Part shown: one piece after another, positions 1 to 39,827 of the stretch
Layout of the letters: each line of letters opens with the position of its first letter
How positions within the stretch are numbered: the first letter of the stretch is position 1
Source: a virus
UHGV virus genome: UHGV-2125590
DNA: 39,827 nt
Direction: 5' to 3' (one strand)
Program-made: the position numbers and the translations under genes
Notes under the pieces: generated by a model
Database searches by the model: none
What the model was told of the DNA's origin: nothing
Seen by the model: only the letters and a program-made list of their open reading frames with translations

Positions 1-47
1 TTAACAGCTAACTCATAGCAAGTCATTCCTATTCAGATACTAATTTA

Positions 48-79
48 ACCCTCTGTTTTTACAGAGGGTTTTTGTTTTT
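48..79 (+). terminator. rho-independent terminator
   Basis: Inverted repeat ACCCTCTGT / ACAGAGGGT with TTTT loop, followed by TTTTTGTTTTT; read directly. Confidence 0.5.
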
Positions 80-192
80 ATGTATTCATTTCTATTCACT
101 CTACACCATATTTTTCGTCGGTACAGGTGACGGTATTACCTTAAAGGTATACTCTCATACCGTCATGAAAATGGTTTCTATACGGGTGAATT

Positions 193-1443
193 GTGCTTAC
201 CGATACAAAATTAAAAAACCTCAAGCCGCAGGACAAACTGTACAAGGTCTCCGATCGTGACGGGCTGTATGTAGCTGTGCTTACGTCAGGCACGGTCTCG
301 TTTCGCTATGACTACCGTATCAACGGTCGCCGCGAAACACTGGTAATCGGGCAGTATGGGCGTGACGGTATCAGCCTGGCAGAAGCGCGAGAAGAACTGA
401 TTGCTGCAAAGAAGCTGCTTAAAGCAGGCCAGTCACCGGCTGCGGCTAAACGTGACGGTATCAAAAAGATTCGTGGTGCCGAGACGTTTGCGGTACATAC
501 CGACAGTTATATGAAACACGTCATCCTGGCTGACAGTACCCGCGCAATGAAACAGGCGGTGATCGACCGTGACATACTTCCGGTTCTTGGCAATAAAATG
601 ATGGCTGAAATTACCACATCGATGGTTCGTGATTTGTGTGACCGGATTGTCGAACGCGGTGGCCGGGCAACAGCAGTGCAGGCCAGGGAGATCATCAGCA
701 GCGTATACCGTCACGCCAATGACCGTGGTCATGGTTTGTTTAATCCTGCGGCTGACATAAAACCTTCGTCTATCGCCATATTTAAACCACGAGAGCGAAC
801 ACTGACACCAGAAGAAATTGGCCTGTTCTTCCGCACGCTGGATGCCATTGGTGCTATGGGCACTATGAAAATGGCTTTAAAACTGGTGCTTATCACTATG
901 GTTCGTAAGGGCGAATTCACCAATGCAACGTGGGATGAAATAGATTTTAAAAAATGGACATGGACAATTCCTCCAGACCGCATGAAGGGAAGCCGGGCGC
1001 ACGTTATTTACCTGCCTAAACAGGCACAGGATATATTGGTCGGGTTGCAGATGTGCGCTGGTGGAAGTGAATATCTGGTTCCTGGTCGTTACAATTTCCG
1101 GAAGCCATTATCTAATGCCGCGCTGAACTCTCTGATCGACAGAACGGTGAAAATAATAAATGAAGATGGTGAGCATATTCAGGACTTCACTGTACATGAT
1201 ATGCGCCGTACAGCCAGTACGTTGTTGCATGAGGCTGGTTATCCTTCAGACTGGATTGAAAAGGCTCTGGCACATGAGCAGAAAGGTGTGCGCGCCGTAT
1301 ATAACAAAGCGGAATACGCCAGACAGCGCGCCTACATGTTGCAGCAGTGGGCCGATATGATTGATTCATGGATTGACGGGGAGCATACGGATCTGATTCC
1401 GTTCTCCCCGTCGAAGTTTGAGAAGTGGATGGCGGGGGAATAA
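193..1443 (+). CDS. int: tyrosine recombinase / phage integrase, P4/CP4-57-like with N-terminal arm-binding domain
   Basis: 416 aa; GTG start at 193 after in-frame stop; N-terminus LTDTKLKNLKP...DGLY typical of P4-family integrases; C-terminal HDMRRT...Y catalytic region. Confidence 0.9.
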   Translation: MLTDTKLKNLKPQDKLYKVSDRDGLYVAVLTSGTVSFRYDYRINGRRETLVIGQYGRDGISLAEAREELIAAKKLLKAGQSPAAAKRDGIKKIRGAETFAVHTDSYMKHVILADSTRAMKQAVIDRDILPVLGNKMMAEITTSMVRDLCDRIVERGGRATAVQAREIISSVYRHANDRGHGLFNPAADIKPSSIAIFKPRERTLTPEEIGLFFRTLDAIGAMGTMKMALKLVLITMVRKGEFTNATWDEIDFKKWTWTIPPDRMKGSRAHVIYLPKQAQDILVGLQMCAGGSEYLVPGRYNFRKPLSNAALNSLIDRTVKIINEDGEHIQDFTVHDMRRTASTLLHEAGYPSDWIEKALAHEQKGVRAVYNKAEYARQRAYMLQQWADMIDSWIDGEHTDLIPFSPSKFEKWMAGE

Positions 1444-1464
1444 CGTTTAATAGTTCTGCTGATT

Positions 1465-1641
1465 TTATTCCATCTCTGCTTCTGCTGCCAGTGATTCAAT
1501 TTTGTTTTCGAATATTGCTGACAGTGTTGCAAATTCAGCATCAGTGACAGCGGGAATTGGAACAAACCTGATCCCGCTGTGTGCAAGCATGTTTGCAGTT
1601 TCAAGGCATTTTCTTAAATCTGCTGGTGATGCCCTGTTCAT
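1465..1641 (-). CDS. hypothetical small protein, possibly translationally coupled to the methyltransferase
   Basis: ATG at 1641-1639 overlaps the methyltransferase TGA stop (ATGA overlap); 58 aa with acidic C-terminus; no recognised family. Confidence 0.25.
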   Translation of the reverse strand: MNRASPADLRKCLETANMLAHSGIRFVPIPAVTDAEFATLSAIFENKIESLAAEAEME

Positions 1642-2288
1642 GCAGCACGCTCCCGCCCCTGGATGTCTGTTGGTGACAGCGGAGCATTGCTGAATGCATT
1701 TGTTAATCCGCCAATATCCAACGCGTATCCAGGGTGTAGTTGCACTGCCGGGTCTTCGCACTGATTACCCCAAACATCGAAGCCATGAGACGTCTGGCGG
1801 GCGAACAGTTCAATGCGAGAAACATCGCCTAATAATTGCACAAGTTTTTCACGAACGATATCTGGCTTTCTTGAATGCTCAAGCCGCGGTGCGGTAAATG
1901 ACTGAACGATCCCTGCATTAATGCGCGTAGGTAGTTTTCCCTTTACCGCAAACAGGCAATCTTCACTATTGGCGCGAGTCATGTGTCCCATACCCATAAC
2001 CAGTTTATCTGGTTGTCGACTACCACATTTTATCCACGTGAAGCCCTTCATCGTCATCAGACGGAATCCCCAGGCTTCAACAACTTTTAGTGCTTCGAGT
2101 GGTTGTGTTGGCACCCACCACATGGCCAACAGACAGTTTTCATCGGCCAAATCCCACACAGGAAGGCGGCAGATATCCAGCACACTCATAACCGAATATT
2201 TAAAACCGGCACCGCGATTACCATCTGCGGCTTTGTCCCGGTATACCCAGGGTGGATCTGCATAGATTAGTGTGTATTTCTTAGTCAT
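1638..2288 (-). CDS. DNA N6-adenine methyltransferase, MT-A70 family
   Basis: DPPW motif near N-terminus (YTLIYADPPWVY), ...LFARQ...WGN end of domain; ATG at 2288 preferred over GTG at 2300. Confidence 0.8.
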   Translation of the reverse strand: MTKKYTLIYADPPWVYRDKAADGNRGAGFKYSVMSVLDICRLPVWDLADENCLLAMWWVPTQPLEALKVVEAWGFRLMTMKGFTWIKCGSRQPDKLVMGMGHMTRANSEDCLFAVKGKLPTRINAGIVQSFTAPRLEHSRKPDIVREKLVQLLGDVSRIELFARQTSHGFDVWGNQCEDPAVQLHPGYALDIGGLTNAFSNAPLSPTDIQGRERAA

Positions 2289-2532
2289 AAACCACCCCAC
2301 AACATCCTATGCCGCTATAGTCGCCACGGCGAAGGCCGTTACCTTTTGTGATACATTGGTCCCTGCGAACCGCGATCCTTGCACGTTCAACATCACCAGA
2401 AGCAACATCCATACACTGAAGCCAAAGGTGAGCGGCAATGCGGAATTGCCCTTTTTTCTCTCTTTCAATCGCGCGTTTTTCGATCTCTATCGCCGCAGGA
2501 GTAACGGCGACAATCTTTGACGGACTGCGCAT
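2281..2532 (-). CDS. hypothetical protein
   Basis: ORF overlapping methyltransferase start; start chosen at ATG 2532 with AAGG 6 nt upstream; no family recognised. Confidence 0.35.
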   Translation of the reverse strand: MRSPSKIVAVTPAAIEIEKRAIEREKKGQFRIAAHLWLQCMDVASGDVERARIAVRRDQCITKGNGLRRGDYSGIGCCGVVYD

Positions 2533-2688
2533 TGAAACCTTATTCATGTGATATTTTTCAAGTCGGCTTAACTTTCTCACTTAATCCAACCCTCTCTGAA
2601 AATTAATGCCAGCAGATAAAGCCATGCTGAAACAGAGGCCAGGAATAAGTACCATCCTGACCATTTCTCCAGTGCCTTAGCAGCGCAC

Positions 2689-2937
2689 TCATGCAGCGTT
2701 GCTCACGGGACGATATACACGTTGCTGAACAGGAGGCTTTTTACCCTGGAACTCTGCCGGGCTTGCTGCCTGACGTTCATCAAGCCAACGCTCAACTTCA
2801 TCACGGTTCCATGCGCAGCGTTTATCGGTGATATACCAGCGTTTAGGAAATTCCCCTGCGCGCTCCATACGGTCGATAGTGCTCCATGACAGTGGCACCA
2901 CCGCCAGGAGTTCTTTCTTACCTAATGCACCTTTCAT
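2689..2937 (-). CDS. AlpA-family transcriptional regulator / excisionase-like DNA-binding protein
   Basis: 82 aa; STIDRMERAGEFPKR...W motif typical of AlpA/phage Xis-like HTH proteins; AGAGAGG RBS. Confidence 0.7.
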   Translation of the reverse strand: MKGALGKKELLAVVPLSWSTIDRMERAGEFPKRWYITDKRCAWNRDEVERWLDERQAASPAEFQGKKPPVQQRVYRPVSNAA

Positions 2938-2986
2938 GAATACCTCTCTTGGTTGCAGTGCGGCGCACGTGGCGCCGCGGTGGTGG

Positions 2987-4009
2987 TTACTCGAATTCTG
3001 GACGCATATCGTTAAGCGTCATCATGAATTTTTGGTGATATTCATCACCGAGCTTTTCAGCCATGGTGTTAATTTCATTTTCAGCGCGCTTGAACATCGT
3101 TTTTGCATCTTCAGCAGATGGATCCAGGCTATTAAGTATCGCGATGATATATTCTCGAGCTTCTTCTCGTTCTGAATCTGAAATTGGCGACAGGTGTTGA
3201 CGCTCATCGTCAACTACGGAATATTCACCAGTGATAACAGCTGCGTTATCTTGGCTAAGTCCAGCTTCAGCGCGCTCATCCATAACAACAGCCTTCTGCA
3301 TTTCAATAGAAACAGGAAGATATTTGAACAGTCGGCGAATTACTGTTTTTTTAGCCATCTCATCGAAGTGATCAACCCATGGGCCACTGCTACCGGCTTT
3401 GCTCAGTGCACGAACTTTCTCAACGTCTGACCGGCTCATAACTTCAAATTGGACTCCGCCATCTTTCAGTCGTGCAACGGCGTAAACGTGCGTTAATTCT
3501 CCGCGGTCACCTGTTTCGCAAGGTAAATGCTCGAGCGTTTCTTCCAGGCCGTATGAGTAGCTGAATTTGTCGTTTGTATGTACGGTACGAGCCGAGATAC
3601 TCAGGATCTGCCCAGAGCGGCGGGCAAGGTCAATCATTCCGCGATAGCCGATAATCAGCTGTGCTTCTGTAGATACGGTTTCCCATCTTCCATTTACTTT
3701 CTGGCGTTTGTCGAACGGTATCAGGTAAGCGTGTCCAAGAGCTCCGCCTGGTTCAAGACCCAATTGGGCACATTGCATAATTGCCCCCAGGAAGCTGGCT
3801 TGGTCGCATGATGCAAGTTTTGGAACCTTTCTGATCTCTGTGGTTGCTATGCGCGCCAGACGGTCTGCTGTCATGTGCTTTGGAAGTGCCAAAGCCATCT
3901 GAGCTTTAATTTTTGGGTCTGCCAGAAGTCCGGCCAGAGTTGTTGGTTTCTCATTATGATGTGCAACTTGGTTACCGGTAGCCGCTGCCTTAAGTGCATT
4001 GATAGACAT
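2987..4009 (-). CDS. recT: RecT-family single-strand annealing recombinase
   Basis: 340 aa; RecT-like conserved core; GGAG RBS; sits downstream of exonuclease gene as in Rac/lambdoid recombination modules. Confidence 0.8.
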   Translation of the reverse strand: MSINALKAAATGNQVAHHNEKPTTLAGLLADPKIKAQMALALPKHMTADRLARIATTEIRKVPKLASCDQASFLGAIMQCAQLGLEPGGALGHAYLIPFDKRQKVNGRWETVSTEAQLIIGYRGMIDLARRSGQILSISARTVHTNDKFSYSYGLEETLEHLPCETGDRGELTHVYAVARLKDGGVQFEVMSRSDVEKVRALSKAGSSGPWVDHFDEMAKKTVIRRLFKYLPVSIEMQKAVVMDERAEAGLSQDNAAVITGEYSVVDDERQHLSPISDSEREEAREYIIAILNSLDPSAEDAKTMFKRAENEINTMAEKLGDEYHQKFMMTLNDMRPEFE

Positions 4010-4018
4010 TTTTTCTCC

Positions 4019-4918
4019 TTACTTCATTCTGAAGACGCGTTGTGTCGTTGTTGTTTTGAATTTTTCGAATAACTCAGGGTGTACTGACTGGAATAGCTTC
4101 TGGTCGAATCTGTTGCTGATCTGAGATTTCCATGTGCAGAGCGGCTTTCCGTCCAGGGTCAGGACTGAGTGCTCTTGCATGTACATCTTCAGCTTCTCTT
4201 CTGATATAGCTATTTCTTCTTCCAGTGATTTTCTGCGTGATTTCATGTCTCGTAGATCGTTGAATAGTGCGAGTGCCTTTCCGTCAGCCTCGATACTTGT
4301 CCCGGCATCTTTCTCAAACATCAGCGATACATCGCTTACGCTGGTAGCTTCCGGCGGGTTAAGATTTTTCACTCGGTCCCAGAAAGCGATTTCTTTTTCT
4401 AAGATCGCCTGGATAGTTTCTTCATCACGCTCAACCCGATAGATTCGGAAGTCGTCGCCACCGATAAGCACACCGAAAACGCATACCTGTTTGTTTGTAA
4501 CCATCAACCCGTGCATGGCCTGGGCCGTGTAATGCACAGGAATTGCATCTGTCTGGATTTCTCCCCATTCTTTGGCTTTGAACGGACTAACTGTTTTGAT
4601 CTCAATGTTCTCGCCTGACGCTGCTTCTGCATCGATCTCAGCTGCAATAAAATCGTAATCACGGTGGATATAGCGGTTTCCGCGATGAACGATTTCCATC
4701 CCTGTTTCCTCAGAAAGCAGGTCTATTACGTATGGCTCCATACGCTGGCCACGCGTGAAAACTTTCTGCTTGCTTGGGTCTACTGGTTTGACACGTGGCT
4801 GGACCTTATCCAGATAAACCTCAAGCGGGGTGCGCCATGGGCTAATTCCAAGAATCCCTGCAACATCGCTTCCTCCGATGTATTTTGTTCTATCCATGAT
4901 TCCAGCGTTCCGCATCAT
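4019..4918 (-). CDS. YqaJ-like recombination exonuclease
   Basis: 299 aa; N-terminal GGSDVAGILGISPW motif of YqaJ/lambda-Exo-like nucleases; start overlaps upstream stop. Confidence 0.7.
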   Translation of the reverse strand: MMRNAGIMDRTKYIGGSDVAGILGISPWRTPLEVYLDKVQPRVKPVDPSKQKVFTRGQRMEPYVIDLLSEETGMEIVHRGNRYIHRDYDFIAAEIDAEAASGENIEIKTVSPFKAKEWGEIQTDAIPVHYTAQAMHGLMVTNKQVCVFGVLIGGDDFRIYRVERDEETIQAILEKEIAFWDRVKNLNPPEATSVSDVSLMFEKDAGTSIEADGKALALFNDLRDMKSRRKSLEEEIAISEEKLKMYMQEHSVLTLDGKPLCTWKSQISNRFDQKLFQSVHPELFEKFKTTTTQRVFRMK

Positions 4919-5214
4919 GCCGCGTCCCTCTGCCCATCAAGCTGATCCGCCAGATCCCAGCGCGCTATAATTGCCATTGCCTCGCGCCGGTAGGCATCCA
5001 TCAGTTCTTCGAACTCAGGGCTGTCTTTAGCAGCCTCCAGCACTTCCTGACGAACGCCTTTGCCTGTTACAACGTCGAAAGTTGAGGACAGTTGATGAAG
5101 TCGGATGCTCTCAATCAGTTCAACTTGTCGGTCATATAGCTGTTCTGACAGGCGGTAGTCCTTGTCGAATGCCAGCATGATTTTTTGAAGATTTTTCTGC
5201 TGATTAACGTTCAT
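4915..5214 (-). CDS. hypothetical early protein
   Basis: Start moved to ATG 5214 (MNVNQQ...) because GGGAGGG RBS lies 6 nt upstream; no family recognised. Confidence 0.5.
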   Translation of the reverse strand: MNVNQQKNLQKIMLAFDKDYRLSEQLYDRQVELIESIRLHQLSSTFDVVTGKGVRQEVLEAAKDSPEFEELMDAYRREAMAIIARWDLADQLDGQRDAA

Positions 5215-5216
5215 TA

Positions 5217-5369
5217 TCAGCCCTCCCATATCTCATTATCGTTGGCTACATCGCGAGCTTCTTTGCTGACGAAAGCCCACTTAATGCCTTCCTGTAAGGT
5301 GCGGAACTTCCAACTCATGAATCCGCATGCAGTAACGCAGTACCAACCGTTGATGATTTTCCACTGCAT
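5217..5369 (-). CDS. hypothetical 50-aa protein, first gene of the leftward operon
   Basis: Hand translation MQWKIINGWYCVTACGFMSWKFRTLQEGIKWAFVSKEARDVANDNEIWEG; GAGGTAA RBS 6 nt upstream; below the ORF-track size cutoff. Confidence 0.3.
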   Translation of the reverse strand: MQWKIINGWYCVTACGFMSWKFRTLQEGIKWAFVSKEARDVANDNEIWEG

Positions 5370-5388
5370 AACTTGTTACCTCGGTCTG

Positions 5389-5465
5389 TTACCGTTGAGG
5401 TAATAATTATGCTTATTTGGTTTGGTGTCAATAGATATGAGTTAAAAAAATTACCCGTAAGGTAA
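5389..5465. promoter_or_regulatory. two copies of the 15-bp palindrome TTACC-N5-GGTAA in the leftward-operon promoter region (OL-like)
   Basis: Perfect sites at 5389-5403 and 5451-5465 between the repressor gene end and the leftward operon. Confidence 0.5.
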
Positions 5466-5473
5466 TCTATCTG

Positions 5474-5501
5474 GCAATAAAAAAGCCGCCATGAGGCGGC
5501 T
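5474..5501 (-). terminator. rho-independent terminator downstream of the repressor gene
   Basis: AGCCGCC / GGCGGCT stem with T-run on the minus strand. Confidence 0.5.
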
Positions 5502-5522
5502 TACTTACTGAAAAATATAGTT

Positions 5523-6107
5523 TTATTGTTTGCTTTTTTCGTTCTGGTTGATGACAAATTCAATGTAACTTTCGATCTTTGCTTTCTCGGTTTCGGGTAA
5601 CAATGCGTAGCGTGAGCGGTCATAGTTGATAGTCGCAGGGTCGTGCGGGTGAATCAGTAGTTCATATCCGTGACGCCCGAATGCGGATGCAACATTCTCC
5701 AGGGTGGAAATGGAAACGCTGACCTCATTGTTTAACAGGCGGCTGATTGTCACCTGGGCGACGCCGGATGCGCGGTGAAGTTTTCCCTGTGTTGAAAGGT
5801 CGCGGCTTTCGCTCATCCAGCGTTCCAGGTTGTGAGCCGCCAGCTGACCTATATCGCTCGGGCCGACAGGCTGAAAACCCTCCTGAGAAAGCGAACGATC
5901 AATATCAAGCCAGTTACGGGGTTTATTGGCGGCAGCTTCAATTTTTCGTGCAACCTGGTCGCCGATAACCTTCTTGCCAAGAGCCCAGCGGTTTACCAGA
6001 TTTGCCTGAGTTCCAAGTTTTTCTGCCATCCGCGTCTGAACACCATTGAATTCACGGTCGATCAAGTCGTTGAGATTTTGCCTGCGGACGTCCTGGATAC
6101 TTTTCAT
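5523..6107 (-). CDS. CI-like prophage repressor with two HTH regions and no S24 peptidase domain
   Basis: 194 aa; N-terminal HTH (QTRMAEKLGTQANLVNRW) and second XRE-like HTH (ASGVAQVTISRLLNNE); divergent from Cro-like gene; weak RBS, consistent with a PRM-like leaderless arrangement. Confidence 0.65.
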   Translation of the reverse strand: MKSIQDVRRQNLNDLIDREFNGVQTRMAEKLGTQANLVNRWALGKKVIGDQVARKIEAAANKPRNWLDIDRSLSQEGFQPVGPSDIGQLAAHNLERWMSESRDLSTQGKLHRASGVAQVTISRLLNNEVSVSISTLENVASAFGRHGYELLIHPHDPATINYDRSRYALLPETEKAKIESYIEFVINQNEKSKQ

Positions 6108-6162
6108 TTTCTGGAAAATCGCCTCATATATGAATCAGTAGATGATTCAATTTAAAGCAATA

Positions 6163-6225
6163 TTACCCAACAGGTAAATGCACCTCATAGGTAACTATCC
6201 TTGATTTTTGTTACCTTATGGGTGA
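6163..6225. promoter_or_regulatory. tripartite operator-like cluster (OR-like) between the divergent repressor and Cro-like genes
   Basis: Perfect TTACC-CAACA-GGTAA at 6163-6177; imperfect copies at 6180-6194 (GCACC...GGTAA) and 6211-6225 (TTACC...GGTGA). Confidence 0.55.
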
Positions 6226-6261
6226 ATATTTATTATCTGAAATAAATATCAGGCAATAGCT

Positions 6262-6492
6262 ATGAGCGATAACGGACATTTCGATTTCAAAAAGCACTGG
6301 CTTGCACTTACTCCGGATGAGCGTGAAGCCTTCGCACAGGAAGCCGGAACGACGAGTCACTATATCCAGACTCACTTAACAGGCAAGCGCAAAATGCCAG
6401 GTAAAGTATTGATGAATGGTCTTTTTAAAGCCTGTAAAACAAGACAATGGCTGCGCTCAAAAGCAGAACTGGCATACTTCTTCTACTCATGA
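6262..6492 (+). CDS. Cro/YdaS-like small HTH regulator
   Basis: 76 aa, divergent from the repressor; AFAQEAGTTSHYIQ HTH-like segment. Confidence 0.6.
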   Translation: MSDNGHFDFKKHWLALTPDEREAFAQEAGTTSHYIQTHLTGKRKMPGKVLMNGLFKACKTRQWLRSKAELAYFFYS

Positions 6493-6513
6493 TATCCAGC
6501 TACAACCCTCTGT

Positions 6514-6536
6514 AGACCGCCACCCGGCGGTCTTTT
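6514..6536 (+). terminator. putative terminator after the Cro-like gene (tR1-like)
   Basis: AGACCGCC / GGCGGTCT stem followed by TTTT. Confidence 0.4.
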
Positions 6537-6547
6537 CATATCTATTC

Positions 6548-6562
6548 GTACCTCAAAGGTAA
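6548..6562. promoter_or_regulatory. imperfect palindrome copy (GTACC-TCAAA-GGTAA)
   Basis: One mismatch in left arm; between Cro-like gene and next gene. Confidence 0.35.
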
Positions 6563-6640
6563 CAAAAAACCAAATCTGGTTGATCAAATTTTCCAATTGT
6601 GCAAAATAGCCAATATCAATAACAAAAAGGGGCGGAAAAA

Positions 6641-6853
6641 TTGAAGATAGTAACCAGAATGGAGGCCGCAAAAGCCGGGTTAAATCGCTATTTCACAGGA
6701 AAGCGGTGCCGTCACGGCCATCTCTCTGAAAGGTATGTTCTGAACGGAACATGTGTTGAATGTGCAATGAATAGCGCCAACCGCCATCGTAATGAATTTG
6801 CTTGTGCACTAAAGAGTGCAAGAGGGGAAACCTATGGCAAGCAGCTGGATTAA
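6641..6853 (+). CDS. hypothetical small protein with Cys/His cluster (putative zinc-binding)
   Basis: 70 aa from TTG 6641 (AAGGGG 8 nt upstream); CRHGH...CVEC motif; start uncertain (ATG at 6659 lacks an RBS). Confidence 0.4.
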   Translation: MKIVTRMEAAKAGLNRYFTGKRCRHGHLSERYVLNGTCVECAMNSANRHRNEFACALKSARGETYGKQLD

Positions 6854-7664
6854 GGTTGAAGTTATCACTCCTGATAAACCTGAAATTTTTCAGATAGCAG
6901 AAATTCTGGGTATTGATCCAGATGCTGTTCTTGGAAAGCTGGTTCGTATATGGGCATGGGCTGACCAGCAAACAATAGACGGTAACGCTGGCAGCGTTAC
7001 AAAAGGAGTACTTGATAGACTCGCTTTTATTACAGGATTTGCTGACGCCCTCATTAGCGTCGGATGGCTTGCTTATCATGACGGCAAACTAATTCTTCCA
7101 AACTTTGAGCGACACAATGGAGAATCATCGAAAAAACGTGCACTTACGAATAGAAGAGTGGCAGAGCATCGAAAACGAGTAACGCAAAAAGTAACGCCAA
7201 CAGCGTTACAAAAGGAGTTACCAGAGGAAGAGGAAGAGGAAGATATATATAAAACCCCACACATAGCGCACGTGCGCGAGGGTGCTCCGACCAGTGAAGC
7301 GAACGGTATGCCGTTGCAGGTGGCTGAACCTGAATTTCTGGATGGCCTGAGTGAACCCATCGGGAAATTTCCGATGACCGATGGCTGGCATCCGTCGCCG
7401 GATTTTCGACGGCGTGCTGCGCTGTGGGGAACGGCCCTGCCGGAACCGGAATTTACACCTGCTGAACTTGCTGCATTCCGGGATTACTGGATGGCTGAGG
7501 GCAAAGTGTTCACGCAGGTTCAGTGGGAACAAAAATTCGCCAGGCACGTAAATCATATCAGGGGAAAATCAAAAAACGCCGGGAAAAGCGATGAGCTTGA
7601 CTGGAATAACACTGACTGGATAGAAGGGGTGTGGGATGAAATCAACTCCAGAACTTCTCAATGA
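6834..7664 (+). CDS. replication initiator (lambda O position; DnaT-like C-terminal region)
   Basis: ATG 6834 with GAGGGG RBS; acidic linker EEEEEED; contains iteron-like palindromes; immediately upstream of the P-like gene. Confidence 0.6.
   Translation: MASSWIKVEVITPDKPEIFQIAEILGIDPDAVLGKLVRIWAWADQQTIDGNAGSVTKGVLDRLAFITGFADALISVGWLAYHDGKLILPNFERHNGESSKKRALTNRRVAEHRKRVTQKVTPTALQKELPEEEEEEDIYKTPHIAHVREGAPTSEANGMPLQVAEPEFLDGLSEPIGKFPMTDGWHPSPDFRRRAALWGTALPEPEFTPAELAAFRDYWMAEGKVFTQVQWEQKFARHVNHIRGKSKNAGKSDELDWNNTDWIEGVWDEINSRTSQ
6982..7255. repeat. putative replication origin: iteron-like 19-bp palindromes GTAACGC-N5-GCGTTAC plus AT-rich tract
   Basis: Palindromes at 6982-7000 and 7191-7209, extra half-site at 7179-7185, each followed by AAAAGGAGT; GATATATATAAAA at 7241-7253; lies inside the initiator gene as in lambda. 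Confidence 0.45.
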
Positions 7665-8412
7665 GTACGATCGCTTACGTGAGCATGGTGTTGCTGTGCA
7701 TGAAGAGCGGCGTGACAGCAATGGCAAAAAGGAGCAGGTTGCTAGAATTTTCAATGAACTATTTGTCCAGTTACAGGCTGCATTTCCTGCAAGCGTTTCG
7801 ACCATAAGGGAGCAGAACAAACTTAATGAATTCCGTAAGCAATGGATGCTTGCGTTTCTGGAGAATGGGATCACAACAATGGAACAGGTTAACGCTGGTA
7901 TGCGCCACGCCCGCGCCAGTGAATCTCCGTTCTGGCCGTCGCCAGGGCAATTTATCAAGTGGTGTAAAGACAGCAAGATGGTTCTTGGCGTCACCATTGA
8001 CGATGTGATGGCGGAGTTTCACCGGTACAGCAAGGAAAAAAGTTTATATCCTGGTGGTCCCGAAAGATTCCCGTGGCGGCATCCGGTTATGTACTGGGTC
8101 GTATGTGATACCCGCCGTGCAATGTATCAGCGCCAGCTTAGCGAGATTGAGGTTGAGAAACACGCGCGCAGGTTGCTCGATGATTGGGCGAAAAAGGTGG
8201 CTTCCGGACAGCAGATACCCGATCCGGTGATCAGCATACAGGCAAAGCCAGAACCCATGAGTACGCCTCCGGACACAGGGAGAGACGTTTACCACCCGCC
8301 AGGGCGAAGTTTCGGGTGCATGCCTAACGCCGCCACCCTGGGGGGAATAACACCGGCGCAGTGGCTGATGGAGGAATACAGGCGGGGAAAGGCGGCAGGA
8401 TTTATCAAGTAA
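7636..8412 (+). CDS. lambda P-like replication protein (DnaB helicase loader)
   Basis: 258 aa; long collinear match to lambda P as recalled (FPAS...NE...RKQW.LAF.ENGITTMEQVNAGMR...PSPGQF..WC). Confidence 0.85.
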   Translation: MKSTPELLNEYDRLREHGVAVHEERRDSNGKKEQVARIFNELFVQLQAAFPASVSTIREQNKLNEFRKQWMLAFLENGITTMEQVNAGMRHARASESPFWPSPGQFIKWCKDSKMVLGVTIDDVMAEFHRYSKEKSLYPGGPERFPWRHPVMYWVVCDTRRAMYQRQLSEIEVEKHARRLLDDWAKKVASGQQIPDPVISIQAKPEPMSTPPDTGRDVYHPPGRSFGCMPNAATLGGITPAQWLMEEYRRGKAAGFIK

Positions 8413-8449
8413 TACCAGCGCGATAGCGCATTTTTTTACGCCTCGATGA

Positions 8450-8526
8450 TTACCTGATGGGTAATAAAATATTCTAAAATCTATTGATTTTGTGTCTTAT
8501 GTGGTTTTTAATTACCTCAGAGGTAA
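8450..8526. promoter_or_regulatory. two perfect TTACC-N5-GGTAA palindromes upstream of the DUF1064 gene
   Basis: Sites at 8450-8464 and 8512-8526; the second ends 3 nt before ATG 8530; TATGTGGTT motif at 8498-8506 between them. Confidence 0.5.
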
Positions 8527-8529
8527 ATC

Positions 8530-8874
8530 ATGAGAAAACAGATACAGGCTCTTGGTCGACTCAAAACAGGCCAGATGAACAAAACAGAATCTGCGTATTG
8601 CCAGCACCTTGAGCAGCGTAAACGTGCAGGGGAAATCGCCTGGTATCGATTCGAGGGTATCAAGCTGCGGTTAGCTGACAACACGTTCTATACGCCCGAT
8701 TTTGCTGTGATGCTCGCCACCGGCGAGATGGAACTGCACGAAGTGAAAGGTTTCTGGACCGACGACGCCAGAGTGAAAACAAAAGTCGCCGCAGATCAGT
8801 ATCCGTTCCGAATAATCGGGGTAACGGTTAAACCAAAGAAAGCAGGTGGCGGCTGGAACATCGAAGAGTTCTGA
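8530..8874 (+). CDS. DUF1064-family phage protein
   Basis: 114 aa; YRFEGIKLRL...YTPDF...HEVKG pattern recalled from DUF1064 prophage proteins. Confidence 0.55.
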   Translation: MRKQIQALGRLKTGQMNKTESAYCQHLEQRKRAGEIAWYRFEGIKLRLADNTFYTPDFAVMLATGEMELHEVKGFWTDDARVKTKVAADQYPFRIIGVTVKPKKAGGGWNIEEF

Positions 8875-8935
8875 ATCGACGATCTTTTTAGTTATCAATG
8901 TAATCAATAAGTTATGTGGATAAGCGAGGGTAAAG

Positions 8936-9634
8936 ATGGAAAGTAATATCAAAGGGTTAGTTTCCGCCGGGCATGAGATGGCTTCGGAACTGAAAGCAGA
9001 ATGTGGTGCCGTTGATATGCGCAGTGTGGCAAAGCTGATCAGCGATTTGGCAACGCAACTGGAAGTGCAACTGGTGCGTGCTAATGCGATGGCCGAAGAC
9101 CAGCAGAAAGCGATTGAGTCAATTAAGCAGGCTGATTCGGCTGTTAAGTTGGCACACGAGAAGTTTTCGGAGCTGGCAGCGGAGAATGCGGCGCTGAAGG
9201 CCGGGGCTATGTATTTCTCATATGGCTCTGAATTTAGTTTCGAGTGTCACAAAACTGCTGAGGAGGCTATCGCTGCTGCTGAGGCTGCAATTGACGACTA
9301 TAGAGGCGATGCTTGCGATGGATGGAGCGAAGAGGTCGAAAGCATTTGCTGGGGGGTAATTATTCAGCAGGCAACCAAGGTCGGTGAACGCAAGAAGAGG
9401 AAATGCGACAGAGTATCACCATGGATTGAAAGAGTTTGTGATTATGAGCTTCGACCTAATGTCGAAACCCCAGCCACCGATGCTTTCCTGGCTGAAATTG
9501 AACGCAAAGCAATCCGCAAGTTCATTAACAGCATTGAACACATCCTGCGTGACAAGTTGTCACCGTATGACACCGAAGAGATGCTTGAGGCTATGCGTAT
9601 TTTTCTGGAAGAACAGGGAGGTGAGCAAAAATGA
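8936..9634 (+). CDS. Ea22-like early protein
   Basis: 232 aa coiled-coil-rich N-terminus; GAGGG RBS; typical lambdoid Ea22-type composition. Confidence 0.45.
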   Translation: MESNIKGLVSAGHEMASELKAECGAVDMRSVAKLISDLATQLEVQLVRANAMAEDQQKAIESIKQADSAVKLAHEKFSELAAENAALKAGAMYFSYGSEFSFECHKTAEEAIAAAEAAIDDYRGDACDGWSEEVESICWGVIIQQATKVGERKKRKCDRVSPWIERVCDYELRPNVETPATDAFLAEIERKAIRKFINSIEHILRDKLSPYDTEEMLEAMRIFLEEQGGEQK

Positions 9635-9948
9635 CGATCACAAAACAACGTGTAGAAGAAATCATATCCCGTATTGAAATGTATGGTCATGGTGCCGGGT
9701 ATACCGCTGATGAGGTTTATGACCTTGCTGTACTGGCGCTGAATTTATCAAATATCGCAAAACTCAAGCGATACGAGCTTGATATGGATGGTTGTGACTC
9801 GTTCGGTCAGGATTGTGGCGCTGACATGACTGAAGATTCTGATGGCGATTATGTCCTGTTTGATGACGTGGTTAAGTTGTTTGAGTTTGATACAACCACT
9901 CAGAAGTTAGAAAGCCCAGCAAAGGAGGCAACCAGTGAGCAAGATTGA
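9631..9948 (+). CDS. hypothetical protein
   Basis: 105 aa; GGAGGTGA RBS; start overlaps upstream stop. Confidence 0.5.
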   Translation: MTITKQRVEEIISRIEMYGHGAGYTADEVYDLAVLALNLSNIAKLKRYELDMDGCDSFGQDCGADMTEDSDGDYVLFDDVVKLFEFDTTTQKLESPAKEATSEQD

Positions 9949-10507
9949 CTATCAGGCACTGCGTGAGGCGGCAGAACGTGCAATTCCGGCAATGGAACGC
10001 CTGTTAATGTTGCCAGTTGATGATGATTTGTTAAGTGAACAGGAACTTAAGGATTACGGTGTGGATATTGATGCGCTCAACGCCTTCAAATTTCTGACCG
10101 GACCAGAAACCGTGCTGGCGCTGCTGGATGAACGGGAAAGAAACCAGCAATACATCAAACGCCGCGACCAGGAGAACGAGGAAATTGCGCTAACGGTAGG
10201 GAAGCTGCGCGTTGAGCTGGAAGCTGCAGAGAAGCGCATTGCAGAACTGGAAGCCGAACCTGTAAGCCAAACTTACAAGTTGAACGAGCTGTCGGGCAAC
10301 TATCCGGTAACTCCGGATGGTTGGATAAGCTGTAGTGAGCGAATGCCCGCTCAAGATGATTGGATTTTAATTTATTCAAAGCACGGCGAGTATATGGCAG
10401 GACAGGTACAAGGGGAATACGTGGAGTTGAGCGACGGCACTTTATCGTGGTTAGGGAACGCCTTGTACTGGATGCCTCTACCGGAACCGCCGCAGGAGGT
10501 TAATTGA
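9935..10507 (+). CDS. Ead/Ea22-like protein with DUF551-like C-terminal domain
   Basis: GTG start with AAGGAGG RBS; DYQALREAAE N-terminus and C-terminal WISCSERMP...W motifs. Confidence 0.6.
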   Translation: MSKIDYQALREAAERAIPAMERLLMLPVDDDLLSEQELKDYGVDIDALNAFKFLTGPETVLALLDERERNQQYIKRRDQENEEIALTVGKLRVELEAAEKRIAELEAEPVSQTYKLNELSGNYPVTPDGWISCSERMPAQDDWILIYSKHGEYMAGQVQGEYVELSDGTLSWLGNALYWMPLPEPPQEVN

Positions 10508-10701
10508 TGGTCTCCTTCGCGAAATATACGATTATTGACTGGATAGCATTCATTCAGGTTTTGCTCATCTGGTTTTATATGGCTTACAGGAGTGGACAGT
10601 GGATTGTCAGTGTAGCCTGTAGCAATGGATGGCGTTGGTGGAACCGAAAGAATAAAAAAAGCGCTGGCCTTGGCTTCGTTTTACGAAGCATTCAATCTTA
10701 A
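10507..10701 (+). CDS. small hydrophobic membrane protein
   Basis: 64 aa; ATG 10507 after GGAGG; hydrophobic core IIDWIAFIQVLLIWFYMAY and basic C-terminus. Confidence 0.4.
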   Translation: MVSFAKYTIIDWIAFIQVLLIWFYMAYRSGQWIVSVACSNGWRWWNRKNKKSAGLGFVLRSIQS

Positions 10702-10784
10702 CAGTCTTCAGCCTGGTTCTGTCGTTGTAGTCACCACTCAAAGCGGCATGACGATACAAATTCACAAGCCAAAGGAGGAAGGTC

Positions 10785-11066
10785 GTGGCTAACCTGCAAC
10801 TTGCCGTTAAAGGTGAATACTTCGATGCCATGATTCGCGGAGAGAAAACGGAAGAGTATCGCCTGTGTAATGACTACTGGAATAAGCGAATTATGTTCCG
10901 CGAGTATGACCGCCTGATTATCACAAAGGGATATCCGAAGCGCGACGATTCCAGCCGCAGAATTGACGTCCCGTATGACGGATATGAAATCAAGACAATC
11001 ACACATCCGCACTTCGGCGATAAACCGGTAAAGGTGTTCGCTATAAAGGTGAATATTGATGGCTAA
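10785..11066 (+). CDS. ASCH/DUF3850-like domain protein
   Basis: 93 aa; GTG start with AAAGGAGG RBS; GEYFDAMIRGEKTEEYR pattern resembling ASCH-fold proteins. Confidence 0.45.
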   Translation: MANLQLAVKGEYFDAMIRGEKTEEYRLCNDYWNKRIMFREYDRLIITKGYPKRDDSSRRIDVPYDGYEIKTITHPHFGDKPVKVFAIKVNIDG

Positions 11067-11397
11067 ATCAGCAGCAGAGCGCAAAGCCGCTCAGAGAGCC
11101 AGACAAGCTGCATCTGGTGTGCGTAAGCTGGAAATTGTGCTTGATGCTCAGGAAATTGAAATGCTGGAGCGTAACTGTGCCACGCGTCGCCCCGGGCGTG
11201 CGCCTTACGAATTTGGTGAGTATATAGCGTTACTGATCCGCCAGGATGATGCACGCGTGCGCGGGCGTATAAAATCGATCAGCAGAAAATGTTGCGGTAA
11301 GTGCGGCGAGAGAGTTCCAGTTAATTCATGCCCGTGTAATGGTGACTCGCAATGCTGGGTGACTAAAGGCTGGCATGAAACGAAATTAATAGTGTGA
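11059..11397 (+). CDS. hypothetical protein with basic N-terminus and Cys-rich C-terminus
   Basis: ATG 11059 with AAGGTGA RBS; C-terminal CCGKCGERVPVNSCPCNGDSQC. Confidence 0.5.
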   Translation: MAKSAAERKAAQRARQAASGVRKLEIVLDAQEIEMLERNCATRRPGRAPYEFGEYIALLIRQDDARVRGRIKSISRKCCGKCGERVPVNSCPCNGDSQCWVTKGWHETKLIV

Positions 11398-11405
11398 CAT
11401 GTCAC
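11394..11405. repeat. 12-bp perfect palindrome GTGACATGTCAC (copy 1 of 3)
   Basis: Exact string; flanked to give 14-mer TGTGACATGTCACG; between early genes and terS. Confidence 0.9.
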
Positions 11406-11414
11406 GAAGGTGTT

Positions 11415-11627
11415 ATGCCAAAAATACGCTACGACCTTGAAGATATGAGAGATAACTCAGCAAATTTTCCGAAAGAGGTTAAATTTCTCATGCATAAGTA
11501 TGGTTGCGCCAGGAGGGATATAGTTATCGACAGTCAGCACCCTTGCGGCGAGGATGTAATTTTCATTCGCGGTAAATGGGAAGGGTATCTTGACGAGAGT
11601 TTTTACGATGAATTTGATGGACTTTGA
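11415..11627 (+). CDS. hypothetical protein
   Basis: 70 aa from ATG 11415 (AAGGTG RBS); GTG start at 11394 lies inside the palindrome and is less likely. Confidence 0.4.
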   Translation: MPKIRYDLEDMRDNSANFPKEVKFLMHKYGCARRDIVIDSQHPCGEDVIFIRGKWEGYLDESFYDEFDGL

Positions 11628-11669
11628 ATACTGCCGCCAACTATGGCGGCTTTATTTTGCATGTTACTA

Positions 11670-11684
11670 TTACCACAACGGTAA
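11670..11684. promoter_or_regulatory. perfect TTACC-N5-GGTAA palindrome upstream of terS
   Basis: ATTACC-ACAAC-GGTAAC; imperfect second copy at 11686-11700. Confidence 0.5.
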
Positions 11685-11701
11685 CTATTACCACGGTGGT
11701 T

Positions 11702-12298
11702 ATGATGCCTGCTGAACCTAAAACCTATAAACGCAAATCAACGCAATTTAAGCCGCTCACAGCAATGCAGGAGGCTTATTGCCAGTCATACATCAAAACG
11801 CCTGAAAACCAGACTCAGGCAGCGATTAACGCAGGATTCTCCCCAAATACAGCGGCAGTTAAAGCCAGTGTCATGATGCGCGATGAACGCATTCAAAAAC
11901 GGATTGCCGAGCTGATGGAGGAGCGCAACAAACGAATGCGCGTCAGTGCTGATTACGTTCTCATGCGCCTGGTGGAGATCGATCAGATGGACGTGATCGA
12001 CATCCTCAACGACGATGGGAGCCTTAAACCAATCCGTGAGTGGCCGAAAATCTGGCGCACTACGCTTAGTGGCTTTGATCTGTCATCGACCATCATGAAC
12101 ATGAACGAGGATTCGATAGAGACAATCCTCAAAAAAATTAAATGGCCTGACAAGGTGAAGAACCTTGAGCTGATTGGTAAGCATGTTGATGTCAACGCGT
12201 TCAAAGAACGTCTGGATGTTAATGTGAATGTGACAATTGCTGATCGCATAGCAGCAGCCAGGAAGCGACTCAAAGAACGTCAGGATGGTAATCAGTGA
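11702..12298 (+). CDS. terS: terminase small subunit
   Basis: Immediately upstream of and overlapping TerL; start moved to ATG 11702 because the ORF-track N-terminal extension contains the palindromic motif and low-complexity sequence. Confidence 0.6.
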   Translation: MMPAEPKTYKRKSTQFKPLTAMQEAYCQSYIKTPENQTQAAINAGFSPNTAAVKASVMMRDERIQKRIAELMEERNKRMRVSADYVLMRLVEIDQMDVIDILNDDGSLKPIREWPKIWRTTLSGFDLSSTIMNMNEDSIETILKKIKWPDKVKNLELIGKHVDVNAFKERLDVNVNVTIADRIAAARKRLKERQDGNQ

Positions 12299-13770
12299 CA
12301 GATACAGCGTTATCTCCTGAAGAGCAGTTGATCGAGGATATTGCAGGGTTCACTCACGATCCGCTTGGCTATGCCCTCTATGCGTTCCCGTGGGGGGAAG
12401 AGGGTACTGAACTGGCACATGCCACCGGTCCACGTCAGTGGCAGGCCGATGCGTTCCGAGAGATACGTGATCACCTGCAGAATCCAGAGACGAGATATCA
12501 GCCGCTTATGCTGGCACGTGCTTCTGGTCACGGTATTGGTAAATCCGCATTCATCTCAATGCTGATCAACTGGGGCATGTCCACTTGCGAGGATTGTAAG
12601 GTCGTGGTGACCGCCAACACCGACAACCAGCTACGAACGAAGACCTGGCCGGAAATTATCAAGTGGTCGAACCTTGCTATCACGAAAGACTGGTTTACCT
12701 GTACCGCTACCGCGATGTACAGCAATGACCCTGGGCACGACAAGCGGTGGCGTGCTGACGCAATACCCTGGTCTGAGCACAACACTGAGGCGTTCGCCGG
12801 ACTACACAACGAGCGCAAACGCATCATCGTGGTGTTTGATGAAGCGTCGAACATTGCGGATCTGGTGTGGGAAGTTGCCGAAGGTGCGCTAACGGACGAA
12901 GACACTGAGATTATCTGGGTGGCGTTCGGAAACCCGACGCGTAATACCGGACGTTTCCGTGAATGTTTCCGCAAGTATAAACACCGCTGGAAAACTGCGC
13001 AGATTGACAGTCGGACGGTGGAAGGTACCAACAAACAGCAGTTGCAGAAATGGGTTGATGACTACGGGGAAGACAGCGACTTCGTTAAAATCCGTGTGCG
13101 TGGCATATTCCCTGATGCATCTGAATTGCAGTTTATCCCTACCGGTCTTACTGACGAGGCAATGAAACGGGTGGTAACCGCTGCGCAGGTTGCACATGCT
13201 CCGGTGATAATCGGCGTTGACCCGGCATACTCCGGCGTTGATGACGCTGTGATATACCTGCGGCAGGGGCTACACAGTAAGGTGCTGTGGACTGGCAACA
13301 AGACTACCGACGATCTGATTATGGCGAAGCGTATCGCTGACTTTGAAGACCAGTATCAGGCTGACGCGGTGTTCATCGACTTCGGTTACGGAACCGGTTT
13401 GAAGTCAATCGGTGACGGCTGGGGTCGTACATGGCAACTTGTTCCGTTCGGTGGCGCGTCTACTGACCCGCAGATGCTTAACAAGCGTGGGGAGATGTTC
13501 AACTCATGTAAGACATGGCTGAGGCTGGGCGGCATGCTGGATGACCAGGAAACAGCGGACGACCTGTCGACGGCAGAGTACAAAGTTCGCGTGGACGGTA
13601 AAATCGTTATCGAACCGAAGGAAGATATCAAAGAGCGACTTGGGCGTTCGCCGGGGAAAGGCGATGCGCTATTGCTGACGTTTGCTTTCCCGGTCTCGAA
13701 ACGCATAAATATACCTGGACAGCAAAGCCAGCAGGGAAGGGCCATAACGGATTATGACCCTTATGCTTAA
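12295..13770 (+). CDS. terL: terminase large subunit
   Basis: 491 aa; Walker-A-like ARASGHGIGKS; size and position typical; GTG start overlapping terS stop. Confidence 0.85.
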   Translation: MTDTALSPEEQLIEDIAGFTHDPLGYALYAFPWGEEGTELAHATGPRQWQADAFREIRDHLQNPETRYQPLMLARASGHGIGKSAFISMLINWGMSTCEDCKVVVTANTDNQLRTKTWPEIIKWSNLAITKDWFTCTATAMYSNDPGHDKRWRADAIPWSEHNTEAFAGLHNERKRIIVVFDEASNIADLVWEVAEGALTDEDTEIIWVAFGNPTRNTGRFRECFRKYKHRWKTAQIDSRTVEGTNKQQLQKWVDDYGEDSDFVKIRVRGIFPDASELQFIPTGLTDEAMKRVVTAAQVAHAPVIIGVDPAYSGVDDAVIYLRQGLHSKVLWTGNKTTDDLIMAKRIADFEDQYQADAVFIDFGYGTGLKSIGDGWGRTWQLVPFGGASTDPQMLNKRGEMFNSCKTWLRLGGMLDDQETADDLSTAEYKVRVDGKIVIEPKEDIKERLGRSPGKGDALLLTFAFPVSKRINIPGQQSQQGRAITDYDPYA

Positions 13771-13820
13771 TCCGCTGGTGGGGATAATACTGCTGATATC
13801 CTCTGGTGAGGATAAAACAA

Positions 13821-13840
13821 AGCCAGCTCATCGGCTGGCT
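13821..13840. terminator. bidirectional hairpin terminator between terL and the minus-strand moron
   Basis: AGCCAGC / GCTGGCT stem; T-rich on both flanks. Confidence 0.4.
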
Positions 13841-13844
13841 GTTT

Positions 13845-13856
13845 GTGACATGTCAC
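13845..13856. repeat. 12-bp palindrome GTGACATGTCAC (copy 2 of 3)
   Basis: Exact string; same 14-mer TGTGACATGTCACG as copy 1. Confidence 0.9.
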
Positions 13857-13860
13857 GGTG

Positions 13861-14235
13861 TTATTGCTCGCTTAACTTCTGCTTCAGCAAGTAACCTTCG
13901 AGCATCCAGATTTTGTTTACAGCATTCTGCCGGGCAATCTTCCGACCAATTTCTGCATCAAAGTTTTCCGGGCTTGCACAGGCACTCTCTCCGGTAACGG
14001 TGAAGCCATTCTTCAGTACCAATACGCAGAAAGTGAGAAGGTGCAGAGCATCAGGGGTGGCTTCGACATAAGGCTCCGGATTATAAATAAGGTCATCTTC
14101 TTTAGCCTGGTGGTCACCCTGCGCAGCAGTGAAAAAATGCTCACTGCAAATGAGGCCTTCAATTTTCTCGGGTGTTACACGCGGAGCGGTTTTGCCTTTC
14201 TCAACGATTTCTTTTTCGATTTGCTGGTCGTTCAT
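13861..14235 (-). CDS. phage gp49 / Sf6 gene 66-family protein (moron)
   Basis: 124 aa on the opposite strand to the late operon; family recalled from prophage annotations, not verified. Confidence 0.5.
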   Translation of the reverse strand: MNDQQIEKEIVEKGKTAPRVTPEKIEGLICSEHFFTAAQGDHQAKEDDLIYNPEPYVEATPDALHLLTFCVLVLKNGFTVTGESACASPENFDAEIGRKIARQNAVNKIWMLEGYLLKQKLSEQ

Positions 14236-14346
14236 AATCTCACCTTAAAAAAATGCCCGGCGAACCTGGCGAACTGGAAGCAATGAGTTATGCCTTCCGT
14301 GGCTGTACGGGTTTACAGCATGAAGTCATCGCAATGGCGTCCTGCT

Positions 14347-14390
14347 GTAAAAAGGGCGGTGATAGTCCTTCAAGGGAAACTATCACCGCC
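14347..14390 (-). terminator. strong rho-independent terminator downstream of tRNA-Arg
   Basis: 12-bp stem GGCGGTGATAGT / ACTATCACCGCC followed by T-run on the minus strand. Confidence 0.55.
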
Positions 14391-14433
14391 AAGCACCTGG
14401 AACTTCTGGCATCACGGTCCTTAGGCGTGATTC

Positions 14434-14510
14434 TGGCGTGGCATGCAGGATTCGAACCTGCGACCAACCGCTTAGAAGGCGGTTGCTCTGTCCAACTGAG
14501 CTAATGCCAC
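14434..14510 (-). tRNA. tRNA-Arg (anticodon UCU)
   Basis: 77-nt cloverleaf derived by hand: acceptor GTGGCAT/ATGCCAC, D-arm GCTC/GAGC, anticodon stem ACCGC/GCGGT with loop CT-TCT-AA, T-arm GCAGG-TTCGAAT-CCTGC, encoded CCA. Confidence 0.85.
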
Positions 14511-14832
14511 AACGCTGAGAGCACTTAGCCTGTTAAGGCGCCACACTTTGTCGCGGCTCCATAAATGCTCTCATCGTTGTACCCTCGTCTCTTCCGAGGC
14601 GTCACACCGAATCGCCGGGATGGTGAATCCCCGTGCGCGGAATAAAACCGCTCGACTTGCACATTCCGGCTACCTGGTTCGTTTGCCCGAGCAAGGGAGG
14701 GTGCCCCTTAAACGTATCCAGACCGCTATCGGCGCATGTGCCATACGCCGTACTGCTCAAAATAAAAGCTCACTCCACCTGTTCAATTTAACGACAAGCC
14801 AGTCAGGTTAATAACCGGAATGAACCCTTTGC

Positions 14833-14847
14833 TTACCTGAAAGGTAA
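14833..14847. promoter_or_regulatory. perfect TTACC-N5-GGTAA palindrome upstream of the portal operon
   Basis: TTACC-TGAAA-GGTAAT; TATGTGGTT at 14891-14899 downstream. Confidence 0.5.
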
Positions 14848-14937
14848 TAATTTGTGCGTTAAATGTCAACTATCTACGATAAATAAATCATATGTGGTTA
14901 AATTGGTAATAATTTAATTGCGTACGGAGTCATTGAT

Positions 14938-15144
14938 ATGTGCATGGGTAGCTCACCGTCAGTGCCTGCAACACCAGAAGTTCAGGCAGCACCACAGGAG
15001 CAGGATGCCGCCGTTGTTGATGCCCGCGACGAAGAAACTCGTCGCCGTCGCGCTGCTGCTGGTCGTAGTTCTACGCTGCTTACCGGTTCTCAGGGCGACA
15101 CATCAACCGCTAATACCAGCGGTAAAACGCTACTTGGTCAGTAA
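14938..15144 (+). CDS. hypothetical small protein preceding portal
   Basis: 68 aa; GGAG RBS with the same CCGGAGTCATTGA(A/T)ATG context as the portal start. Confidence 0.5.
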   Translation: MCMGSSPSVPATPEVQAAPQEQDAAVVDARDEETRRRRAAAGRSSTLLTGSQGDTSTANTSGKTLLGQ

Positions 15145-15158
15145 CCGGAGTCATTGAA

Positions 15159-16838
15159 ATGGCGGAAACAACTAAAGAGCGATTGAACAAACAGTTCGCA
15201 CAACTTGAAAGCGAGCGTCAGTCGTTCGAGCCGCACTGGCGCGAGTTGAGTGATTACATCAACCCGCGTGGTTCCCGCTTTCTGACTTCTGAGGTCAACC
15301 GTAACGATCGACGCAATACACGTATTATTGATTCGACCGGGACTATGGCGGCGCGCACTCTCGCCAGCGGCATGATGTCAGGCATCACAAGCCCCGCGCG
15401 TCCGTGGTTTCGCCTGGCTACGCCAGATCCTGAAATGATGGATTATGGCCCTGTTAAGTTGTGGCTTGAGGCGGTGCAGAACCGCATGAACGATATGTTC
15501 AATAAGTCGAATCTCTATCAGTCGCTGCCGCAGTTATACGGAAGCCTCGGCACATACAGCACTGGTGCAATGGCAGTGCTGGAGGATGACGAGGACATCA
15601 TTCGCACAATGCCATTCCCGATAGGCAGTTACTACCTGGCTAACTCACCTCGTGGCAGTGTGGACACCTGTTTTCGCAAGTTCTCTATGACTGTTCGTCA
15701 GCTTGTTCAGGAGTTCGGGCTAAATAACGTCAGCGAATCCGTAAAAAGCATGTGGGAAAGCGGAACCTACGAGAAGTGGATTGAAGTGATGCATTCGGTT
15801 TACCCGAACATTGACCGCGATACATCGAAGCTGGATAGCAAGAACAAGCCATTCAAATCGGTTTATTACGAGGTTGGTGGCGATAACGACAAGTTGTTGC
15901 GTGAGTCCGGATTCGATGAGTTTCCAATTATGGCTCCGCGCTGGGAAGTTAACGGCGAAGATGTTTATGGATCATCATGCCCGGGTATGCTGGCGCTTGG
16001 ACCTGTTAAGGCATTGCAGCTTCTCCAGAAGCGCAAGTCGCAGTTGATTGATAAAGCCACCAATCCGCCGATGGTTGCTCCGACTTCCCTCAAGAATCAG
16101 CGTGCCTCCCTTCTTCCTGGCGACATCACGTATATCGATCAGATTACTGGTCAGGATGGTTTCAGGCCTGCTTATCTGGTTAACCCCAGTACAGCAGATT
16201 TGGTGGCAGACATTCAGGACACCCGTCAAATCATTAACAGCGCCTACTTTGTCGATCTGTTCATGATGTTGCAGAACATCAATACCCGCTCGATGCCTGT
16301 TGAAGCGGTGATCGAAATGAAAGAAGAAAAACTTCTGATGTTGGGGCCGGTTCTGGAGCGTCTGAACGACGAATGTCTTAATCCTCTCATTGACCGCGCT
16401 TTCTCGATGATGGTGCGTAAAAACATGCTGCCGCCACCGCCTGACGCGATGGAAGGTATGCCCCTGAAGGTCGAATACATTTCCGTCATGGCTCAGGCGC
16501 AGAAGTCTATCGGTCTGTCCAGTCTGGCGTCTACGGTCAACTTCATTGGTCAACTTGCGCAAGCGAAACCAGAAGCTCTCGACAAACTCAACGTTGATCA
16601 GGCGATCGATGCATTCGCTGATATGTCCGGAGTGTCTCCAACCGTCATTGTTCCGCAGGAACAGGTTGAGCAGGCTCGCCAGCAACGGGCACAGCAACAA
16701 CAGCAGCAACAAATGATGGCGATGGGGATGGCGGCGGCACAGGGTGCCAAGACGCTAAGCGAAGCTAAAACTTCGGATCCGAGTGTTTTGTCAGCTATGG
16801 CGAATGCAGTTAGTGGTCAGGGTGGGCAATCACAATGA
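15159..16838 (+). CDS. portal (head-to-tail connector) protein, T7/epsilon15-like
   Basis: 559 aa; position after terL; N-terminal pattern recalled from podovirus connector proteins. Confidence 0.75.
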   Translation: MAETTKERLNKQFAQLESERQSFEPHWRELSDYINPRGSRFLTSEVNRNDRRNTRIIDSTGTMAARTLASGMMSGITSPARPWFRLATPDPEMMDYGPVKLWLEAVQNRMNDMFNKSNLYQSLPQLYGSLGTYSTGAMAVLEDDEDIIRTMPFPIGSYYLANSPRGSVDTCFRKFSMTVRQLVQEFGLNNVSESVKSMWESGTYEKWIEVMHSVYPNIDRDTSKLDSKNKPFKSVYYEVGGDNDKLLRESGFDEFPIMAPRWEVNGEDVYGSSCPGMLALGPVKALQLLQKRKSQLIDKATNPPMVAPTSLKNQRASLLPGDITYIDQITGQDGFRPAYLVNPSTADLVADIQDTRQIINSAYFVDLFMMLQNINTRSMPVEAVIEMKEEKLLMLGPVLERLNDECLNPLIDRAFSMMVRKNMLPPPPDAMEGMPLKVEYISVMAQAQKSIGLSSLASTVNFIGQLAQAKPEALDKLNVDQAIDAFADMSGVSPTVIVPQEQVEQARQQRAQQQQQQQMMAMGMAAAQGAKTLSEAKTSDPSVLSAMANAVSGQGGQSQ

Positions 16839-17131
16839 CAGATTACGAAGACGATCAACTGAAAGAAGAAAACGCCCGTAAGCAACGTGACATGGCACAG
16901 CGTGAAATTGATGACATTTGCTTTGTCATGAGCAGTGAACAGGGGCGTCGCGTTGTCTGGTCGGTGCTGGAGAAAGGTCGTGTGTTTTCCGCTATCTCAC
17001 CGATGGATGCTATGGCAATGGCATTTAATGAGGGGCAACGCAATCTGGCGCTGGAACTGTTTCAGCGCGTTATGGCGCATTGCCCTGAACAGTATTTGAA
17101 GATGGCCAAAGAGGCCAGTGAACAGGAGTGA
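16835..17131 (+). CDS. hypothetical head-assembly protein
   Basis: 98 aa; ATGA overlap with portal stop. Confidence 0.5.
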   Translation: MTDYEDDQLKEENARKQRDMAQREIDDICFVMSSEQGRRVVWSVLEKGRVFSAISPMDAMAMAFNEGQRNLALELFQRVMAHCPEQYLKMAKEASEQE

Positions 17132-17133
17132 TC

Positions 17134-17829
17134 ATGAATTTATTTGAGCGTTTGCTGTATCGCCGTCTTTGCAATGAGCAACCAGTCGATGGTGGAGCAG
17201 CTCCGGCTGCGTCAGAACCGTCAGCGCCTGCAGGTGATAACCCTGCTCCAGTTGGTGATCCATCACAACAGGAAGGTGATAAGCCACAACCTGTTTCTGA
17301 TGGCGATAAACCTGCTGATGACAAAAAGCCTGAAAACGATAAGCAGGATGAAAAAAAGGGCGGCGATAAACCAGAGGGTGCGCCTGAGAAGTACGAGTTT
17401 CAGGCTGCCGAAGGCGTAGAGCTGGATACAGAAGCGTTGAAGGAATTCGAGCCGGTGGCGCGAGAACTAAACCTGACCAACGAGCAAGCGCAAAAGCTGG
17501 TTGATGCTTATCCGAAGATTCTGGCAGGTGTGCAGCAGCGCCAGGCAGAAGCCTGGCAGAAAACAACCGAGCAGTGGGCTGCTGATGTAAAAGCTGACAA
17601 AGAAATTGGTGGCGACAAGTTGATTTCTAACCTTAGCGCCGCACAGCGTGCGCTTGACCAGTTCGGGACACCCGAGCTCAAAGAATATCTGAACACCACC
17701 GGGCTGGGTAATCACCCTGATCTGGTCAAAACGTTCGTGAAAATCGGAAAGGCGATGTCTGAAGATGGCATGGTCACCGGTGGTAATGAAGGCCAGCGTA
17801 GTGCGGCCGAAGTGCTCTATGGCAAATAA
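17134..17829 (+). CDS. scaffolding protein
   Basis: Pro/Asp/Lys-rich low-complexity N-terminal half then helical segment; between portal and capsid genes; ATG 17134 with GGAG RBS. Confidence 0.6.
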   Translation: MNLFERLLYRRLCNEQPVDGGAAPAASEPSAPAGDNPAPVGDPSQQEGDKPQPVSDGDKPADDKKPENDKQDEKKGGDKPEGAPEKYEFQAAEGVELDTEALKEFEPVARELNLTNEQAQKLVDAYPKILAGVQQRQAEAWQKTTEQWAADVKADKEIGGDKLISNLSAAQRALDQFGTPELKEYLNTTGLGNHPDLVKTFVKIGKAMSEDGMVTGGNEGQRSAAEVLYGK

Positions 17830-17843
17830 GAGAGGAAATGACA

Positions 17844-18830
17844 ATGGCTGTTAAAGGCTTAACTGCGCTAACGCTGGCTGACTGGGGTAAGCGCGTCGAT
17901 CCAAACGGGAAAGTCGATAAGATTATCGAGCTTCTCAGTCAAACCAACCCAATCCTTCAGGATATGCCTTTTGTTGAAGGAAACCTTCCTACCGGACACC
18001 GAACCACCATTCGTTCTGGTTTACCTTCAGCTACCTGGCGTTTGCTGAACTATGGCGTACAGCCAAGCAAATCAACCACAGTGCAGGTAACCGATTCCGT
18101 TGGCATGCTGGAAACCTATGCGGAAGTCGATAAGTCACTGGCTGATCTGAACGGCAATACCGCCGAATTCCGCCTTTCTGAAGACCGCGCATTTATTGAA
18201 GCGATGAATCAGCAGATGGCGCAGACGCTGTTTTATGGTGATTCCAGCGTTAATCCTCAGCAGTTTATGGGACTGTCCTCCCGCTATTCCAGCCTGTCTG
18301 CGGGTAATGCTCAGAACATCATTGATGCTGGTGGCACGGGTACAGATAACACCTCAATCTGGTTAGTGGTGTGGGGCGAAAACACCGTGCATGGCATCTT
18401 CCCGAAAGGGCAGAAGGCTGGCATCCAGATGGAAGATAAAGGCCAGGTGACACTGGAAGATGCTAATGGCGGCAAGTACGAAGGCTATCGCACCCATTAC
18501 AAATGGGATAACGGACTTGCTCTGCGTGACTGGCGTTATGTTGTTCGCATTGCAAACATCGATGTCAGCAATCTTTCAGAACCATCCTCTGCCGCAAATA
18601 TTGCGAAGTTGATGGTTAAAGCACTACATCGCATTCCAAACCGTGGCATGGGCCGCCCGGTGTTCTACATGAACCGCACTGTAGGCCAGGCTCTTGATCT
18701 GCAGTCTCTGGAGAAAACATCTCTGGCTATCAGCGTAAAAGAGACAGAAGGCGAGTGGTGGACTTCATTCCGTGGTGTACCAATCCGTGAAACTGATGCG
18801 CTTCTGGAAACAGAAGCCCGCGTGGTGTAA
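17844..18830 (+). CDS. major capsid protein
   Basis: About 330 aa directly after scaffold; ATG 17844 has better RBS spacing than 17838; strong terminator downstream of the capsid cluster. Confidence 0.7.
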   Translation: MAVKGLTALTLADWGKRVDPNGKVDKIIELLSQTNPILQDMPFVEGNLPTGHRTTIRSGLPSATWRLLNYGVQPSKSTTVQVTDSVGMLETYAEVDKSLADLNGNTAEFRLSEDRAFIEAMNQQMAQTLFYGDSSVNPQQFMGLSSRYSSLSAGNAQNIIDAGGTGTDNTSIWLVVWGENTVHGIFPKGQKAGIQMEDKGQVTLEDANGGKYEGYRTHYKWDNGLALRDWRYVVRIANIDVSNLSEPSSAANIAKLMVKALHRIPNRGMGRPVFYMNRTVGQALDLQSLEKTSLAISVKETEGEWWTSFRGVPIRETDALLETEARVV

Positions 18831-18881
18831 CGCCTGTTATTAACCTGTGGGTCGTAACAGACCCACTAATGGAGAAAGAAG

Positions 18882-19319
18882 ATGATCACCGACAAACTGT
18901 TGATGTTCTCCGAAGCTCAGGCGGTTACGAATACCGCGGCTTCTACTGACGTAATCGATCTCGGCCCAATTGACGGAAAACGTCGTGATATCGGCGTGGG
19001 TTACCCACTTGAGTTTTGGGCGCTGGTTAACACAGCCGCCGCGGCAAGCGGTGATGCAACTGTAAACATCCAGTTGCAGACGAGTGAGAATAACAGCTCA
19101 TGGACCACTATTTATGATAGTGGCGCACTGGCAAAGACCGCCCTGACAGCAGGTAAACGAGTTGTTTCTGCAAAGGTGCCTGCCGGTGTTCAGCGATATC
19201 TGCGTGTTAACTACTCCGTCGCAACTGGCCCACTAACGGCTGGCAAATTCACTGCGGGTATCAGTCTGGATGTTGATGCCAATACGCCGTACCCGATCCG
19301 CTCAAAAGTAACTGGTTAA
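18882..19319 (+). CDS. hypothetical virion protein (possible capsid decoration)
   Basis: 145 aa; GGAGAAAG RBS. Confidence 0.45.
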   Translation: MITDKLLMFSEAQAVTNTAASTDVIDLGPIDGKRRDIGVGYPLEFWALVNTAAAASGDATVNIQLQTSENNSSWTTIYDSGALAKTALTAGKRVVSAKVPAGVQRYLRVNYSVATGPLTAGKFTAGISLDVDANTPYPIRSKVTG

Positions 19320-19329
19320 GGTGATATCG

Positions 19330-19659
19330 ATGTCAGGTGAGAAACCAAGATACCGCGTTCTGCGCCTCTCTCATATCCATAACACTCTGTGGCCGGAGGG
19401 GGCAGAAATCGAATACGAAGGTGAGCCTGGTAGCGCACTGGAACCTGTTAACGATGCAGCCAGACAGGCAAAAGTTGCAGGAAAGGTGTCAATGGCAGCA
19501 ACCAGCACCAAAATCATCAACGATGTGTCAGATGATGGTGAACTGGATAAGCTCCGTGAAGAGTACGAATTGCTCTTTAACGAGAAGCCACACCATAACG
19601 CTAAAGCCGAAACGCTCCGCGAGAAGATCGCAGATAAGCGTAAAGAACTAGGCGTGTAA
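19330..19659 (+). CDS. hypothetical protein
   Basis: ATG 19330 with AAGGTGA RBS. Confidence 0.45.
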   Translation: MSGEKPRYRVLRLSHIHNTLWPEGAEIEYEGEPGSALEPVNDAARQAKVAGKVSMAATSTKIINDVSDDGELDKLREEYELLFNEKPHHNAKAETLREKIADKRKELGV

Positions 19660-19677
19660 GCCTCGCGAATCCGACAA

Positions 19678-19698
19678 GGGGCTTCGGCCCCTTTATTG
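19678..19698 (+). terminator. rho-independent terminator after the capsid cluster
   Basis: AGGGGC-TTCG-GCCCCT followed by TTATT. Confidence 0.55.
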
Positions 19699-19709
19699 CA
19701 GGAGTGTAT

Positions 19710-20033
19710 ATGGAACTCGTAAACCTCAAAACCGGCACTGACAGCTACCAGGATGAGAGCGGAGAAACCAGAACTCGCGATGAATACCCGTGGGGGCTGT
19801 GCATCACTCTTAATAACGACACATTGAATAAGCTGAAGGCGCAACCTCAGGGCGTCGGAACAGAAGTGATGATAACTGCAAAAGCTGTTATTCGAGGCCT
19901 GTCTGCCAGAGAAACTGACGATGGTGTTAATCGCAGCGCCGATCTGCAGATCACTGATATGGCGATCGCTCCTGTTTCCGGGGATGTAGAAAAATCAGCG
20001 GCTGAAACCCTGTACGGCAATGGGGGTGAGTAA
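19710..20033 (+). CDS. hypothetical virion protein
   Basis: ATG 19710 with GGAG RBS. Confidence 0.45.
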   Translation: MELVNLKTGTDSYQDESGETRTRDEYPWGLCITLNNDTLNKLKAQPQGVGTEVMITAKAVIRGLSARETDDGVNRSADLQITDMAIAPVSGDVEKSAAETLYGNGGE

Positions 20034-20638
20034 TGGCCTCTGTAGTAGAGATCTGCAATCGTGCGCTGTCCAATATTGGCAATAGCCGCAGCATTAACAG
20101 CCTGACGGAAGCCAGCAAGGAAGCGGGGGAATGTTCGCTGCACTTTGAGGCCTGCCGTGATGCTGTGCTTTCTGATTTTGACTGGAACTTTGCTACCAAA
20201 CGCGTGGCGCTTGCAGATACGAGCAATCCACCGCCTGACTGGGAATATGCGTATCAGTACCCGTCCGATTGTCTGCGCATTACTGAAATTATGCTTCCTG
20301 GTGTACGCAATCCAACAGCAGCAATGCGCGTTCAGTACGAAGTTGGTGCAGACACCAACGGAACAGGAAAGTTGATCTACACAGACCAGCCGCAGGCATG
20401 GCTCAAGTATGTCTCTCGCGTTTCAGATGTGAACATGTTTGATGCCATTTTTATGGAGGCGTTGGCCTGGCGTCTTGCGGCAGCTATTAACATGGCGCTG
20501 ACTGGGAATGAAGACCTCGGTACGTTTGCCCTCAATATGTACAATCGCGTGATTCTTAGTGCTGGCTCGCATAGCCAGAATGAATCACAGGAACCACAGC
20601 CACCGGTTGATGAGTTTACCATTGCGAGGTTGTCCTGA
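20033..20638 (+). CDS. T7 gp11-like head-tail adaptor (tail tubular protein A)
   Basis: 201 aa; N-terminus CNRALSNIGNS resembles T7 gp11 ILASIGEPP; position before nozzle gene. Confidence 0.5.
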   Translation: MASVVEICNRALSNIGNSRSINSLTEASKEAGECSLHFEACRDAVLSDFDWNFATKRVALADTSNPPPDWEYAYQYPSDCLRITEIMLPGVRNPTAAMRVQYEVGADTNGTGKLIYTDQPQAWLKYVSRVSDVNMFDAIFMEALAWRLAAAINMALTGNEDLGTFALNMYNRVILSAGSHSQNESQEPQPPVDEFTIARLS

Positions 20639-23109
20639 TGGCTATCAGTTGGATCCAGCCCAGCTTTGCCGGTGGTGAGATTGGACCGTCGTTGTACGGG
20701 CGTATTGACATGGCTAAGTACCAGGTGGCATTGCGCAAGTGCGATAACTTTATCGTGCGGCAGTATGGCGGCGTTGAGAATCGACCTGGTACGCGTTTTG
20801 TCGGTGCCGCCAAATACCCAAATCGGAAATGCCGCCTGATCCCGTTCCAGTTCTCGACGGTTCAGACTTATGCTCTGGAGTTTGGACACCAGTACATGCG
20901 CGTTATCAAAGATGGTGCGTTGGTGCTGAACAGCAGCAATGTTATTTATGAAATTGCCACGCCATATACTGAAGCCGATCTGTTCCGAATTAAATTCACG
21001 CAAAGCGCAGACGTGCTTACGCTGGTTCATCCGGCATACCCGCCGAAAGAGTTGCGCCGCTATGCGCATGACAACTGGCAACTGGTTGATGTGGTAACGA
21101 AGAACGGGCCATTTGAAGATATCAATATTGACGAGTCAGTGACGGTTTATGCCAGCGCCAGCACCGGGACAATTACGCTAACGGCAAGCGCCTCTATTTT
21201 TGGCGCGGAGCAGGTAGGCAAATTGTTCTATCTGGAACAGCCTGCAGTGGATTCTGTGCCGGTATGGGAAACCAGTAAGAGTACGTCGATTGGCGATATT
21301 CGCCGTGCAGACAGTAACTACTATCGCGCCGTTACAGCAGGCAAAACAGGTACTTTGCGCCCTTCGCATACAGAAGGCACATCATGGGATGGCTGGGGCG
21401 GATCCGGTGATGATGATACTGGCATTGAGTGGGAATATCTGCACAGTGGTTTTGGCATTGCCCGTATCACTGCTGCAAATGGAACTACTGCAACTGCCGA
21501 GGTGATTTCCTATATCCCTTCGCAGGTCGTGGGCGAGGATAATGCCAGCTATAAATGGGCTAAATATGCCTGGAACAGTGTTAATGGTTATCCTGGCACT
21601 GTTGTTTATTATCAACAACGTCTTTACTTCGCCGCATCGACTGCGTTTCCTCAGACTATCTGGGCCAGCCGTACCGGGGATTATAAGGATTTTGGCAAAA
21701 GCAATCCTACGCAGGATGACGACAGAATTATCTACACCTATGCCGGACGTCAGGTTAATGAGATCCGCCACCTGATTGATGTTGGTTCTCTGGTGGCGCT
21801 GACTTCCGGAGGTGAGTACGTCATCACCGGCGACCAGAACAAAGTGTTAACCCCATCATCATTTGCATTCAGCTCTCAGGGATCAAATGGCTCAAGCAAC
21901 GTCCCGCCAATTGCCGTGGCGAATATTGCTCTGTTCGTCCAGGAGAAAGGCAGCGTTGTCCGTGATCTGGCCTACTCATTCGATGTTGACGGCTATCAGG
22001 GGAACGACCTGACCATCCTTGCCAATCATCTTTTTCAGAAGCACAGCATTGTTGACTGGTGCTTCTCGATTGTCCCTTACTCCAGTGCCTTCTGCATTCG
22101 TGATGACGGTAAATTACTGGTGATGACCTATTTGCGTGATCAGCAGGTTTTTGCATGGGCACCACAATCCAGTACCGGAAAATATGAAAGCACATGCAGT
22201 ATCAGCGAAGGCAATGAAGATGCGGTGTATTTCGTCGTTAACCGAACCGTTAACGGGCAAACAGTGAGATACATCGAGCGACTGTCCAGCCGTTTATTTA
22301 CCAGCGATGAAGATGCTTTCTTTGTTGATTCTGGCCTTAGCTATGATGGAAGAAATACGTCTGACAGAACGATGATCATCACTGGTGGTTCTGGCGAATG
22401 GGATTACCGCGCGGAATATACAATCAGTGTTTCTGGTGGTGCGTACTTCACCAGTAGTGATGTCGGCGCGCAACTACAGTTCCCTTATACCGGAACGGAT
22501 CCTGATACTGGCGATGAAGTGTCAAAAGAATTACGTTGCGACATTATTTCTGTAACCAGCAATACCGCTGTAGTGGTTCGTCCTAACAGGAACGTCCCGC
22601 CATCCCTCAGGAATGTGGCCACCACGAACTGGCAGATGGCGCGCCGGGCATTTGGCGGCTTGTCTCATCTTGAAGGTCAGACCGTAAACATTCTCTCTGA
22701 TGCGAACGTGGAACCACAGAAAGTGGTTTCCGGAGGTGCCGTCACGCTGGAATCTCCGGGGGCTGTAGTGCACATCGGCCTGCCAATAACTGCTGAATTC
22801 GAAACACTGGATATCAACATTAACGGACAGGAAACGCTGTTGGACAAAAAACAGGTGATCCCCTCCGTTACTCTGGTTGTGAATGCCAGTCGCGGCATCT
22901 GGGCGACTACGCCCGGCGGTAAATGGTACGAATATCCACAGCGTGAATTCGAGTTCTACGATGATCCTGTTGATGATGCTACCGGAAAAGTAGAAGTGAA
23001 ACTGGACAGTAACTGGGGCAAAAACGGGCGTGTAAAAATCCGTCAGCTTGATCCGTTGCCGCTGTCTGTTCTTGCCGTTATTCCTCGTCTTACTGTTGGG
23101 GGATTCTGA
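20638..23109 (+). CDS. T7 gp12-like tail nozzle (tail tubular protein B)
   Basis: 823 aa; internal RLYFAAS...SRTGDYKDF resembles T7 gp12 segment; follows adaptor gene. Confidence 0.55.
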   Translation: MAISWIQPSFAGGEIGPSLYGRIDMAKYQVALRKCDNFIVRQYGGVENRPGTRFVGAAKYPNRKCRLIPFQFSTVQTYALEFGHQYMRVIKDGALVLNSSNVIYEIATPYTEADLFRIKFTQSADVLTLVHPAYPPKELRRYAHDNWQLVDVVTKNGPFEDINIDESVTVYASASTGTITLTASASIFGAEQVGKLFYLEQPAVDSVPVWETSKSTSIGDIRRADSNYYRAVTAGKTGTLRPSHTEGTSWDGWGGSGDDDTGIEWEYLHSGFGIARITAANGTTATAEVISYIPSQVVGEDNASYKWAKYAWNSVNGYPGTVVYYQQRLYFAASTAFPQTIWASRTGDYKDFGKSNPTQDDDRIIYTYAGRQVNEIRHLIDVGSLVALTSGGEYVITGDQNKVLTPSSFAFSSQGSNGSSNVPPIAVANIALFVQEKGSVVRDLAYSFDVDGYQGNDLTILANHLFQKHSIVDWCFSIVPYSSAFCIRDDGKLLVMTYLRDQQVFAWAPQSSTGKYESTCSISEGNEDAVYFVVNRTVNGQTVRYIERLSSRLFTSDEDAFFVDSGLSYDGRNTSDRTMIITGGSGEWDYRAEYTISVSGGAYFTSSDVGAQLQFPYTGTDPDTGDEVSKELRCDIISVTSNTAVVVRPNRNVPPSLRNVATTNWQMARRAFGGLSHLEGQTVNILSDANVEPQKVVSGGAVTLESPGAVVHIGLPITAEFETLDININGQETLLDKKQVIPSVTLVVNASRGIWATTPGGKWYEYPQREFEFYDDPVDDATGKVEVKLDSNWGKNGRVKIRQLDPLPLSVLAVIPRLTVGGF

Positions 23110-23573
23110 TGATCGATGTTCAAATTATTCCCGCAACCGAAGAGCATCTTCAGATGATTTTGCCGGATGTTCGTCAGGCTGATATTGACGAACTGTATGC
23201 GGTATCACTGATGACTACCGAAGATGCGCTGCGTGTTGGTCTGCGTACTGCGACTATGGCCTGGTCAGGATTTGCGAACGGAGAACTGGTAACCATGTTT
23301 GGCGTATCTCCGGCGTCAATGATCGGTGGCAATGGTACGCCCTGGCTGGTAGGAACCAGCCGTATTGAAAAATATCAGAAGACATTTCTTCGCCACTGCC
23401 GCCCTGTATTGCAGCAGATGCTGGCAGTTTATCCGCGCCTGGAAAACTACGTCGACGAGCGAAACCATGTTGCCAAAGCATGGCTGCACTGGCTTGGATT
23501 CAGGCTTGAAGAAGCCGCGCCTTATGGTGCTCTTGGTCTTAATTTCCACAGATTTCACATGGAGAGAAAATAA
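23109..23573 (+). CDS. hypothetical virion protein
   Basis: 154 aa; start overlaps nozzle stop. Confidence 0.4.
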   Translation: MIDVQIIPATEEHLQMILPDVRQADIDELYAVSLMTTEDALRVGLRTATMAWSGFANGELVTMFGVSPASMIGGNGTPWLVGTSRIEKYQKTFLRHCRPVLQQMLAVYPRLENYVDERNHVAKAWLHWLGFRLEEAAPYGALGLNFHRFHMERK

Positions 23574-24118
23574 TGTGCGATCCGGTTATTGCTGGTGGCG
23601 CAATGCTCGCCATGAGTGGCATTCAGGCATACACCCAGTACCAACAGGGAAAGTATGCCTCGAAGGTTGCAGAAGCGAACGCAGATATAGCCACAGCTCA
23701 GGCAAATGATGCAATAAACAGAGGTAACGCTGAAGCTGAGCAACGGCGCAGAGAGACCCGACAGCGGCTTGGTACACAGGCGGCGACAATGGGGGCTACC
23801 GGCGCTGATTTATCTACAGGTAACGCGCTGGATATATTTGGCGACACTGCCCAGTTTGGCGCTCTTGATTCTCTGACGACGGTGAATAACGCGCAACGCG
23901 AGGCTTACGGTTATCAGGTTCAGGCTGCCAACTATAAAGCAGAAGCCAGTTCAGCCCGTAAACAGGGGAATGTGGGAGCAGCAACAACATTGCTCACTGC
24001 GCCTCTGAAGGCATACGGTGCGTACCAGATGTTTGGTGGGACGTGGAGTCCGTTTACTCAAAGCACCCCTGCGCCAATCGGGGCAGCAGCAGGAACCAGA
24101 TTACCCGGAGGATTATAA
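23573..24118 (+). CDS. putative internal virion protein
   Basis: 181 aa, Ala/Gln-rich; GGAGAG RBS; position equivalent to T7 gp14. Confidence 0.4.
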   Translation: MCDPVIAGGAMLAMSGIQAYTQYQQGKYASKVAEANADIATAQANDAINRGNAEAEQRRRETRQRLGTQAATMGATGADLSTGNALDIFGDTAQFGALDSLTTVNNAQREAYGYQVQAANYKAEASSARKQGNVGAATTLLTAPLKAYGAYQMFGGTWSPFTQSTPAPIGAAAGTRLPGGL

Positions 24119-26631
24119 TGCCAGTCGTACCAACAGTATCCGGCCGTCAGGTTCAGAGCCGTGGAGTTCAGTCAGCAGGCTTGCAGACGTTTTCTCAGCC
24201 AGGTATTGGTGATGCTTTTGTTCGGGCAGGGACAGAGGCAATTGATGTTTTTGGTCAGGCAAAACAGCGTGCCAATATCGCTCTGGCTCAGGAGGCATCT
24301 CTTAACCTCAGTCAGATAAGCAGTGATCTGCTGAATAATCCTGAAACAGGATTGCTTAACCTGAAAGGGAAAAATGCTATTGGAAAAGGTCAGGAGTATA
24401 CGCAGCAGTTTGATGCTCAGGTCGAACAACTGGCTATGTCGCTGCCGGATGAACAGGCTCGTAATGCTTTCATGCAGCAGGCGCAGCAGCAGCGCATTCA
24501 GTTCACTACGCAGGCAGGGCGGCACGAGATAGGGCAAATAAATGCCTACGAAGAAGGCCAGTTTCAGGCTACGCTGCTGAACAATGGTAAAAATGCCGCA
24601 GCATTGTATGGCGACAACGCCGCATACGTATTGGCTAATAAGCAAACTTTCCAGCAAATTGAGGATTACGGCATTGCACATGGCTGGAGTGACGAGCAAA
24701 TCCAGGCCAAGAAAATCGAGTTTAAAGAGAAGGTTGCTGATGCTGCATTGTCCCAGTGGTCGGCAAACAATGCGACCGCATTCATCCAAAGTAATGGCGA
24801 GTTAAGTGATACTGCTGCTGGAGCTCGCCGTGCTGTAGCAGATAGTGACTCTTCCGAGCGTGCCCGTGGCATACGCAACAATAACCCAGGAAATCTCGAA
24901 TACAGCAAAACTAATCCGTGGGTAGGCCAGACCGGTGATGATGGTCGATTTGCTAAATTCGAAACACCTGAACACGGGATTCGTGCATTAGGGCGGAACC
25001 TGATGTCGTATCAGAGGCAGGGTATTGATACCGTCAGCGAGATAATTAATCGCTGGGCACCGCCTACTGATAAAAATGACACTATGTCGTATATCAAAGC
25101 AGTGTGCGAACAACTTGGCGTTTCTGCTGATGAGCCTCTCGATGCATCTAATCCTGATACCCTGAAGGCGCTTTGTGCAGCCATTATCCATCATGAGAAC
25201 GGTAGCCAGCCATACAGTGATCAGCAGTTAACTGCTGGTGTCAGTGCAGCACTTGGTTTATCAACAATTCCAACCAACACCAAACGCTATACCGGTAATG
25301 CAGCATTCGATGCGGCATCTCCTGAGGCGCAGGCAAGTTTTATGCGACAGGCGGATCAACTGCGTCGGCAGCAGCAGGCTGAATATAAAACGATGATTGA
25401 CAGCAAGGTTCGCGATGCGACAGCTGCGTATATGCGGGGCGTTGAATTTCCTAACCCACCTGGTGAGGCTGATTTTATTGCAGCTTATGGGGTCAGAGAA
25501 GGAAACCTGCGATATACCGAGTTCAGAAATACGCAAATCGCCGGACAGTATATAGGCTCTTTCCGCAACATGCCGACAAGCAGCATTACAGCATATGTTG
25601 AGCAATTACGCCCGGATACTGGTGAGACAGGGGAGGGTTATGCGGCACGAGCCGCTCTTTATGACAACGTTGTGTCGGCTGCAAGCCAGGTGATAAAGCA
25701 GCGACAGGCTGATCCTGTACAGTTCTCTCTTGCCGCCGGACAGGCAAAGCCTATCGACATGAGCAATAAGGATAACTTTGGACAGAGCGTTGCCTTGCGT
25801 GCTGCTCAGGTCAGTGACCTTGCTAAGTCATATGGCACTCCACTGACGTTCTTTTCCAAAGACGAGGCCAATCAGATCGGTGTTTTCTTTCGTGATGCTC
25901 CAGTTTCCCAACAGGCAGCATATCTCGATACCATCAGGCAGAGCACTGGTGGTGGGCAGGTGTATATGTCAGCACTACAGCAGATCAGTGCCAACGCTCC
26001 ATCTGCTGCCGTTGCCGGGATACTGATGGACAAGCCTGGTGGTATTTTGGCAGAAAAAAACTGGTTTAATCCGGATGTTTCCGTGTCTCCTGAAACCGCT
26101 GCGCAGACAATTCTTACTGGCGCGGCGGCTCGTAAAGGTACTGATGATGCGAAAGGTATTCCGATGCCTAAAGATGCTGATCTTCGCCTTGAGTTTTCTG
26201 ACATGGTGAAGGATGCATTTGCTGGTGATGCTCAGGGGGCATCAATGGCATACGAGATCGCAAAGGACTATTACGCTGGTGTGATGGCGAAAAAAGGCGT
26301 GATATCAGGCGAAATTGACACTGATATCTGGAAGCAGGCTGTTAACGTAGCTACAGGTGGCGTGCATGACTATAACGGAATGGGGAATGTCCTTTTGCCG
26401 TGGGGAATGTCTGCAGAGCAATTCGATAAGCAGGTTAATCAGGCTTGGAATGAACAAGTGGTCGGCACCGGGATAAAAACACCGCCTGGTCAGTATGGTT
26501 TGCAAAGTTACGGCGATAGTCAGTACCTGGTGAAACTTGGTACTGGTTATCTGCTGAAAGATGATGGTTCTCCTGTTGTTCTTGATCTGACACAGAAGCG
26601 TCAGAGATTCTCCGGAGATATTCCGCAATGA
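24118..26631 (+). CDS. internal virion / DNA-ejection protein
   Basis: 838 aa from ATG 24118 (GGAGG RBS); contains RNNNPGNLEY...RFAKFETPEHGIRALGRNL segment. Confidence 0.5.
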   Translation: MPVVPTVSGRQVQSRGVQSAGLQTFSQPGIGDAFVRAGTEAIDVFGQAKQRANIALAQEASLNLSQISSDLLNNPETGLLNLKGKNAIGKGQEYTQQFDAQVEQLAMSLPDEQARNAFMQQAQQQRIQFTTQAGRHEIGQINAYEEGQFQATLLNNGKNAAALYGDNAAYVLANKQTFQQIEDYGIAHGWSDEQIQAKKIEFKEKVADAALSQWSANNATAFIQSNGELSDTAAGARRAVADSDSSERARGIRNNNPGNLEYSKTNPWVGQTGDDGRFAKFETPEHGIRALGRNLMSYQRQGIDTVSEIINRWAPPTDKNDTMSYIKAVCEQLGVSADEPLDASNPDTLKALCAAIIHHENGSQPYSDQQLTAGVSAALGLSTIPTNTKRYTGNAAFDAASPEAQASFMRQADQLRRQQQAEYKTMIDSKVRDATAAYMRGVEFPNPPGEADFIAAYGVREGNLRYTEFRNTQIAGQYIGSFRNMPTSSITAYVEQLRPDTGETGEGYAARAALYDNVVSAASQVIKQRQADPVQFSLAAGQAKPIDMSNKDNFGQSVALRAAQVSDLAKSYGTPLTFFSKDEANQIGVFFRDAPVSQQAAYLDTIRQSTGGGQVYMSALQQISANAPSAAVAGILMDKPGGILAEKNWFNPDVSVSPETAAQTILTGAAARKGTDDAKGIPMPKDADLRLEFSDMVKDAFAGDAQGASMAYEIAKDYYAGVMAKKGVISGEIDTDIWKQAVNVATGGVHDYNGMGNVLLPWGMSAEQFDKQVNQAWNEQVVGTGIKTPPGQYGLQSYGDSQYLVKLGTGYLLKDDGSPVVLDLTQKRQRFSGDIPQ

Positions 26632-28430
26632 GTTACTTTGGCCTTAATCCAGTAAACCAGAATCAGCAACTTGACGAAGCAGCATCAAATCCAGCGGGCT
26701 TTAACAGCGATGTTGGTTTTTTCGACAATGCTGTAGGAGCGGCATTGTCTGGTTTGTACTCCGGGCTGGTGGCAAAGCCAGATCAGTTGCTATGGGCAGG
26801 GATGGATAAAATCGTATCCCCGATTGCTCAGTTTATTAACGAAAACACCTCGCTCAATGATACTTCAGTTTCATACATTGCCGAGCAGAGAAAACTAGCA
26901 GAGCAGCAGGTTAAGCGGCTGACGCCTGATGCCGCGACAACCGGAACCGCCGGGCAGGTTCTTTATGGGTTGTTCGATATGGGCGGGCAGGCTGTTGTCG
27001 GTACAACGCTCGGTGGTCCTGTCGGAGGTGCGGCGGCGGTAACTTCGCTACAGGGTTTTTCTGAGTTTGAACGGCTGACAGCACTGGGTGTTGATTTCAG
27101 GACGGCGCAGGAAGCGGGATTAGTGCAGGGCATTACTGCTGGTGCCGGAACACTGATCCCTATGAGCCTCGGGTTACGTGCTGGTGGTGCGCTGGCGGAA
27201 GGTGTGGCGGCTCAGCTTGCGCGGACGGGTGAGAGTTCAGTGCGACGCGCCGCAGCAACAGCAGTACGTGCAACGCCAGATATTGCCTATGCCGCAGGTA
27301 CAAATATTGCGTTCGGTATGGCACAGCGTGGGCTTACTGCAAAAACACTTCGTGATGGTGGCTATAGCGAAATGGCTAACCAGTATGATGTGTTGGATCG
27401 ACAGGCAATTGCTATTGATGCTGTTCTTGGGGTGGCGTTTGGTGGTGTCGGCAGATTTATTAACTCTCGCGGCGAGTCTACAAACGCACCAAATTTTTCA
27501 CCAGTTGATATCGATGCTGCACTGGCGGCGAATGCCGCTCATCATGCTGAAATTGATATTGCGCCCGGCGTGCCGATCAACGTGCTTTCGCGCAATTCTC
27601 ACATTCAGGCTCTGCGAAAAGCTATGTCTGATGTTAGCCAGGGGAGACCTGTAGACGTTGCCAGCATTGTTGAGTCTGCATCTTTCAGTGAAATTCCTGG
27701 GCGCAAGAGTCTGCTGTCTCAGGCAGTTAATGAGGCTCTGTCATCTGTAGATGATGGAGTAACGGCGCGTGCTATAGAAAATCGGTTGCTTGAAGAACAG
27801 GCCGCGCAGCTTTTGCCGCGTGGAGATAGACAGGTTTACCAGTCTGAAATCGCTAATAGCCAACGAATTATTGAAAATCTCACTGAACAGCGTGCACAAA
27901 TTCTTGCAGAAGAGCCAACCGGTAGCGGTAAAGCTTTGTCTCGTGCTCGATCAGATAAACAGGCCAGACTTCGCGATATTGATCAACGAATCCGGCAGGC
28001 ACAAGAACGCCTGGAATTTTCCCGTAACGCGTTGGCACCGCACGAGCCTGGCGGTCAGCTTTTTGAAGCTCGAGCAGAACTGGCTCGGAGACAGCAGGCA
28101 GAAAGTGAACTTAATGCTCAGGCTGTTTCATTCTATAAAACAGCAGAGGTCAGGACGCCAGACGAAGTAGCTCCTTTTGAGCCTGATAAAATATTGCAAC
28201 AGGCAGAACAAAAAATGATGTCAGATAAGGCAGGAGATATTGATCTGCGCATAGCTGAAGACTCGCTGCTTGAATCACCTGACATGATAATCACCGTGCT
28301 GGATGATGATGGTAATCCACAATCGCGCAGCGCGCGTGAAGTACTGGATGAAGCGAACAGGGAAAGTGAGCAGGCAATACAGGATTCAAGCCTGTTTGAT
28401 GTCGCTGTGGCGTGTTTCTTGAGAGGTTAA
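26628..28430 (+). CDS. internal virion / DNA-ejection protein
   Basis: 600 aa; Gly/Ala-rich N-terminal region and coiled-coil C-terminus. Confidence 0.5.
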   Translation: MSYFGLNPVNQNQQLDEAASNPAGFNSDVGFFDNAVGAALSGLYSGLVAKPDQLLWAGMDKIVSPIAQFINENTSLNDTSVSYIAEQRKLAEQQVKRLTPDAATTGTAGQVLYGLFDMGGQAVVGTTLGGPVGGAAAVTSLQGFSEFERLTALGVDFRTAQEAGLVQGITAGAGTLIPMSLGLRAGGALAEGVAAQLARTGESSVRRAAATAVRATPDIAYAAGTNIAFGMAQRGLTAKTLRDGGYSEMANQYDVLDRQAIAIDAVLGVAFGGVGRFINSRGESTNAPNFSPVDIDAALAANAAHHAEIDIAPGVPINVLSRNSHIQALRKAMSDVSQGRPVDVASIVESASFSEIPGRKSLLSQAVNEALSSVDDGVTARAIENRLLEEQAAQLLPRGDRQVYQSEIANSQRIIENLTEQRAQILAEEPTGSGKALSRARSDKQARLRDIDQRIRQAQERLEFSRNALAPHEPGGQLFEARAELARRQQAESELNAQAVSFYKTAEVRTPDEVAPFEPDKILQQAEQKMMSDKAGDIDLRIAEDSLLESPDMIITVLDDDGNPQSRSAREVLDEANRESEQAIQDSSLFDVAVACFLRG

Positions 28431-28435
28431 ATTAA

Positions 28436-30910
28436 ATGAGACAGGAATGTATACAAGCGGTCCAGCAGGCGGCGCAGCGCACGTTAACGGCGCGAGAAAT
28501 ACAGAACATTGAAGACCGCATTTATCGAAATATGCGCTCCATTGCTCGTGATGACCCGATGTCGTGGAGACAACTTTCCGAATCAGAGCGGCTATATCGT
28601 GCAGCACAATTGGCATCTGAAGAATTACAGCGAGAAGCGGCATTAAAGAAACGTCGTGTGGCCCTCACTATAGCCGCACGTCAGAGATTGGATAAATTTA
28701 TCAATAGCTATCAAGGGGCTGATGGGAAACTTGGCGCTCTTAACCGTACTATTGCTTTTAATGCAGACGGTAAATCGAATTTCCTCTCTGTTGAGTCCAG
28801 AACAAAAGCCACTCGTGATTATGCATTGAGTCAATTGCAAGAGGCATTTGAAGCAGTTGATCCTCGCTTTTTTGGCCTGTTTGAAGATGAAGCTGGCGTG
28901 CGTGACCTGGTATATGAAATGCGAGGGCAAAATACTGGCAATGCTAAAGCAAGAAAAGGTGCTAAGGCGTGGAGAGAAGTTACAGAGCTGCTGCGCCGCC
29001 GGTTTAATGATGCTGGTGGGGACATTGGCTATCTCGAAAACTGGGGGATCCCTCAACATCATTCTATGGAAAAGGTTGGGGCGGTATCAAAGGATAAGTG
29101 GGTTGGCGATGTTATAGGTAAGCTGGATCGCAAATATTATACCCGAGCCGATGGACAACTGATGAACGATGCCGAGTTGTCTGCATTTCTTGGAGAGGCT
29201 TATAACACGATCGCTACTGGTGGGCTGAATAAGCTTACTGATACCGGAATGCGAATTTCCGGCGCACGTGCTAACCGTGGTAATGCATCACGACAGATAC
29301 ATTTCAAAGATGCAGATTCCTATCTCCAATATCAACAACTTTATGGTGATCGCTCTCTATGGGAAATCATGGTCGGTCACCTGGAAGGTATCAGTAAAGA
29401 TATTGCTCTGGTGGAAACATATGGTCCAAACCCAGATCATGTTTTCCGCTCCCTTCTTGATCAGGTTAAGGCAGAAACGGCAACAGCTAACCCGAGTAAA
29501 ACCGGTAAAGTCGAGCGGCTGGCGAACAACACAGAGAATCTGTACAACTTTATTTCCGGAAAGACACAGCCTGTAGCGAATCCGCACATCGCGCGATGGT
29601 CTGACAATATCCGCAACTGGCTGGTTGCCAGCAGACTCGGATCCGCGTTGCTGTCATCGTTCTCTGATCTTGGAACCATGTATCTGTCTGCGAAGGTTAC
29701 CAACCTTCCAATGAACCAGTTATTCCGCAACCAGCTTGAAGCTATGGACCCAACGAACCGTACAGAACTTGCGCGGGCGCGCCGCGCTGGTCTGGCGATG
29801 GAATCTCTACTTGGCAGCGTTAACCGCTGGGCGATGGATAATATGGGGCCGTCAGTGTCTCGTTGGGCGGCAACGGCGGTAATGCGTGCCAGTGGGCTTA
29901 CAGCATGGTCAGATGCGCACAAGCGCGCCTATGGCGTAACCATGATGGGAAGCCTGGGAGAAGTAGTGTCACGGACACCAGACCTTCGTAGCCTCGATGA
30001 CTCTGATTTTCGTATCCTGAAAAGCAAAGGGATTACTGACACAGACTGGAGCGTATGGAAGCTGGCGCAACAGGAGGACTGGGGGAACGGTAATAATACG
30101 ATGCTGACACCGGAAAGCATTATGCGTATCCCTGATTCAGCAGTTAAACATCTTGGTGAGTCTGAACGCGTGAAATTTGAGGCAATGCGTAAACTGCTCG
30201 GTGCCGTAACTGAAGAAGTTGATATGGCTGTTATTACACCGGGAGCACGTGAGCAACTGATAACCGGTTCTGGTATTCAGCGTGGAACATGGAAAGGTGA
30301 ATTAACGAGAAGTGTTTTCCTGTTTAAATCGTTCCCTATCTCGGTGGTTATGCGTCACTGGTCACGCGCTATGGGTATGCCGTCTGCTGGTGGGCGTGCG
30401 GCATATATTGCGACGTTTATTGCCAGTACGACCATTCTTGGCGCTTTGTCGCAGCAACTTAACGACCTTGCGTCTGGTCGTAATCCTCGTGAGATGACAG
30501 GAGAAGATGCTGCTAAATTTTGGCTTGGTGCTCTACTGAAAGGTGGTGGTCTTGGCCTTTACGGTGACTTTTTATTGTCAGATCACACTAGGTACGGAAG
30601 CGGCGCGCTGGCGTCGATGCTTGGCCCGGTAGCTGGTCTGGTTGATGACGTAGTGAAGATTGCTCAGGGCATACCGTTAAATGCTGTGGAAGGGAAGAAT
30701 GAGCAGACTGGTGGTGATCTGGTCAAGCTGGGGAAAGGTCTGATGCCAGGTGCGAATCTCTGGTACTTAAAGGCGGCTCTCGATCACATGATCTTTAACC
30801 AGATGCAGGAGTATTTTTCACCAGGTTATTTGCGTAAAATGGAGCAACGTTCGAAGAAAGAGTTTAACCAGACATACTGGTGGCGACCTCAGGATGTCAC
30901 TCCGCAATAA
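28436..30910 (+). CDS. internal virion / DNA-ejection protein
   Basis: 824 aa; last large gene of the operon. Confidence 0.5.
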   Translation: MRQECIQAVQQAAQRTLTAREIQNIEDRIYRNMRSIARDDPMSWRQLSESERLYRAAQLASEELQREAALKKRRVALTIAARQRLDKFINSYQGADGKLGALNRTIAFNADGKSNFLSVESRTKATRDYALSQLQEAFEAVDPRFFGLFEDEAGVRDLVYEMRGQNTGNAKARKGAKAWREVTELLRRRFNDAGGDIGYLENWGIPQHHSMEKVGAVSKDKWVGDVIGKLDRKYYTRADGQLMNDAELSAFLGEAYNTIATGGLNKLTDTGMRISGARANRGNASRQIHFKDADSYLQYQQLYGDRSLWEIMVGHLEGISKDIALVETYGPNPDHVFRSLLDQVKAETATANPSKTGKVERLANNTENLYNFISGKTQPVANPHIARWSDNIRNWLVASRLGSALLSSFSDLGTMYLSAKVTNLPMNQLFRNQLEAMDPTNRTELARARRAGLAMESLLGSVNRWAMDNMGPSVSRWAATAVMRASGLTAWSDAHKRAYGVTMMGSLGEVVSRTPDLRSLDDSDFRILKSKGITDTDWSVWKLAQQEDWGNGNNTMLTPESIMRIPDSAVKHLGESERVKFEAMRKLLGAVTEEVDMAVITPGAREQLITGSGIQRGTWKGELTRSVFLFKSFPISVVMRHWSRAMGMPSAGGRAAYIATFIASTTILGALSQQLNDLASGRNPREMTGEDAAKFWLGALLKGGGLGLYGDFLLSDHTRYGSGALASMLGPVAGLVDDVVKIAQGIPLNAVEGKNEQTGGDLVKLGKGLMPGANLWYLKAALDHMIFNQMQEYFSPGYLRKMEQRSKKEFNQTYWWRPQDVTPQ

Positions 30911-30919
30911 GGATGAGAA

Positions 30920-31060
30920 ATGATTGCTTTTATTCTTGTTGTGTTTGCGCTTGTTGCACTTGGCGTTATGAACCGTAAATGTATCATTGATGATGGTGAA
31001 TTTGCTGTTGCAGTTATTTTGATATTATCTGGTGTAGCAGGGTACATAGGCTTGTCATAA
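30920..31060 (+). CDS. 46-aa two-helix membrane protein (holin-like candidate)
   Basis: Hand translation MIAFILVVFALVALGVMNRKCIIDDGEFAVAVILILSGVAGYIGLS; AAGGA RBS. Confidence 0.35.
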   Translation: MIAFILVVFALVALGVMNRKCIIDDGEFAVAVILILSGVAGYIGLS

Positions 31061-31067
31061 CGTGAGC

Positions 31068-31079
31068 GTGACATGTCAC
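31068..31079. repeat. 12-bp palindrome GTGACATGTCAC (copy 3 of 3, inverted flanks)
   Basis: Flanks give CGTGACATGTCACA, the exact reverse complement of the 14-mer at copies 1 and 2. Confidence 0.9.
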
Positions 31080-31106
31080 AGGCCGCTTTCGCGGCCTTGT
31101 TCTTTT
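31080..31106 (+). terminator. rho-independent terminator ending the structural operon
   Basis: AGGCCGC-TTTC-GCGGCCT followed by TGTTCTTTT. Confidence 0.5.
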
Positions 31107-31266
31107 AACGAATGCCACCGCCGCCCGGGCGGGAATCCGCAGAACGCCCACCGCAGCGGGAGCCGTCAGCGGCAGTATCGCTGTCGTGCTGACAACGACC
31201 GGCAAAGGCCTGAGTTGAAGCTACCAGAGACAACAAAACGAACAGTGCAGCAAATGCTTTTTTCAT
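31105..31266 (-). CDS. small secreted peptide (signal peptide plus about 31-aa Cys-containing mature part)
   Basis: MKKAFAALFVLLSLVASTQAFA then GRCQHDSDTAADGSRCGGRSADSRPGGGGIR; ATG 31266; no lipobox. Confidence 0.35.
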   Translation of the reverse strand: MKKAFAALFVLLSLVASTQAFAGRCQHDSDTAADGSRCGGRSADSRPGGGGIR

Positions 31267-31336
31267 TGTGAAATTTCCATCTATAAGCCACCTCAATGTG
31301 GCGTCAATGAGTGTAGCACTGACTTTTGTTTCGTCC

Positions 31337-31360
31337 ACAAAAAAGCCCGCGCTGCGGGCT
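31337..31360 (-). terminator. terminator after the 210-aa moron gene
   Basis: GCCCGC-GCTG-CGGGC with T-run on the minus strand. Confidence 0.45.
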
Positions 31361-31364
31361 TCTA

Positions 31365-31997
31365 TTAATGCAGTTTATCTTTGCTTATAACCAGTAGTCT
31401 GTGGGTATGCACATCTTTATCACTGCCCCAACAGAAATCAGCCCACTGGCTATAGAAATCATCCCATGATGTCATGAAGCTAAGAGGTCTATCTTCTTCA
31501 GAGCCATCTGAAACGTATACATTATATCCCGGGGTGTTTATAGCCCAAGAAATCATTCTTTCCCAGAATCTTCTCCCATCGATTGTTTGTTGCTCATCAG
31601 ATACAACGATCGCATATTGCTCTAGGAAGAACTGAAAAAAAATCTGAGGCAAACCATGAACAGCACGGTCATGAATAACATTAGGCGTACGCCATACCAT
31701 GATCTGCGTACATGTTCTTTTGGCTTCGACGATATCTTCCCGAAAGATTAACTTAACCGCATACACCGTTTCTGGAGTATCGCTGGTAGTAATCATTCTG
31801 TAATGATCGCCATTACAAGATTTTACAAGGCGATAACCATAAGGTGTTGTGAATCCCGGAAGAACGAAATCAACCACACCTTTCGCTAAGTAGCTTTCGG
31901 TGTGACTAGTGTTCTTCTCAGACATGTTCAGTTTTCTATCGAAATCTGCTTCTGGGATAATGTATGGCATCGCTTTTCTTGTTGTATTTGTTCTCAT
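31365..31997 (-). CDS. hypothetical 210-aa moron protein
   Basis: ATG 31997 with GGGAGGA RBS; own promoter region carrying the palindromic motif and own terminator; no family recognised. Confidence 0.55.
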   Translation of the reverse strand: MRTNTTRKAMPYIIPEADFDRKLNMSEKNTSHTESYLAKGVVDFVLPGFTTPYGYRLVKSCNGDHYRMITTSDTPETVYAVKLIFREDIVEAKRTCTQIMVWRTPNVIHDRAVHGLPQIFFQFFLEQYAIVVSDEQQTIDGRRFWERMISWAINTPGYNVYVSDGSEEDRPLSFMTSWDDFYSQWADFCWGSDKDVHTHRLLVISKDKLH

Positions 31998-32056
31998 TTC
32001 GTCCTCCCATGTTTGGCTACAGGACGCGTTTTGAAGGGAAGATTAAAAATGCTTTC

Positions 32057-32071
32057 TTACCCTTGAGGTAA
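32057..32071. promoter_or_regulatory. perfect TTACC-N5-GGTAA palindrome upstream of the 210-aa moron gene
   Basis: TTACC-CTTGA-GGTAAT. Confidence 0.5.
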
Positions 32072-32141
32072 TAGTACGCTATTCACCCCCAGTCTGCAAT
32101 CGTACAGAATTATTTAAAGGCACATCCCTGTGCCGCCGCCG

Positions 32142-32834
32142 TCAGAAGAACCCTGCTTTGTCGTTGATGTACTCCGCGTGAGTCTGGATATCACGCAGGC
32201 ATTTGCTCACACCGACGATGTAGCAGAACATGGTGGTCAGCTCCGCTGCAGCGCCCGATACATCATGCCCGTCTTCCTGTAACTGGTTCAGCAAATTCAT
32301 CAGCAGTGAGTTCTCCGTCAGGCCGAGAACACCAGACGGCGAATGAATCAGGCTGCGGTAGCCGGGCTTCAGCGGGGCACTGTAGGTTTTGTTCTCTATC
32401 TTCATCGCCTGCATTACTGCTGACGCCGTGGCGTTGGCTACCTGGTCGGCAACCATCTTTATGCGTTCTTCCTGCGGGAGCGAGTTTTTAATGTAACTTC
32501 CTGTGCGGCGGATCTGAGGAAGAACCTCACCTGTAACCCATTCAAGAAATCTGAATGCTCTCGTTCCCTCTGTCATTGCCTCTTTGCAACGCAGAATAAG
32601 GATGTAGAGACCTGATTCTGAAACGATGGATAGTTCTTGTATTCCACCAGGGGTCTGTATTGAATACAGCCCCTTTTTGTTCCAGCCTTTTTTATCAAGT
32701 TTTCTCGCTTGTGTAACATCAATATTCAAAGCATTGCACACATCTTTGGTGACAAACCAAGGTTCTCCGTCAATCATGAACATACGGATCTGGCAGGATG
32801 ACTCAAAGGAAAAGATGGAAGGTTTGGTATTCAT
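32142..32834 (-). CDS. Bro-N domain protein (antirepressor-like)
   Basis: ATG 32834 (AGGTGA RBS); N-terminal IRMFMIDGEPWFVTKDVCNALNI...GLYILI...LPQIRRTG is the Bro-N signature. Confidence 0.7.
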   Translation of the reverse strand: MNTKPSIFSFESSCQIRMFMIDGEPWFVTKDVCNALNIDVTQARKLDKKGWNKKGLYSIQTPGGIQELSIVSESGLYILILRCKEAMTEGTRAFRFLEWVTGEVLPQIRRTGSYIKNSLPQEERIKMVADQVANATASAVMQAMKIENKTYSAPLKPGYRSLIHSPSGVLGLTENSLLMNLLNQLQEDGHDVSGAAAELTTMFCYIVGVSKCLRDIQTHAEYINDKAGFF

Positions 32835-33101
32835 GGCGATCACCTTTGTAGTTAGGTTAATCACCACCGCTGAGACCAATCAGATGGTGGTGAACTGTGC
32901 AGAGTTGGTCTTACCGGCTACAAAGGAACCCGGCGCACCTTTCGGTGCCCCCACACAGCCCACCATAGAATAGGTGCGCTTTACACATAAAAAAACCGCT
33001 TATGCGGCATATGTGCCTCTGTAGTAATCCGGGAGACCAATCCCGGCACTGGATTTTGCCAGTGCCCGATTACTATGGCACAAGAGGAGTGCGATGTAAA
33101 T

Positions 33102-33209
33102 TTACCTCAAAGGTAATGATAAACGCGAAGAAATATTAAAATCAACCGTATTTGGTTGATTGGGTTTAACGCTTGATCACCTGAAAGCAAGATATTACCT
33201 TTAAGGTAA
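33102..33209. promoter_or_regulatory. two perfect TTACC-N5-GGTAA palindromes in the divergent promoter region
   Basis: 33102-33116 and 33195-33209, between the Bro-N gene (minus) and the 242-aa gene (plus). Confidence 0.5.
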
Positions 33210-33229
33210 TGTTATTGTGAGGAAAAGAA

Positions 33230-33958
33230 ATGGAAGTTTTCTGGATAGTTGTTGGTGTGGTTGCGGTGATTATTTACGTTATCAACCAGAACAAGACTAA
33301 GATCTCTGATCGTACGGTCGTTAATCATAACAAAACGATAAAGACCGAAGATGGGGAGATAACGATTAATCGTACACAGGTGATAGAACACACCTCTACT
33401 CAGTTTCAAAAAACTGGAGGTAATGCGCCTAATATTTCCGCACCTCCTGCTTATGATAGTGCGGTAATCCAGACATATTATAAACAGCAGGAGTTAGCAA
33501 AAGAGAGGCAACTGATTCAGCCAAAGCCGTTTACAGCTGAGCTTCCACCTGGAGTGTCAACGCGTCCGGCATATCATGGAAGATTCCCTGGTGGTGACAT
33601 ATCGTCTCAGTCATCTAAAAAAGCACCTCAGGCAGTATCAGAGCCAGCAAGAATACCTTCTGTATCGCCGCCAAAAGAAGAATCAGCTAACAGAGTTTCA
33701 AGTGGTAGCAAGCAGTGCTTGCGATGCAGAATAAACCTTCCATATGAAAAATTCAGGAAATCGTCAAAAAATCCAGATGGATTGACTAAGTGGTGTGCAA
33801 GGTGTCTCGATGGCCCAAAGAATACACGCCATATGAAGTGGTGCCCAATTTGTAATGTCCGCAGAAAACGAACCAGCTTTTACCCTAATAATCAAAATGC
33901 GGACGGCTTAATGGCATGGTGCAAAACGTGCTGGGATGAGCACAAAGCGAAACGATAG
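33230..33958 (+). CDS. membrane-anchored protein with tandem C-terminal zinc-ribbon-like repeats
   Basis: N-terminal TM helix FWIVVGVVAVIIYVI; two repeats of C-x2-C...DGL-x2-WC-x2-C; GAGGAAAA RBS. Confidence 0.55.
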   Translation: MEVFWIVVGVVAVIIYVINQNKTKISDRTVVNHNKTIKTEDGEITINRTQVIEHTSTQFQKTGGNAPNISAPPAYDSAVIQTYYKQQELAKERQLIQPKPFTAELPPGVSTRPAYHGRFPGGDISSQSSKKAPQAVSEPARIPSVSPPKEESANRVSSGSKQCLRCRINLPYEKFRKSSKNPDGLTKWCARCLDGPKNTRHMKWCPICNVRRKRTSFYPNNQNADGLMAWCKTCWDEHKAKR

Positions 33959-33981
33959 GCCGCTCTTGCGGCCTTTAAATT
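33958..33981. terminator. hairpin terminator between convergent moron genes
   Basis: GGCCGC-TCTT-GCGGCC followed by TTTAAATTT. Confidence 0.4.
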
Positions 33982-34238
33982 TACCGGGTTTGTTTTCGTA
34001 ATTGTTCGGCACAATAGTCGAGATGTGTTTGCAGATCCCGCATAGACATCTGTGAGCTGGTGACGTAGTTAATCAGTGCAGTCAGTTCGGCAAGTGGGCC
34101 ATCGACATTAAATCCATCCTTATCGAGATCCCGGAGTAATTTCATCAAGTGCGATCCCTCCACCAGTGACCTGACGCCTCCCGGCGTGTGAATCCTTTCG
34201 GTAAATCCGTCTTCCAGTGGATAGTGATACTGCTGCAT
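33981..34238 (-). CDS. small protein homologous to the C-terminal domain of the Bro-N protein
   Basis: 85 aa from ATG 34238 (GGAG RBS); aligns by eye to the last ~70 aa of the Bro-N protein (H.P.GV..L.E.S.LM.LL..L..DG..V.G..AELT...NYV......RD.QTH). Confidence 0.45.
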   Translation of the reverse strand: MQQYHYPLEDGFTERIHTPGGVRSLVEGSHLMKLLRDLDKDGFNVDGPLAELTALINYVTSSQMSMRDLQTHLDYCAEQLRKQTR

Positions 34239-34314
34239 CTTATCTTCTCCATGCAATAACTGTATATTTATACAGTAACAAATAATTTGTTTGCTATCCA
34301 GCACGTTTTGCAAA

Positions 34315-34329
34315 TTACCCGAAAGGTAA
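34315..34329. promoter_or_regulatory. perfect TTACC-N5-GGTAA palindrome between the small minus-strand gene and the tailspike gene
   Basis: ATTACC-CGAAA-GGTAAT; TATGTGGTT at 34361-34369. Confidence 0.5.
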
Positions 34330-34433
34330 TATCTATTCGTATTTACAGTCTTTCTATCCATATGTGGTTTTCCAGGTAATAGAATAACCAGATATGCGGC
34401 GCAACGGGTGCTGCGACTATCTGGAGATTTAAC

Positions 34434-37400
34434 ATGACGGTCTCAACCGAAGTTGACCACAACGAATACACCGGTAACGGCGTTACGACATCGTTTCCGT
34501 ATACTTTTCGAATTTTCAGAAAATCAGACCTGGTTGTTCAGGTGTCTGACCTGAACGGAAACGTAACAGAATTGGTTCTGGATACCGGTTATACGGTAAC
34601 TGGGGCGGGCACTTATAGTGGCGGTTCTGTGGTTCTTCCGTCTCCGCTTGCTACTGGATGGCGAATTACGATAGATCGTGTGCTTGATGTGGTGCAGGAG
34701 ACTGATCTTCGTAATCAGGGAAAATTTTTCCCCGAGGTGCATGAAGATGCCTTTGACTATCTGACGATGCTGATCCAGCAATGTTTTGGATGGTTCAGAC
34801 GTGCATTGATGAAACCATCTTTGCTTGCAAAATATTACGATGCAAAGCAAAACAAAATTTCTAACCTTGCAGATCCATCATTTGAGCAGGACGCTGTAAA
34901 TAATCGCTCAATGCGTAATTATGTCGATGCTGCAATCGCCGGGGTTGTTGGTGGTTTTGGTTGGTTTATTCAGTATGGTTCTGGGGCTGTGTACCGAACG
35001 TTCCAGGATAAAATGCGTGATGCTATTAGCCCCAAAGATTTTGGAGCTGTTGGTGATGGTATAAATGACGATTCCACTGCAATAAGCGCGTGCCTTGAAG
35101 CCTCATCTCCAGGTTATAAAATTGACGGATTAGGGCTTACTTTTAAAGTATCAACTCTTCCGGATGTCAGTCGATTTAAAAATGCTCGTTTTTTATTTGA
35201 GAGAATACCGGGCCAGCCTCTTTTTTATGCTTCTGAAGATTTTATCCAGGGAGAGTTATTTAAAATTACAGATACACCGTGGTACAACGCCTGGACGCAG
35301 GATAAAACGTTTGTATATGACAATGTCATCTATGCGCCTTTTATGGCTGGAGACCGCCATGGTGTAAATAACCTCCATGTTGCATGGGTTCGCTCAGGAG
35401 ATGACGGGAAGACCTGGACAACGCCGGAATGGCTTACAGATTTACATGAAAACTATCCCACAGTTAACTATCACTGCATGAGTATGGGGGTTGTCAGAAA
35501 TCGCCTTTTTGCTGTAATTGAGACGCGGACCGTGAGCGGAAATAAACTGCAGGTTGCAGAGTTGTGGGATCGCCCAATGAGTCGCAGCCTTCGCGTTTAT
35601 GGTGGTATAACGAAAGCAGCAAATCAGCAAGTCGCTTATATTCGCATTACTGATCACGGATTATTTGCTGGTGATTTTGTCAACTTCTCAAACTCTGGTG
35701 TTACAGGTGTTACCGGGAATATGACGGTGACTACTGTTATTGATAAAAATACTTTTACAGTTACGACGCAAAATACCCAGGATGTGGATCAGAATAACGA
35801 GGGTAGATACTGGAGTTTTGGTACATCATTTCACTCGTCACCATGGAGAAAAACCAGTCTTGGAACTATTCCTTCTTTTGTTGACGGAAGCACTCCTGTT
35901 ACTGAGATTCACAGTTTTGCGACGATTAGCGATAACAGTTTTGCTGTTGGCTACCATAATGGTGATATTGGTCCACGCGAGCTTGGGATACTCTATTTCT
36001 CTGATGCTTTCGGTTCTCCTGGTAGCTTTGTTCGCAGACGCATACCTGCAGAATATGAGGCGAATGCATCTGAGCCATGTGTAAAATATTATGATGGCAT
36101 TCTGTATCTGACGACCAGGGGGACATTAAGTACTCAACCCGGTAGTTCATTGCACAGAAGCTCTGATTTAGGTACATCATGGAATTCTCTTCGCTTCCCA
36201 AATAATGTTCATCACTCAAACCTTCCTTTTGCCAAAGTTGGCGATGAGCTGATTATTTTTGGCAGTGAGCGCGCATTTGGTGAGTGGGAAGGAGGAGAAC
36301 CTGATAACCGTTATGCAGGAAATTATCCAAGAACATTTATGACCAGAGTTAACGTCAATGAGTGGAGTCTGGATAATGTAGAGTGGGTTAATGTTACTGA
36401 TCAGATTTATCAGGGCGGAATAGTTAACTCTGCGGTTGGTGTTGGTTCAGTTTGTATCAAAGACAACTGGCTGTACTACATTTTCGGTGGGGAAGACTTT
36501 CTAAACCCATGGAGCATAGGGGATAACAACAGAAAATATCCTTATGTTCACGATGGTCACCCGGCTGATTTGTATTGTTTCAGGGTGAAAATTAAACAGG
36601 AAGAATTTGTTTCAAGGGATTTTGTCTACGGAGCCACTCCTAACAGAACGCTTCCTACTTTTATGTCGACGTCAGGCGTGAGGACGGTTCCTGTACCCGT
36701 TGATTTCACAGATGATGTTGCCGTCCAGTCACTGACTGTCCATGCAGGTACATCAGGACAAGTTCGCGCGGAAGTCAAACTTGAGGGTAATTACGCCATT
36801 ATTGCGAAGAAAGTACCGTCTGATGATGTTACCGCTCAGAGATTAATCGTTAGCGGAGGTGAAACAACGTCTTCAGCAGATGGTGCAATGATAACGTTGC
36901 ATGGTTCCGGAAGCAGTACTCCACGTCGCGCGGTATATAACGCACTCGAACATCTTTTTGAGAACGGAGATGTTAAACCTTATCTTGATAATGTAAATGC
37001 TCTTGGTGGTCCGGGAAACAGGTTCTCGACAGTTTATCTTGGCTCCAATCCTGTGGTTACCAGTGACGGAACATTAAAGACAGAGCCGGTCTCTCCTGAC
37101 GAAACATTGCTGGATGCCTGGGGTGACGTCAGGTATATCGCTTATAAATGGCTGAACGCTGTCGCTATAAAGGGGGAAGAAGGGGCGAGGATACATCATG
37201 GTGTAATCGCGCAGCAACTTCGTGATGTTCTTATTTCTCACGGACTCATGGAAGAAGAAAGCACAACATGCCGCTATGCCTTTCTTTGCTATGACGATTA
37301 TCCCGCAGTATATGATGACGTCATTACTGGCCAAAGGGAAATGCCGCTGACTGATAATGACGGGAGCATCATTGTTGATGAGGATGATAATCCAGTGATG

Positions 37401-39827: not shown

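Follow-up and report, generated by a model that had tools for sequence, protein, structure and literature searches.

The Rep/Ant system of phage SPC32H, the closest counterpart of the one considered here, was reportedly described in Kim & Ryu 2013 (J Virol) and Kim et al. 2016 (PNAS), with structures under PDB 5D4Z and 5D50. In PMC7380047, which cites Kim & Ryu 2013, cleavage of LexA is followed by production of Ant and inhibition of Rep; PMC9638917 describes the tetrameric SPC32H Rep as being split by a tetrameric Ant, and the three-domain layout of SPC32H-type Rep proteins is given in PMC9986798. RNA-based control is described for the isrK-orf45-anrP mechanism of Gifsy-1, in which IsrK activates translation (PMC4825925). 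For the E. coli group, the sole paper is that on vB_EcoP_ZX5, where the repressor and a Bro-N 'anti-repressor' were tested by overexpression; the term LexA has 0 occurrences in that paper, and only the Bro-N protein is discussed.

The window, i.e., the whole 39,827-nt stretch of DNA analyzed, is a phiV10/epsilon15-like (Uetakevirus) E. coli prophage of the temperate podovirus type. Its immunity region was 97-98% identical to that of phiV10, ZX5, and HEMP4 and was found in 561 of 5426 complete E. coli genomes (~10%). This copy of the prophage may be rearranged, and perhaps without phage production even with a working switch, because its similarity to phiV10-like prophages ends 32 nt short of the tailspike stop codon and the lysis cassette is absent from the window; the tailspike/neuO/intS junction at ~37524 may reflect an inversion involving two endosialidase prophages. 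The tailspike carried by these prophages here is a K1-capsule endosialidase. Based on the features listed in Table 1, the lysis-lysogeny switch is probably an SPC32H-type Rep/Ant antirepression system, with a Bro-N/Ant-like fusion protein as a second, RNA-controlled layer. Computation here covered sequence homology, the LexA box and how far it is conserved, the RNA genes and their covarying base-pairing, and where the operators lie; the literature on homologs provided (i) the uncleaved state of Rep; (ii) the binding of Ant to Rep; (iii) the activation of translation by IsrK; and (iv) the lowering of lysogeny by Bro-N overexpression.

Table 1. Positions in the window of the genes, operators, promoters, and RNA elements discussed in the text
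Feature	Position	Strand	Basis and remarks
Operator-like palindrome, 1 mismatch	136..150	.	Upstream of integrase gene; identical in phiV10 and SPC32H
OL, two operators	5389-5403 and 5451-5465 (region 5389..5465)	.	Motif scan; centers 62 bp apart
rep, 194-aa prophage repressor, predicted non-cleavable	5523..6107	-	ORF; HTH_3 only; homology to SPC32H Rep
OR, rep/cro-like gap	6163-6177 and 6211-6225 (second with 1 mismatch)	.	Motif scan, synteny
cro-like gene, 76 aa	6262..6492	+	Divergent from rep; phrog_35 'transcriptional repressor', E 5.6e-13; position as phiV10p41
Operator pair	8450-8464 and 8512-8526	.	Centers 62 bp apart; after replication genes, before DUF1064 operon
Operator upstream of portal/head operon	14833..14847	.	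Motif scan, synteny
Accessory gene	31365-31997	-	Next minus-strand gene after Bro-N stop codon
Operator	32057..32071	.	Motif scan; between Bro-N stop codon and gene 31365-31997
Bro-N/Ant-like fusion, 230 aa	32142..32834	-	Bro-N domain 16-106; Ant-like domain ~149-225
Bro-N mRNA leader	32835..32882	-	Holds C4 targets a2 and b2
Leader b2, CUACAAAGG	32843-32851	-	C4 target; overlaps Shine-Dalgarno AAGGUG
Leader a2, UUGGUCU	32873-32879	-	C4 target
C4 antisense RNA	32883..32970	-	Rfam RF01695, 78.6 bits vs gathering score 45
C4 a' element, AGACCAA	32905-32911	-	Complementarity
C4 b' loop, CCUUUGUAG	32918-32926	-	Complementarity
IsrK-family Hfq-binding sRNA	32989..33065	-	Rfam RF01394, 74.7 bits vs gathering score 50
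IsrK b1, CUACAGAGG	33016-33024	-	Copy of C4 target site
IsrK a1, UUGGUCU	33034-33040	-	Copy of C4 target site
P_isrK promoter and Rep operator	33072..33116	-	Promoter scan; operator motif
Operator at P_isrK	33102-33116	.	Motif scan; abuts -35 hexamer
Operator	33195..33209	.	Motif scan; just upstream of plus-strand gene 33230-33958
Accessory gene	33230-33958	+	Between ant and isrK-C4-Bro-N cassette
ant, 85-aa small antirepressor, SPC32H Ant ortholog	33981..34238	-	Homology and synteny
LexA box AACTGTATATTTATACAGTA	34258..34277	.	Overlaps inferred ant promoter -10
Inferred ant promoter -10, TACTGT	34272-34277	-	Cross-genus conservation
Inferred ant promoter -35, TGGATA	34295-34300	-	Cross-genus conservation
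Operator, ant-tailspike intergenic	34315..34329	.	~40 bp upstream of LexA box

The repressor had been read from the sequence alone as a 194-aa protein with two HTH regions and no autocleavage domain, and both points were borne out by the domain searches. Pfam HTH_3 was detected in two stretches of Rep (best at residues 106-147) in addition to an N-terminal YdaS/DUF739-like HTH at residues 20-61, whereas no match to Peptidase_S24 was obtained in Pfam even at E<=1, and no LexA/S24 match in NCBIfam at E<=0.1; the 194 residues contain neither an Ala-Gly nor a Cys-Gly dipeptide. The remainder of the span that the sequence-only reading had given to this locus, 6108-6225, is the noncoding rep-cro intergenic promoter/operator region. 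Rep was found to share 99.5% identity with the repressors of phiV10 and ZX5 and to match SPC32H Rep (PDB 5D50_A) over its full length (E 3.5e-42, query 1-190 onto chain 2-197), with its C-terminal half aligned to the dimerization and tetramerization domains; the note on the epsilon15 repressor in the GenBank record of that phage likewise gives an HHpred match to 5D50_A. By homology, Rep would thus have an N-terminal HTH domain for DNA binding, a middle HTH-like domain for dimerization, and a C-terminal domain for tetramerization and Ant binding. As identity to the characterized SPC32H Rep is only 43% (BLASTP, E 1e-53), the non-cleavage of Rep and its binding of Ant are homology transfers. Induction through an antirepressor, as proposed earlier, offers the best account, because the structure of SPC32H Rep, to which Rep is homologous over its full length, was determined together with that of its antirepressor. 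Direct inactivation of Rep by RecA or another protease through an undetected fold is extremely unlikely: the whole of Rep aligns to a solved DNA-binding, dimerization, and tetramerization structure, the Ala-Gly site is missing, and the literature on homologs credits Ant with induction, leaving in its favor the general possibility of an unseen fold and nothing from the tools.

Scanning for the operator motif TTACC-N5-GGTAA (full palindrome ATTACC-N5-GGTAAT) yielded 15 matches in the window compared with 0.68 expected, 13 of which were intergenic. The sites were syntenic in phiV10, SPC32H, and epsilon15, and an identical motif is labeled 'protein_bind repressor' in the epsilon15 GenBank record, including at the equivalents of the operators upstream of the portal/head operon (epsilon15 2931-2947) and between ant and the tailspike gene (19895-19911). 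The two OL operators were located downstream of the rep terminator, on both sides of the leftward early promoter. The operator pair before the DUF1064 operon had its syntenic counterpart in SPC32H at 35972/36034, likewise 62 bp apart. Given operators at OL and OR and ahead of the majority of the remaining transcription units, a Rep tetramer bound to these palindromes would keep the prophage silent.

The window encodes an ortholog of SPC32H Ant, matching the structure chain 5D50_E at E 1.4e-46 and 86.7% identical to the annotated SPC32H ant (tblastn); no Pfam or NCBIfam family was found for this protein. The gene is divergent from the tailspike gene and outside the immunity region, a placement shared with SPC32H. 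In front of it, and 1.4 kb from the Bro-N gene, is the LexA box AACTGTATATTTATACAGTA, which has 2 mismatches to the 20-mer LexA consensus; 100 shuffles gave 0 matches at this level. The box aligns with that of SPC32H, and the C-to-A change of SPC32N falls inside the same box. Together with the TGGATA hexamer at an invariable 17-bp spacing, it is kept in epsilon15, Tyrion, and Klebsiella BUCT711, so that a LexA box over the ant promoter is conserved across four host genera, including Salmonella, Enterobacter, and Klebsiella relatives. The ant promoter was not called by a generic sigma-70 scan, and its -35 and -10 hexamers are assigned from the cross-genus conservation only. The longer 126-aa ORF at 33981-34361 was rejected as ant on two grounds: homology begins at an internal Met, in agreement with the 86-aa length of SPC32H Ant, and the upstream extension would span the LexA box and the promoter. 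Of the records in the phage collection, 36 encode a Rep homolog and 35 an Ant homolog, and the two sets have a matching organism/host profile.

The SOS-linked antirepressor is most likely this 85-aa ant product rather than the Bro-N protein, since ant is the SPC32H Ant ortholog with a conserved LexA box at its promoter. The Bro-N protein had been put forward as the induction antirepressor; its antirepressor character gained support from an Ant-like C-terminal domain and from the reduced lysogeny upon overexpression of its ZX5 homolog, and the SOS link moved to ant. The observation that the Bro-N gene lacks an upstream LexA box held up, as the CTGT-N8-ACAG scan revealed no plausible box there. 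A 1-mismatch match at 32943-32958 was discarded, having a GC-rich spacer and lying inside the C4 RNA gene. It is very improbable that the Bro-N protein itself couples the prophage to SOS through non-LexA or cryptic control. Its Ant-like domain, and the promotion of lysis by the overexpressed ZX5 homolog with an identical C-terminal half, are compatible with such coupling; however, a LexA-boxed ant ortholog is found nearby, SPC32H and epsilon15 have Rep and Ant without the Bro-N cassette or IsrK/C4, the phiV10 gene is split (p23 and p22), and translation would be masked by C4.

The Bro-N gene was confirmed at its previously given position and with its Bro-N domain (PF02498, 51.4 bits vs a Pfam cutoff of 25.6), and its strand was found to be minus. 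The protein also matches phrog_130 and phrog_450. Its C-terminal portion was related to the Ant of the window (43% identity over 74 aa, E 1e-20) and to SPC32H Ant (5D50_E, E 9e-14); this Ant-like domain covers the whole length of Ant and has the 17 invariant columns common to the small Ants. Classification as a P22 Ant or KilAC-ANT antirepressor was rejected: P22_AR_N scored 17.7 bits, under its cutoff of 30.7, no ANT, KilAC, or P22_AR_C domain was detected in Pfam, and the C-terminus is SPC32H-Ant-like. A 245-aa version with a TTG start was also set aside, as the cluster of this protein is represented in the database by the 230-aa form and the Shine-Dalgarno sequence overlapped by the C4 target is that of the ATG at 32834. 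The fusion shares 81% identity with ZX5 ORF4 and does not differ from it at residues 107-230; the overexpression phenotype of ZX5 ORF4 was a fall in prophage count from 10^9 to 10^6 (~1000-fold) and a 75% decrease in rep mRNA (ZX5 paper). For a 76%-identical homolog, all three genomic contexts were phiV10-like with ant and the tailspike gene adjacent. These relationships make it plausible that the fusion is a second antirepressor, which presumably binds the Rep of the window.

A role for the Bro-N protein as a DNA-binding or host-directed accessory (moron) protein, with the Ant-like domain serving oligomerization only, is improbable. Bro-N proteins are functionally diverse and mostly untested, the ZX5 data come from overexpression alone, and the gene is in a variable accessory region; indeed, the isrK-C4-Bro-N cassette is itself accessory, since it is missing from SPC32H and epsilon15, though both have Rep and Ant. 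Counter to a moron function, the Ant-like domain retains full Ant length with its invariant columns, Ant-domain matches are confined to the 35 records with the same organism/host profile as the 36 Rep-encoding records, and the upstream RNA module is of the type that controls antirepressors in P1 and Gifsy-1.

Regulation of the Bro-N gene, previously described as unclear, can now be assigned to a Rep operator at its promoter, followed by the IsrK sRNA and by a C4 RNA covering the Shine-Dalgarno sequence. The IsrK and C4 genes are upstream of the Bro-N gene on the same strand, preceded by P_isrK (TTTACA, 17-bp spacer, CATAGT; 33100-33072); three further E. coli prophage loci, as well as ZX5, show this operator-promoter arrangement. 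IsrK has its own terminator. Two duplexes were predicted between C4 and the Bro-N leader: (i) a 9-nt b'/b2 duplex over the Shine-Dalgarno sequence; and (ii) a 7-nt a'/a2 duplex. Across three cassette variants, IsrK b1, C4 b', and leader b2 change in concert, and the specificity loops of IsrK and C4 differ from phage to phage. The small ORFs that cross C4 stop at ~32881 or before, 47 nt ahead of the Bro-N ATG (sequence read by eye), and the window has no counterpart of icd or orf45 as a coupling ORF running up to the start codon of the Bro-N gene.

A mainly anti-immunity or cross-talk function, in which the fusion acts in trans on the Reps of related resident or incoming Uetakevirus-type phages in the manner of P1/P7 Ant, P22 Ant, and Fels-1 FsoA, is somewhat unlikely as the principal role. 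The cassette architecture is that of P1 immI, and its a/b loops vary between variants, as for an immunity-specificity determinant; the central motif of the fusion, DGHDVSGAAAEL, is that of the Klebsiella-type small Ant, unlike the Ant of the window; there is precedent for antirepressors that act on repressors other than their own (PMC3121763); and the phiV10 gene is annotated as 'putative anti-immunity protein'. However, the overexpressed ZX5 protein hit the lysogeny and rep mRNA of its own phage, and the Rep operator at the promoter of the fusion ties it to the resident repressor. This function is compatible with, and not exclusive of, the two-layer Rep/Ant switch.

In the proposed two-layer switch, Rep would hold the prophage silent during lysogeny while host LexA occupies the near-consensus box over the -10 element of the ant promoter. 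Upon DNA damage, self-cleavage of LexA would allow transcription of ant, and Ant would bind the C-terminal domains of Rep and remove it, uncut, from the DNA. The Bro-N fusion would be transcribed from the promoter abutting the Rep operator, with most transcripts ending at the IsrK terminator; in the read-through RNA, C4 would pair with the leader and mask the Shine-Dalgarno sequence, and the copies of the target sites in IsrK could titrate C4, so that the fusion would be made only upon strong firing of P_isrK, e.g., when Rep starts to leave or a phage comes in. The fusion would then serve as a reinforcing or trans-acting antirepressor and not as an SOS sensor. We infer both the direction of the Rep effect on P_isrK and the order of these events. 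We tentatively suggest that the E. coli/Enterobacter/Klebsiella branch duplicated the Ant domain, giving two copies with different inputs and one non-cleavable Rep as the target; possibly, the free Ant came to stand behind LexA and the Bro-N-fused Ant behind a Rep-operated promoter and the IsrK/C4 switch. If true, the arrangement would amount either to a positive-feedback latch after which induction could not be reversed or to an anti-immunity weapon acting in trans on related prophages.

Each of the modules (Rep/Ant, LexA-gated ant, and IsrK/C4-controlled antirepressor) is already known, and current understanding is not overturned since every module has a characterized precedent. Their combination appears to be undescribed, as no description of a dual LexA-gated Ant and RNA-gated Bro-N/Ant arrangement was found in the searchable literature. 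Placing the DNA-damage link at a LexA-boxed gene for an unannotated 85-aa 'hypothetical protein', and not at the gene labeled as an anti-repressor, puts right the logic by which a prophage family in about a tenth of complete E. coli genomes is annotated. It also bears on the prediction of the antibiotics or stresses that mobilize these prophages and is relevant to the engineering of phiV10-type reporter phages. A LexA-gated Ant with an RNA-gated paralog would be a compact natural case of two antirepressors for one repressor, and the covarying IsrK/C4/leader triplets a ready-made set of orthogonal RNA switches.

Compared with the S24 repressors lambda CI, P22 C2, and LexA, Rep shares the placement between early operons, the divergent cro, and the Cro/C1-type N-terminal HTH, but is without the S24 domain, the Ala-Gly site, and the Ser-Lys dyad. 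The systems of 186 Tum, N15 AntC, and Gifsy GfoA/GfhA/GftA resemble the window in their logic of a non-cleavable repressor and an antirepressor outside the immunity region under direct LexA control (PMC3121763); however, no sequence relationship to the window Ant was detected, the repressor families differ, and the Gifsy complexes are dimer-based whereas those of the window type would pair a Rep tetramer with an Ant tetramer. With P1/P7 immI (c4 antisense RNA-icd-ant) and Gifsy-1 isrK-orf45-anrP, the window has in common the predicted pairing of C4 a'/b' to a2/b2 over the ribosome-binding site of a downstream antirepressor gene (a candidate one in the window), an upstream a1/b1 copy (here within IsrK), a repressor operator at the promoter, and transcription past the IsrK terminator. 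The coupling ORF (icd, orf45) of these systems is absent from the window, its RNA-controlled protein has an SPC32H-Ant-like C-terminus instead of P1 Ant or a KilAC/ANT domain, and its repressor is unrelated to P1 C1 and Gifsy GfoR. ZX5 and phiV10 share with the window the near-identical repressor, ant, the LexA box, the isrK-C4-Bro-N cassette, and the operators. They differ in that (i) the ZX5 cassette directly follows ant, where the window has the plus-strand gene 33230-33958 in between; (ii) the ZX5 Bro-N domain is ~60% diverged and its C4/IsrK specificity loops are different; and (iii) the phiV10 Bro-N gene is not intact. In the ZX5 genome record, the small ant gene is a hypothetical protein. 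SPC32H, a Salmonella phage as opposed to the E. coli host of the window, has the more distant Rep and neither the Bro-N/Ant-like fusion nor IsrK/C4; it belongs to the same phage genus and shares a full-length Rep homolog, an Ant ~87% identical, an ant gene divergent from the tailspike gene with a LexA box at its promoter, and the same operator palindrome at syntenic sites.

The rep locus does not encode an S24 repressor, as both the peptidase domain and a cleavage site are missing. Pfam matches of the 194-aa repressor Rep were to HTH families only, namely HTH_3 in two stretches (best at residues 106-147), HTH_26, and an N-terminal HTH of the YdaS/DUF739 type at residues 20-61. No Peptidase_S24 match was detected by Pfam even at E ≤ 1, no LexA-family match was present in NCBIfam, and neither an Ala-Gly nor a Cys-Gly dipeptide occurs in the 194 residues. 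The sequence-only reading had described a repressor of this length without an S24 domain and had called for the S24/LexA HMM search performed here, which bears it out. The span of 5523-6225 that it assigned to the repressor was found to hold a genuine ORF together with the promoter and operator DNA upstream of it. Its two HTH-like segments were likewise recovered by Pfam; however, the second is most likely a dimerisation domain and not a second DNA reader, because of the domains described for the homologous repressor of Salmonella phage SPC32H. Rep was found to align across its full length with the SPC32H protein (PDB 5D50 chain A, E 3.5e-42, 43% identity), of which fragment 92-198 corresponds to PDB 5D4Z. 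SPC32H Rep is described as a tetramer on DNA that is split into dimers by tetrameric Ant, the antirepressor (PMC9638917), and a review citing Kim & Ryu 2013 gives the sequence as LexA cleavage, antirepressor synthesis, and inhibition of the repressor by protein-protein contact (PMC7380047).

An Ant of 85 aa is encoded in the window, matching SPC32H Ant (5D50 chain E) at E 1.4e-46 and the annotated SPC32H ant gene at 86.7% identity by tblastn. It sits where SPC32H has its ant, with the last tail gene on one side and the divergently oriented tailspike gene on the other. Positioned 20 nt upstream of its start codon is a LexA box, AACTGTATATTTATACAGTA, the only sequence in the window with 3 or fewer mismatches to the 20-mer LexA consensus (0 in 100 shuffles). 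This box was (i) kept in an alignment of the window, phiV10, SPC32H, and the SPC32H variant SPC32N, the last having A in place of the C that SPC32H carries in the distal CAG; (ii) found with the same spacing to ant in epsilon15 and in Enterobacter phage Tyrion; and (iii) slightly degenerate in Klebsiella phage BUCT711. The SPC32H Rep is reportedly not cleaved, and the point mutation in the LexA box is said to render SPC32N constitutively lytic. The hexamer TGGATA (TGGAAA in Klebsiella) is conserved exactly 17 bp upstream of the TACTGT half of the box, across a spacer of variable sequence. A generic promoter scan gave no call for ant; we infer that these hexamers are the -35 and -10 elements of its promoter (P_ant), and LexA would therefore occlude the -10. 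Homologs of Rep and Ant were found in 36 and 35 phage-collection records, respectively, with an identical host profile, a match that supports the two as a functional pair. Overall, we consider the core model of a Rep/Ant/LexA switch to be likely.

The palindrome TTACC-N5-GGTAA was detected at 15 sites in the window (at most 1 mismatch) vs 0.68 expected, with 13 of the 15 being intergenic when their coordinates were placed by hand on the ORF map. In two operator pairs, the centres are separated by exactly 62 bp, which is also the spacing seen in SPC32H. The motif occurs at syntenic positions in phiV10, SPC32H, and epsilon15, where the central 5 bp and flanks differ, and exactly these sites (ATTACC-N5-GGTAAT) are labeled 'protein_bind: repressor' in the epsilon15 GenBank record. 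Rep is predicted from these sites to directly control almost every transcription unit, the Bro-N cassette included, and the placement of operators before nearly every operon, together with the 62-bp pairs, suggests looping by the Rep tetramer.

Coordinates of the repressor, operator, antirepressor, and tailspike-end features
Feature	Position	Strand	Details
operator	136-150		before int
operators (two)			downstream of rep terminator, around leftward early promoter
rep	5523-6107	-	ORF, 194 aa
rep/cro-like promoter and operator region	6108-6225		shared with divergent cro-like gene
operators (two)			between rep and cro
cro-like gene	6262-6492		divergent from rep
operator	6548-6562		after cro terminator
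operator pair	8450-8526		before DUF1064 operon, 62 bp apart
operator copies (two)	11670-11702		5' end of small-terminase ORF, 18 bp apart
operator	14833-14847		before portal operon
operator	32057-32071		after Bro-N gene
Bro-N gene	32142-32834	-	Pfam Bro-N 51.4 bits, cutoff 25.6
C4 antisense RNA	32970-32883	-	Rfam 78.6 bits, gathering score 45
IsrK-family Hfq-binding sRNA	33065-32989	-	own terminator; Rfam 74.7 bits, gathering score 50
operator			abutting -35 of P_isrK
operator	33195-33209		just upstream of plus-strand gene 33230-33958
ant	33981-34238	-	ORF, 85 aa
LexA box	34258-34277		upstream of ant
operator			ant-tailspike spacer
TCAAGAC x 10.3	37713-37784		perfect tandem repeat upstream of acyltransferase ORF
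hexapeptide acyltransferase fragment	38095-38430		ORF
second integrase, P4-type	38670-39827	-	

Control of the Bro-N gene, which the sequence-only reading had left as unclear, is post-transcriptional via the RNAs C4 and IsrK and not via LexA, and is probably also transcriptional through the prophage repressor at the operator beside P_isrK, the promoter of the cassette. No credible LexA box was found upstream of this gene, in agreement with that reading; the sole CTGT-N8-ACAG match with 1 mismatch was rejected for its GC-rich spacer and its location inside an RNA gene. Both RNA genes lie directly upstream of the Bro-N gene on the same strand, and a promoter-like TTTACA-17-CATAGT ends 7 nt ahead of the first IsrK base, with its operator arrangement kept in ZX5 and the other loci compared. 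The leader segment CUACAAAGG, which overlaps the Shine-Dalgarno sequence AAGGUG 8-16 nt before the Bro-N ATG, has its complement in the hairpin loop of C4, CCUUUGUAG. A single-stranded C4 element, AGACCAA, is likewise the complement of UUGGUCU, a motif shared by the leader and a hairpin loop of IsrK. A wobble-compatible copy of the Shine-Dalgarno-region target, CUACAGAGG, is present in IsrK as well. When the cassettes of the window, ZX5/phiV10, and three E. coli loci were compared, three variants were found, in each of which the pairing elements IsrK b1, C4 b', and leader b2 change together: the target is CUACA(A/G)AGG with the above loop in the window, CUAAAAGG with loop CCUUUUAG in ZX5/phiV10, and CUAAGUGG with loop CCACUUAG in the E. 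coli loci. The a elements pair as UUGGUCU/AGACCAA or UUGGCGU/ACGCCAA. The -35 region of P_isrK also differs in phiV10. Neither RNA is present in SPC32H or epsilon15, while phiV10 has both.

The Bro-N gene noted from sequence was confirmed, and its 230-aa product was found to be a fusion, with a Bro-N domain at residues 16-106 and a match to SPC32H Ant at residues 149-225 (5D50_E, E 9e-14). It shares 43% identity across 74 aa with the window's own Ant (E 1e-20), and an alignment of five small Ants with five Bro-N fusions gave 17 invariant columns along the whole Ant length. Related proteins are common across Enterobacteriaceae (968 at E ≤ 1e-5), and the 120 best hits listed all cover at least 92% of the query; a 76%-identical member was viewed in three genomic contexts, each a phiV10-like prophage with an 85-aa ant immediately upstream and a tailspike gene adjoining. 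The repressor of phage ZX5 is 99.5% identical to Rep, and its Bro-N protein 'ORF4' is 81% identical to the fusion overall and identical at residues 107-230. Overexpression of ORF4 brought lysogens down from 10^9 to 10^6 and cut rep mRNA levels by 75%, and overexpression of the ZX5 repressor abolished free phage (PMC9782041). LexA is never mentioned in that paper, and the small ant gene is only a 'hypothetical protein' in the ZX5 genome record. The Ant-like domain and the ORF4 phenotype make the Bro-N protein of the earlier proposal a plausible second antirepressor; the SOS link most likely runs through the LexA-boxed ant. A primary role for the fusion is opposed by SPC32H and epsilon15, where a Bro-N gene is missing although Rep, Ant, and the LexA box are all present, and by phiV10, whose Bro-N gene is broken into two ORFs. 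This phiV10 gene (19551-20230) is split into p23 and the 29-aa p22, and its Ant-like domain is probably not made. From analogy, a single overexpression study, and the homology of its domains, we put the chance that the fusion acts on the window's Rep at about even. Between the E. coli and Salmonella phages, identity is far higher for Ant (87%) than for the Rep that it targets (43%), and the central motif of the fusion, DGHDVSGAAAEL, is identical to that of the Klebsiella-type small Ant and not to that of the window's own Ant; together these hint at domain capture and possible cross-reactivity among heteroimmune relatives.

Accessory genes flank the cassette. The 242-aa protein of 33230-33958(+) (phrog_6762) has an N-terminal hydrophobic segment, repeated CxxC zinc-ribbon motifs, and weak Stc1 and endonuclease VII-like matches; its gene is an insertion that separates ant from the isrK-C4-Bro-N cassette and is missing in ZX5. 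Two genes downstream of Bro-N (31105-31997, minus strand), in a region variable among relatives, encode a 210-aa protein (phrog_1349) and a small ORF with a signal-peptide-like segment (MKKAFAALFVLLSLVASTQAFAG...).

The immunity region is 97-98% identical to those of phiV10, vB_EcoP_ZX5, HEMP4, and TL-2011b (all genus Uetakevirus, epsilon15 group). Of 5426 complete E. coli genomes, 561 contain it. Gene order is as in phiV10: int, a leftward early operon with RecT and YqaJ exonuclease, rep, cro, DnaT/P-like replication genes, terminase, head and tail genes, and tailspike. The phiV10 record labels its homologs of rep and the Bro-N gene 'putative transcriptional repressor, two helix-turn-helix motifs' and 'putative anti-immunity protein, Bro N-terminal domain'. 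A tRNA-Arg(UCU) lies between the terminase and portal operons (14434-14510, minus strand), a position at which SPC32H has an annotated tRNA-Arg and phiV10 gives an Rfam tRNA match. The match to the near-identical phiV10-like prophage of Es_ST80 ends at 37524, 32 nt before the tailspike stop codon, and the holin/endolysin/Rz cassette expected after the tailspike is absent from the window. The remaining sequence, 37524-39827, comprises a tailspike 3' end, the acyltransferase, and the second integrase. The trio of tailspike, acyltransferase, and intS is annotated in 148 E. coli genomes, and we take this end to be the tailspike-neuO-int end of CUS-3-type K1 prophages. The TCAAGAC tract resembles the phase-variable AAGACTC repeat of the K1 capsule O-acetyltransferase gene neuO, and about 10 copies would put a neuO-like gene out of frame. 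These features suggest recombination of two endosialidase tailspike genes or a chimeric join; as such genes may have recombined, the prophage may therefore be rearranged even if its switch is intact.

In the proposed mechanism, Rep tetramers would occupy the operators in the lysogen, with P_ant blocked by LexA and any Bro-N mRNA masked by C4. DNA damage would trigger LexA self-cleavage, Ant would be made and bind the C-terminal domains of Rep, and Rep would dissociate uncut; for these events, homology is strong to a system that has been solved structurally and tested by genetics. Firing of the lytic promoters and of P_isrK would follow, IsrK would outnumber C4, and the translated Bro-N/Ant fusion may remove remaining Rep or the Rep of related prophages; the order of these seven steps is likewise a proposal. 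That a LexA-gated free Ant and an IsrK/C4-gated Bro-N-fused paralog serve as dual inputs on one repressor is a tentative reading, which we rate somewhat below even.

When compared with known systems, the window's locus agrees with SPC32H Rep/Ant in every feature that can be tested by sequence. The P1/P7 immI region follows an a1/b1 - a'/b' - a2/b2 logic, and the same logic is found in the window's cassette. This immI logic is summarised in PMC7313666. The cassette has the RNA features of the P1 immI/Gifsy-1 isrK family and is a homolog of Gifsy-1 isrK-orf45-anrP, but is without a coupling ORF extending to the start codon of the antirepressor. In Gifsy-1, transcription continues past the terminator of IsrK to give a long mRNA that is translationally silent, and IsrK in trans raises antirepressor translation about 140-fold (PMC4825925). 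The Bro-N protein belongs to neither the P22-Ant nor the KilAC/ANT type. Phage 186 Tum, N15 AntC, and Gifsy GfoA/GftA are similar in logic (PMC3121763), with no sequence relationship detectable. The combination of a repressor that is not cleaved with an antirepressor under LexA control is already established for this genus, sequenced phages have copies nearly identical to that of the window, and the RNA elements all belong to curated Rfam families with a studied precedent; what seems to be undescribed is the coexistence, around one repressor, of a free LexA-gated Ant and a Bro-N-fused Ant paralog gated by IsrK/C4.

What the first reader, a model, noticed from the sequence alone, without database searches (positions are those of the whole stretch)
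6982..7255. Iteron-like 19-bp palindromes and AT-rich tract inside the replication initiator gene (candidate ori)
GTAACGC-N5-GCGTTAC occurs at 6982-7000 and 7191-7209 with an extra GTAACGC half-site at 7179, each followed by AAAAGGAGT, and a GATATATATAAAA tract lies about 30 bp downstream after an acidic EEEEEED linker. Lambda ori likewise lies inside gene O as iterons with internal dyad symmetry next to an AT-rich region.
Basis: partly seen in the sequence, partly recalled or inferred. Interest (0 to 1): 0.45.

Follow-up and report, generated by a model that had tools for sequence, protein, structure and literature searches.

The report
Phage replication origin inside initiator gene
Inside this temperate E. 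coli phage's replication-initiator gene lies a set of conserved 7-bp sites plus a purine-rich/AT tract; these are almost certainly where the initiator binds its own gene to start DNA replication, as in phage lambda but with a different, uncharacterised DNA-binding domain.

Summary
GTAACGC-N5-GCGTTAC occurs exactly twice in 39.8 kb (6982-7000, 7191-7209; 0.05 expected). There is an extra half-site at 7179 and a missed degenerate one at 7215.

The palindromes are DNA-level elements, not a duplicated peptide:
- The two copies lie in different reading frames.
- Across about 140 distinct relatives, pal2 occurs in all three frames.
- Synonymous positions in the arms are nearly fixed, while the N5 spacer varies freely.
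- Divergent relatives switch every half-site of a locus together (GTCACGC or GTGACGC).
- All 120 viral contigs found by the DNA pattern alone encode the same N-terminal domain.
- Natural swaps of that domain (phiV10, K-12 Rac YdaU) lose the sites; phiV10 carries its own iterons instead.

The last half-site abuts a conserved polypurine tract, the most purine-rich 40-mer in the window, followed by GATATATATAAAA. The mosaic junction falls at this tract.

C-terminal domain type tracks the downstream helicase loader: DnaT-like with lambda-P-like, Rac-type with DnaC-like.

Best reading: a lambda-style origin embedded in the initiator gene, built on a large N-domain family with no Pfam model. Binding and origin activity are inferred, not shown. 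It is a new member of a known kind, of moderate interest.

The parts
6834..7664 (+). Replication initiator gene (276 aa). It has a novel N-terminal domain (about aa 1-119), an acidic linker and a DnaT-like C-terminal domain.
   Evidence: The start MASSWIK matches homologues. It matches PHROG 2509 'replication initiation protein' at E 1.5e-129. It matches Pfam DnaT PF17948 at aa 179-249, E 6.5e-19, and the N-domain has no Pfam hit. The N-domain family has 7022 representatives at 50% identity with E<=1e-3.
6982..7000 (.). Palindrome 1, GTAACGC-TGGCA-GCGTTAC: a distal initiator-binding dyad. It lies in the codons for G50-N-A-G-S-V-T56, a predicted loop.
   Evidence: Exact match. It is conserved at gene position 149/161 across phyla. 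Codons are near-fixed: GGT 33/35, AAC 27/28 and GTT 27/34, against 0.34-0.42 for the top codon in other Gly columns. The loop lies between helices 29-49 and 57-64.
7179..7185 (+). Direct half-site GTAACGC, 12 bp upstream of the left arm of palindrome 2.
   Evidence: Relatives carry 0-3 such direct half-sites at 12-bp phasing.
7191..7209 (.). Palindrome 2, GTAACGC-CAACA-GCGTTAC: the core dyad of the origin-proximal array. It is read as V-T-P-T-A-L-Q, a different frame from palindrome 1.
   Evidence: Exact match. It is conserved at gene position 338-413 in relatives, in three reading frames.
7215..7221 (-). Degenerate fourth half-site GAGTTAC (consensus GCGTTAC), abutting the polypurine tract.
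   Evidence: The family consensus AAAAGCGTTACCAGAG is 80-99% conserved per position.
7223..7243 (+). Uninterrupted purine run AGAGGAAGAGGAAGAGGAAGA, part of the conserved element GTTACCAGAG(G)AAGAG... It is a candidate for part of the unwinding element.
   Evidence: 7208-7247 is the most purine-rich 40-mer in the window. The element is conserved as DNA but read in three frames (PEEEEEE, YQRREEK, TREEKRRE). Mean purine fraction is 0.88 in 128 relatives.
7242..7254 (.). AT tract GATATATATAAAA, a candidate site for duplex opening.
   Evidence: The least-stable 20-mer of the region, 7235-7254, ranks in the top 0.33% of the window. Similar short AT tracts follow the purine run in enterobacterial relatives. 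Lambda has the analogous AAAAGAAAAAAGAAAAGATTATT after its iterons.
7243..7258 (.). Mosaic (recombination) junction between the N-domain-plus-sites module and the C-terminal domain module.
   Evidence: Homology to BUCT554 ends at 7258 and to the Klebsiella phage at 7243. Homology to the Actinobacillus phage and to other DnaT-like genes starts at 7245-7249.
7636..8412 (+). Lambda-P-like helicase loader gene, the presumed partner of the initiator's C-terminal domain.
   Evidence: It matches Pfam Phage_lambda_P at E 1.7e-55 and PHROG 109 'P-like helicase loader'. A DnaT-like C-domain co-occurs with a P-like downstream gene in 21 of 26 distinct loci.

Best explanation
The GTAACGC half-sites are the recognition sites of the initiator's own N-terminal domain. 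There are two 19-bp dyads, one direct half-site and one degenerate half-site. Together with the adjacent polypurine/AT tract they form the phage's replication origin, embedded in the initiator gene as ori-lambda is embedded in gene O.

Proposed mechanism:
1. Dimers of the initiator bind the dyads. The origin-proximal array at 7179-7221 holds four half-sites at 12-bp phasing.
2. The distal dyad at 6982-7000 may be brought in by DNA looping.
3. The resulting nucleoprotein complex, on supercoiled and transcribed DNA, opens the duplex at the flanking purine-run/AT tract (7223-7254).
4. The DnaT-like C-terminal domain engages the lambda-P-like loader (7636-8412), and possibly the single strands, to bring in host DnaB.

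Shown here:
- The sites are under DNA-level selection.
- They are tied exclusively to this N-domain.
- They co-vary with the N-domain.
- The C-domain type tracks the loader type.

Inferred, not shown: physical binding, the point of unwinding, and origin activity.
For: 1. Statistics: two exact dyads against 0.05 expected.
2. Frame independence: pal1 and pal2 use different frames in the window. Across about 140 distinct relatives, pal2 is found in frames 0, 1 and 2 (43, 82 and 6 instances). Another 49 dyads lie within 150 bp upstream of the gene (those inspected are intergenic).
3. Synonymous-site constraint inside the arms: GGT 0.94, AAC 0.96 and GTT 0.79. Other conserved 4-fold columns show 0.26-0.6. 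The N5 spacer is free.
4. Enrichment: 182 GTAACGC in 24.8 kb around the gene's 5' half, against 15 in 99.7 kb of flanks.
5. Concerted change: L116 and L119 use GTCACGC at 7 of 7-8 half-sites, including lone unpaired ones. L115 uses GTGACGC.
6. Exclusive association: 120 of 120 viral contigs found by the DNA pattern alone encode the N-domain. The neighbouring genes are present in only 29 of 144 loci.
7. Natural swap controls: phiV10 gp43 and K-12 YdaU keep the C-domain but have other N-domains and no GTAACGC sites. phiV10 instead has six CCCAAAAACGGG iterons at the equivalent linker position.
8. Modularity as in lambda O: a DnaT-like C-domain pairs with a P-like loader in 21 of 26 loci. A Rac-type C-domain pairs with a DnaC-like loader in 31 of 51.
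9. A conserved polypurine/AT element directly abuts the last half-site and is read in three frames. This parallels lambda's iterons plus purine-rich AT tract (PMC7466680).
10. The N-domain model has helices and a beta-hairpin. Its weak structural neighbours are winged-helix and replisome-organiser domains.
Against: - There is no experimental evidence of binding or origin function for any member of this N-domain family. The one characterised relative by name, Rac oriJ in K-12, turned out to have a different N-domain.
- The AT tract is only 13 bp. Over 40-60 bp the region is about 40-45% GC, and intergenic regions nearby are less stable.
- The site layout differs from lambda's four tandem iterons. 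One dyad sits about 200 bp away, and many relatives have a further dyad just upstream of the start codon. That layout would also suit autoregulation.
- The charged linker would be purine-rich to some degree for coding reasons alone.
Confidence: 0.72

Rival explanations
1. The dyads are autoregulatory operators only. The initiator, or another regulator, binds within and just upstream of its own gene to repress or roadblock transcription or translation. The true origin lies elsewhere.
For: In 49 instances among 144 distinct relatives, a third dyad sits 31-42 bp upstream of the start codon, close to the ribosome-binding site. Dyads about 190-230 bp apart could form repression loops. Dyad symmetry is typical of operators.
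Against: - The window itself has no upstream copy.
- The main array abuts a conserved polypurine/AT element that an operator does not need.
- Module swaps replace sites and N-domain together at the linker, exactly as for lambda-type origins. phiV10 has classical iterons at the same place.
- No other repeat cluster in the replication module offers an alternative origin.
- Autoregulation and origin function are not mutually exclusive.
Confidence: 0.12
2. The palindromes act as hairpins in RNA or single-stranded DNA, for example as a minus-strand terminator, an attenuator, an RNase site or a priming signal, rather than as duplex binding sites.
For: Both arms change together in variants, which preserves pairing. 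The scan calls minus-strand terminator-like sites at both dyads. The ssDNA fold of 7165-7265 has z = -5.3.
Against: - The stem sequence is essentially invariant across phyla except at one position, rather than merely complementary.
- Lone unpaired half-sites are equally conserved and switch in concert with the dyads.
- Only pal2 has a T-run, and that comes from the AAAAA spacer.
- There is no Rfam match.
- Intergenic and intragenic copies are identical in sequence.
Confidence: 0.05
3. The sites are bound by a different factor, either a host protein or another phage protein, and merely co-travel with the initiator gene.
For: Binding by the initiator has not been shown. The 7-mer is identical in very different hosts, which a conserved host factor could also explain.
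Against: - The upstream 70-aa ORF, the cII-like gene and the repressor are present in only 29 of 144 loci.
- Hosts span Enterobacterales, Verrucomicrobia, Planctomycetes and Acidobacteria.
- The sites disappear when only the N-domain is swapped.
- No DnaA boxes lie nearby.
Confidence: 0.06
4. The repeats are a by-product of a duplicated peptide motif (NAxSVT), or are chance.
For: In most relatives both dyads translate to NAxSVT in the same frame.
Against: - In the window the second copy is in another frame (VTPTALQ).
- Three frames are used across the family, and intergenic copies exist.
- Synonymous sites are fixed.
- Chance expectation is 0.05.
Confidence: 0.01

Closest known systems
Phage lambda ori-lambda within gene O (O/P replication module), including Stx-phage variants
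   Same: - The origin lies inside the initiator gene at the boundary between the N-domain and the linker.
- The binding sites are 18-19 bp with internal dyad symmetry.
- A purine-rich AT tract flanks them on the downstream side.
- The N-domain and its sites are exchanged as one module, while the C-domain pairs with the helicase loader. Here the next gene is lambda-P-like.
(PMC7466680)
   Different: - The N-domain is not Phage_rep_O and has no Pfam family.
- The sites are 7-bp half-sites used both as dyads and as direct repeats at 12-bp phasing, not four tandem 18-mers.
- One dyad lies about 200 bp away inside the N-domain coding region, and many relatives have another upstream of the gene.
- The C-domain is DnaT-like.
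- The flanking element is a (GAGGAA)n polypurine run plus only 13 bp of AT.
phiV10/epsilon15-type replication module (gp43, Uetakevirus)
   Same: Same genome type and synteny. It has the same DnaT-like C-domain and P-like loader, and repeats at the same linker position.
   Different: phiV10 has an HTH_36 N-domain with six lambda-like CCCAAAAACGGG iterons and three AACCAGTCATAT repeats. It has no GTAACGC sites. The window carries a swapped N-domain-plus-site module.
Rac prophage YdaU/YdaV and oriJ
   Same: 'Rac-type' YdaU of many E. coli strains (for example strain 442/2 and phage 666R9) has the same N-domain. It has three GTAACGC dyads, at -32, +161 and +368. NCBI names these 'phage replication initiator YdaU family protein'. 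Rac is reported to have an active origin, oriJ (PMC3945230).
   Different: K-12 MG1655 YdaU, the strain in which oriJ was studied, has a DUF1376 N-domain. It lacks the sites and shares only the C-domain. The oriJ experiments therefore do not validate these sites. The loader there is DnaC-like, not P-like.
Bacillus phage SPP1 G38P (replisome organiser) and oriL inside gene 38
   Same: From established knowledge, the initiator binds repeats inside its own gene next to an AT-rich stretch. Replisome-organiser N-domains appear among the weak structural neighbours.
   Different: There is no sequence-family match. Structural similarity is below significance (E about 0.1-0.5). The repeat type and the loader system differ.
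Iteron-type plasmid origins (RepA, pi and TrfA winged-helix initiators)
   Same: Repeated initiator-binding sites next to an unwinding element. The initiator is possibly winged-helix. Dispersed extra sites could act in control.
   Different: There are no tandem 17-22 bp direct iterons and no DnaA boxes near the sites. The sites lie inside the initiator ORF, and there is no Rep_3 or RepA family match.

Membership tests
Lambda-type phage origin embedded in the initiator gene | Repeated sites with internal dyad symmetry lie inside the initiator ORF, at the boundary between the N-domain and the linker. | tested here: met
   Dyads lie at 6982-7000 and 7191-7209, and the array 7179-7221 starts at aa 116. 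The predicted last helix of the N-domain ends at aa 119.
Lambda-type phage origin embedded in the initiator gene | The sites are specific to, and exchanged together with, the initiator's N-terminal domain. | tested here: met
   120 of 120 pattern-found loci encode the N-domain. The sites are absent where the N-domain is swapped. The variant half-site changes in concert.
Lambda-type phage origin embedded in the initiator gene | An AT-rich, strand-asymmetric unwinding element lies directly beside the sites. | tested here: inconclusive
   A 21-nt purine run plus a 13-bp AT tract directly follows the last half-site. It is the most purine-rich 40-mer of the window, but its 20-mer instability ranks only in the top 0.33% and the region is about 40-45% GC at 40-60 bp scale. 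The element is conserved as DNA in three frames.
Lambda-type phage origin embedded in the initiator gene | The C-terminal domain is matched to a cognate helicase loader encoded immediately downstream. | tested here: met
   The P-like gene lies at 7636-8412. C-domain type correlates with loader type across 144 distinct loci.
Lambda-type phage origin embedded in the initiator gene | The initiator binds the sites, and the fragment supports initiator-dependent replication. | not testable with these tools
   This needs EMSA or footprinting and an origin-plasmid assay. No published data were found for this N-domain family.
Lambda O protein family (Pfam Phage_rep_O) | Sequence match of the N-terminal DNA-binding domain to the family model. 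| tested here: not met
   No Pfam hit for aa 1-127 even at E<=10. No PDB relative by profile search.
Lambda ori site architecture | Four or more tandem 18-19 bp iterons at about 20-24 bp spacing. | tested here: not met
   There are only two full dyads, 209 bp apart, plus two single half-sites at 12-bp phasing.
DnaT (primosomal protein I) | Full-length equivalog match. The domain alone matches Pfam DnaT. | tested here: not met
   NCBIfam PRK02854 scores 93 bits against a cut-off of 201, and only aa 172-252 match. The Pfam DnaT domain is met at E 6.5e-19. This is a DnaT-like domain, not DnaT.
DUF1376 / K-12 YdaU N-domain | Sequence or profile similarity of the N-domain. | tested here: not met
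   hhalign probability is 0.3%. No Pfam DUF1376 hit. There are only faint structural neighbours, at E>1.
Iteron plasmid origins | Tandem direct iterons plus DnaA boxes plus a Rep winged-helix initiator family. | tested here: not met
   No tandem direct 17-22-mers. No DnaA box within about 230 bp of the sites, and the count across the window is not above chance. No Rep family match.
Intrinsic terminators | A GC-rich hairpin followed by a U-run, on a transcribed strand. | tested here: inconclusive
   The scan flags both dyads on the minus strand, but only pal2 has a T-run, which comes from the AAAAA spacer. Sequence rather than pairing is conserved, and lone half-sites are conserved too.

The most novel reading that the evidence does not exclude
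The module may be more than a lambda look-alike. An ancient, cross-phylum replication cassette keeps one invariant 7-bp recognition word (GT-N-ACGC) from Enterobacterales to Planctomycetes. The conserved element GTTACCAGAG(G)AAGAG..., read in all three frames, could be a specific structural or loading element, for example an H-DNA-prone or strand-specific ssDNA site used for opening, rather than a generic AT-rich unwinding element. The dispersed dyads, about 200 bp apart and upstream of the gene, could provide looping or handcuffing-type control of initiation and of initiator expression. That form of control is known for plasmid iterons but not for phage origins.
Probability: 0.2. Interest if true: 0.6.

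Novelty: new member of a known kind. Interest (0 to 1): 0.42.

Why it matters
- It gives a precise, testable origin for a replication module that is common and unannotated at the DNA level. 991 of 5426 complete E. coli genomes hold a related segment. The N-domain family has about 7000 clusters at 50% identity and no Pfam model.
- It assigns a function, origin recognition of GTAACGC, to an uncharacterised domain.
- It shows overlapping codes clearly. The DNA sites dictate codon choice, one residue identity (N51 becomes H or D when the site changes) and 4-aa loop insertions.
- It explains why recombination junctions in these phages fall at the linker.
- Practically, it predicts replicon incompatibility and specificity groups among prophages, and offers a compact origin-plus-initiator cassette for vectors.

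Tried and rejected
- I hoped to use Rac oriJ as experimental support. The key paper (Potrykus 2000) is not held. K-12 YdaU has a different N-domain without the sites, so I dropped this line.
- Rfam found no RNA family.
- There are no DnaA boxes near the sites, and the count across the window is not above chance.
- Literature searches for the motif, for YdaU/YdaV replication and for Uetakevirus origins found no description of this origin.
- Helical phasing of the about 190-230 bp dyad-to-dyad distances showed no consistent phase, so I make no claim.
- The minus-strand terminator reading was rejected, because the T-run is only the inter-half-site spacer and pal1 has none.
- The duplicated-peptide explanation was rejected.

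Full report
CONTEXT. The window is a temperate Uetakevirus-like E. coli phage genome. It is 98-100% identical in this region to phages HEMP4, vB_EcoP_ZX5 and TL-2011b. It is mosaic relative to phiV10.

Around the finding lie an early-right operon and its repressor:
- a repressor on the minus strand (5523-6107);
- a cII-like gene (6262-6492);
- a terminator-like hairpin (6514-6533);
- a 70-aa Cys-rich ORF (6641-6853);
- the initiator gene (6834-7664);
- a lambda-P-like helicase loader (7636-8412).

The initiator is 276 aa. It has an N-terminal domain with no Pfam or NCBIfam model, an acidic linker and a DnaT-like C-terminal domain (PF17948, E 6.5e-19). PHROGs calls the whole protein a replication initiation protein.

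OBSERVATION. GTAACGC-N5-GCGTTAC, with up to 2 mismatches allowed, matches only 6982-7000 and 7191-7209 in 39.8 kb. The expectation is 0.05.

I add four points:
- A fourth, 1-mismatch half-site (GAGTTAC, 7215-7221) gives four half-sites at exact 12-bp spacing in the order -> -> <- <-.
- The two dyads are read in different frames (GNAGSVT versus VTPTALQ).
- An uninterrupted 21-nt purine run (7223-7243) directly follows the last half-site. This makes 7208-7247 the most purine-rich 40-mer in the window.
- The AT tract (7242-7254) is short and only moderately unstable. Its least-stable 20-mer ranks in the top 0.33% of the window, and local intergenic regions are less stable.

ARE THE REPEATS DNA ELEMENTS OR A PEPTIDE REPEAT? 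I collected relatives of the N-domain from three sources:
- annotated phages;
- species-representative genomes, giving 36 loci from Enterobacterales, Akkermansia and other Verrucomicrobia, Planctomycetes, Ignavibacteria and Acidobacteria;
- viral contigs.

Nearly all keep the same dyad at the same two gene positions, about 149/161 and about 338-413. The arms are identical and the 5-bp spacer varies freely.

Five tests separate DNA-level from protein-level constraint.
1. Reading frame. Across 144 distinct initiator genes, pal2 occurs in frames 0, 1 and 2 (43, 82 and 6 instances). A further 49 dyads lie within 150 bp upstream of the start codon (at -31 to -42 and intergenic in the loci inspected).
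2. Synonymous sites. At conserved residues inside the pal1 arms, one codon dominates: GGT 33/35, AAC 27/28 and GTT 27/34. Other conserved Gly or Val columns have top-codon fractions of 0.34-0.53, although locus GC content ranges from 38 to 65%.
3. Enrichment. There are 182 GTAACGC in the 24.8 kb around the gene's 5' halves, against 15 in 99.7 kb of flanks.
4. Concerted change. In divergent loci the only variable position of the 7-mer switches in all half-sites of a locus. This includes unpaired half-sites.
   - L116 and L119 have 7 copies of GTCACGC.
   - L115 has 5 copies of GTGACGC.
   - The right-arm change is a synonymous Val codon change.
   - It exactly complements a non-synonymous N-to-H or N-to-D change in the left arm.
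5. Insertions. Many relatives carry a 12-nt (4-aa) insertion in the predicted loop that creates an additional direct half-site.

The 'duplicated protein motif' explanation is therefore rejected.

WHO BINDS? A scan of the viral-contig collection used the DNA pattern alone: two dyads 170-200 bp apart. It returned 120 loci, and all 120 encode the N-domain across the sites. The neighbouring genes (the 70-aa ORF, the cII-like gene and the repressor) occur in only 29 of 144 loci.

Two natural domain swaps serve as controls.
- phiV10 gp43 keeps the DnaT-like C-domain and the P-like loader, but has an HTH_36 N-domain. It has no GTAACGC sites. Instead it has six CCCAAAAACGGG iterons at the equivalent linker position.
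- K-12 Rac YdaU shares its C-domain (83% aa identity) with the 'Rac 442/2' YdaU. It has a DUF1376 N-domain and no sites.

The only constant partner of the sites is thus the N-domain in whose gene they lie. Its AlphaFold model (pLDDT 75.6) has helices, a beta-hairpin and a long basic helix. Its weak structural neighbours are winged-helix and replisome-organiser-type domains. This is suggestive but not conclusive.

WHY AN ORIGIN? The architecture mirrors ori-lambda as annotated in NC_001416. There, dyad-symmetric iterons lie inside gene O and are followed by the purine-rich AT stretch AAAAGAAAAAAGAAAAGATTATT (PMC7466680).

Here the last half-site is fused to the conserved element AAAAGCGTTACCAGAG(G)AAGAG(G)AAGAG... 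Each position of its core is 80-99% conserved. Mean purine fraction is 0.88 over the next 30 nt in 128 relatives.

That element is read in three different frames, as PEEEEEE, YQRREEK and TREEKRRE. It uses AGA for Arg even in a 65%-GC locus. It is therefore also a DNA-level element.

The mosaic junction between modules falls at 7243-7258, right at the AT tract.

The C-terminal domain type tracks the downstream loader. DnaT-like pairs with P-like in 21 of 26 loci. Rac-type pairs with DnaC-like in 31 of 51. This is the lambda O logic: the N-domain recognises the origin and the C-domain recruits the loader.

MECHANISM.
- Shown: selection, specificity and modularity of the sites.
- Inferred: initiator dimers bind the dyads and the flanking half-sites. 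The complex opens the adjacent purine-run/AT tract. The DnaT-like domain and the P-like protein deliver host DnaB.
- The distal dyad, and the upstream dyad in relatives, may add looping or autoregulation.

RIVALS.
- An operator-only role is the main alternative. It is supported by the upstream copies near the RBS in relatives. It does not explain the conserved flanking element or the module logic, and it could coexist with origin function.
- Hairpin or terminator readings fit the arm covariation and the minus-strand terminator calls. They fail on the invariant arm sequence and on the conserved, co-varying lone half-sites. There is no Rfam match.
- A foreign binding factor is unlikely given the host range and the swap controls.
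- No DnaA boxes lie nearby.

KNOWN OR NEW? The kind is well known: an iteron-type phage origin inside the initiator gene. I found no description of this origin or of the GTAACGC sites in the searchable literature, including the paper on the near-identical phage ZX5.

NCBI already names some members 'phage replication initiator YdaU family protein'. Rac's oriJ is reported as an active origin (PMC3945230). However, K-12 Rac carries a different N-domain, so this is not validation.

The N-domain family is large: 7022 cluster representatives at E<=1e-3. Related segments occur in 991 of 5426 complete E. coli genomes.

I file it as a new member of a known kind, with some distinctive features:
- half-site grammar, with the 7-mer used both as dyads and as direct repeats;
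- dispersed dyads;
- a polypurine element conserved across three reading frames;
- cross-phylum invariance of the recognition word.

VERDICT. Confidence in the full origin model is 0.72. Confidence that the sites are functional protein-binding elements tied to the N-domain is higher. Interest is moderate.

Noticed in passing
L001 3112-3301 (phiV10 gp43 gene, NC_007804 33677-33866): phiV10's own initiator carries six lambda-like iterons (core CCCAAAAACGGG) followed by three tandem AACCAGTCATAT 12-mers in the linker. This is a likely phiV10 origin, and it is not annotated in the record.
   Followed up: partly
L244 2120-2977 (E. coli K-12 MG1655 ydaU): K-12 Rac YdaU has a DUF1376 N-domain. It shares only the C-terminal domain (83% aa) with the 'Rac' YdaU of other strains (L004). 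'YdaU' therefore covers two different origin-recognition modules, and oriJ data cannot be transferred between them.
   Followed up: partly
window 6641-6853 (+): A 70-aa Cys/His-rich ORF (PHROG 1081, unknown function) overlaps the initiator start by 20 nt. It is present in only 29 of 144 related loci.
   Followed up: partly
window 7258-7277: A perfect 12-bp palindrome GCGCACGTGCGC (7266-7277) lies just after the AT tract and mosaic junction. The minus-strand scan also calls a terminator-like hairpin here.
   Followed up: no
window 6514-6533 (+): A strong intrinsic-terminator-like hairpin (8-bp stem, 6 GC pairs, T-run) lies between the cII-like gene and the replication genes. Its position is analogous to lambda tR1. 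phiV10 annotates a terminator at the same place.
   Followed up: no
window 6834-7000 and relatives (gene codon 51): Residue 51 of the initiator (N, or H or D in variants) appears to be dictated by the embedded DNA site: AAC, CAC and GAC sit within GT-N-ACGC. This is a case of a binding site fixing an amino acid in the protein that presumably binds it.
   Followed up: partly
L087-L122 (genome contigs): The same N-domain and the same 7-bp word occur in prophage-like regions of Akkermansia, Planctomycetes, Ignavibacteria and Acidobacteria MAGs. The aa identity is 42-62%. This is an unusually wide host span for one recognition specificity.
   Followed up: partly
window 6540-6640: A 28-33% GC intergenic stretch lies upstream of the 70-aa ORF. 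It is less stable than the proposed unwinding tract and carries no GTAACGC sites. It is probably a promoter or regulatory region.
   Followed up: no

Follow-up and report, generated by a model that had tools for sequence, protein, structure and literature searches.

A conserved nine-base word at the portal and tailspike promoters of an ε15-like Escherichia coli prophage as the candidate core of a late-promoter recognition element

Bacteriophages have several described ways of confining transcription of a gene set to one stage of infection. In the middle promoters of T4, a MotA box centred near -30 is combined with a sigma70 -10 hexamer and is read by MotA together with AsiA. The late promoters of Mu, P2/186, and P1 carry a common element that is read by one small, earlier-made phage protein (C, Ogr/B, and Lpa, respectively), and the sites of these proteins are dyad-symmetric and centred at approximately -43 to -55 (approximately -22 in P1). 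The lambda Q and Pseudomonas aeruginosa AlpA systems depend on the Q or AlpA protein together with a complete sigma70 promoter and a pause element located downstream (PMC7969949, PMC9371919).

The DNA considered here (the window) is a stretch of 39,827 nucleotides that represents a Uetakevirus (ε15/phiV10-like) prophage of E. coli, integrated at guaA. An open reading frame at 5526-6107 on the minus strand matches the SPC32H repressor over its full length (PDB 5D50, E=3.5e-42), and the TTACC-N5-GGTAA palindromes of the window, which number 11 against an expected 0.02, are operators of an SPC32H-type tetrameric Rep repressor. Rep tetramers bind palindromic sites (PMC9638917), and the GenBank record of ε15 already annotates the palindromes as repressor protein_bind features; the nine-base word that is the subject of this article, TATGTGGTT, carries no annotation in that record. 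A scan for TTACC-N5-GGTAA with one mismatch allowed returned 15 operator-like sites, none of which overlaps TATGTGGTT, and the word was rejected as a Rep operator in its own right because it forms no such inverted repeat with its flanks. The Rep operators are a system apart from the element described below and control early and moron promoters in divergent or flanking positions. The two occupy the same intergenic regions, and the invariant GGTAA at -17 to -13 is identical to an operator half-site, but TATGTGGTT is no inverted repeat of TTACC/GGTAA and its distance from the operator is variable.

Three exact copies of TATGTGGTT are present in the window, all on the plus strand, at 8498-8506, 14891-14899, and 34361-34369 (expected count 0.23; three copies were reached in 0 of 100 shuffles). 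The closest upstream palindromes start at 8450, 14833, and 34315, and the intervals from palindrome end to word start are 33, 43, and 31 nt. Each copy is followed by a half-site, either ATTACC at 4 nt (8511) or GGTAAT at 5 nt (14905 and 34375), and the genes located 3' are DUF1064 (start 8530), the portal operon (small gp3 gene at 14938, portal at 15159), and the tailspike gene (34434). These observations agree with the initial annotation in the position and strand of the copies, the spacing of 30-45 bp past the palindrome (31-43 nt as measured), the half-site 4-5 bp past the word, and the identity of the downstream genes. Since 432 different nine-mers have three or more copies on one strand of the window, copy number by itself says little; TATGTGGTT is, however, alone among the 432 in that every copy falls in the 0-60 nt that follow a palindrome, for which the chance expectation is approximately 0.002. 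One-mismatch copies of the word are found within genes too. Two further parts of the composite that had been proposed are not retained. The "CTAT(T/C) box" is no real common element: it lies 17, 21, and 10 nt from the word and is not conserved in relatives at the portal site; its copy at 8481 is a piece of an extended -35, CTATTGATT, and that at 14870 adjoins a minus-strand TTGACA. The palindrome is a Rep operator at variable distance from the word and, at portal and tailspike, forms part of divergent leftward promoters.

At the portal operon, the element AATCATATGTGGTT occupies 14886-14899 on the plus strand (nine-mer 14891-14899), at a predicted position of -36 to -23, and is followed at 14905-14915 by GGTAA and a candidate -10, TAATTT (14910-14915), that are invariant in the portal alignment. 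Transcription would start at approximately 14922, 16 nt 5' of the gp3 ATG (14938). The hexamers read ATCATA-N17-TAATTT, with a -35 matching at three of six positions, and a sigma70 consensus scan reports no plus-strand promoter. In an alignment of 17 lineages that reaches from E. coli to Rahnella, the columns (T/A)AT(G/A)TGGTT vary hardly or not at all, and mean identity is 0.90 in the motif columns vs 0.74 in the stretch between operator and motif. A 1-bp deletion in Rahnella moves GGTAAT, yet the distance from GGTT to a TAnnnT hexamer stays at 10 bp. On the minus strand, the Rep operator 14833-14847 and a -35 TTGACA (TGTCAA at 14864-14869) probably make up a leftward promoter (14833-14869) directed towards tRNA-Arg(tct) (14434-14510, minus strand) and separate from the portal promoter; all 17 lineages keep its GTCAA and the operator half-sites unchanged.

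The tailspike site is organized in the same manner, with the element ATCCATATGTGGTT at 34356-34369 on the plus strand (nine-mer 34361-34369; predicted position -36 to -23), followed at 34375-34385 by GGTAA and a candidate -10, TAGAAT (34380-34385). In the tailspike alignment of nine phages, T-CATAT--GGTT and GGTAATA-A-T are invariant, and mean identity is 0.93 in the motif columns vs 0.67 in the flank. The hexamers are TCCATA-N17-TAGAAT, again with three of six matches at -35 and no plus-strand promoter in the sigma70 consensus scan, and a putative start at approximately 34392 would give a 42-nt leader before the ATG at 34434. The minus-strand control region of the divergent ant gene (34260-34329) contains a Rep operator (34315-34329) and a LexA box, CTGTATATTTATACAG (34260-34275); ant itself (33981-34238, minus strand) encodes a small antirepressor with 83% identity to ε15 gp19/SPC32H Ant.

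Common to the portal and tailspike sites is the block CATAT-NN-GGTT-N5-GGTAA-TAnnnT, which is near-invariant from E. coli to Rahnella whereas its flanks diverge. Each of 10 genomes contains exactly two copies of the composite [TA]AT-NN-GGTT-N4/5-GGTAAT, always in the sense orientation and 5' of portal and tailspike, and among the 120 IMG/VR matches listed, at least 105 composites lie 5' of gp3/portal or tailspike. A related block is found upstream of the lysis genes in relatives, the window's own lysis promoter being located beyond the window end. CATAT-NN-GGTT and TAnnnT are kept at the portal, tailspike, and lysis promoters; the lysis promoter has a -10 of TATGAT or TATAAT, and TGTAT where GGTAA stands at the other late promoters. 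Over the portal (17 lineages), tailspike (9), and lysis (8) alignments, identity is 0.90-0.93 in the motif columns vs 0.59-0.74 in operator-to-motif DNA, and the lysis promoter of strain TUM13773 has only tCATATATGGTTTA in common with other phages, in otherwise unrelated surroundings. The portal and tailspike promoters both have 10 bp between the motif and the best -10; this distance is 7 bp (or 0) for lysis and 0 for the promoter ahead of DUF1064. The fixation of the non-consensus bases C-33, T-31, GGTT, and GGTAA sets these sites apart from a plain weak sigma70 promoter, where such invariance is not expected. No late block was found upstream of terS and terL, which are instead preceded by a terminator and two operators.

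The DUF1064 site reads as an early-type sigma70 promoter, P_R2, and stands outside the portal/tailspike class. Its -35 TTGATT (8484-8489) and -10 TTTAAT (8507-8512) are separated by a 17-bp spacer in which TATGTGGTT lies (8498-8506, plus strand), at a predicted position of -21 to -13. P_R2 scores 8/12, below the scan threshold, and the homologous layout in PL scores 10/12. The operator scan places two Rep operators, 8450-8464 and 8512-8526, on either side of P_R2, 62 bp apart, the second overlapping the Shine-Dalgarno sequence of DUF1064; the cassette, operator-16 nt-CTATTGAYW-22 nt-operator, has the same layout at PL (5389/5451) on the other strand. Relatives have TTTGTGGTT, TATATGGAT, AATGTGGAT, TTTATGGTT, or TTAGGGATT at the position of the word, the mean identity of the motif columns equals that of the flanks (both 0.81), and the cassette is missing from Buttiauxella, Pseudescherichia, and Rahnella relatives. 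If the word at P_R2 is bound, down-regulation is more likely than activation. The proposal of one shared, non-canonical, probably factor-dependent promoter class is supported at portal and tailspike by the conserved block and the empty sigma70 scan, and extends to lysis, but is not supported at DUF1064; the accompanying statement that no canonical -35/-10 pair stands at correct spacing accords with that scan at portal and tailspike, whereas DUF1064 has a properly spaced pair, TTGATT-N17-TTTAAT. Alignment with relatives, which had been set beforehand as a check, divides the sites in the same way, with conservation above the flanks at portal and tailspike but not at DUF1064.

Related words are found at other promoters. 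A one-mismatch copy, TATTTGGTT (5414-5422, plus strand), lies antisense in the spacer of PL, a minus-strand TTGACA-N17-AATTAT promoter; TAT-N-TGGTT is present in the PL spacer of phiV10, Tyrion, BUCT554, and BUCT711 and not in that of the ε15 group or Kp4865-1. Two palindromic relatives are also present on the plus strand: AACCAAATCTGGTT (6568-6581), kept in phiV10, Tyrion, ε15, and Kp4865-1, overlaps the -35 TTGATC (6580-6585) of a conserved promoter past the terminator of the cro-like gene, and AACCGTATTTGGTT (33144-33157), which shares bases with TTGATT hexamers of either strand, stands between operators 33102 and 33195, upstream of the leftward isrK/C4/ant module. These TGGTT-containing palindromes fall at approximately -41 of two other promoters, and the protein that reads the word may therefore not be late-specific.

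We consider, with a probability of roughly 0.55, that TATGTGGTT is the core of a late-promoter recognition element, of which CATAT-NN-GGTT is the fuller form, and that initiation at these promoters is factor-dependent. As judged from sequence, sigma70 RNA polymerase would meet a usable -10 but a weak, non-consensus -35 (TnCATA) at the portal promoter, the tailspike promoter, and the lysis promoter of relatives. The conserved element would span approximately -33 to -23 (the nine-mer approximately -31 to -23), followed by the invariant GGTAA at -17 to -13, and a putative sequence-specific factor made earlier in infection would bind the element and allow initiation. The portal, tailspike, and lysis units are set apart by terminators, and each requires its own promoter. 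Candidates for the factor are the cro-like protein, a PerC-like protein, and the phrog_536 "transcriptional regulator" (11059-11394, just before terS). For the phrog_536 protein, neither Pfam nor PDB gave a match, a fold search with a poor model (pLDDT 64) was empty, and in a Providencia relative its homologue is present and the motif absent. No report of start sites, timing, binding, or expression for these promoters was found in the accessible literature.

These sites resemble the middle promoters of T4 in that a non-palindromic 9-bp element takes the place of the -35, approximately 10 bp 5' of a TAnnnT -10, and is repeated ahead of several transcription units of what is probably one temporal class. 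The differences are the sequence of the element, its occurrence in a temperate podovirus, and the weak TnCATA -35 that remains; no MotA or AsiA homologue was found among the proteins scanned. What these sites share with the promoters of Mu C, P2/186 Ogr/B, and P1 Lpa is a series of separate late operons, each pairing a good -10 with a poor -35 and a common upstream element, but the element of the late promoters described here is asymmetric, with its centre near -28, and homologues of Ogr, C, and Lpa were not found. The resemblance to the lambda Q and AlpA binding elements is that lysis/late promoters of phage or phage-derived origin carry a short specific element between -35 and -10; the full sigma70 promoter, the pause element, and the Q/AlpA protein of those systems were not found. 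Among the hallmarks of activator-dependent late promoters, the combination of a good -10 with a poor -35 and a conserved element 5' of the -10 is seen here at portal, tailspike, and lysis. The distance from element to -10 is constant between portal and tailspike and differs at lysis, and presence before every late unit holds for portal, tailspike, and lysis but not for terS and terL.

The same DNA could instead be a repressive site, at which the cro-like protein, or a second contact of the Rep tetramer involving the GGTAA half-site at -17 to -13, keeps or turns the late and early promoters off. Bound proteins usually block polymerase at just such positions (-31 to -23 at the late promoters, -21 to -13 at P_R2, and the PL spacer), the word is always near a Rep operator, GGTAA is exactly a Rep half-site, and Rep has two HTH regions. 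In addition, the palindrome AACCA-N4-TGGTT resembles the Rep operator with ACC/GGT spaced one base wider, and the cro-like protein weakly resembles the N-terminal HTH of Rep, with a different recognition helix. We nevertheless regard repression as unlikely, given an operator-to-motif distance that varies from 31 to 43 nt, the replacement of GGTAA by TGTAT at the lysis promoter, and an asymmetric conservation at tailspike (CATAT and GGTT fixed, their symmetry mates not) that misfits a symmetric HTH dimer; the activity of promoters with a poor -35 would also be left unexplained.

That the word is a loading site for a processive antiterminator of the Q or AlpA type, permitting read-through of the terminators before terS and in the late operons, is quite unlikely. 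The word does lie between -35 and -10 at all sites, as do the binding elements of lambda Q and P. aeruginosa AlpA (PMC7969949, PMC9371919), between the P_R2 operon and terS there is a strong terminator (11633-11650) and no promoter, and the late operon of ε15 holds an internal terminator. Pfam finds no Q-like protein, however, and the Phage_AlpA protein of the window (82 aa) belongs to the E. coli excisionase-like family and not to the larger P. aeruginosa AlpA, of which studied residues reach at least 142 (PMC9371919). No conserved -10-like pause element was seen by eye past the predicted starts in the portal and tailspike alignments, and such loading supplies no initiation at promoters without a good -35.

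Binding of a host protein (IHF, DnaA, CRP, or a nucleoid protein) that shapes these intergenic regions is very doubtful. The ε15 record predicts IHF sites beside the operators before portal and tailspike, but these lie upstream of the word without overlap, and manual comparison at the three sites found that the word misfits IHF WATCAANNNNTTR in either orientation. By eye, the portal sequence TGTGGTTAA agrees at 8/9 positions with the complementary strand of the DnaA box TTATNCACA, but this match needs the flanks, and DUF1064 and tailspike both have TGTGGTTTT, at 6/9; moreover, the composite is confined to these phage positions. Shared ancestry or chance in AT-rich promoter DNA, with no separate function, would accord with the unexceptional conservation at P_R2, the abundance of recurrent nine-mers, and the one-mismatch copies inside genes, but is hardly credible in view of the footprints at three non-homologous late intergenic regions in many genera, the count of exactly two composites per genome, and the 14-bp island kept by TUM13773 amid unrelated flanks.

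Recognition of a late-promoter element by a factor can be extended, speculatively, to a scheme in which one small, uncharacterised phage protein reads the TGGTT word at all of these promoters and constitutes the early-to-late switch, although we hold this to be improbable. The offsets between TGGTT-word sites are whole helical turns. Binding at approximately -30 would activate the -35-less portal, tailspike, and lysis promoters, binding in the spacers would shut down PL and P_R2, and at the post-cro and c4/ant promoters the protein would act from approximately -41. By gene position, the strongest candidate is the phrog_536 protein, whose N-terminus is ribbon-helix-helix-like and whose C-terminus is Cys-rich; its gene is among the last before the terminator preceding terS and is followed by a small unassigned ORF (11394-11627). 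A candidate late-promoter element apart from the repressor operators is a useful annotation for ε15-like phages and no surprise; a single switch protein, if true, would add a new kind of late regulator, in a widespread prophage genus.

The prophage, 39.8 kb in size, belongs to the genus Uetakevirus (ε15, phiV10, SPC32H). Its head region is 97-98% identical to that of phiV10-like E. coli phages and to sequences in many E. coli chromosomes, most of this region is present in about 390 of 5,426 complete E. coli genomes, and guaA adjoins the prophage in the best-matching genome. The integrase gene (193-1443) and a leftward early operon are followed by the repressor gene (5523-6107, minus strand), a cro-like gene (6262), replication genes, DUF1064 (8530), a "nin-like" block, terS (11624), terL (12295), tRNA-Arg(tct) (14434-14510, minus strand), gp3 (14938), portal (15159), head and tail genes ending at 30910, an accessory block, the small antirepressor gene ant (33981-34238, minus strand), and the tailspike gene (34434). 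The lysis cassette lies past the end of the window.

The nine-base motif TATGTGGTT was confirmed by sequence search of the window at 8498-8506, 14891-14899, and 34361-34369, on the plus strand every time, ahead of DUF1064, the portal operon, and the tailspike gene, respectively. As the initial annotation had described, each copy lies downstream of a TTACC-N5-GGTAA palindrome (by 31-43 nt) and is followed 4-5 nt later by ATTACC or GGTAAT; the CTAT box that it had also listed is not a common element, being neither fixed in position nor conserved in sequence. Triple recurrence is unremarkable in itself, because 432 nine-mers recur at least three times in the window, but TATGTGGTT is the only one with every copy 0-60 nt downstream of a palindrome, for which the chance expectation is about 0.002 words. 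A one-mismatch copy is found antisense in the spacer of the leftward early promoter PL, in part of the genus only. No RNA family was detected by Rfam at the three sites. A link to the excisionase was considered and set aside, the attP arms holding GGTGACGGTAT repeats without the motif.

At the portal, tailspike, and lysis sites the motif is embedded in a larger element that is conserved in related phages. Searches with the portal protein returned mostly near-identical relatives, and diversity was obtained from a species-level genome scan, yielding an alignment of 17 lineages (E. coli, Salmonella, Enterobacter, Klebsiella, Scandinavium, Superficieibacter, Kluyvera, Pseudocitrobacter, Buttiauxella, Pseudescherichia, Erwinia, and Rahnella) in which (T/A)AT(G/A)TGGTTAAAT(T)GGTAAT is near-unchanged while the upstream DNA diverges. 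The pattern T-CATAT--GGTT-----GGTAATA-A-T is kept before the tailspike gene in nine phages, and CCATAT(A/G)TGGTT upstream of the lysis genes in eight. Mean identity in the motif columns is 0.90, 0.93, and 0.92 at the portal (17 lineages), tailspike (nine lineages), and lysis (eight lineages) sites, as against 0.74, 0.67, and 0.59 for the stretch between palindrome and motif. Each of 10 genomes has exactly two copies of the composite [TA]AT-NN-GGTT-N4/5-GGTAAT, both in sense orientation and placed ahead of portal and tailspike, and at least 105 of the first 120 composite matches in IMG/VR are at one of these two positions. The lysis promoter of E. coli TUM13773 (49270-49290) has only the 14-bp tCATATATGGTTTA in common with the lysis promoters of other Uetakeviruses, a pattern resembling a mosaic joint positioned at the regulatory word. 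The inferred tailspike leader has a GC-rich hairpin (approximately 34396-34415) that is kept in seven phages despite different flanks; it changes only from G-C to G-U pairs and is therefore without covariation support.

The site before DUF1064 is of a different nature. Here a putative σ70-type promoter, P_R2, lies between two palindromes, with TTGATT (8484-8489) and TTTAAT (8507-8512) separated by a 17-nt spacer of which the motif forms the final 9 bp. Relatives have TTTGTGGTT, TATATGGAT, AATGTGGAT, TTTATGGTT, or TTAGGGATT at this position, several lineages carry a different P_R2 without the motif, and the motif columns are no more conserved than the rest of the highly conserved cassette (0.81 versus 0.81). 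The proposal that all three sites form one promoter class was thus rejected, since P_R2 has σ70-type -35 and -10 hexamers and no motif footprint; it is supported for portal and tailspike, which have the conserved element in common. Likewise, the description of the sites as lacking a canonical -35/-10 pair is supported for portal and tailspike, where a consensus scan reported no σ70 promoter, but not for the DUF1064 site.

At portal and tailspike, the sole TAnnnT-type hexamer at a constant distance from the motif lies 10 bp after GGTT, giving candidate -10 elements TAATTT (14910-14915) and TAGAAT (34380-34385). Relatives have TACAAT or TAAACT in the same place, and Rahnella has TATTTT despite a 1-bp deletion. 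The layout inferred from this spacing would place the motif at -31 to -23, GGTAA at -17 to -13, and TnCATA at -35; the last matches TTGACA at three to four of six positions, with no variation at the bases that depart from the consensus. Ahead of the lysis genes, the best -10 is TATGAT (TATAAT in phiV10), 7 bp past GGTT, and TGTAT takes the place of GGTAA.

The palindromes can be assigned to the repressor, Rep. They are annotated as repressor binding sites in the ε15 GenBank record, the repressor of the window matches the solved SPC32H Rep (PDB 5D50, E=3.5e-42), and Rep has been described as tetrameric, with palindromic binding sites (PMC9638917; PMC9986798). Every related phage examined has 8 to 11 perfect operator copies. 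PL (5389-5465) and P_R2 (8450-8526) represent one cassette on opposite strands, in the order operator, 16 nt, CTATTGAYW, 22 nt, operator; the operator spacing is exactly 62 bp in all phages having the cassette, and fits a single Rep tetramer bridging both operators. The portal-site operator (14833-14847) overlaps the -10 position of a minus-strand TTGACA promoter, the GTCAA of which is invariant in the 17 lineages; this putative leftward promoter (14833-14869) is conserved and aimed at tRNA-Arg(tct). The tailspike-site operator adjoins the ant control region with its LexA box (34260-34275). The distance from operator to motif varies by site and lineage (at portal, 43 nt in E. coli versus 31 in Rahnella), and the composite architecture proposed as one unit therefore resolves into juxtaposed separate units. 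For the palindrome as a late-promoter part, considered and rejected, there count against it the variable distance, its annotation as a Rep operator, and its assignment to putative divergent promoters. The intergenic picture is corrected accordingly: the operators and the late-promoter elements are distinct units, placed side by side, of divergent promoters. A strong intrinsic terminator (11633-11650, region 11633-11702) precedes terS, and directly after it come two Rep operators, one perfect and one imperfect; no recognizable promoter was found between terminator and terS, and read-through and antitermination are possibilities for terS/terL expression.

The best-supported reading, with a confidence of 0.55, is that these late promoters constitute a factor-dependent class whose recognition element would contain TATGTGGTT. 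A candidate factor is the phrog_536 "transcriptional regulator" (11059-11394), which all relatives keep, those of Rahnella and Providencia among them, and which is encoded just ahead of the terminator preceding terS. The 112-aa protein has a strand-helix-helix pattern in its N-terminal half and, in its C-terminal half, invariant Cys79, Cys82, Cys91, and Cys93, a nearly invariant Cys99, and an invariant GWH motif. It has no Pfam match and no PDB sequence match, and Foldseek returned nothing for the AlphaFold model used as query (pLDDT 64). It has homologues in N15 (gp46), in phiKO2, and in Vibrio, Aeromonas, and Yersinia P2-like phages; the Vibrio phages again encode it at the early/late boundary, but the Yersinia P2-like phages possess, besides this protein, a regulator in the Ogr position. 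A PerC-like protein (2281-2580, minus strand) and the cro-like protein are other candidates.

It is unlikely that the element is a repressive site. The symmetric 14-bp operator AACCATATATGGTT gives four intergenic matches with up to two mismatches (6568, 14886, 33144, and 34356) and fits 6568, 33144, and some of the lysis and PL sites. Conservation at the late promoters is asymmetric, however, so the late element is not regarded as such an operator. Slightly less probable is a loading site of the Q or AlpA type. For the AlpA binding element of P. aeruginosa, GGGACG-N5-GGTA was proposed first and GGGACG alone later (PMC7969949, PMC9371919); the link through the "AlpA" protein of the window was dropped, since the two proteins are of different families that coincide in name and the later structural work gives GGGACG only. 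A host-factor site is improbable. On manual comparison, the motif fitted neither the IHF, CRP, and DnaA consensus sequences nor those of the alternative host factors σ32, σE, σ28, and σ54. That the motif has no function is the least credible explanation, given the near-unchanged element in 17 lineages.

Of the AACCATATATGGTT matches, those at 6568 and 33144 are true palindromes, which overlap TTGAT(C/T) hexamers forming the -35 of two additional promoters. For the first, AACCAAATCTGGTT (region 6568-6607), this is a conserved promoter, TTGATC-N16-CAAAAT, located past the terminator of the cro-like gene and a one-mismatch operator (6548-6562); phiV10, Tyrion, epsilon15, and a Klebsiella phage share the conserved module, and one like it is present at 33144-33157. 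Nearby, Rfam identifies a C4 antisense RNA and an isrK sRNA (32883-32970 and 32989-33065, both minus strand), with an antirepressor-like ORF directly downstream (32142-32879, minus strand), which together are a c4-ant immunity module of the P1/P7 type, here within a Uetakevirus prophage. As the SPC32H-type small Ant with its LexA box is also present, there are apparently two antirepressor systems. In a Providencia alcalifaciens prophage whose portal is 66% identical, TTACC-N5-GGTAA operators and the motif are both absent; this prophage has a long inverted repeat (AAGATATACAATA...TATTGTTTATCTT) before gp3 (9632-9772) and still encodes a phrog_536 homologue (58% identity).

Conserved late-promoter motifs are a familiar type of feature; this Uetakevirus one is not previously annotated in the ε15, phiV10, Tyrion, and SPC32H records, and neither a mention of it nor anything on late-gene activation in these phages was found in the accessible literature. 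The lysogeny switch of the genus (Rep, Ant, and LexA) has already been studied, and phiV10, SPC32H, and ε15 are in use for reporter and biocontrol work. Uetakevirus prophages are common, and a defined late-promoter consensus offers a handle for finding the late regulator, better promoter annotation across the genus, and native late promoters for reporter constructs.

What the first reader, a model, noticed from the sequence alone, without database searches (positions are those of the whole stretch)
11393..31080. Identical 14-mer TGTGACATGTCACG present three times at module boundaries
The 12-bp perfect palindrome GTGACATGTCAC occurs at 11394, 13845 and 31068. Copies 1 and 2 share the same asymmetric 14-mer and bracket the terS-terL module in direct orientation; copy 3 is the exact reverse complement and sits just after the last structural gene. 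Chance recurrence of a 14-mer three times in 40 kb is negligible. The 4-bp spacing between TGTGA and TCACA half-sites is wrong for CRP (which needs 6). Possible roles: a regulator site, a packaging-related site, or a module-boundary recombination sequence.
Basis: seen in the sequence. Interest (0 to 1): 0.55.

Follow-up and report, generated by a model that had tools for sequence, protein, structure and literature searches.

The report
Phage regulator's matS-like binding sites
The three identical palindromes are real, are conserved across many unrelated temperate phages, and always travel with one small uncharacterised DNA-binding-type gene whose stop codon lies inside one copy, so they are most likely that protein's binding sites; they look like the host chromosome's matS sites with one base removed.

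Summary
Observation confirmed. GTGACATGTCAC occurs exactly at 11394, 13845 and 31068, far above chance. The window is a phiV10/epsilon15-type (Uetakevirus) prophage. The same palindrome sits at the same three places in epsilon15, SPN1S, Tyrion and phiV10, while the flanks diverge.

The element does not follow the terminase or structural genes. It follows one gene, the 112-aa epsilon15 gp49 / N15 gp46-family protein (window 11059-11397), whose TGA stop lies inside copy 1. Homologues in unrelated phages (myovirus ZF40, Pantoea AH07, a P2-like Yersinia phage, N15/phiKO2, Vibrio K303) and in 35 of 36 prophage loci from about 30 species carry GTGAC-N2-GTCAC. That is 55 sites in 670 kb against about 0.6 expected, and none with any spacer from 0 to 5 other than 2.

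The protein has no Pfam family. Its model matches ribbon-helix-helix DNA binders and it has four conserved cysteines.

The site equals the E. coli matS consensus GTGACATTGTCAC minus its central base. No sequence homology to MatP was detected.

Best reading: these are cognate binding sites of a phage RHH protein, placed at gene and operon 3' ends. What binding achieves is inferred only: a transcription boundary or roadblock, or MatP-like DNA organisation. A packaging site, CRP site, RNA element and the phage repressor's operator are not supported.

The parts
11393..11406 (.). Copy 1 of the 14-bp site (palindrome 11394-11405). It overlaps the TGA stop codon (11395-11397) of the gp49-family gene.
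   Evidence: The same arrangement (xxG TGA C..GTCAC) is seen in epsilon15, SPN1S, Tyrion and phiV10 and in 21 of 36 genome loci.
13844..13857 (.). Copy 2. It lies 4 nt beyond the stop of the leftward gp50-like gene and 4 nt from the terminator hairpin 13821-13840.
   Evidence: It is an invariant island in a 12-genome alignment in which the neighbouring hairpin stem changes with compensatory substitutions.
31067..31080 (.). Copy 3 (reverse complement of the 14-mer). It lies 7 nt after the stop of the 46-codon ORF 30920-31060 and abuts the terminator hairpin 31080-31097.
   Evidence: It is also present after gp17-like genes of only 24-28% identity in viral contigs.
11059..11397 (+). Gene for the 112-aa epsilon15 gp49 / N15 gp46-family protein: a basic N-terminal helix, a ribbon-helix-helix-like core and a C-terminal 4-Cys motif. 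It is the proposed binder of the palindromes.
16886..16899 (.). Degenerate copy (GTGACATGGCAC, 1 mismatch) inside CDS 16835-17131. Its status is uncertain.
   Evidence: Conserved in phiV10 but absent from epsilon15, SPN1S and Tyrion. The same variant is the partner of an exact copy in Yersinia phage vB_YenM_42.18.
11633..11650 (+). Intrinsic-terminator-like hairpin ending the early-right transcription unit, downstream of copy 1 and of the inserted 70-codon ORF.
   Evidence: The homologous hairpin lies 22-40 nt after copy 1 in epsilon15 and phiV10.
13821..13840 (-). Terminator hairpin between the convergent terL and gp50-like genes. Read leftward the order is copy 2, hairpin, T-run.
31080..31097 (+). 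Terminator hairpin of the long structural operon. Read rightward the order is copy 3, hairpin, T-run.
11415..11627 (+). 70-codon ORF (phrog_1541, unknown function) inserted between copy 1 and the terminator. It is absent from phiV10 and epsilon15.
13861..14235 (-). gp50-like gene (Pfam Phage_gp49_66). Its 3' end abuts copy 2.
   Evidence: PF13876, E 2.4e-34. In Tyrion, copy 2 follows this gene rather than terL.

Best explanation
The palindromes are the cognate DNA sites of the prophage's own small protein, the epsilon15 gp49 / N15 gp46 family member encoded at 11059-11397.

Shown:
- The gene and the site are inherited together across unrelated temperate phages.
- One copy usually overlaps the gene's own stop codon.
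- The half-sites GTGAC/GTCAC and the 2-bp spacer are invariant from E. coli to Vibrio.
- Copies embedded in coding sequences are held constant while the surrounding protein sequence drifts.

Inferred:
- The protein is a ribbon-helix-helix dimer that places its beta-ribbon on the dyad of the 12-bp palindrome. The basic N-terminal helix and the Zn-type C-terminal domain add contacts or mediate oligomerisation.
- Pairs of copies spaced 32-33 bp apart in two phages suggest that dimers can cooperate.

More weakly inferred (function): in this prophage the three copies sit at the 3' ends of the three successive rightward transcription units (early-right, terS-terL, structural), next to terminators. 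The bound protein therefore most likely acts as a boundary or roadblock element. It would limit read-through between units and between convergent genes. At copy 1 it could throttle its own gene and what lies downstream, in the way LacI bound at the end of lacI truncates lacI mRNA. A MatP-like, non-transcriptional role is the main alternative.
For: Reality and conservation:
- Searches show three exact copies at homologous positions in epsilon15, SPN1S and Tyrion (phiV10's first copy has one mismatch), as invariant islands.

Linkage to the gene:
- ZF40 (myovirus, 67% id homologue): exact copy 2 nt after the gene's stop, plus 2 more copies.
- AH07: variant copy overlapping the stop, plus an exact copy elsewhere.
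- P2-like Yersinia phage (39% id): an exact copy and a 1-mismatch copy 33 bp apart.
- phiKO2 and N15 (37% id): GTGACTGGTCAC overlapping the stop, plus 1-2 further copies.
- Vibrio K303 (32% id): GTGACACGTCAC twice.
- 36 prophage loci: 55 sites in 670 kb against 0.57 expected, and 35 of 36 loci are positive. Spacer 2 gives 55 sites, while spacers 0, 1, 3, 4, 5 and 7 give 0.
- It is the only window ORF with homologues in all five of those other phages.

DNA-level selection:
- Sites inside phrog_2479 and cII-like genes always encode (C/R)DMS(Q/H), while the flanking residues diverge.

Fold:
- There is a weak hit to the LexA-regulated protein family NF008671 (which I recall as the RHH protein YbfE), E 0.004-0.05.
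- Four conserved cysteines.

Placement:
- Terminators lie next to copies 2 and 3.
- 57 of 79 sites have an open frame ending within 15 nt upstream, against 12% of random positions.
Against: - No binding experiment exists, and I found no paper on this protein family or this sequence.
- The putative DNA-facing strand residues differ between homologues (K/E/V, T/T/R, R/D/V), yet the half-site does not change. That is unusual for a private protein-operator pair and hints at an additional constraint.
- Geometry argues against simple roadblock-assisted termination: RNA polymerase stalled at copy 2 or copy 3 would stop inside or before the hairpin.
- In lambdoid phages the copies lie inside early genes rather than at operon ends, so one transcriptional logic does not fit all contexts.
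- The gene-end statistic is inflated, because the site itself contains TGA in both orientations.
Confidence: 0.68

Rival explanations
1. The same protein-site pair, but working like MatP/matS rather than as a transcription element. The RHH protein would bind a few scattered sites to organise or bridge phage DNA, or to displace or stall an SMC complex such as MukBEF. Its 12-bp spacing would keep it orthogonal to host MatP.
For: - The site equals the matS consensus GTGACATTGTCAC minus the central base, and the flanks of a published matS oligo (T...G) also match.
- Specificity is frozen across homologues of 32-100% identity. That is typical of housekeeping site systems rather than immunity operators.
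- There are 2-3 scattered copies per genome, some inside genes.
- True matS is absent from these loci and from about 500 prophages (PMC3603311), which fits selection for orthogonality.
- Every host seen belongs to the Enterobacterales, Vibrio or Aeromonas. From my own knowledge, MatP and MukBEF are confined to this same group.
Against: - No detectable sequence homology to MatP: hhalign probability 0.1, and neither of MatP's two Pfam families (PF06303, PF17414) was hit.
- The protein lacks MatP's four-helix bundle and coiled coil.
- Looping by MatP itself is doubtful in vivo (PMC8053113).
- No benefit to a phage from such a system is known.
- The host-range overlap could simply reflect how far sequence searches reach.
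Confidence: 0.2
2. The protein is the missing late-gene activator or antiterminator of Uetakeviruses. It would be Q-like in logic: the gene sits at the end of the early operon and its site lies just downstream, before a terminator and the late genes. The copies would be its loading sites.
For: - The gene order (regulator, site, terminator, terS) mirrors lambda Q, qut/pR', tR'.
- Each half-site GTGACA is a 5-of-6 match to the -35 hexamer.
- In epsilon15, SPN1S, Tyrion and L013, copy 1 is followed at 17 nt by TAAATT and then directly by a terminator.
- In N15 a copy lies about 25 nt upstream of the -35 of a promoter-like element.
Against: - The -10-like element is absent in this window, in phiV10 and in other classes of right flank.
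- Copies 2 and 3 face no downstream genes in either direction.
- ZF40, AH07 and N15/phiKO2 carry separate Q-like genes.
- Each late operon has its own Rep-type operator.
- Sites prefer 3' ends rather than promoters.
Confidence: 0.07
3. The sites are bound by host MatP, or by another host factor that reads GTGAC half-sites. The linked phage gene would be unrelated to them or would only modulate them.
For: - The half-sites are identical to matS.
- The half-sites stay invariant even though the phage protein's putative reading residues vary.
Against: - The spacer is strictly 2 and never the 3 of matS. For an RHH ribbon centred on the dyad, a 1-bp change should matter (inference).
- True matS is counter-selected in prophages outside Ter. 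Three MatP sites in a prophage of a type that integrates at guaA (PMC9782041) would therefore be unexpected.
- The tight gene-site linkage, including overlap with the stop codon, is unexplained by a host factor.
Confidence: 0.04
4. The copies are passive boundary or linker sequences, or a packaging (pac) signal, or an RNA element, with no dedicated binding protein.
For: - Flanking sequence classes change exactly at the palindrome edges at all three sites, so they coincide with mosaic junctions.
- Copies 1 and 2 bracket terS-terL.
- In Vibrio K303 a copy lies 31 nt upstream of terS.
Against: - Present in phages with unrelated terminases and cos ends (P2-like, N15), and inside coding sequences far from any module junction.
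- A 12-bp perfect match is a poor recombination substrate by itself.
- The RNA hairpin is only -1.2 kcal/mol, no better than shuffles, and the predicted context folds differ between copies.
- None of these readings predicts the strict spacer, the Y/R flanks or the co-inheritance with one gene.
Confidence: 0.03

Closest known systems
MatP-matS of E. coli (Ter macrodomain organiser; matS = GTGAC-RNY-GTCAC)
   Same: Identical 5-bp arms GTGAC/GTCAC. The phage site is the matS consensus GTGACATTGTCAC minus its central base. The binder is, or is predicted to be, a ribbon-helix-helix dimer preceded by a basic helix. A few sites are scattered over the replicon, and specificity is conserved across Enterobacterales and Vibrio.
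   Different: 12 bp rather than 13 bp, strictly (55 against 0). The protein is 112 aa, has no four-helix bundle or coiled coil, and has a 4-Cys C-terminal domain instead. No sequence homology is detectable. It is phage-encoded, with one site overlapping its own stop codon.
Phage and plasmid ribbon-helix-helix regulators (P22 Arc/Mnt, CopG, omega, ParG, AmrZ)
   Different: Their operators overlap promoters of the genes they control. Here the copies sit at 3' ends of genes or operons, or inside coding sequences. There is an extra Zn-type domain, and the protein matches no Pfam family at all.
LacI bound near the 3' end of lacI (roadblock giving truncated, tmRNA-tagged LacI; Abo et al. 2000, from my own knowledge)
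   Same: A DNA-binding protein with a site at the 3' end of its own coding sequence, which allows feedback by blocking elongation.
   Different: The effect is demonstrated for LacI only. Here it is an inference from the overlap of the site with the stop codon.
Rep (epsilon15 gp38 / SPC32H Rep) operators ATTACC-N5-GGTAAT of the same phages
   Same: Another palindrome repeated many times in the same genomes, at module edges. It is annotated in the epsilon15 record.
   Different: A different sequence with a different placement. It lies upstream of operons, at promoters, with 11 copies in this window, whereas the GTGAC palindrome lies at operon ends.
Scattered SopB centromere sites of N15/phiKO2
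   Same: A few copies of a palindrome dispersed through a phage genome, some near regulatory regions (annotated in phiKO2).
   Different: A different sequence and a ParB-type binder, serving plasmid partition. The present element also occurs in integrating phages.

Membership tests
MatP/matS system | 13-bp site GTGAC-RNY-GTCAC (3-bp centre) | tested here: not met
   The spacer is always 2 bp. Across 36 loci there are 55 sites with N2 and 0 with N3, and the window, epsilon15, SPN1S, Tyrion, ZF40 and AH07 have no N3 site. The matS definition comes from PMC3603311 and PMC8669397.
MatP/matS system | Protein with MatP's two Pfam domains (PF06303, PF17414): N-terminal four-helix bundle, RHH, C-terminal coiled coil | tested here: not met
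   No Pfam hit even at E up to 10. hhalign against E. coli MatP gives probability 0.1. The protein is 112 aa, with only about 20 residues before the strand and a 4-Cys tail. MatP's Pfam domains are as listed.
MatP/matS system | Sites confined to the Ter macrodomain; MukBEF displacement; ZapB link | not testable with these tools
   Requires ChIP, Hi-C or genetics.
Ribbon-helix-helix (Arc/MetJ/CopG) DNA-binding proteins | Beta-alpha-alpha fold forming an intertwined dimer | tested here: inconclusive
Ribbon-helix-helix (Arc/MetJ/CopG) DNA-binding proteins | Specific binding to a short symmetric operator | not testable with these tools
   Only co-occurrence is shown. EMSA or ChIP is needed.
Classical phage repressor/operator (immunity) pair | Operators overlap the promoters they control and lie in the immunity region; specificity differs between heteroimmune phages | tested here: not met
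   There is no copy in the window's immunity region (5400-6500). That region carries TTACC-N5-GGTAA sites instead. The copies lie at 3' ends. The same half-sites are used from E. coli to Vibrio.
CRP binding site | TGTGA-N6-TCACA | tested here: not met
   The spacing is N4, read directly from the sequence.
pac/cos packaging signal | Linked to the terminase genes and terminase type; one per genome at the packaging start | tested here: not met
   There are three copies per genome. The element is present in phages with unrelated terminases or cos ends (ZF40, P2-like, N15), at positions away from the terminase genes. Virion ends were not mapped.
Lambda Q-type antiterminator with a qut site | Binding element inside a late promoter that is followed by a terminator; the protein is the phage's only late regulator | tested here: not met
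   A promoter-like GTGACA-N17-TAAATT plus terminator occurs only in the epsilon15-type right flank and not in this window. ZF40, AH07 and N15/phiKO2 have separate Q-like genes.
Intrinsic terminator or structured RNA element | Stable RNA hairpin, G+C-rich, followed by a U-run | tested here: not met
   The palindrome alone folds at -1.2 kcal/mol with a z-score of 0, and the context folds are inconsistent. The real terminators are the separate neighbouring hairpins.

The most novel reading that the evidence does not exclude
Diverse temperate phages of MatP/MukBEF-bearing gamma-proteobacteria carry a private, orthogonal 'mini MatP/matS' system. It consists of a small RHH-Zn protein and 2-3 copies of a matS-like site shortened by exactly one base pair. 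The phage would use it to organise or pair its DNA, or to interfere with host SMC or chromosome-organising machinery on phage DNA, rather than to regulate promoters.
Probability: 0.2. Interest if true: 0.8.

Novelty: new variant of a known kind. Interest (0 to 1): 0.62.

Why it matters
The gene is annotated only as 'hypothetical protein'. It is present in 637 of 5426 complete E. coli genomes and in temperate phages of four unrelated architectures, yet neither the protein nor its site appears in the literature I could search.

The analysis pairs an orphan protein family with a precisely defined 14-bp target, so the pair can be tested directly by EMSA, ChIP or site mutation.

Two features are unusual for a phage regulator. 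Its sites lie at gene and operon ends or inside genes rather than at promoters. Its specificity is frozen from E. coli to Vibrio.

The near-identity to matS, with a strictly different spacing, raises a concrete question: do phages carry their own MatP-like system, or at least avoid cross-talk with the host's? This complements the reported absence of true matS from prophages.

Tried and rejected
1. Packaging site. Rejected: the element follows the gp49-family gene into phages with unrelated terminases.
2. phiV10 record ends inside copy 1, which could have been a physical genome end. Rejected: the record is simply cut after the last gene's stop codon.
3. Rep repressor operator. Rejected: Rep-type sites are TTACC-N5-GGTAA. 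They occur 11 times, at operon starts and in the immunity region.
4. RNA hairpin or terminator component. Rejected.
5. Late promoter with a Q-like element. It is seen only in the epsilon15-type flank and not here.
6. Sequence homology to MatP. hhalign and Pfam were negative. My attempt to build a MatP profile failed because the 120 hits listed were nearly all 97-100% identical.
7. PDB sequence search with the single protein and with the profile gave nothing meaningful.
8. Literature. The epsilon15 genome paper is not held. The 12-mer is found in no paper. A 'gp46' detected in lysogens of telomere phage NAR688 turned out to be the cB-like repressor under that paper's own numbering, not the N15 gp46 homologue.
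9. Scan from the site side. Of these, 46 held the gene within the stored fragment and about 20 more held Uetakevirus markers. The remainder cannot be interpreted, because the stored stretches are fragments and chance matches are expected.
10. Frequency of the 12-mer in whole host chromosomes.

Full report
**1. The observation**

The 14-mer TGTGACATGTCACG is present exactly at 11393-11406 (+), 13844-13857 (+) and 31067-31080 (-). Allowing 2 mismatches gives 7 strand-matches against 0.42 expected in dinucleotide-preserving shuffles, and no shuffle reached 7. The 12-bp palindrome GTGACATGTCAC is exact at 11394, 13845 and 31068. A one-mismatch copy, GTGACATGGCAC, lies at 16887 inside a coding sequence.

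**2. What the window is**

The region matches phiV10, epsilon15-like coliphages and related prophages at 95-98% identity. It is a Uetakevirus-type prophage. The layout is:
- integrase at 193-1443;
- Rep-like repressor at 5523-6107;
- an early-right operon ending in a 112-aa gene at 11059-11397;
- terS and terL (to 13770);
- a leftward gp50-like gene at 13861-14235;
- the portal-to-gp17 structural operon (to 30910) plus a 46-codon ORF (30920-31060);
- leftward accessory genes, then the tail spike at 34434-37556.

**3. Conservation**

The same palindrome lies at the same three positions in several relatives:
- epsilon15: 39612, 2142, 19517;
- SPN1S: 38653, 2174, 19662;
- Enterobacter phage Tyrion: 41755, 2702, 20377;
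- phiV10: 39101 (with one mismatch), 2262, 19493.

In alignments of 5-12 genomes the palindrome is an invariant island. The flanks fall into several unrelated sequence classes that begin exactly at its edge. The stems of the neighbouring terminator hairpins vary with compensatory changes.

In Tyrion, copy 2 follows the gp50-like gene rather than terL. Copy 3 persists after gp17-like genes of only 24-28% identity.

**4. What it travels with**

Copy 1 overlaps the TGA stop codon of the 112-aa gene. This protein is epsilon15 gp49 / phiV10 p55, described in those records as similar to N15 gp46. It belongs to phrog_536 ('transcriptional regulator') and has no Pfam family. Every source calls it a hypothetical protein.

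Its homologues occur in phages with unrelated virion and packaging genes, and the site goes with them:

| Phage (type) | Identity to window protein | Sites found |
|---|---|---|
| Pectobacterium ZF40 (myovirus) | 67% | Exact copy 2 nt after the stop; two more exact copies flanking the immunity region |
| Pantoea AH07 | 57% | GTGACCTGTCAC overlapping the stop; one exact copy elsewhere |
| Yersinia vB_YenM_42.18 (P2-like) | 39% | One exact and one 1-mismatch copy, 33 bp apart |
| phiKO2 | 37% | GTGACTGGTCAC overlapping the stop; one further copy in repA |
| N15 | not measured | GTGACTGGTCAC overlapping the stop; copies in repA and ahead of the ant operon |
| Vibrio K303 | 32% | GTGACACGTCAC twice |

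A scan of one genome per bacterial species with a family alignment gave 36 loci from about 30 species of Enterobacterales. The results were:
- 35 of the 36 loci contain GTGAC-N2-GTCAC, and the one exception is cut about 350 nt after the gene.
- In 21 loci the site overlaps the stop codon in the same phase.
- In total there are 55 sites in 670 kb against 0.57 expected.
- As a built-in control, spacers of 0, 1, 3, 4, 5 and 7 bp give 0 sites, and 6 bp gives 1.
- The gp49-like ORF is the only window ORF with homologues in all five other site-bearing phage types. The next best, integrase, is shared with two.

Pooled over 76 sites, the base before each half-site is a pyrimidine in 150 of 152 cases. 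The motif is therefore the 14-bp YGTGAC(A|T)GTCACR, with the centre AT in 59 of 76 sites.

**5. Selection acts on the DNA**

In lambdoid-type prophages the extra copies lie inside two unrelated genes, a phrog_2479 gene in the leftward operon and a cII-like gene in the rightward operon. In eight such genes the 12 nt are identical and are read as (C/R)DMS(Q/H). The protein sequence on both sides has diverged almost completely. Coding constraint therefore does not explain the conservation.

**6. The protein**

An alignment shows invariant or near-invariant Arg residues in an N-terminal basic helix, an RRPGR loop and four cysteines: C79-x2-C82, C91 and C99.

The AlphaFold2 monomer model has medium confidence (pLDDT 68.5). 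It shows an extended segment at 22-28, followed by helices 30-41 and 52-75, then the Cys-rich loop and a last helix.

The family is small, with 205 clusters at 50% identity among 1.84 billion representatives. It is nevertheless common in E. coli, occurring in 637 of 5426 complete genomes.

**7. The matS resemblance**

The phage site GTGACA|TGTCAC is that consensus with the central base removed. The Yersinia variant GTGACG|CGTCAC also keeps the R...Y pattern. MatP reads matS with an RHH domain helped by a four-helix bundle (PMC12756933).

The phage protein is not detectably homologous to MatP. hhalign gives probability 0.1, aligning only the second RHH helix, and there is no Pfam hit to either MatP domain. 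It lacks MatP's bundle and coiled coil.

True 13-bp matS is absent from all the phage loci. It was also reported absent from about 500 E. coli and Salmonella prophages. The relationship is therefore one of mechanism and target shape, not of family membership. Whether it reflects remote ancestry, convergence or selection for orthogonality to MatP is open.

**8. Where the copies sit and what that suggests**

Rep-type operators (TTACC-N5-GGTAA, as annotated in epsilon15) occur 11 times in the window. They lie in the immunity region and directly upstream of terS (11670), the portal operon (14833), the tail-spike gene (34315) and other units. The GTGAC palindromes occupy the opposite ends:
- Copy 1 ends the early-right unit. 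It is followed here by an inserted 70-codon ORF and then the terminator 11633-11650.
- Copy 2 lies between the convergent terL and gp50-like genes, next to hairpin 13821-13840.
- Copy 3 lies between the last ORF of the structural operon and terminator 31080-31097.

Read in the direction in which the hairpin is followed by a T-run, copies 2 and 3 share the order stop codon, 4-7 nt, site, 0-4 nt, hairpin, T-run.

Across all phages, 57 of 79 sites have an open frame of at least 60 codons ending within 15 nt upstream, against 12% of random positions. This figure is inflated because the site contains TGA. Even so, many cases are genuine TAA or TAG gene ends.

Such placement is unlike promoter operators. 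It fits a protein that marks or enforces the ends of transcription units, or one whose sites are merely tolerated there.

Three points count against a simple roadblock:
- the stall geometry relative to the hairpins does not work;
- the copies embedded in genes in lambdoid phages do not fit one transcriptional logic;
- the specificity is frozen even though the putative DNA-facing strand residues differ between homologues.

That last property is more typical of housekeeping site systems such as MatP/matS or ParB/parS than of phage immunity operators. For this reason I keep a MatP-like role as the main alternative, at 0.2.

**9. Rejected readings**

- CRP: wrong spacing.
- Rep operator: different sequence and placement.
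- pac site: the element occurs in phages with unrelated terminases, with three copies per genome.
- RNA element: -1.2 kcal/mol, no better than shuffles.
- Q-like late promoter element: a GTGACA-N17-TAAATT plus terminator arrangement exists only in the epsilon15-type flank and not here, and other host phages have their own Q.
- A proteomics lead for 'gp46' in a telomere phage concerned a different protein.

**10. Verdict**

The finding is real. It resolves into a specific, previously undescribed pairing: a phage RHH/4-Cys protein family and its 14-bp matS-like site. Each genome carries one copy at the gene's own stop codon and one or two more at gene or operon ends.
- Identity of the binder: about 0.8 likely.
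- The full statement, including a boundary or roadblock function: 0.68 as phrased, with the function flagged as inference.
- Novelty: a new variant of a known kind (RHH protein plus palindromic sites, MatP/matS-like in target).
- Interest: 0.62.

Noticed in passing
window 5389, 5451, 6163, 8450, 8512, 11670, 14833, 32057, 33102, 33195, 34315: A second, larger family of palindromes, TTACC-N5-GGTAA, occurs 11 times. The copies lie in the immunity region and just upstream of terS, the portal operon, the tail-spike gene and several accessory genes. It matches the 'repressor' binding sites annotated in the epsilon15 record. This implies that the phage repressor directly controls every operon, including the late ones.
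   Followed up: partly
window 11415-11627: A 70-codon ORF (phrog_1541, unknown function) is inserted between copy 1 and the early-operon terminator. phiV10 has only a short remnant there and epsilon15 has nothing. At least five unrelated right-flank classes start exactly at the palindrome edge in different prophages.
   Followed up: partly
window 11624-11700: The mechanical terS ORF start (TTG at 11624; phiV10p01 is annotated the same way) overlaps the terminator hairpin 11633-11650 and a Rep-type operator at 11670. The true terS start is probably downstream of the operator, as in epsilon15.
   Followed up: no
window 14355-14390 (- strand): A long 14-bp-stem terminator-like hairpin (GGCGGTGATAGTTT...ACTATCACCGCC followed by a T-run) lies upstream of the gp50-like gene on the minus strand. 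It would insulate that gene from leftward transcription.
   Followed up: no
window 13861-14235 (-): The gp50-like gene (Pfam Phage_gp49_66) exists as several very different alleles at the same place in related phages. In phage Huey, the record's features under the match to this region are annotated 'anti-CRISPR protein | hypothetical protein'.
   Followed up: no
L003 (phiV10) 39101 across the record ends: The phiV10 record is linearised in the middle of copy 1. That copy carries one mismatch (GTGACATGTTAC), whereas all other relatives have the exact sequence.
   Followed up: partly
L004 (epsilon15) 26618; L005 (SPN1S) 26722: A further near-copy (GTGACATGGCAT in epsilon15, GTGACATGTCAT in SPN1S) lies at the end of the Rz spanin gene near attP. 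This part of the prophage lies outside the window.
   Followed up: no
L169 (N15) 4551-4562 (record 28550): The third N15 copy lies about 25 nt upstream of the -35 of a promoter-like element (TTGACG-18-TAGAGT). That element faces the terminator and the antirepressor operon (genes 32-30). The position is more like that of an activator or upstream element than a roadblock.
   Followed up: partly
L031 10355 and 10387; L009 11675 and 11708: In a Providencia prophage and in Yersinia phage vB_YenM_42.18, two copies lie 32-33 bp apart, which is three helical turns. This suggests cooperative binding of two dimers on one face of the DNA.
   Followed up: no
L007 14594, L031/L033 and L043/L045 upstream ORFs; L010 7370-8050: In several non-Uetakevirus contexts the gp49-family gene lies directly downstream of a large ORF of about 650-760 codons (a DNA methyltransferase in ZF40), or near a smaller DNA methyltransferase gene (phiKO2). 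I did not examine whether this is meaningful.
   Followed up: no

Follow-up and report, generated by a model that had tools for sequence, protein, structure and literature searches.

A conserved pseudoknotted RNA beside tRNA-Arg(UCU) in a phiV10-like prophage: a possible leader of a repressor-controlled early unit

The leftward block between terL and the portal gene

The DNA analysed here (UHGV virus genome UHGV-2125590, 39,827 nucleotides, referred to below as the window) is that of a phiV10-like (Uetakevirus) prophage. Between the rightward terL and portal genes lies a 1.2-kb leftward block (Table 1), in which a first-pass annotation had recognised a tRNA-Arg(UCU) gene with its own terminator and a gene of the gp49/Sf6 gp66 family. 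Both genes are real and lie on the minus strand of this interval, but they are already known from phiV10-like prophages, the block being 96–98% identical to phiV10-group phages. The description of the block as an insert was misleading, since a leftward block occupies the terL–portal interval of every Uetakevirus examined and its contents alone vary.

Read along the minus strand, the block comprises a promoter-like site with a presumed operator, a putative leader RNA of ~330 nt, tRNA-Arg(UCU), a first terminator (T1), a spacer, a second terminator (T2), the acb4-family gene and a terminator shared with terL. The 427 nt that separate the tRNA from the next gene (14511–14937) are thus no mere spacer, as they hold both the promoter with its operator and a structured RNA.

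Table 1 Positions of the features discussed in the text
Feature	Position	Strand	Basis or remark
terL (TerL)	12295–13770	+	One flank of leftward block
Terminator hairpin between convergent terL and acb4	13821–13840	.	Scan: minus strand
acb4-family gene (PF13876, gp49/Sf6 gp66), 124 aa	13861–14235	-	Predicted cyclic-dinucleotide sponge, anti-CBASS
T2, short GC hairpin and U7	14247–14271	-	Directly before cargo Shine-Dalgarno; comparison with relatives
T1, intrinsic terminator, GGCGGUGAUAG...CUAUCACCGCC then CUUUUU	14349–14390	-	Scan, 14 pairs; fold
Hairpin AUCACG-N9-CGUGAU	14411–14431	-	Directly 3′ of tRNA; fold; kept in SPC32H, Klebsiella phages, Tyrion, PAT1
tRNA-Arg(UCU), argU-like, CCA encoded	14434–14510	-	ARAGORN, anticodon tct; Rfam RF00005, 73.3 bits
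P7 long-range stem	14517–14572	-	GAGAGCA 14572–14566 / UGCUCUC 14523–14517; closes variable insert; MFE fold
Conserved structured RNA core	14583–14750	-	Profile match, covariation
P6 hairpin of core	14599–14583	-
H-type pseudoknot of core	S1 14631–14628/14620–14617; S2 14625–14622/14608–14605	-
Variable P3 of core	14653–14635	-
GUAGCCGGAAUGUGCAAG motif of core	14673–14656	-	Invariant in first 11 copies
Helix P2 of core	14722–14718 with 14677–14673	-	Encloses variable hairpin
Helix P1 hairpin of core	14750–14730	-
5′ leader domain with conserved GTCGTTAAAT...GGTGGAGTG segment	14751–14832	-	Alignment of window, epsilon15, Tyrion
Presumed repressor operator, palindrome TTACCTTTCAGGTAA	14847–14833	-	Overlaps promoter −10
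Promoter-like site	14833–14869	-	TTGACA 14869–14864, 17-nt spacer, TACCTT 14846–14841
Portal gene	15159–16838	+	PF12236; other flank of leftward block
neuO, K1 capsule O-acetyltransferase	37710–38430	+	99–100% identical to CUS-3 and phiv205-1 neuO
Heptamer (poly-psi) tract	37713–37784		10.3 copies; AAGACTC ×10 at 37715–37784, 2 nt past ATG

The promoter-like site is a weak match to consensus, which counts against the early-unit reading set out below, and is too weak to be picked up by a generic sigma-70 scan of 13600–15200, which returned 0 sites. With no sigma-70-like site in this region, the Acb4 gene appears dependent on transcripts that have passed both T1 and T2. In an alignment, the positions of the −35 and −10 elements are kept, though the spacer between them varies, in SPC32H, the Klebsiella phages, Tyrion and epsilon15. 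The TTACC-N5-GGTAA palindrome of the presumed operator has 15 occurrences across the window, where 0.68 would be expected, and the annotation of epsilon15 lists dispersed repressor sites, one of them at the place equivalent to the operator at the window's promoter. As the −10 of the sole promoter-like site upstream of the tRNA overlaps this operator, the sequence suggests that the tRNA is probably silent in the lysogen, where the conversion gene acts.

The cargo gene and its slot

The product of the leftward gene matches Pfam PF13876 (Phage_gp49_66) with E=2.4e-34 (118 bits, the whole 82-position profile covered), bearing out the earlier family assignment. PF13876 has been defined as the Acb4 family, and 3′3′-cGAMP was bound by 8/8 homologues tested (PMC11722364). 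A direct match by phmmer to the solved structure of Bacillus phage SPO1 Acb4 (9e4w, E=0.004) points the same way, and on these Pfam and PDB sequence matches the 124 amino acid protein is an Acb4-family member, which may likewise bind cGAMP. Three of the nine ligand contacts of SPO1 Acb4 (F48, F62 and I66) are identical when residues are mapped from the phmmer alignment, whereas the guanine-reading K36 and E49 are changed, as are V56, Y57, N63 and T70, and the window protein differs further in having an N-terminal extension of ~55 aa. The same slot holds Acb4 in epsilon15 and a Tad2-like gene in a Klebsiella relative; judged by these homologies, its cargo is predicted anti-defence.

The tRNA and the AGA codons of the phage

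Arginine identity in E. coli tRNAs depends on A20, C35 and a purine at position 73. All of these are present in the phage tRNA, which has the anticodon loop CUUCUAA, A20 in the D loop, G73 and CCA. It is a real tRNA gene rather than a pseudogene: ARAGORN detects it, its Rfam score of 73.3 bits compares with a gathering score of 29, and the cloverleaf is canonical, with CCA encoded. Alignment with K-12 argU shows no difference in the D arm, T arm or anticodon loop, and compensated pair changes in the acceptor and anticodon stems. The same gene, at the same position, on the same strand and with no material difference, is annotated as tRNA-Arg(UCU) in other Uetakeviruses, namely O157 typing phages 9 and 10, phiv142-3, SPN9TCW, SPC32H and vB_EcoP_ZX5, the paper on the last of which speaks of "one tRNA" (PMC9782041). 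In the RefSeq record of phiV10 the tRNA is unannotated and a CDS, PhiV10p04, is placed over it on the opposite strand. We rejected the idea that the tRNA is the remnant of an att site: the gene is complete down to its CCA, int is ~24 kb away, and integration at guaA has been reported for a related phage.

The first-pass annotation had proposed that this tRNA supports translation of rare-codon morons, in particular the heptamer tract and body of the neuO acetyltransferase. Tabulation of codons shows that the phage is indeed richer in AGA than its host, with 9.48 per 1000 codons in 42 phage genes against 1.50 in 46 K-12 genes (Fisher p=1e-20), or 6.3 times the K-12 gene sample. The acetyltransferase is also AGA-rich as described, its body (37 per 1000) being the densest gene of all, and the neuO ON allele has 11 AGA in 238 codons. 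The repeat tract is present, but AGA does not fall in every second repeat: a 7-nt unit comes back in frame every 21 nt, so that AGA occurs once per three repeats (SRLKTQD). Nor is the productive frame open in this prophage. The gene is ON only when its repeats number three or a multiple thereof (PMC3046976); with the 10 AAGACTC copies present, the frame that starts at ATG 37710 misses the coding frame and closes after 28 codons, and neuO is therefore in phase OFF.

That the tRNA exists for the translation of these conversion morons is improbable, intact though the tRNA is and dense in AGA though neuO is. The neuO body accounts for 8 (~7%) of the 112 AGA codons, the tailspike for 17, tail and injection genes for 27 and early genes for 30. 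The endosialidase C-terminal part, neuO and int (35132–39827) form a 4.7-kb module that is 99% identical to CUS-3, in which the tract likewise begins 2 nt after the ATG but the backbone is P22-like rather than that of a Uetakevirus. No tRNA gene was found in CUS-3, yet CUS-3 lysogens O-acetylate the K1 capsule (PMC3046976). The specific link between the tRNA and the repeat tract or acetyltransferase is unsupported, whilst the intactness of the tRNA and the AGA-richness of the phage stand. A DNA search with neuO gave matches in Escherichia and CUS-3 records only, leaving unmatched the Salmonella and Klebsiella Uetakeviruses in which the tRNA and leader RNA are also found. The phase OFF state of neuO and the overlap of promoter and operator upstream of the tRNA weigh against the proposal too. 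Among five Uetakeviruses, no tracking of AGA load with tRNA presence was found (8.8, 6.2 and 5.1 AGA per 1000 with the tRNA, 4.4 and 7.1 without).

This last result would suit a role for the tRNA mainly in counter-defence, as a replacement or decoy for a host tRNA-Arg(UCU) that is cleaved or depleted by a tRNA-targeting defence system or toxin, and so would the compensated differences from argU in the acceptor and anticodon stems and the predicted co-transcription with an anti-defence gene of the sponge type (Acb4, with a Tad2-like gene in the relative). Such a role is nonetheless unlikely in our estimation: with an anticodon loop, D arm and T arm identical to those of argU, the phage tRNA would itself be cut by an anticodon-loop nuclease, nor did the analysis turn up a defence system directed specifically at tRNA-Arg(UCU).

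A structured RNA directly upstream of the tRNA

The ~240 nt directly 5′ of the tRNA (14750–14517), overlooked in the first-pass annotation, form a structured RNA. A profile built from 15 non-Uetakevirus copies of this leader finds a single match in the window, at 14753–14580 on the minus strand (E=3e-35). In a set of 56 core sequences (≤96% identical), pairing holds in 94.8% of cells, compared with 85.9% after shuffling, and both partners have changed in 13 of the 27 pairs. The score for covariation, 0.282 as against 0.131, was reached by 0/500 shuffles, and slid controls gave ≤0.083. The first 11 copies were found by similarity and later ones were selected by the GUAGCCGGAAUGUGCAAG motif, so that its invariance refers to those first 11. 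An 18-nt stretch of the leader is highly conserved and lies outside any covariation-supported helix. Both-side changes in P7 are apparent by eye (GAGAGCA/UGCUCUC, AAGAGCA/UGCUCUU and GAGAGCGCAC/GUGCGCUC), the 3′ strand of this stem being boxA-like (UGCUCUY). Upstream of the core, the 5′ leader domain corresponds to a stretch annotated in epsilon15 as an RNase III site.

A helix proposed by RNAalifold, GGUCYGG/GCCGGAAUG, is lost in copies with UCCAC/GUGGG whereas P2 (UCYGG paired to CCRGG) persists in them, and P2 was therefore preferred. A coding origin of the conservation was likewise discarded: small ORFs in the region (14548–14811 on the plus strand, 14602–14760 on the minus strand and others) are not conserved as ORFs, and the conservation is explained by stem covariation instead. 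No Rfam family matched the leader, either at gathering thresholds on the whole window or at E<=10 on 13700–15200, and Rfam 15 gave no match at E<=1 for the leader at six other loci. A full-text literature search for two conserved leader motifs, written as DNA and as RNA, found no paper. The Pas sRNA, described in a preprint, is unrelated.

The leader RNA is present, unannotated, in 1064/5426 complete E. coli genomes, and also in phage P1 and Stx phages, where it is again unannotated. The tRNA abuts it at +164 from the motif in 31/160 copies, and a tRNA lies at its 5′ end in 18 copies. Where the tRNA is missing, a tRNA-like 3′ domain occupies exactly its position (GUGGUG...CACCAC in place of GUGGCAU...AUGCCAC) with a common junction, GCGUU|GUGG; Tyrion, PAT1 and ST11-OXA245phi3.2 are examples of this replacement, and the 3′ domain of mEp460 folds with a cloverleaf-like topology.

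This interchange, with its exact placement and shared junction, raises the idea that the tRNA has no selected decoding role and stands in for the 3′ domain simply because either structure offers a site for RNase P. We regard this as highly improbable, because the copies from E. coli, Salmonella and Klebsiella retain all arginine identity features and a perfect cloverleaf, which points to decoding being under selection, and the AGA-richness of the phage genome also speaks against it.

Terminators downstream of the RNA

The tRNA does have its own terminator, as first described: T1 consists of a 14-bp stem (14390–14355) followed by CTTTTT on the 3′ side of the tRNA. An equivalent with compensatory stem changes is found in Tyrion and in lambdoid mEp460 (GGCGGUACCAG/CUGGUACCGC), and in sequence terms T1 is a component of a conserved module, the same terminator serving Uetakeviruses and mEp460. 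An RNA gene standing by itself and complete with a terminator would likewise show T1 and leader conserved together, a point against the early-unit reading. The spacer between T1 and T2 is conserved. In relatives the T2 stem is perfect and covaries, being GCCCAC/GUGGGC in epsilon15, SPC32H and PAT1 and GCCCGG/CCGGGC in Tyrion and the Klebsiella phages; in the window it has an A/G mismatch and, at −6.5 kcal/mol, is no better than shuffles, which counts against a read-through model. At the far end of the block, the hairpin between terL and acb4 was placed by the terminator scan on the minus strand and its equivalent in phiV10 is annotated as a plus-strand rho-independent terminator, suggesting that it works in both directions.

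Across the wider family, terminator-like hairpins occur 100–600 nt downstream of 63/108 leader copies, against 59/288 control segments. Among the copies having an upstream ORF, a cI-like gene precedes the leader in 72/122, at a median of 147 nt. In lambdoid copies the promoter between this gene and the leader bears the same operators as OR, which identifies it as PL; the RNA is thus the leader of the PL transcript, with terminators after it. The arrangement in mEp460 is PL, then leader, terminator and first gene, and the stretch from PL to the first terminator holds no N-like ORF. N-like proteins were likewise not recognised by eye in the largest clusters of first ORFs downstream of the leader. 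Dependence on Nus was the basis on which the mEp phages were isolated (PMC11893012). In phage P1 the leader RNA lies within the C1-controlled ban operon; P1-type copies are without P7, the tRNA-like domain and T1 and sit mid-operon, directly before ban, which counts against a read-through model. In epsilon15 a deletion between TTCCCTTGA repeats has removed the core together with the 3′ domain and half of T1, yet an intact Acb4 gene remains behind T2, so that the core is not indispensable for keeping that gene; this too counts against the early-unit reading.

A possible early accessory unit

Our preferred reading, held tentatively and with slightly less than even confidence, is that the leftward block is a single repressor-controlled early accessory unit in which the leader controls terminator read-through. 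On infection or induction the operator would be vacated and the unit transcribed. RNase P, cutting at the 5′ end of the tRNA, would free it and set the 3′ end of the leader, and during lytic growth the tRNA might boost AGA decoding for the AGA-rich phage genome, mostly in the tailspike, tail and early genes. Acting in cis on the polymerase, or on the folding of T1 and T2, the leader RNA may allow part of the transcripts to reach the anti-defence gene; of all these steps it is this read-through that we infer most conjecturally. In lambdoid phages the same RNA at the same place would perform the same task for the early-left operon. Processive antitermination, if true, would drive antisense transcription into terL, a point against read-through.

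More generally, it is possible, if doubtful, that the RNA upstream of the tRNA represents an undescribed class of phage early-leader RNA that gives terminator read-through alone or with host Nus factors. That such a class constitutes a second, structurally unrelated counterpart of put, serving N-less lambdoid and Stx early-left operons, the P1 ban region and the Uetakevirus cargo slot, is likewise a somewhat unlikely proposition.

Much of the same evidence can be read differently, with the leader as a self-contained gene for a stable ncRNA that has its own promoter and terminator, travels as a cassette, is cut free by RNase P at the tRNA or tRNA-like domain and has a conserved target in the host on which it acts in trans, the cargo being expressed independently. 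Promoter, RNA, tRNA or tRNA-like domain and T1 are conserved jointly across unrelated phage types; tRNAs sit beside the element at constant spacing, 31 copies having one at the 3′ end and 18 copies one at the 5′ end; the 3′ domain is cloverleaf-like; the conserved 18-nt non-helix stretch suggests a conserved partner; and the Acb4 gene of epsilon15 persists without the core. What sits badly with an independent RNA gene is the position of the RNA in lambdoid phages: it separates PL from early-left genes that have no other evident promoter, and a terminator there would silence the operon. T2, moreover, stands directly before the ribosome-binding site of the cargo, whichever cargo that is, and the target itself is hypothetical. 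We therefore see a trans-acting RNA as conceivable but on the unlikely side.

Comparison with known RNA systems

The closest parallel in position to the leader of the proposed early unit is provided by putL and putR of HK022, which also lie directly past a repressor-controlled early promoter and before terminators, with no N gene there, and this shared position is among the points in favour of read-through. The put RNAs are ~70 nt long with two stem-loops, whereas the leader core is ~170 nt with a pseudoknot and further domains, the leader RNA as a whole being 3 to 5 times larger than put. Homology was rejected: nhmmer found no match in the HK022 immunity region, and the resemblance is confined to a short hairpin seen by eye. 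The lack of sequence similarity and the difference in size both count against read-through.

There are also likenesses to lambda nut and the rrn leader. The 3′ strand of P7, UGCUCUUU or UGCUCUC, followed by a GU-rich GUUGUGG, resembles boxA and boxC by eye; the P6 hairpin has 5 bp and a purine-rich loop; and the mEp phages that carry the element are Nus-dependent. The leader differs in that its boxA-like strand is predicted to be base-paired and no N-like ORF was found.

The tRNA gene cluster of T4 encodes stable RNAs of unknown function, to which the leader would be comparable if it were a stable ncRNA gene. These are likewise structured non-tRNA RNAs that abut tRNAs and are co-transcribed with them, their ends presumably arising from tRNA processing; phage and sequence are unrelated, however, and the comparison is one of analogy.

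Outlook

Nothing is new in a phage tRNA suited to the codon bias of its phage, in the Acb4 sponge family or in the phase variation of neuO. What stands out instead is an unannotated, conserved and pseudoknotted RNA upstream of the tRNA that opens early operons in many unrelated temperate phages, sits downstream of repressor-controlled early promoters, usually has a terminator after it and is carried by about one in five sequenced E. coli genomes. If the leader controls read-through, it would explain how the early-left operon is activated in N-less lambdoid prophages, Stx phages included, as well as the timing of the anti-CBASS or anti-Thoeris gene in Uetakeviruses, and it would be a second natural case of RNA-mediated control of the elongating polymerase. 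The interchange of a genuine tRNA with a tRNA-like domain at a single site is, in addition, relevant to the way in which tRNA genes come into phage genomes.

A conserved leader RNA 5' of tRNA-Arg

The tRNA, the Acb4-family gene and the phase-variable tract of neuO, like neuO itself, are already known; what the first-pass annotation missed is a conserved structured RNA, here termed the leader RNA, that lies 5' of tRNA-Arg on the same strand. An Rfam search gave no family for it, a full-text literature search with its sequence returned no match, and in none of the 1064 complete E. coli genomes that carry it (of 5426) does any annotated feature lie beneath it. The 427 nt from the tRNA to the next gene are 70-83% conserved in Salmonella and Klebsiella relatives despite a different cargo gene (the gene at the downstream end of the block between terL and portal), and ~240 nt adjoining the tRNA recur in unrelated phages, including the lambdoids mEp460, mEp390, cdtI, 1720a-02 and Stx2c and Stx2a phages as well as P1, P7, D6, SJ46, a Lastavirus and a phage labelled Stenotrophomonas. 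Scans for exact motifs turned up 24 loci among species-representative genomes, one of them a chance match within a gene, and at least 120 viral contigs. A profile built from non-Uetakevirus copies only has a single match in the window, at 14753-14580 (-) (E = 3e-35).

The structure was tested on 56 copies, with identity capped at 96%. It is built from hairpin P1, helix P2 enclosing a variable hairpin, an H-type pseudoknot (stems GGGA/UCCC and CACC/GGUG) and hairpin P6. Paired cells reach 94.8% (85.9% in shuffles), both sides have changed in 13 of 27 pairs, and the covariation score of 0.282 (0.131 shuffled) was reached by none of 500 shuffles, with slid controls at 0.083 at most. The copy collection is biased, since motif-scan copies were picked by an invariant 18-mer whose invariance is thus partly built in; the same 18-mer does not vary in the first 11 copies either, which were found by similarity.

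Single folds and reading of the alignment further predict a long-range stem, P7, downstream of the core and, in tRNA-less copies, a ~130-nt domain of cloverleaf-like topology closed by GUUGUGGUG/CACCACAAC. At exactly this place the window has a real tRNA (GUGGCAU...AUGCCAC). tRNA-Arg(UCU) abuts the 3' end of the element in 31 of 160 copies and a tRNA-Ile2-type gene (anticodon CAU) ends ~14 nt before its 5' end in 18, the others having no tRNA nearby. The 3' domain of one tRNA-less IMG/VR contig (L117) starts GUGGUUAGCUCAGG, a tRNA-like acceptor and D-stem sequence, which hints at an evolutionary link between real tRNAs and the tRNA-like domain.

Features of the prophage discussed in the text
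Feature	Position	Strand	Evidence
Cargo gene, PF13876 ORF	13861-14235	-	Pfam E=2.4e-34
Terminator T2	14247-14271	-	
PhiV10p04 equivalent	14253-14504	+	phiV10 RefSeq annotation
Terminator T1, 3' of tRNA: 14-bp hairpin, then CTTTTT	14390-14355	-	
tRNA-Arg, anticodon tct	14434-14510	-	ARAGORN; Rfam 73.3 bits
Leader RNA core	14583-14750	-	
Promoter-like site (TTGACA, 17-nt spacer, TACCTT)	14869-14864, 14846-14841	-	sequence
Palindrome TTACC-N5-GGTAA	136, 5389, 5451, 6163, 6211, 6548, 8450, 8512, 11670, 11688, 14833, 32057, 33102, 33195, 34315		
AT-rich ORF (GC 0.41)	31365-31997	-	phrog_1349 (unknown function), sole match
245-aa ORF	32142-32879	-	
C4 antisense RNA and isrK RNA, in tandem	32883-33065	-	Rfam 78.6 and 74.7 bits, respectively
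AT-rich ORF (GC 0.44)	33230-33958	+	weak endonuclease VII and Lar-like matches, C-terminal part
neuO, K1 capsule O-acetyltransferase	from 37710	+	sequence match
AAGACTC repeats (10 copies)	37715-37784		

The tRNA, codon usage and neuO

The minus-strand tRNA-Arg(UCU) with a strong terminator described in the first-pass annotation is confirmed, and is the only tRNA that ARAGORN finds in the window. It matches K-12 argU exactly in D arm, T arm and anticodon loop, the only differences being compensated acceptor- and anticodon-stem pairs and the variable loop; with A20, C35, G73 and an encoded CCA it is, on sequence grounds, intact and not a pseudogene. A tRNA is annotated at the equivalent place in several relatives, and the phage ZX5 paper mentions one (PMC9782041). 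The phiV10 RefSeq record (L001) has no tRNA feature; its CDS PhiV10p04 (L001 2156-2407), antisense over tRNA-Arg and terminator, is probably spurious.

Uetakeviruses are epsilon15-like temperate podoviruses and include the phiV10 group. Over 13600-15200 the identity to phages of that group (phiV10, O157 typing phages 9 and 10, TL-2011b and ZX5) is 96-98%, so the window contains a prophage of phiV10 type. Its right-hand stretch, 35132-39827, carries neuO, int and the tailspike's endosialidase part and shares 99% identity with CUS-3, a P22-like phage, making the prophage, by sequence, a Uetakevirus/CUS-3 mosaic whose host is probably K1 E. coli. A 1.1-kb early-region piece (9936-11056) is a second CUS-3 segment, the two being 99-99.6% identical to CUS-3, and the neuO region matches phiv205-1 from APEC at 100%.

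The tabulation proposed in the first-pass annotation reveals clear AGA enrichment: 9.48 per 1000 codons in 42 curated phage genes (11,819 codons) versus 1.50 in 46 annotated K-12 genes (14,635 codons; odds ratio 6.4, p = 1e-20), with AGG at 4.23 and 0.68. The acetyltransferase is indeed AGA-rich, at 37 per 1000 codons in the neuO body, followed by the 31365-34361 block (24), tailspike (16), integrase (13), early genes (9.3), tail and injection genes (7.8), head module (2.2) and terminase (1.4). In absolute terms, 8 of 112 AGA codons lie in neuO and 74 in the tailspike, tail and early genes; 15 of the 17 tailspike AGA codons fall inside its CUS-3-derived part. The two AT-rich ORFs hold 10 AGA per 210 codons (31365-31997) and 5 AGA plus 3 AGG per 242 codons (33230-33958). 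Across five Uetakeviruses, the only genomes in this comparison and all tabulated by the same method, the AGA loads of phages with the tRNA (8.8, 6.2 and 5.1 per 1000) and of phages lacking it (4.4 and 7.1) overlap.

In neuO the AAGACTC tract begins two nucleotides past the ATG, one RLKTQDS heptad spans three repeats, and the enzyme is active only when the copy number is a multiple of three (PMC3046976). With 10 copies in the window, the ATG frame (37710-37797) meets TGA TGA TAA after 28 codons and neuO is therefore OFF; one repeat fewer would yield a 237-aa NeuO. AGA occurs once per three repeats rather than in every second repeat, as had been claimed, and CUS-3, the usual carrier of neuO, lacks any tRNA gene. 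For these reasons the specific proposal that the tRNA serves neuO is weak; the general idea, that it matches an AGA-rich phage genome, stands.

Cargo genes and transcriptional control

The gp49-family assignment of the window's cargo gene holds. SPO1 Acb4 is a tetrameric 3'3'-cGAMP sponge that defeats CBASS; its authors equate the family with PF13876 (1,331 members), and all eight homologues tested bound cGAMP (PMC11722364). The window protein matches the solved Acb4 chain 9e4w directly (E = 0.004), with three of nine published contact residues identical when mapped onto that alignment. Membership of the Acb4 family is solid; the protein is a predicted sponge that may or may not prefer 3'3'-cGAMP. 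The same slot holds a Tad2-like protein (PF11195, E = 4e-26) in a Klebsiella relative, another PF13876 gene in epsilon15 and small proteins of unknown kind in other relatives. As judged from these matches, it is a swappable cargo position, and anti-defence sponges account for two of the cargoes known from it.

The promoter-like site, a weak match to consensus, is the only one upstream of the tRNA, and a promoter scan found no other in 13600-15200. Both hexamer positions are kept in Salmonella, Klebsiella and Enterobacter relatives, with a variable spacer, and the -10 overlaps a palindrome (14833-14847) that occurs 15 times in the window's intergenic regions (0.68 expected), always where no long ORF is listed. 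In the epsilon15 record, sites scattered in this way carry a repressor-binding annotation, one of them at the equivalent position, and the set resembles a dispersed repressor regulon of the P1 kind. From the operator overlap and the epsilon15 sites we infer that the tRNA/acb4 unit would be repressed in the lysogen and fire early upon induction or infection. The C4/isrK pair, directly upstream of the 245-aa ORF, forms with it a P1/P7-style immI antirepressor control module; the same pair adjoins the antirepressor gene of mEp460 (L008 206-394).

Elsewhere, the upstream ORF is a cI-like repressor gene in 72 of the 122 copies having one, and its end lies a median of 147 nt before the element, on the same strand. 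The promoter between this gene and the element has the operators of the cI-cro region, and is therefore PL, with the RNA as leader of the early-left transcript. The copy in phage P1 sits between trnI and ban, within the C1-controlled ban operon.

Possible role of the leader RNA

Terminator-like hairpins lie 100-600 nt downstream of 63 of 108 copies, compared with 59 of 288 control segments. In mEp460, PL/OL is followed by the leader, the tRNA-like domain, an 11-bp terminator and the first gene, with no N-like ORF in this region; the terminator (GGCGGUACCAG...CUGGUACCGC) is the T1 of Tyrion, and the window's T1 is the same with compensatory changes. T2 (hairpin and U7 tract) directly precedes the cargo ribosome-binding site in Uetakeviruses with any cargo, its stem covarying across relatives and weakened in the window. 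Between T1 and T2 a ~37-nt block (within 14272-14348 (-), GACGCCAUUGCGAUGACUUCAUGCUGUAAACCC) is near-invariant in Uetakeviruses of E. coli, Salmonella, Klebsiella and Enterobacter, whatever the cargo. In some lambdoid copies (L013 1631-1750; L047, L150) the stretch from element to terminator resembles the 3' half of RprA (UUGCUGUGUGUAGUCUUGGC; 50.2 bits, below the Rfam gathering score of 70); it is absent from the window.

Control of terminator read-through by the leader RNA is a tentative reading. The RNA is placed analogously to HK022 putL, a known antiterminator RNA, and may work like put. No similarity to put was found, which counts against read-through; since a defining feature of put was sought and found lacking, membership of the put family was rejected. 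The mEp phages are Nus-dependent isolates (PMC11893012). In P7, the 3' strand looks boxA-like to the eye and a GU-rich stretch follows it; this is a possible lead and, like the boxB resemblance, comes from single folds and alignment reading.

In epsilon15 (L011 2812-2976, against window 14355-14750) the promoter, hairpin P1 and the 5' domain are still present; a deletion running from the P2 loop to the T1 loop has removed the core and half of T1. TTCCCTTGA, a loop motif that the terminator shares with the variable hairpin of the core, stands at both deletion ends. That epsilon15 still has its Acb4 gene argues against read-through control, as do the shorter, mid-operon copies of phage P1. T1 also travels with the RNA, which would fit a stand-alone RNA gene as well. 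A stable RNA acting in trans we regard as about as likely as read-through control or slightly less so; other roles are less likely again.

The best-supported reading is of one repressor-controlled early unit, a timing that also suits an anti-defence gene. Within it, the leader RNA would control whether transcription gets past T1 and T2 to reach the anti-defence gene or, in lambdoids, passes into the early-left operon.

Follow-up and report, generated by a model that had tools for sequence, protein, structure and literature searches.

The region that separates the ejection genes from the tailspike gene in virus genome UHGV-2125590 (window: the whole 39,827-nucleotide stretch analyzed) probably serves an epsilon15/phiV10-like (Uetakevirus) E. 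coli prophage as its anti-repressor control region, expanded by plug-in cassettes (Table 1). According to this reading, which we consider probable as a whole, it contains a LexA-controlled ant gene, another anti-repressor gene that two small RNAs gate, and three cargo genes between them. Phages P22 and P1 have its functional and positional counterpart in immI, their anti-repressor or second immunity locus, and a single repressor, Rep, would be the common target of an SOS input and an RNA-switch input. The original prediction described a moron island of five independently promoted genes, none assignable to a known system. That last statement is incorrect for two of the genes, as well as for the long intergenic stretch, because these match the Rep/Ant/LexA switch and the C4/IsrK control of P1/P7 and Gifsy-1; IsrK, C4 and the LexA box (34260-34275) had been overlooked.

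Table 1. Features of the putative anti-repressor region and of rep, in window coordinates.
Feature	Position	Strand	Basis or remark
rep, 194-aa repressor, Ant target	5523-6107	-	5D50_A, E 3.5e-42; outside the noted region but part of the circuit
Operon-ending terminator hairpin (structural/ejection)	31080-31097		Terminator scan; left flanking-repeat copy
53-aa pre-peptide	31105-31266	-	Sec-type signal MKK...AFA/G; phrog_14503, E 2e-40
210-aa gene terminator	31340-31364	-	GC stem + U6; fold -17.2 kcal/mol
210-aa cargo protein	31365-31997	-	Predicted GNAT-like (acyl-CoA N-acyltransferase) fold
Palindrome TTACCCTTGAGGTAA	32057-32071		Putative Rep operator at 210-aa cassette promoter; mosaic breakpoint
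Bro-N protein, 230 aa, Ant-like C-terminal domain	32142-32834	-	Pfam Bro-N, E 2e-13
a2 target CUACAAAGG	32843-32851	-	Overlaps Bro-N Shine-Dalgarno; complementary to C4 a' loop
b2 target UUGGUC	32874-32879	-	Complementary to C4 b' segment
C4 antisense RNA	32883-32970	-	Rfam RF01695, 78.6 bits (gathering score 45), E 7e-14, full-length model
IsrK small RNA	32989-33065	-	Rfam RF01394, 74.7 bits (gathering score 50); own terminator 32995-33008
Putative isrK promoter TTTACA-N17-CATAGT	33072-33100	-	Promoter scan and Gifsy-1 alignment
Palindrome TTACCTCAAAGGTAA	33102-33116		Ends 1 nt before isrK -35 hexamer
Palindrome TTACCTTTAAGGTAA	33195-33209		20 nt upstream of 242-aa start codon; 93 bp from previous palindrome
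242-aa cargo protein	33230-33958	+	phrog_6762, E 8e-150
Hairpin common to convergent 242-aa and ant genes	33957-33974		Terminator scan, fold; right flanking-repeat copy
ant, 85-aa SPC32H-type anti-repressor	33981-34238	-	5D50_E match
LexA (SOS) box CTGTATATTTATACAG	34260-34275		Perfect; 22 bp upstream of ant start codon
Palindrome TTACCCGAAAGGTAA	34315-34329		Upstream of ant, in divergent ant/tailspike gap

The five predicted open reading frames are real: the same five gene calls, of 162, 633, 693-711, 729 and 258 nt, are made by PGAP in three related E. coli prophages, and all five proteins match PHROG families end to end (E 2e-40 to 8e-150). The right end had been placed at 34361, which is the end of a longer open reading frame containing the 85-aa gene; the gene proper is the one tabulated. 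A terminator scan confirmed the structural-operon terminator at the left edge. Each gene had also been credited with its own terminator: a GC-rich hairpin does follow every gene, but there is no own-strand U-tract after the 53-aa gene or ant.

By sequence, the 85-aa protein is an SPC32H-type anti-repressor, Ant (about 87% identical to PDB 5D50_E, E 1.4e-46). The SPC32H genome has 'ant' annotated at the matching position, beside the tailspike gene, and its presence there alone marks it as a core phage gene rather than cargo. The LexA box is conserved in SPC32H, phiV10, TL-2011b and six further relatives, and the palindrome at 34315 is kept in SPC32H despite diverged flanks. The target repressor, Rep, shares 99.5% identity with its counterparts in phiV10 and ZX5 and about 43% with SPC32H Rep, and its gene is flanked by palindromes at 5389, 5451, 6163 and 6211. 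Rep acts as a tetramer on palindromic sites, and Ant as a tetramer that disrupts Rep (PMC9638917).

The palindrome TTACC-N5-GGTAA occurs at 15 sites where 0.68 are expected; SPC32H has 18 (0.5 expected), and its rep-cro gap contains three of these. Here, that gap and the leftward promoter carry the palindrome in pairs, with 5389/5451 and 8450/8512 each 62 bp apart. From site position alone, the palindrome is a putative Rep operator. It had been assigned to every promoter of the region; four sites are indeed present (32057, 33102, 33195, 34315), but none lies upstream of the 53-aa gene (palindrome scan of 31267-31364), whose cassette is the only one without it. The putative operators at the promoters of ant and isrK directly adjoin the -35 hexamer, with their centres near -44, a placement also compatible with activation. 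The promoters themselves are inferred from comparison, because a generic promoter scan gave no excess over chance (6 sites, 7.6 expected).

The 85-aa protein aligns to residues 149-222 of the Bro-N protein (43% identity, E 1e-20), as originally noted, and the two had been taken for a regulatory or decoy pair. The regulatory direction holds; the decoy role is rejected, since the 85-aa protein matches an Ant with a solved Rep complex (5D50). Residues 149-225 of the Bro-N protein match residues 3-79 of the 86 in 5D50_E (E 9e-14). The protein shares 81% identity with ZX5 ORF4, and the last ~125 aa of the two do not differ: the N-domain (32549-32842) is the allelic, exchangeable part, and the C-domain is conserved. 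Over-expression of ZX5 ORF4 as a GST fusion reduced lysogeny and lowered prophage counts about 1000-fold (PMC9782041). We propose that the Bro-N protein is a second anti-repressor, whose C-domain would bind Rep.

The 350 bp separating this gene from the 242-aa gene had been described as the Bro-N promoter region; it is more than a promoter, holding two RNA genes, IsrK and C4. IsrK carries duplicate targets b1 (33035-33040) and a1 (33016-33024), although the corresponding Rfam model, c4-a1b1 (RF03163), scores 39.9 bits, under its gathering score of 46.7. Pairing of C4 a'/b' with the leader (-21.8 kcal/mol) is equalled by 2 of 1000 shuffles and pairing with IsrK (-24.2 kcal/mol) by none of 1000. 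When the C4, IsrK and Bro-N-leader elements of this phage are compared with those of phiV10/ZX5 and Gifsy-1, a'/a1/a2 and b'/b1/b2 show three-way compensatory covariation over four phages and three specificity types, and the most stable duplexes are the cognate ones. IsrK followed by C4 is also the order ahead of the anti-repressor gene in phiV10, ZX5 and Gifsy-1. The putative isrK promoter, with an inferred transcription start at about 33065, aligns with TTGACA-N17-TATATT of Gifsy-1, a promoter shown experimentally (PMC4825925). IsrK supplied in trans in Gifsy-1 raises anrP translation >100-fold and contributes to prophage induction (PMC4825925), and Ant synthesis in P1 is repressed by c4 RNA (PMC8546580). 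The leader here has no icd- or orf45-like coupled ORF (a 28-aa ORF within C4 ends 46 nt short of the Bro-N start codon), and the coupling model from Gifsy-1 therefore cannot be applied here unmodified.

How could two such inputs act on one repressor? In the lysogen, tetrameric Rep would sit on TTACC-N5-GGTAA operators at nearly every promoter, four of them in the region, and LexA would occupy the SOS box at ant. Upon DNA damage, LexA would be lost and the 85-aa Ant made, which would bind Rep and strip it off the DNA, as in the SPC32H mechanism. The Bro-N gene would be transcribed from the isrK promoter through the leader, with the majority of transcripts ending at the IsrK terminator; read-through RNA would carry C4, whose a'/b' segments would mask the Bro-N ribosome-binding site by pairing with a2/b2. 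Because IsrK carries the duplicates a1/b1, it could titrate C4 or open the leader, switching Bro-N translation on. Through the RNA pairing alleles, the phage would gain a second immunity specificity.

Profile and structure searches, proposed with the original prediction, identified Ant and the Ant-like C-domain of the Bro-N protein; any role for the cargo is conjectural. The 53-aa sequence does show the predicted signal peptide (MKK-hydrophobic-AFA/G, read by eye), followed by a 31-aa mature part with 2 Cys; its 57 clusters are all from Enterobacterales where an organism is named, and its gene corresponds to PGAP CDS WP_000708858, whose product sources call a 'transmembrane anchored protein'. 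A promoter-like TTGACG-N16-TATAGA can be read upstream, and since this gene lacks an operator it may be expressed from the prophage. In the 242-aa protein, a membrane helix at the N-terminus (residues 3-20, predicted with pLDDT about 90) is followed by a conserved beta hairpin, and a disordered linker leads to a tandem zinc ribbon at the C-terminus (Stc1-like; AlphaFold2 pLDDT >90). Both features noted earlier were upheld: the helix is predicted, and the two C-x2-C...W-C-x2-C units are invariant in 29 homologues. The protein's Pfam Stc1 match (E 5e-4) is under threshold, and its sole fold match is 2LUY (E 2.7e-3); the gene is absent from phiV10, ZX5 and SPC32H, the phages compared. The location of the 210-aa and 242-aa cassettes on putative Rep operators suggests that their expression is confined to infection or to the time after derepression.

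Cassette boundaries coincide with palindromes and terminators, and relatives swap cassettes, with YafO and DUF4760 as alternative cargo in these slots. Homology to TL-2011b stops at 31360, in the 210-aa gene terminator, which is a mosaic breakpoint, and restarts exactly at 32057, where the palindrome is kept in L001, L004, L005, L006 and L011; the palindrome at 33102-33116 is a mosaic breakpoint with phiV10 and ZX5. The two flanking hairpins form an 89% identical direct repeat around a 2.9-kb insert, and SPC32H has a single intergenic gap at the insert site.

A moron is a gene expressed independently in the lysogen. It is unlikely, in our judgment, that the region comprises five such genes, serving lysogenic conversion, exclusion or defence, with the 85-aa protein as a decoy or regulator of the Bro-N protein. 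Hairpins and promoters bound each cassette separately, slot content varies among prophages (including the YafO toxin and the DUF4760 protein), the secreted 53-aa peptide gene is free of the operator, and the membrane-anchored 242-aa protein is encoded at the map position of sieA in P22. However, the moron label fits the 53-aa gene only: the other four of the five genes stand behind the palindrome of the rep-cro and leftward early promoters, which argues against expression in the lysogen. Also opposed to this idea are the identity of the 85-aa protein as Ant, with its solved complex with Rep, the solitary ant of SPC32H, and the lack of any match in PADLOC, a library of anti-phage defence systems, for any of the proteins, the 53-aa, 210-aa and 242-aa ones included.

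Somewhat less probable still is that the Bro-N protein does not act on its own Rep. The Ant-like domain, 43% identical to Ant, might be solely a tetramerisation module, with the variable Bro-N domain active, for instance as a DNA binder or, like the Gifsy anti-repressors, in trans against the repressors of other resident prophages. This would suit the allelic N-domain beside a conserved C-domain, the tetrameric state of SPC32H Ant itself, and the matching IsrK-C4 leader that drives an unrelated AnrP in Gifsy-1; trans-acting anti-repressors are documented in Salmonella (PMC3121763). Nevertheless, an identical C-domain occurs in phages with 99.5% identical Rep, over-expressed ZX5 ORF4 moved ZX5 itself away from lysogeny, and the homology spans the whole Ant chain (3-79 of 86), beyond one oligomerising helix. 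Very improbable is a third possibility, that IsrK and C4 are inactive remnants carried with the Bro-N gene, with Rep alone in control of it. It would account for a leader that lacks what the described mechanisms need, an upstream coupled ORF such as icd of P1 or orf45 of Gifsy-1, but both RNAs are full-length matches well above gathering scores, the terminator is intact, and relics would not be expected to show the compensatory changes by which a'/a1/a2 and b'/b1/b2 stay matched across three specificity types.

The preferred reading, an anti-repressor control region, can be compared with known systems. With the SPC32H Rep-Ant-LexA switch (Uetakevirus; PDB 5D50, 5D4Z), the phage shares an Ant about 87% identical, a Rep homologue (only about 43% identical), the LexA box and TTACC-N5-GGTAA upstream of ant, and an ant gene that is divergent from the tailspike gene and comes immediately after the ejection genes and the gene for a 46-aa membrane protein. 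In contrast, SPC32H has only ant here, lacking the Bro-N gene, IsrK, C4 and cargo cassettes; of the two phages, only the present one has a second Ant-domain protein. ORF4 of vB_EcoP_ZX5 and PhiV10p23 of phiV10 share the gene position, leader RNAs and Rep (in ZX5 also the C-terminal 125 residues), but have another Bro-N N-domain allele, another C4 pairing type, no 242-aa cassette, and other cargo or none in the 210-aa slot. The immI locus of P22 (sieA, mnt, arc, ant and sar RNA) also occupies the interval from the ejection genes to the tailspike gene. Shared features are this map position, an antisense RNA and membrane-protein cargo, and TL-2011b has Arc and Ant genes at this locus. The two regions differ in their proteins and RNAs, and this window contains neither Arc nor Mnt.

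Gifsy-1 isrK-orf45-anrP has the same succession of promoter, IsrK with terminator, C4-type RNA (STnc1160) and anti-repressor gene (PMC4825925), with alignable isrK promoter hexamers. It differs in that AnrP is non-homologous to this Bro-N protein, orf45 is translationally coupled to anrP (the equivalent ORF here ends early), no Uetakevirus palindrome stands beside the -35 hexamer, and the a' specificity is another. Finally, P1/P7 immI (c4, icd, ant1/2) likewise has a processed-type C4 RNA in an anti-repressor leader, two C4 loops that pair with upstream a1/b1 and ribosome-binding-site a2/b2, and a main-repressor operator at the promoter (putative here). In this phage there is no icd-like coupled ORF, a2 covers the anti-repressor's own Shine-Dalgarno, the Bro-N protein with its SPC32H-Ant-like domain is unrelated to P1 Ant, and a1/b1, the upstream targets, are part of a terminated sRNA, IsrK. 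Allele-specific pairing, common to both, suggests a second immunity specificity (PMC8546580).

The core of our finding is an anti-repressor control region made of known parts: an anti-repressor of the SPC32H type (Ant) with a LexA box, a Bro-N/Ant-domain protein behind a predicted IsrK/C4 RNA switch, and putative operators for the repressor Rep. The window is an epsilon15/phiV10-like (Uetakevirus) prophage, with a K1 endosialidase carrying a chaperone domain as its tailspike (34434-37556). The five open reading frames of the island are real, as the original prediction had it: the same five are called by PGAP in related prophages, each gives a full-length match to a PHROG family, and a hairpin follows every one of them. 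The island is 92-98% identical to phiV10, TL-2011b, ZX5 and other E. coli Uetakeviruses, in every case only piecewise. Of 5,426 complete E. coli genomes, 569 contain parts of the island, among them genomes of K1, O157 and other pathogenic lineages; the full arrangement, counted at a cover of at least 80%, is present in 18. The earlier view that nothing here could be assigned to a known system does not hold, since Ant, Rep, C4, IsrK and Bro-N all match known families. Most of the locus is labelled "hypothetical" in databases, and it now becomes a readable regulatory circuit.

The 85-aa protein (residues 2-84) aligns over its whole length with residues 3-85 of PDB 5D50 chain E (phmmer, E 1.4e-46), which is titled "Anti-repressor protein" in an entry that describes the Rep-Ant complex of the Salmonella phage SPC32H, itself a Uetakevirus. 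A 194-aa open reading frame of the same phage at 5523-6107(-) matches chain A of this entry over residues 1-190 (E 3.5e-42), marking it as the cognate Rep-type repressor, and is 99.5% identical to the repressors of phiV10 and ZX5. On this homology we identify the 85-aa protein as the known SPC32H-type anti-repressor Ant; in SPC32H, ant is annotated at the exact same position, divergent from the tailspike gene. The Rep tetramer binds palindromic DNA, and tetrameric Ant dismantles Rep (PMC9638917); for this phage, binding of Ant to Rep and release of Rep from its operator are predicted. The LexA (SOS) box upstream of ant aligns in SPC32H, phiV10 and TL-2011b, even across diverged flanks, and is found in six further relatives. 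According to Kim and Ryu (2013), ant in SPC32H is reportedly repressed by LexA.

The second anti-repressor candidate is the Bro-N protein. It contains a Bro-N domain (PF02498, 51.2 bits against a Pfam threshold of 25.6) and matches phrog_130, "anti-repressor Ant", with an E value of 3.5e-51. Its C-terminal region had been noted to resemble the 85-aa protein, and this resemblance is borne out: Ant is 43% identical to Bro-N residues 149-222 (E 1e-20), and residues 149-225 match 5D50 chain E directly (E 9e-14). The protein is 81% identical to ORF4 of ZX5, with the last ∼125 C-terminal residues identical; over-expression of ZX5 ORF4 lowers prophage counts about 1000-fold, and its authors named it an anti-repressor (PMC9782041). 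In the window, no copies of the Ant domain were found beyond Ant and the Bro-N C-terminus. TL-2011b has a third Ant-like C-terminal domain copy (locus L001, 2735-2987), located 3'-terminally in its "anti-repressor Ant" gene; this copy is 95% identical in DNA to the Bro-N C-terminus and lies beside the gene for an Arc-like repressor, an arrangement shared with P22 immI.

The 350-bp gap between the Bro-N and 242-aa genes, taken at first for an ordinary promoter region, encodes two RNAs, IsrK and C4. The Rfam model c4-a1b1 ("a1,b1 targets of C4") overlaps IsrK at 39.9 bits, below its gathering threshold of 46.7. The a' loop of C4 is complementary to a2 and a1, and its b' segment to b2 and b1. Pairing of a'/b' with a2/b2 in the leader yields -21.8 kcal/mol, a summed energy reached by 2 of 1000 shuffles; for pairing with a1/b1 in IsrK, none of 1000 shuffles reached the summed energy.

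Features of the anti-repressor control region and of the putative Rep operators
Feature	Sequence	Coordinates	Strand	Evidence or position
Palindromes		5389, 5451		Leftward early promoter
Palindromes		6163, 6211		Gap between rep and divergent 76-aa ORF taken as cro
a2	CUACAAAGG	32843-32851		On Bro-N Shine-Dalgarno; start codon 32834
b2	UUGGUC	32874-32879		
C4 antisense RNA		32883-32970	-	Rfam RF01695, 78.6 bits vs gathering 45; model positions 1-87, full length
C4 a' loop	CCUUUGUAG	within 32883-32970		
C4 b' segment	AGACCAA	within 32883-32970		
IsrK sRNA		32989-33065	-	Rfam RF01394, 74.7 bits vs gathering 50; model positions 1-77, full length
IsrK intrinsic terminator		33008-32995		Terminator scan
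a1	CUACAGAGG	33016-33024		Inside IsrK
b1	UUGGUC	33035-33040		IsrK loop
LexA (SOS) box	CTGTATATTTATACAG	34260-34275		Perfect match; ant start codon 22 bp downstream

The strongest evidence for the predicted C4 pairing is an alignment of four leaders, from this phage, phiV10, ZX5 and Gifsy-1, which we examined for covariation. The b'/b1/b2 segments read AGACCAA/UUGGUCU/UUGGUCU here and ACGCCAA/UUGGCGU/UUGGCGU in the other three. The a'/a1/a2 segments are CCUUUGUAG/CUACAGAGG/CUACAAAGG here and CCUUUUAG/CUAAAAGG/CUAAAAGG in phiV10 and ZX5, while Gifsy-1 has a third type. Duplexes of C4 with the ribosome-binding site range from -27.4 to -29.8 kcal/mol for cognate pairs, against -17 to -25.8 kcal/mol for non-cognate pairs. 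The order IsrK-then-C4 also precedes the anti-repressor genes of phiV10, ZX5 and Gifsy-1; in SPC32H, neither RNA was found. We considered Gifsy-1 AnrP as a Bro-N homologue and rejected it: the protein is unrelated, and the RNA leader is all that the two loci have in common. Because AnrP nevertheless stands behind the same leader, we regard this leader as a portable cassette.

The palindrome TTACC-N5-GGTAA occurs at 15 sites in the window against 0.68 expected. Besides the sites flanking rep, further copies precede the replication, packaging, structural and integrase units, and several pairs lie 62 bp apart, each bracketing good -35 and -10 elements. SPC32H has 18 copies against 0.5 expected; one lies upstream of ant, and the rep-cro gap and the leftward promoter have three each. 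Judged by its position, the palindrome is the putative operator of Rep, and possibly also of Cro. It had been described for each island gene; it is present at four (sites 32057, 33102, 33195 and 34315), but the 53-aa gene has none. The operator sits after the putative -10 of the 210-aa gene and 20 nt before the start of the 242-aa gene, and it ends 1 nt before the -35 hexamer of the isrK (GGTAAaTTTACA) and ant (GGTAAtTTGCAA) promoters. Since the operator abuts the -35 element at both anti-repressor promoters, Rep might poise or activate them rather than simply repress them. The isrK promoter, TTTACA-N17-CATAGT, aligns with TTGACA-N17-TATATT of Gifsy-1. A generic promoter scan gave 6 sites against 7.6 expected, showing no enrichment, and we propose promoters only where comparative evidence agrees.

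Several further regularities were observed around these sites. Three palindrome pairs, 5389/5451 and 8450/8512 in this phage and 35972/36034 in SPC32H, are exactly 62 bp apart centre to centre, with one palindrome upstream of the -35 and the other directly after the -10; a Rep tetramer that loops the DNA would fit this spacing. In the island, palindromes 33102 and 33195 are separated by 93 bp, equal to 62 + 31. A motif AACCAAAT-NN-GGTTGAT, whose TTGAT(C/T) resembles a -35 hexamer, follows palindrome 6548 (at 6568-6584) and recurs in the isrK/242-aa divergent region (at 33141-33157). It has three matches against 0.11 expected, two of which overlap on opposite strands at 33141-33157, where the island copy forms an inverted repeat with 8-bp arms, AATCAACC-N6-GGTTGATT. 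A perfect 15-nt inverted repeat, TGCAAAACGTGCTGG, may be due to chance. One of its arms (33920-33934) codes for the zinc-ribbon motif WCKTCW in the 3'-terminal part of the 242-aa gene; the other (34298-34312) falls between the ant-promoter palindrome and the LexA box and is shared with phiV10, a phage without the 242-aa gene.

Comparison with SPC32H, where ant is the sole gene between a 46-aa membrane-protein gene and the tailspike gene, reveals ∼2.9 kb of extra DNA here, flanked by two 89%-identical terminator hairpins (31080-31098 and 33957-33975). Twin hairpins around a block absent from SPC32H suggest that cassettes enter by recombination at the terminator. In pairwise comparisons, the mosaic breakpoints coincide with terminators and palindromes: TL-2011b carries a YafO module in place of 31361-32056, with homology restarting exactly at palindrome 32057, and the 242-aa cassette (33117-33980) is missing from phiV10 and ZX5, where the break falls within palindrome 33102-33116. 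The N-domain of Bro-N (32549-32842) is allelic among relatives, and the corresponding slots in other genomes hold DUF4760 or an "Ant" variant.

The cargo consists of the 53-aa, 210-aa and 242-aa genes. The 53-aa pre-peptide belongs to a small family labelled "transmembrane anchored protein", in which all clusters with a named organism are from Enterobacterales. The predicted N-terminal membrane helix and the cysteine repeats of the 242-aa protein were both upheld: the helix is confidently predicted, and the two C-x2-C...W-C-x2-C units are invariant across 29 homologues. Its structural model consists of the membrane helix, a beta hairpin, a disordered linker and a confident tandem zinc ribbon, for which the fold search gave a single marginal match, the Stc1 tandem zinc finger (E 2.7e-3). 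The zinc fingers are probably cytoplasmic in this model because positive residues follow the helix. In Pfam, the 53-aa and 210-aa proteins had no match, and the 242-aa protein had a sub-threshold one to Stc1; NCBIfam matched no island protein, no PADLOC defence family matched any of the six proteins searched, and a sequence search of the PDB found nothing similar to the 210-aa protein and, with the 242-aa protein, noise only.

The 210-aa protein, a candidate for a GNAT-like fold, belongs to a family of 901 clusters (profile search, 50% identity), and over the homologous region neither it nor ten distant relatives matched Pfam or NCBIfam. The acetyl-CoA loop Q/R-x-x-G-x-G/A is absent from it; the conserved loop is Q-T-x-D-G-R-R-F-W. 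In one distant relative (P0224), the homologous domain is joined to a region that matches SAD/SRA, a modified-cytosine-binding domain, weakly and below threshold (E 0.002). The operators at the 210-aa and 242-aa genes suggest that these two genes have their role after derepression or early in infection rather than in the quiescent lysogen; the sole candidate for prophage expression is the 53-aa gene.

Some observations concern the rest of the window. Just after the tailspike gene, in a low-GC stretch (32-36% GC), lies a perfect heptanucleotide repeat, TCAAGAC x 10.3 (i.e. AAGACTC; 37713-37784), and downstream of it a 111-aa hexapeptide-transferase open reading frame (38095-38430). Together they resemble a neuO-type, phase-variable gene for a polysialic acid O-acetyltransferase, here apparently out of frame. 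Between the packaging and head genes there is a tRNA gene at 14437-14510(-) (Rfam, 73.3 bits), matched in position by a tRNA-Arg of SPC32H. A tyrosine integrase is encoded at 193-1443(+) (Pfam), and a 385-aa open reading frame at the far end of the window (38670-39827(-)) looks integrase-like from reading of its translation. If the latter is an integrase, the window would hold a prophage junction or extend over more than one integrative element.

We tentatively combine these results into a joint reading that is possible but somewhat less than probable: a two-key induction circuit in E. coli Uetakeviruses, a second immunity set by RNA alleles, and self-wiring cassettes delimited by Rep operators. 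Two anti-repressors with a common Rep-binding (Ant) domain would respond to different inputs, LexA cleavage freeing one and the IsrK/C4 switch gating the other. Pairing alleles of IsrK/C4 that differ between phages could, as in P1/P7, add a second immunity specificity among phages of one repressor immunity group. Exchangeable cassettes would be bounded by short Rep operators and terminators, so that inserted cargo automatically joins the Rep regulon; the GNAT-like 210-aa protein, the membrane zinc-finger protein, YafO and DUF4760 may be examples. On the two-input reading, if true, these prophages would be inducible both by SOS agents and by SOS-independent signals via IsrK; stationary phase and low Mg2+ are among such IsrK-linked signals in Salmonella (PMC4825925). 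Their induction is of consequence, since tailspikes and enzymes that modify the surface are encoded by these prophages, in this case the K1 endosialidase and the neuO-like acetyltransferase.

The control logic of the leader is that of two known systems. In P1/P7 immI, synthesis of Ant is repressed by c4 RNA (PMC8546580). In the isrK-orf45-anrP locus of Gifsy-1, IsrK supplied in trans raises anti-repressor translation more than 100-fold, STnc1160, a processed RNA downstream of IsrK, is complementary to IsrK, and the isrK locus contributes to prophage induction (PMC4825925). Read-through past IsrK and activation in trans have been demonstrated in Gifsy-1 only (PMC4825925); in this phage they are putative, as is processing of C4 from the leader transcript. 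Unlike P1/P7 and Gifsy-1, this phage lacks a coupled leader ORF, and a2 lies directly on the Bro-N ribosome-binding site: no icd-type coupled ORF was found in the leader, where the only candidate, 28 aa long (32880-32966), lies inside C4 and ends 46 nt short of the Bro-N start codon. Nothing in the region is categorically new, and sequenced phages, phiV10 and ZX5 for example, already contain the same genes. The combination is worth a modest note: two Ant-domain proteins with different inputs, operator-bounded cassettes, and RNA pairing types that differ among phages with the same Rep. With their matched a'/b' alleles, these phages form a natural test set for studying RNA-based immunity specificity beyond P1/P7.
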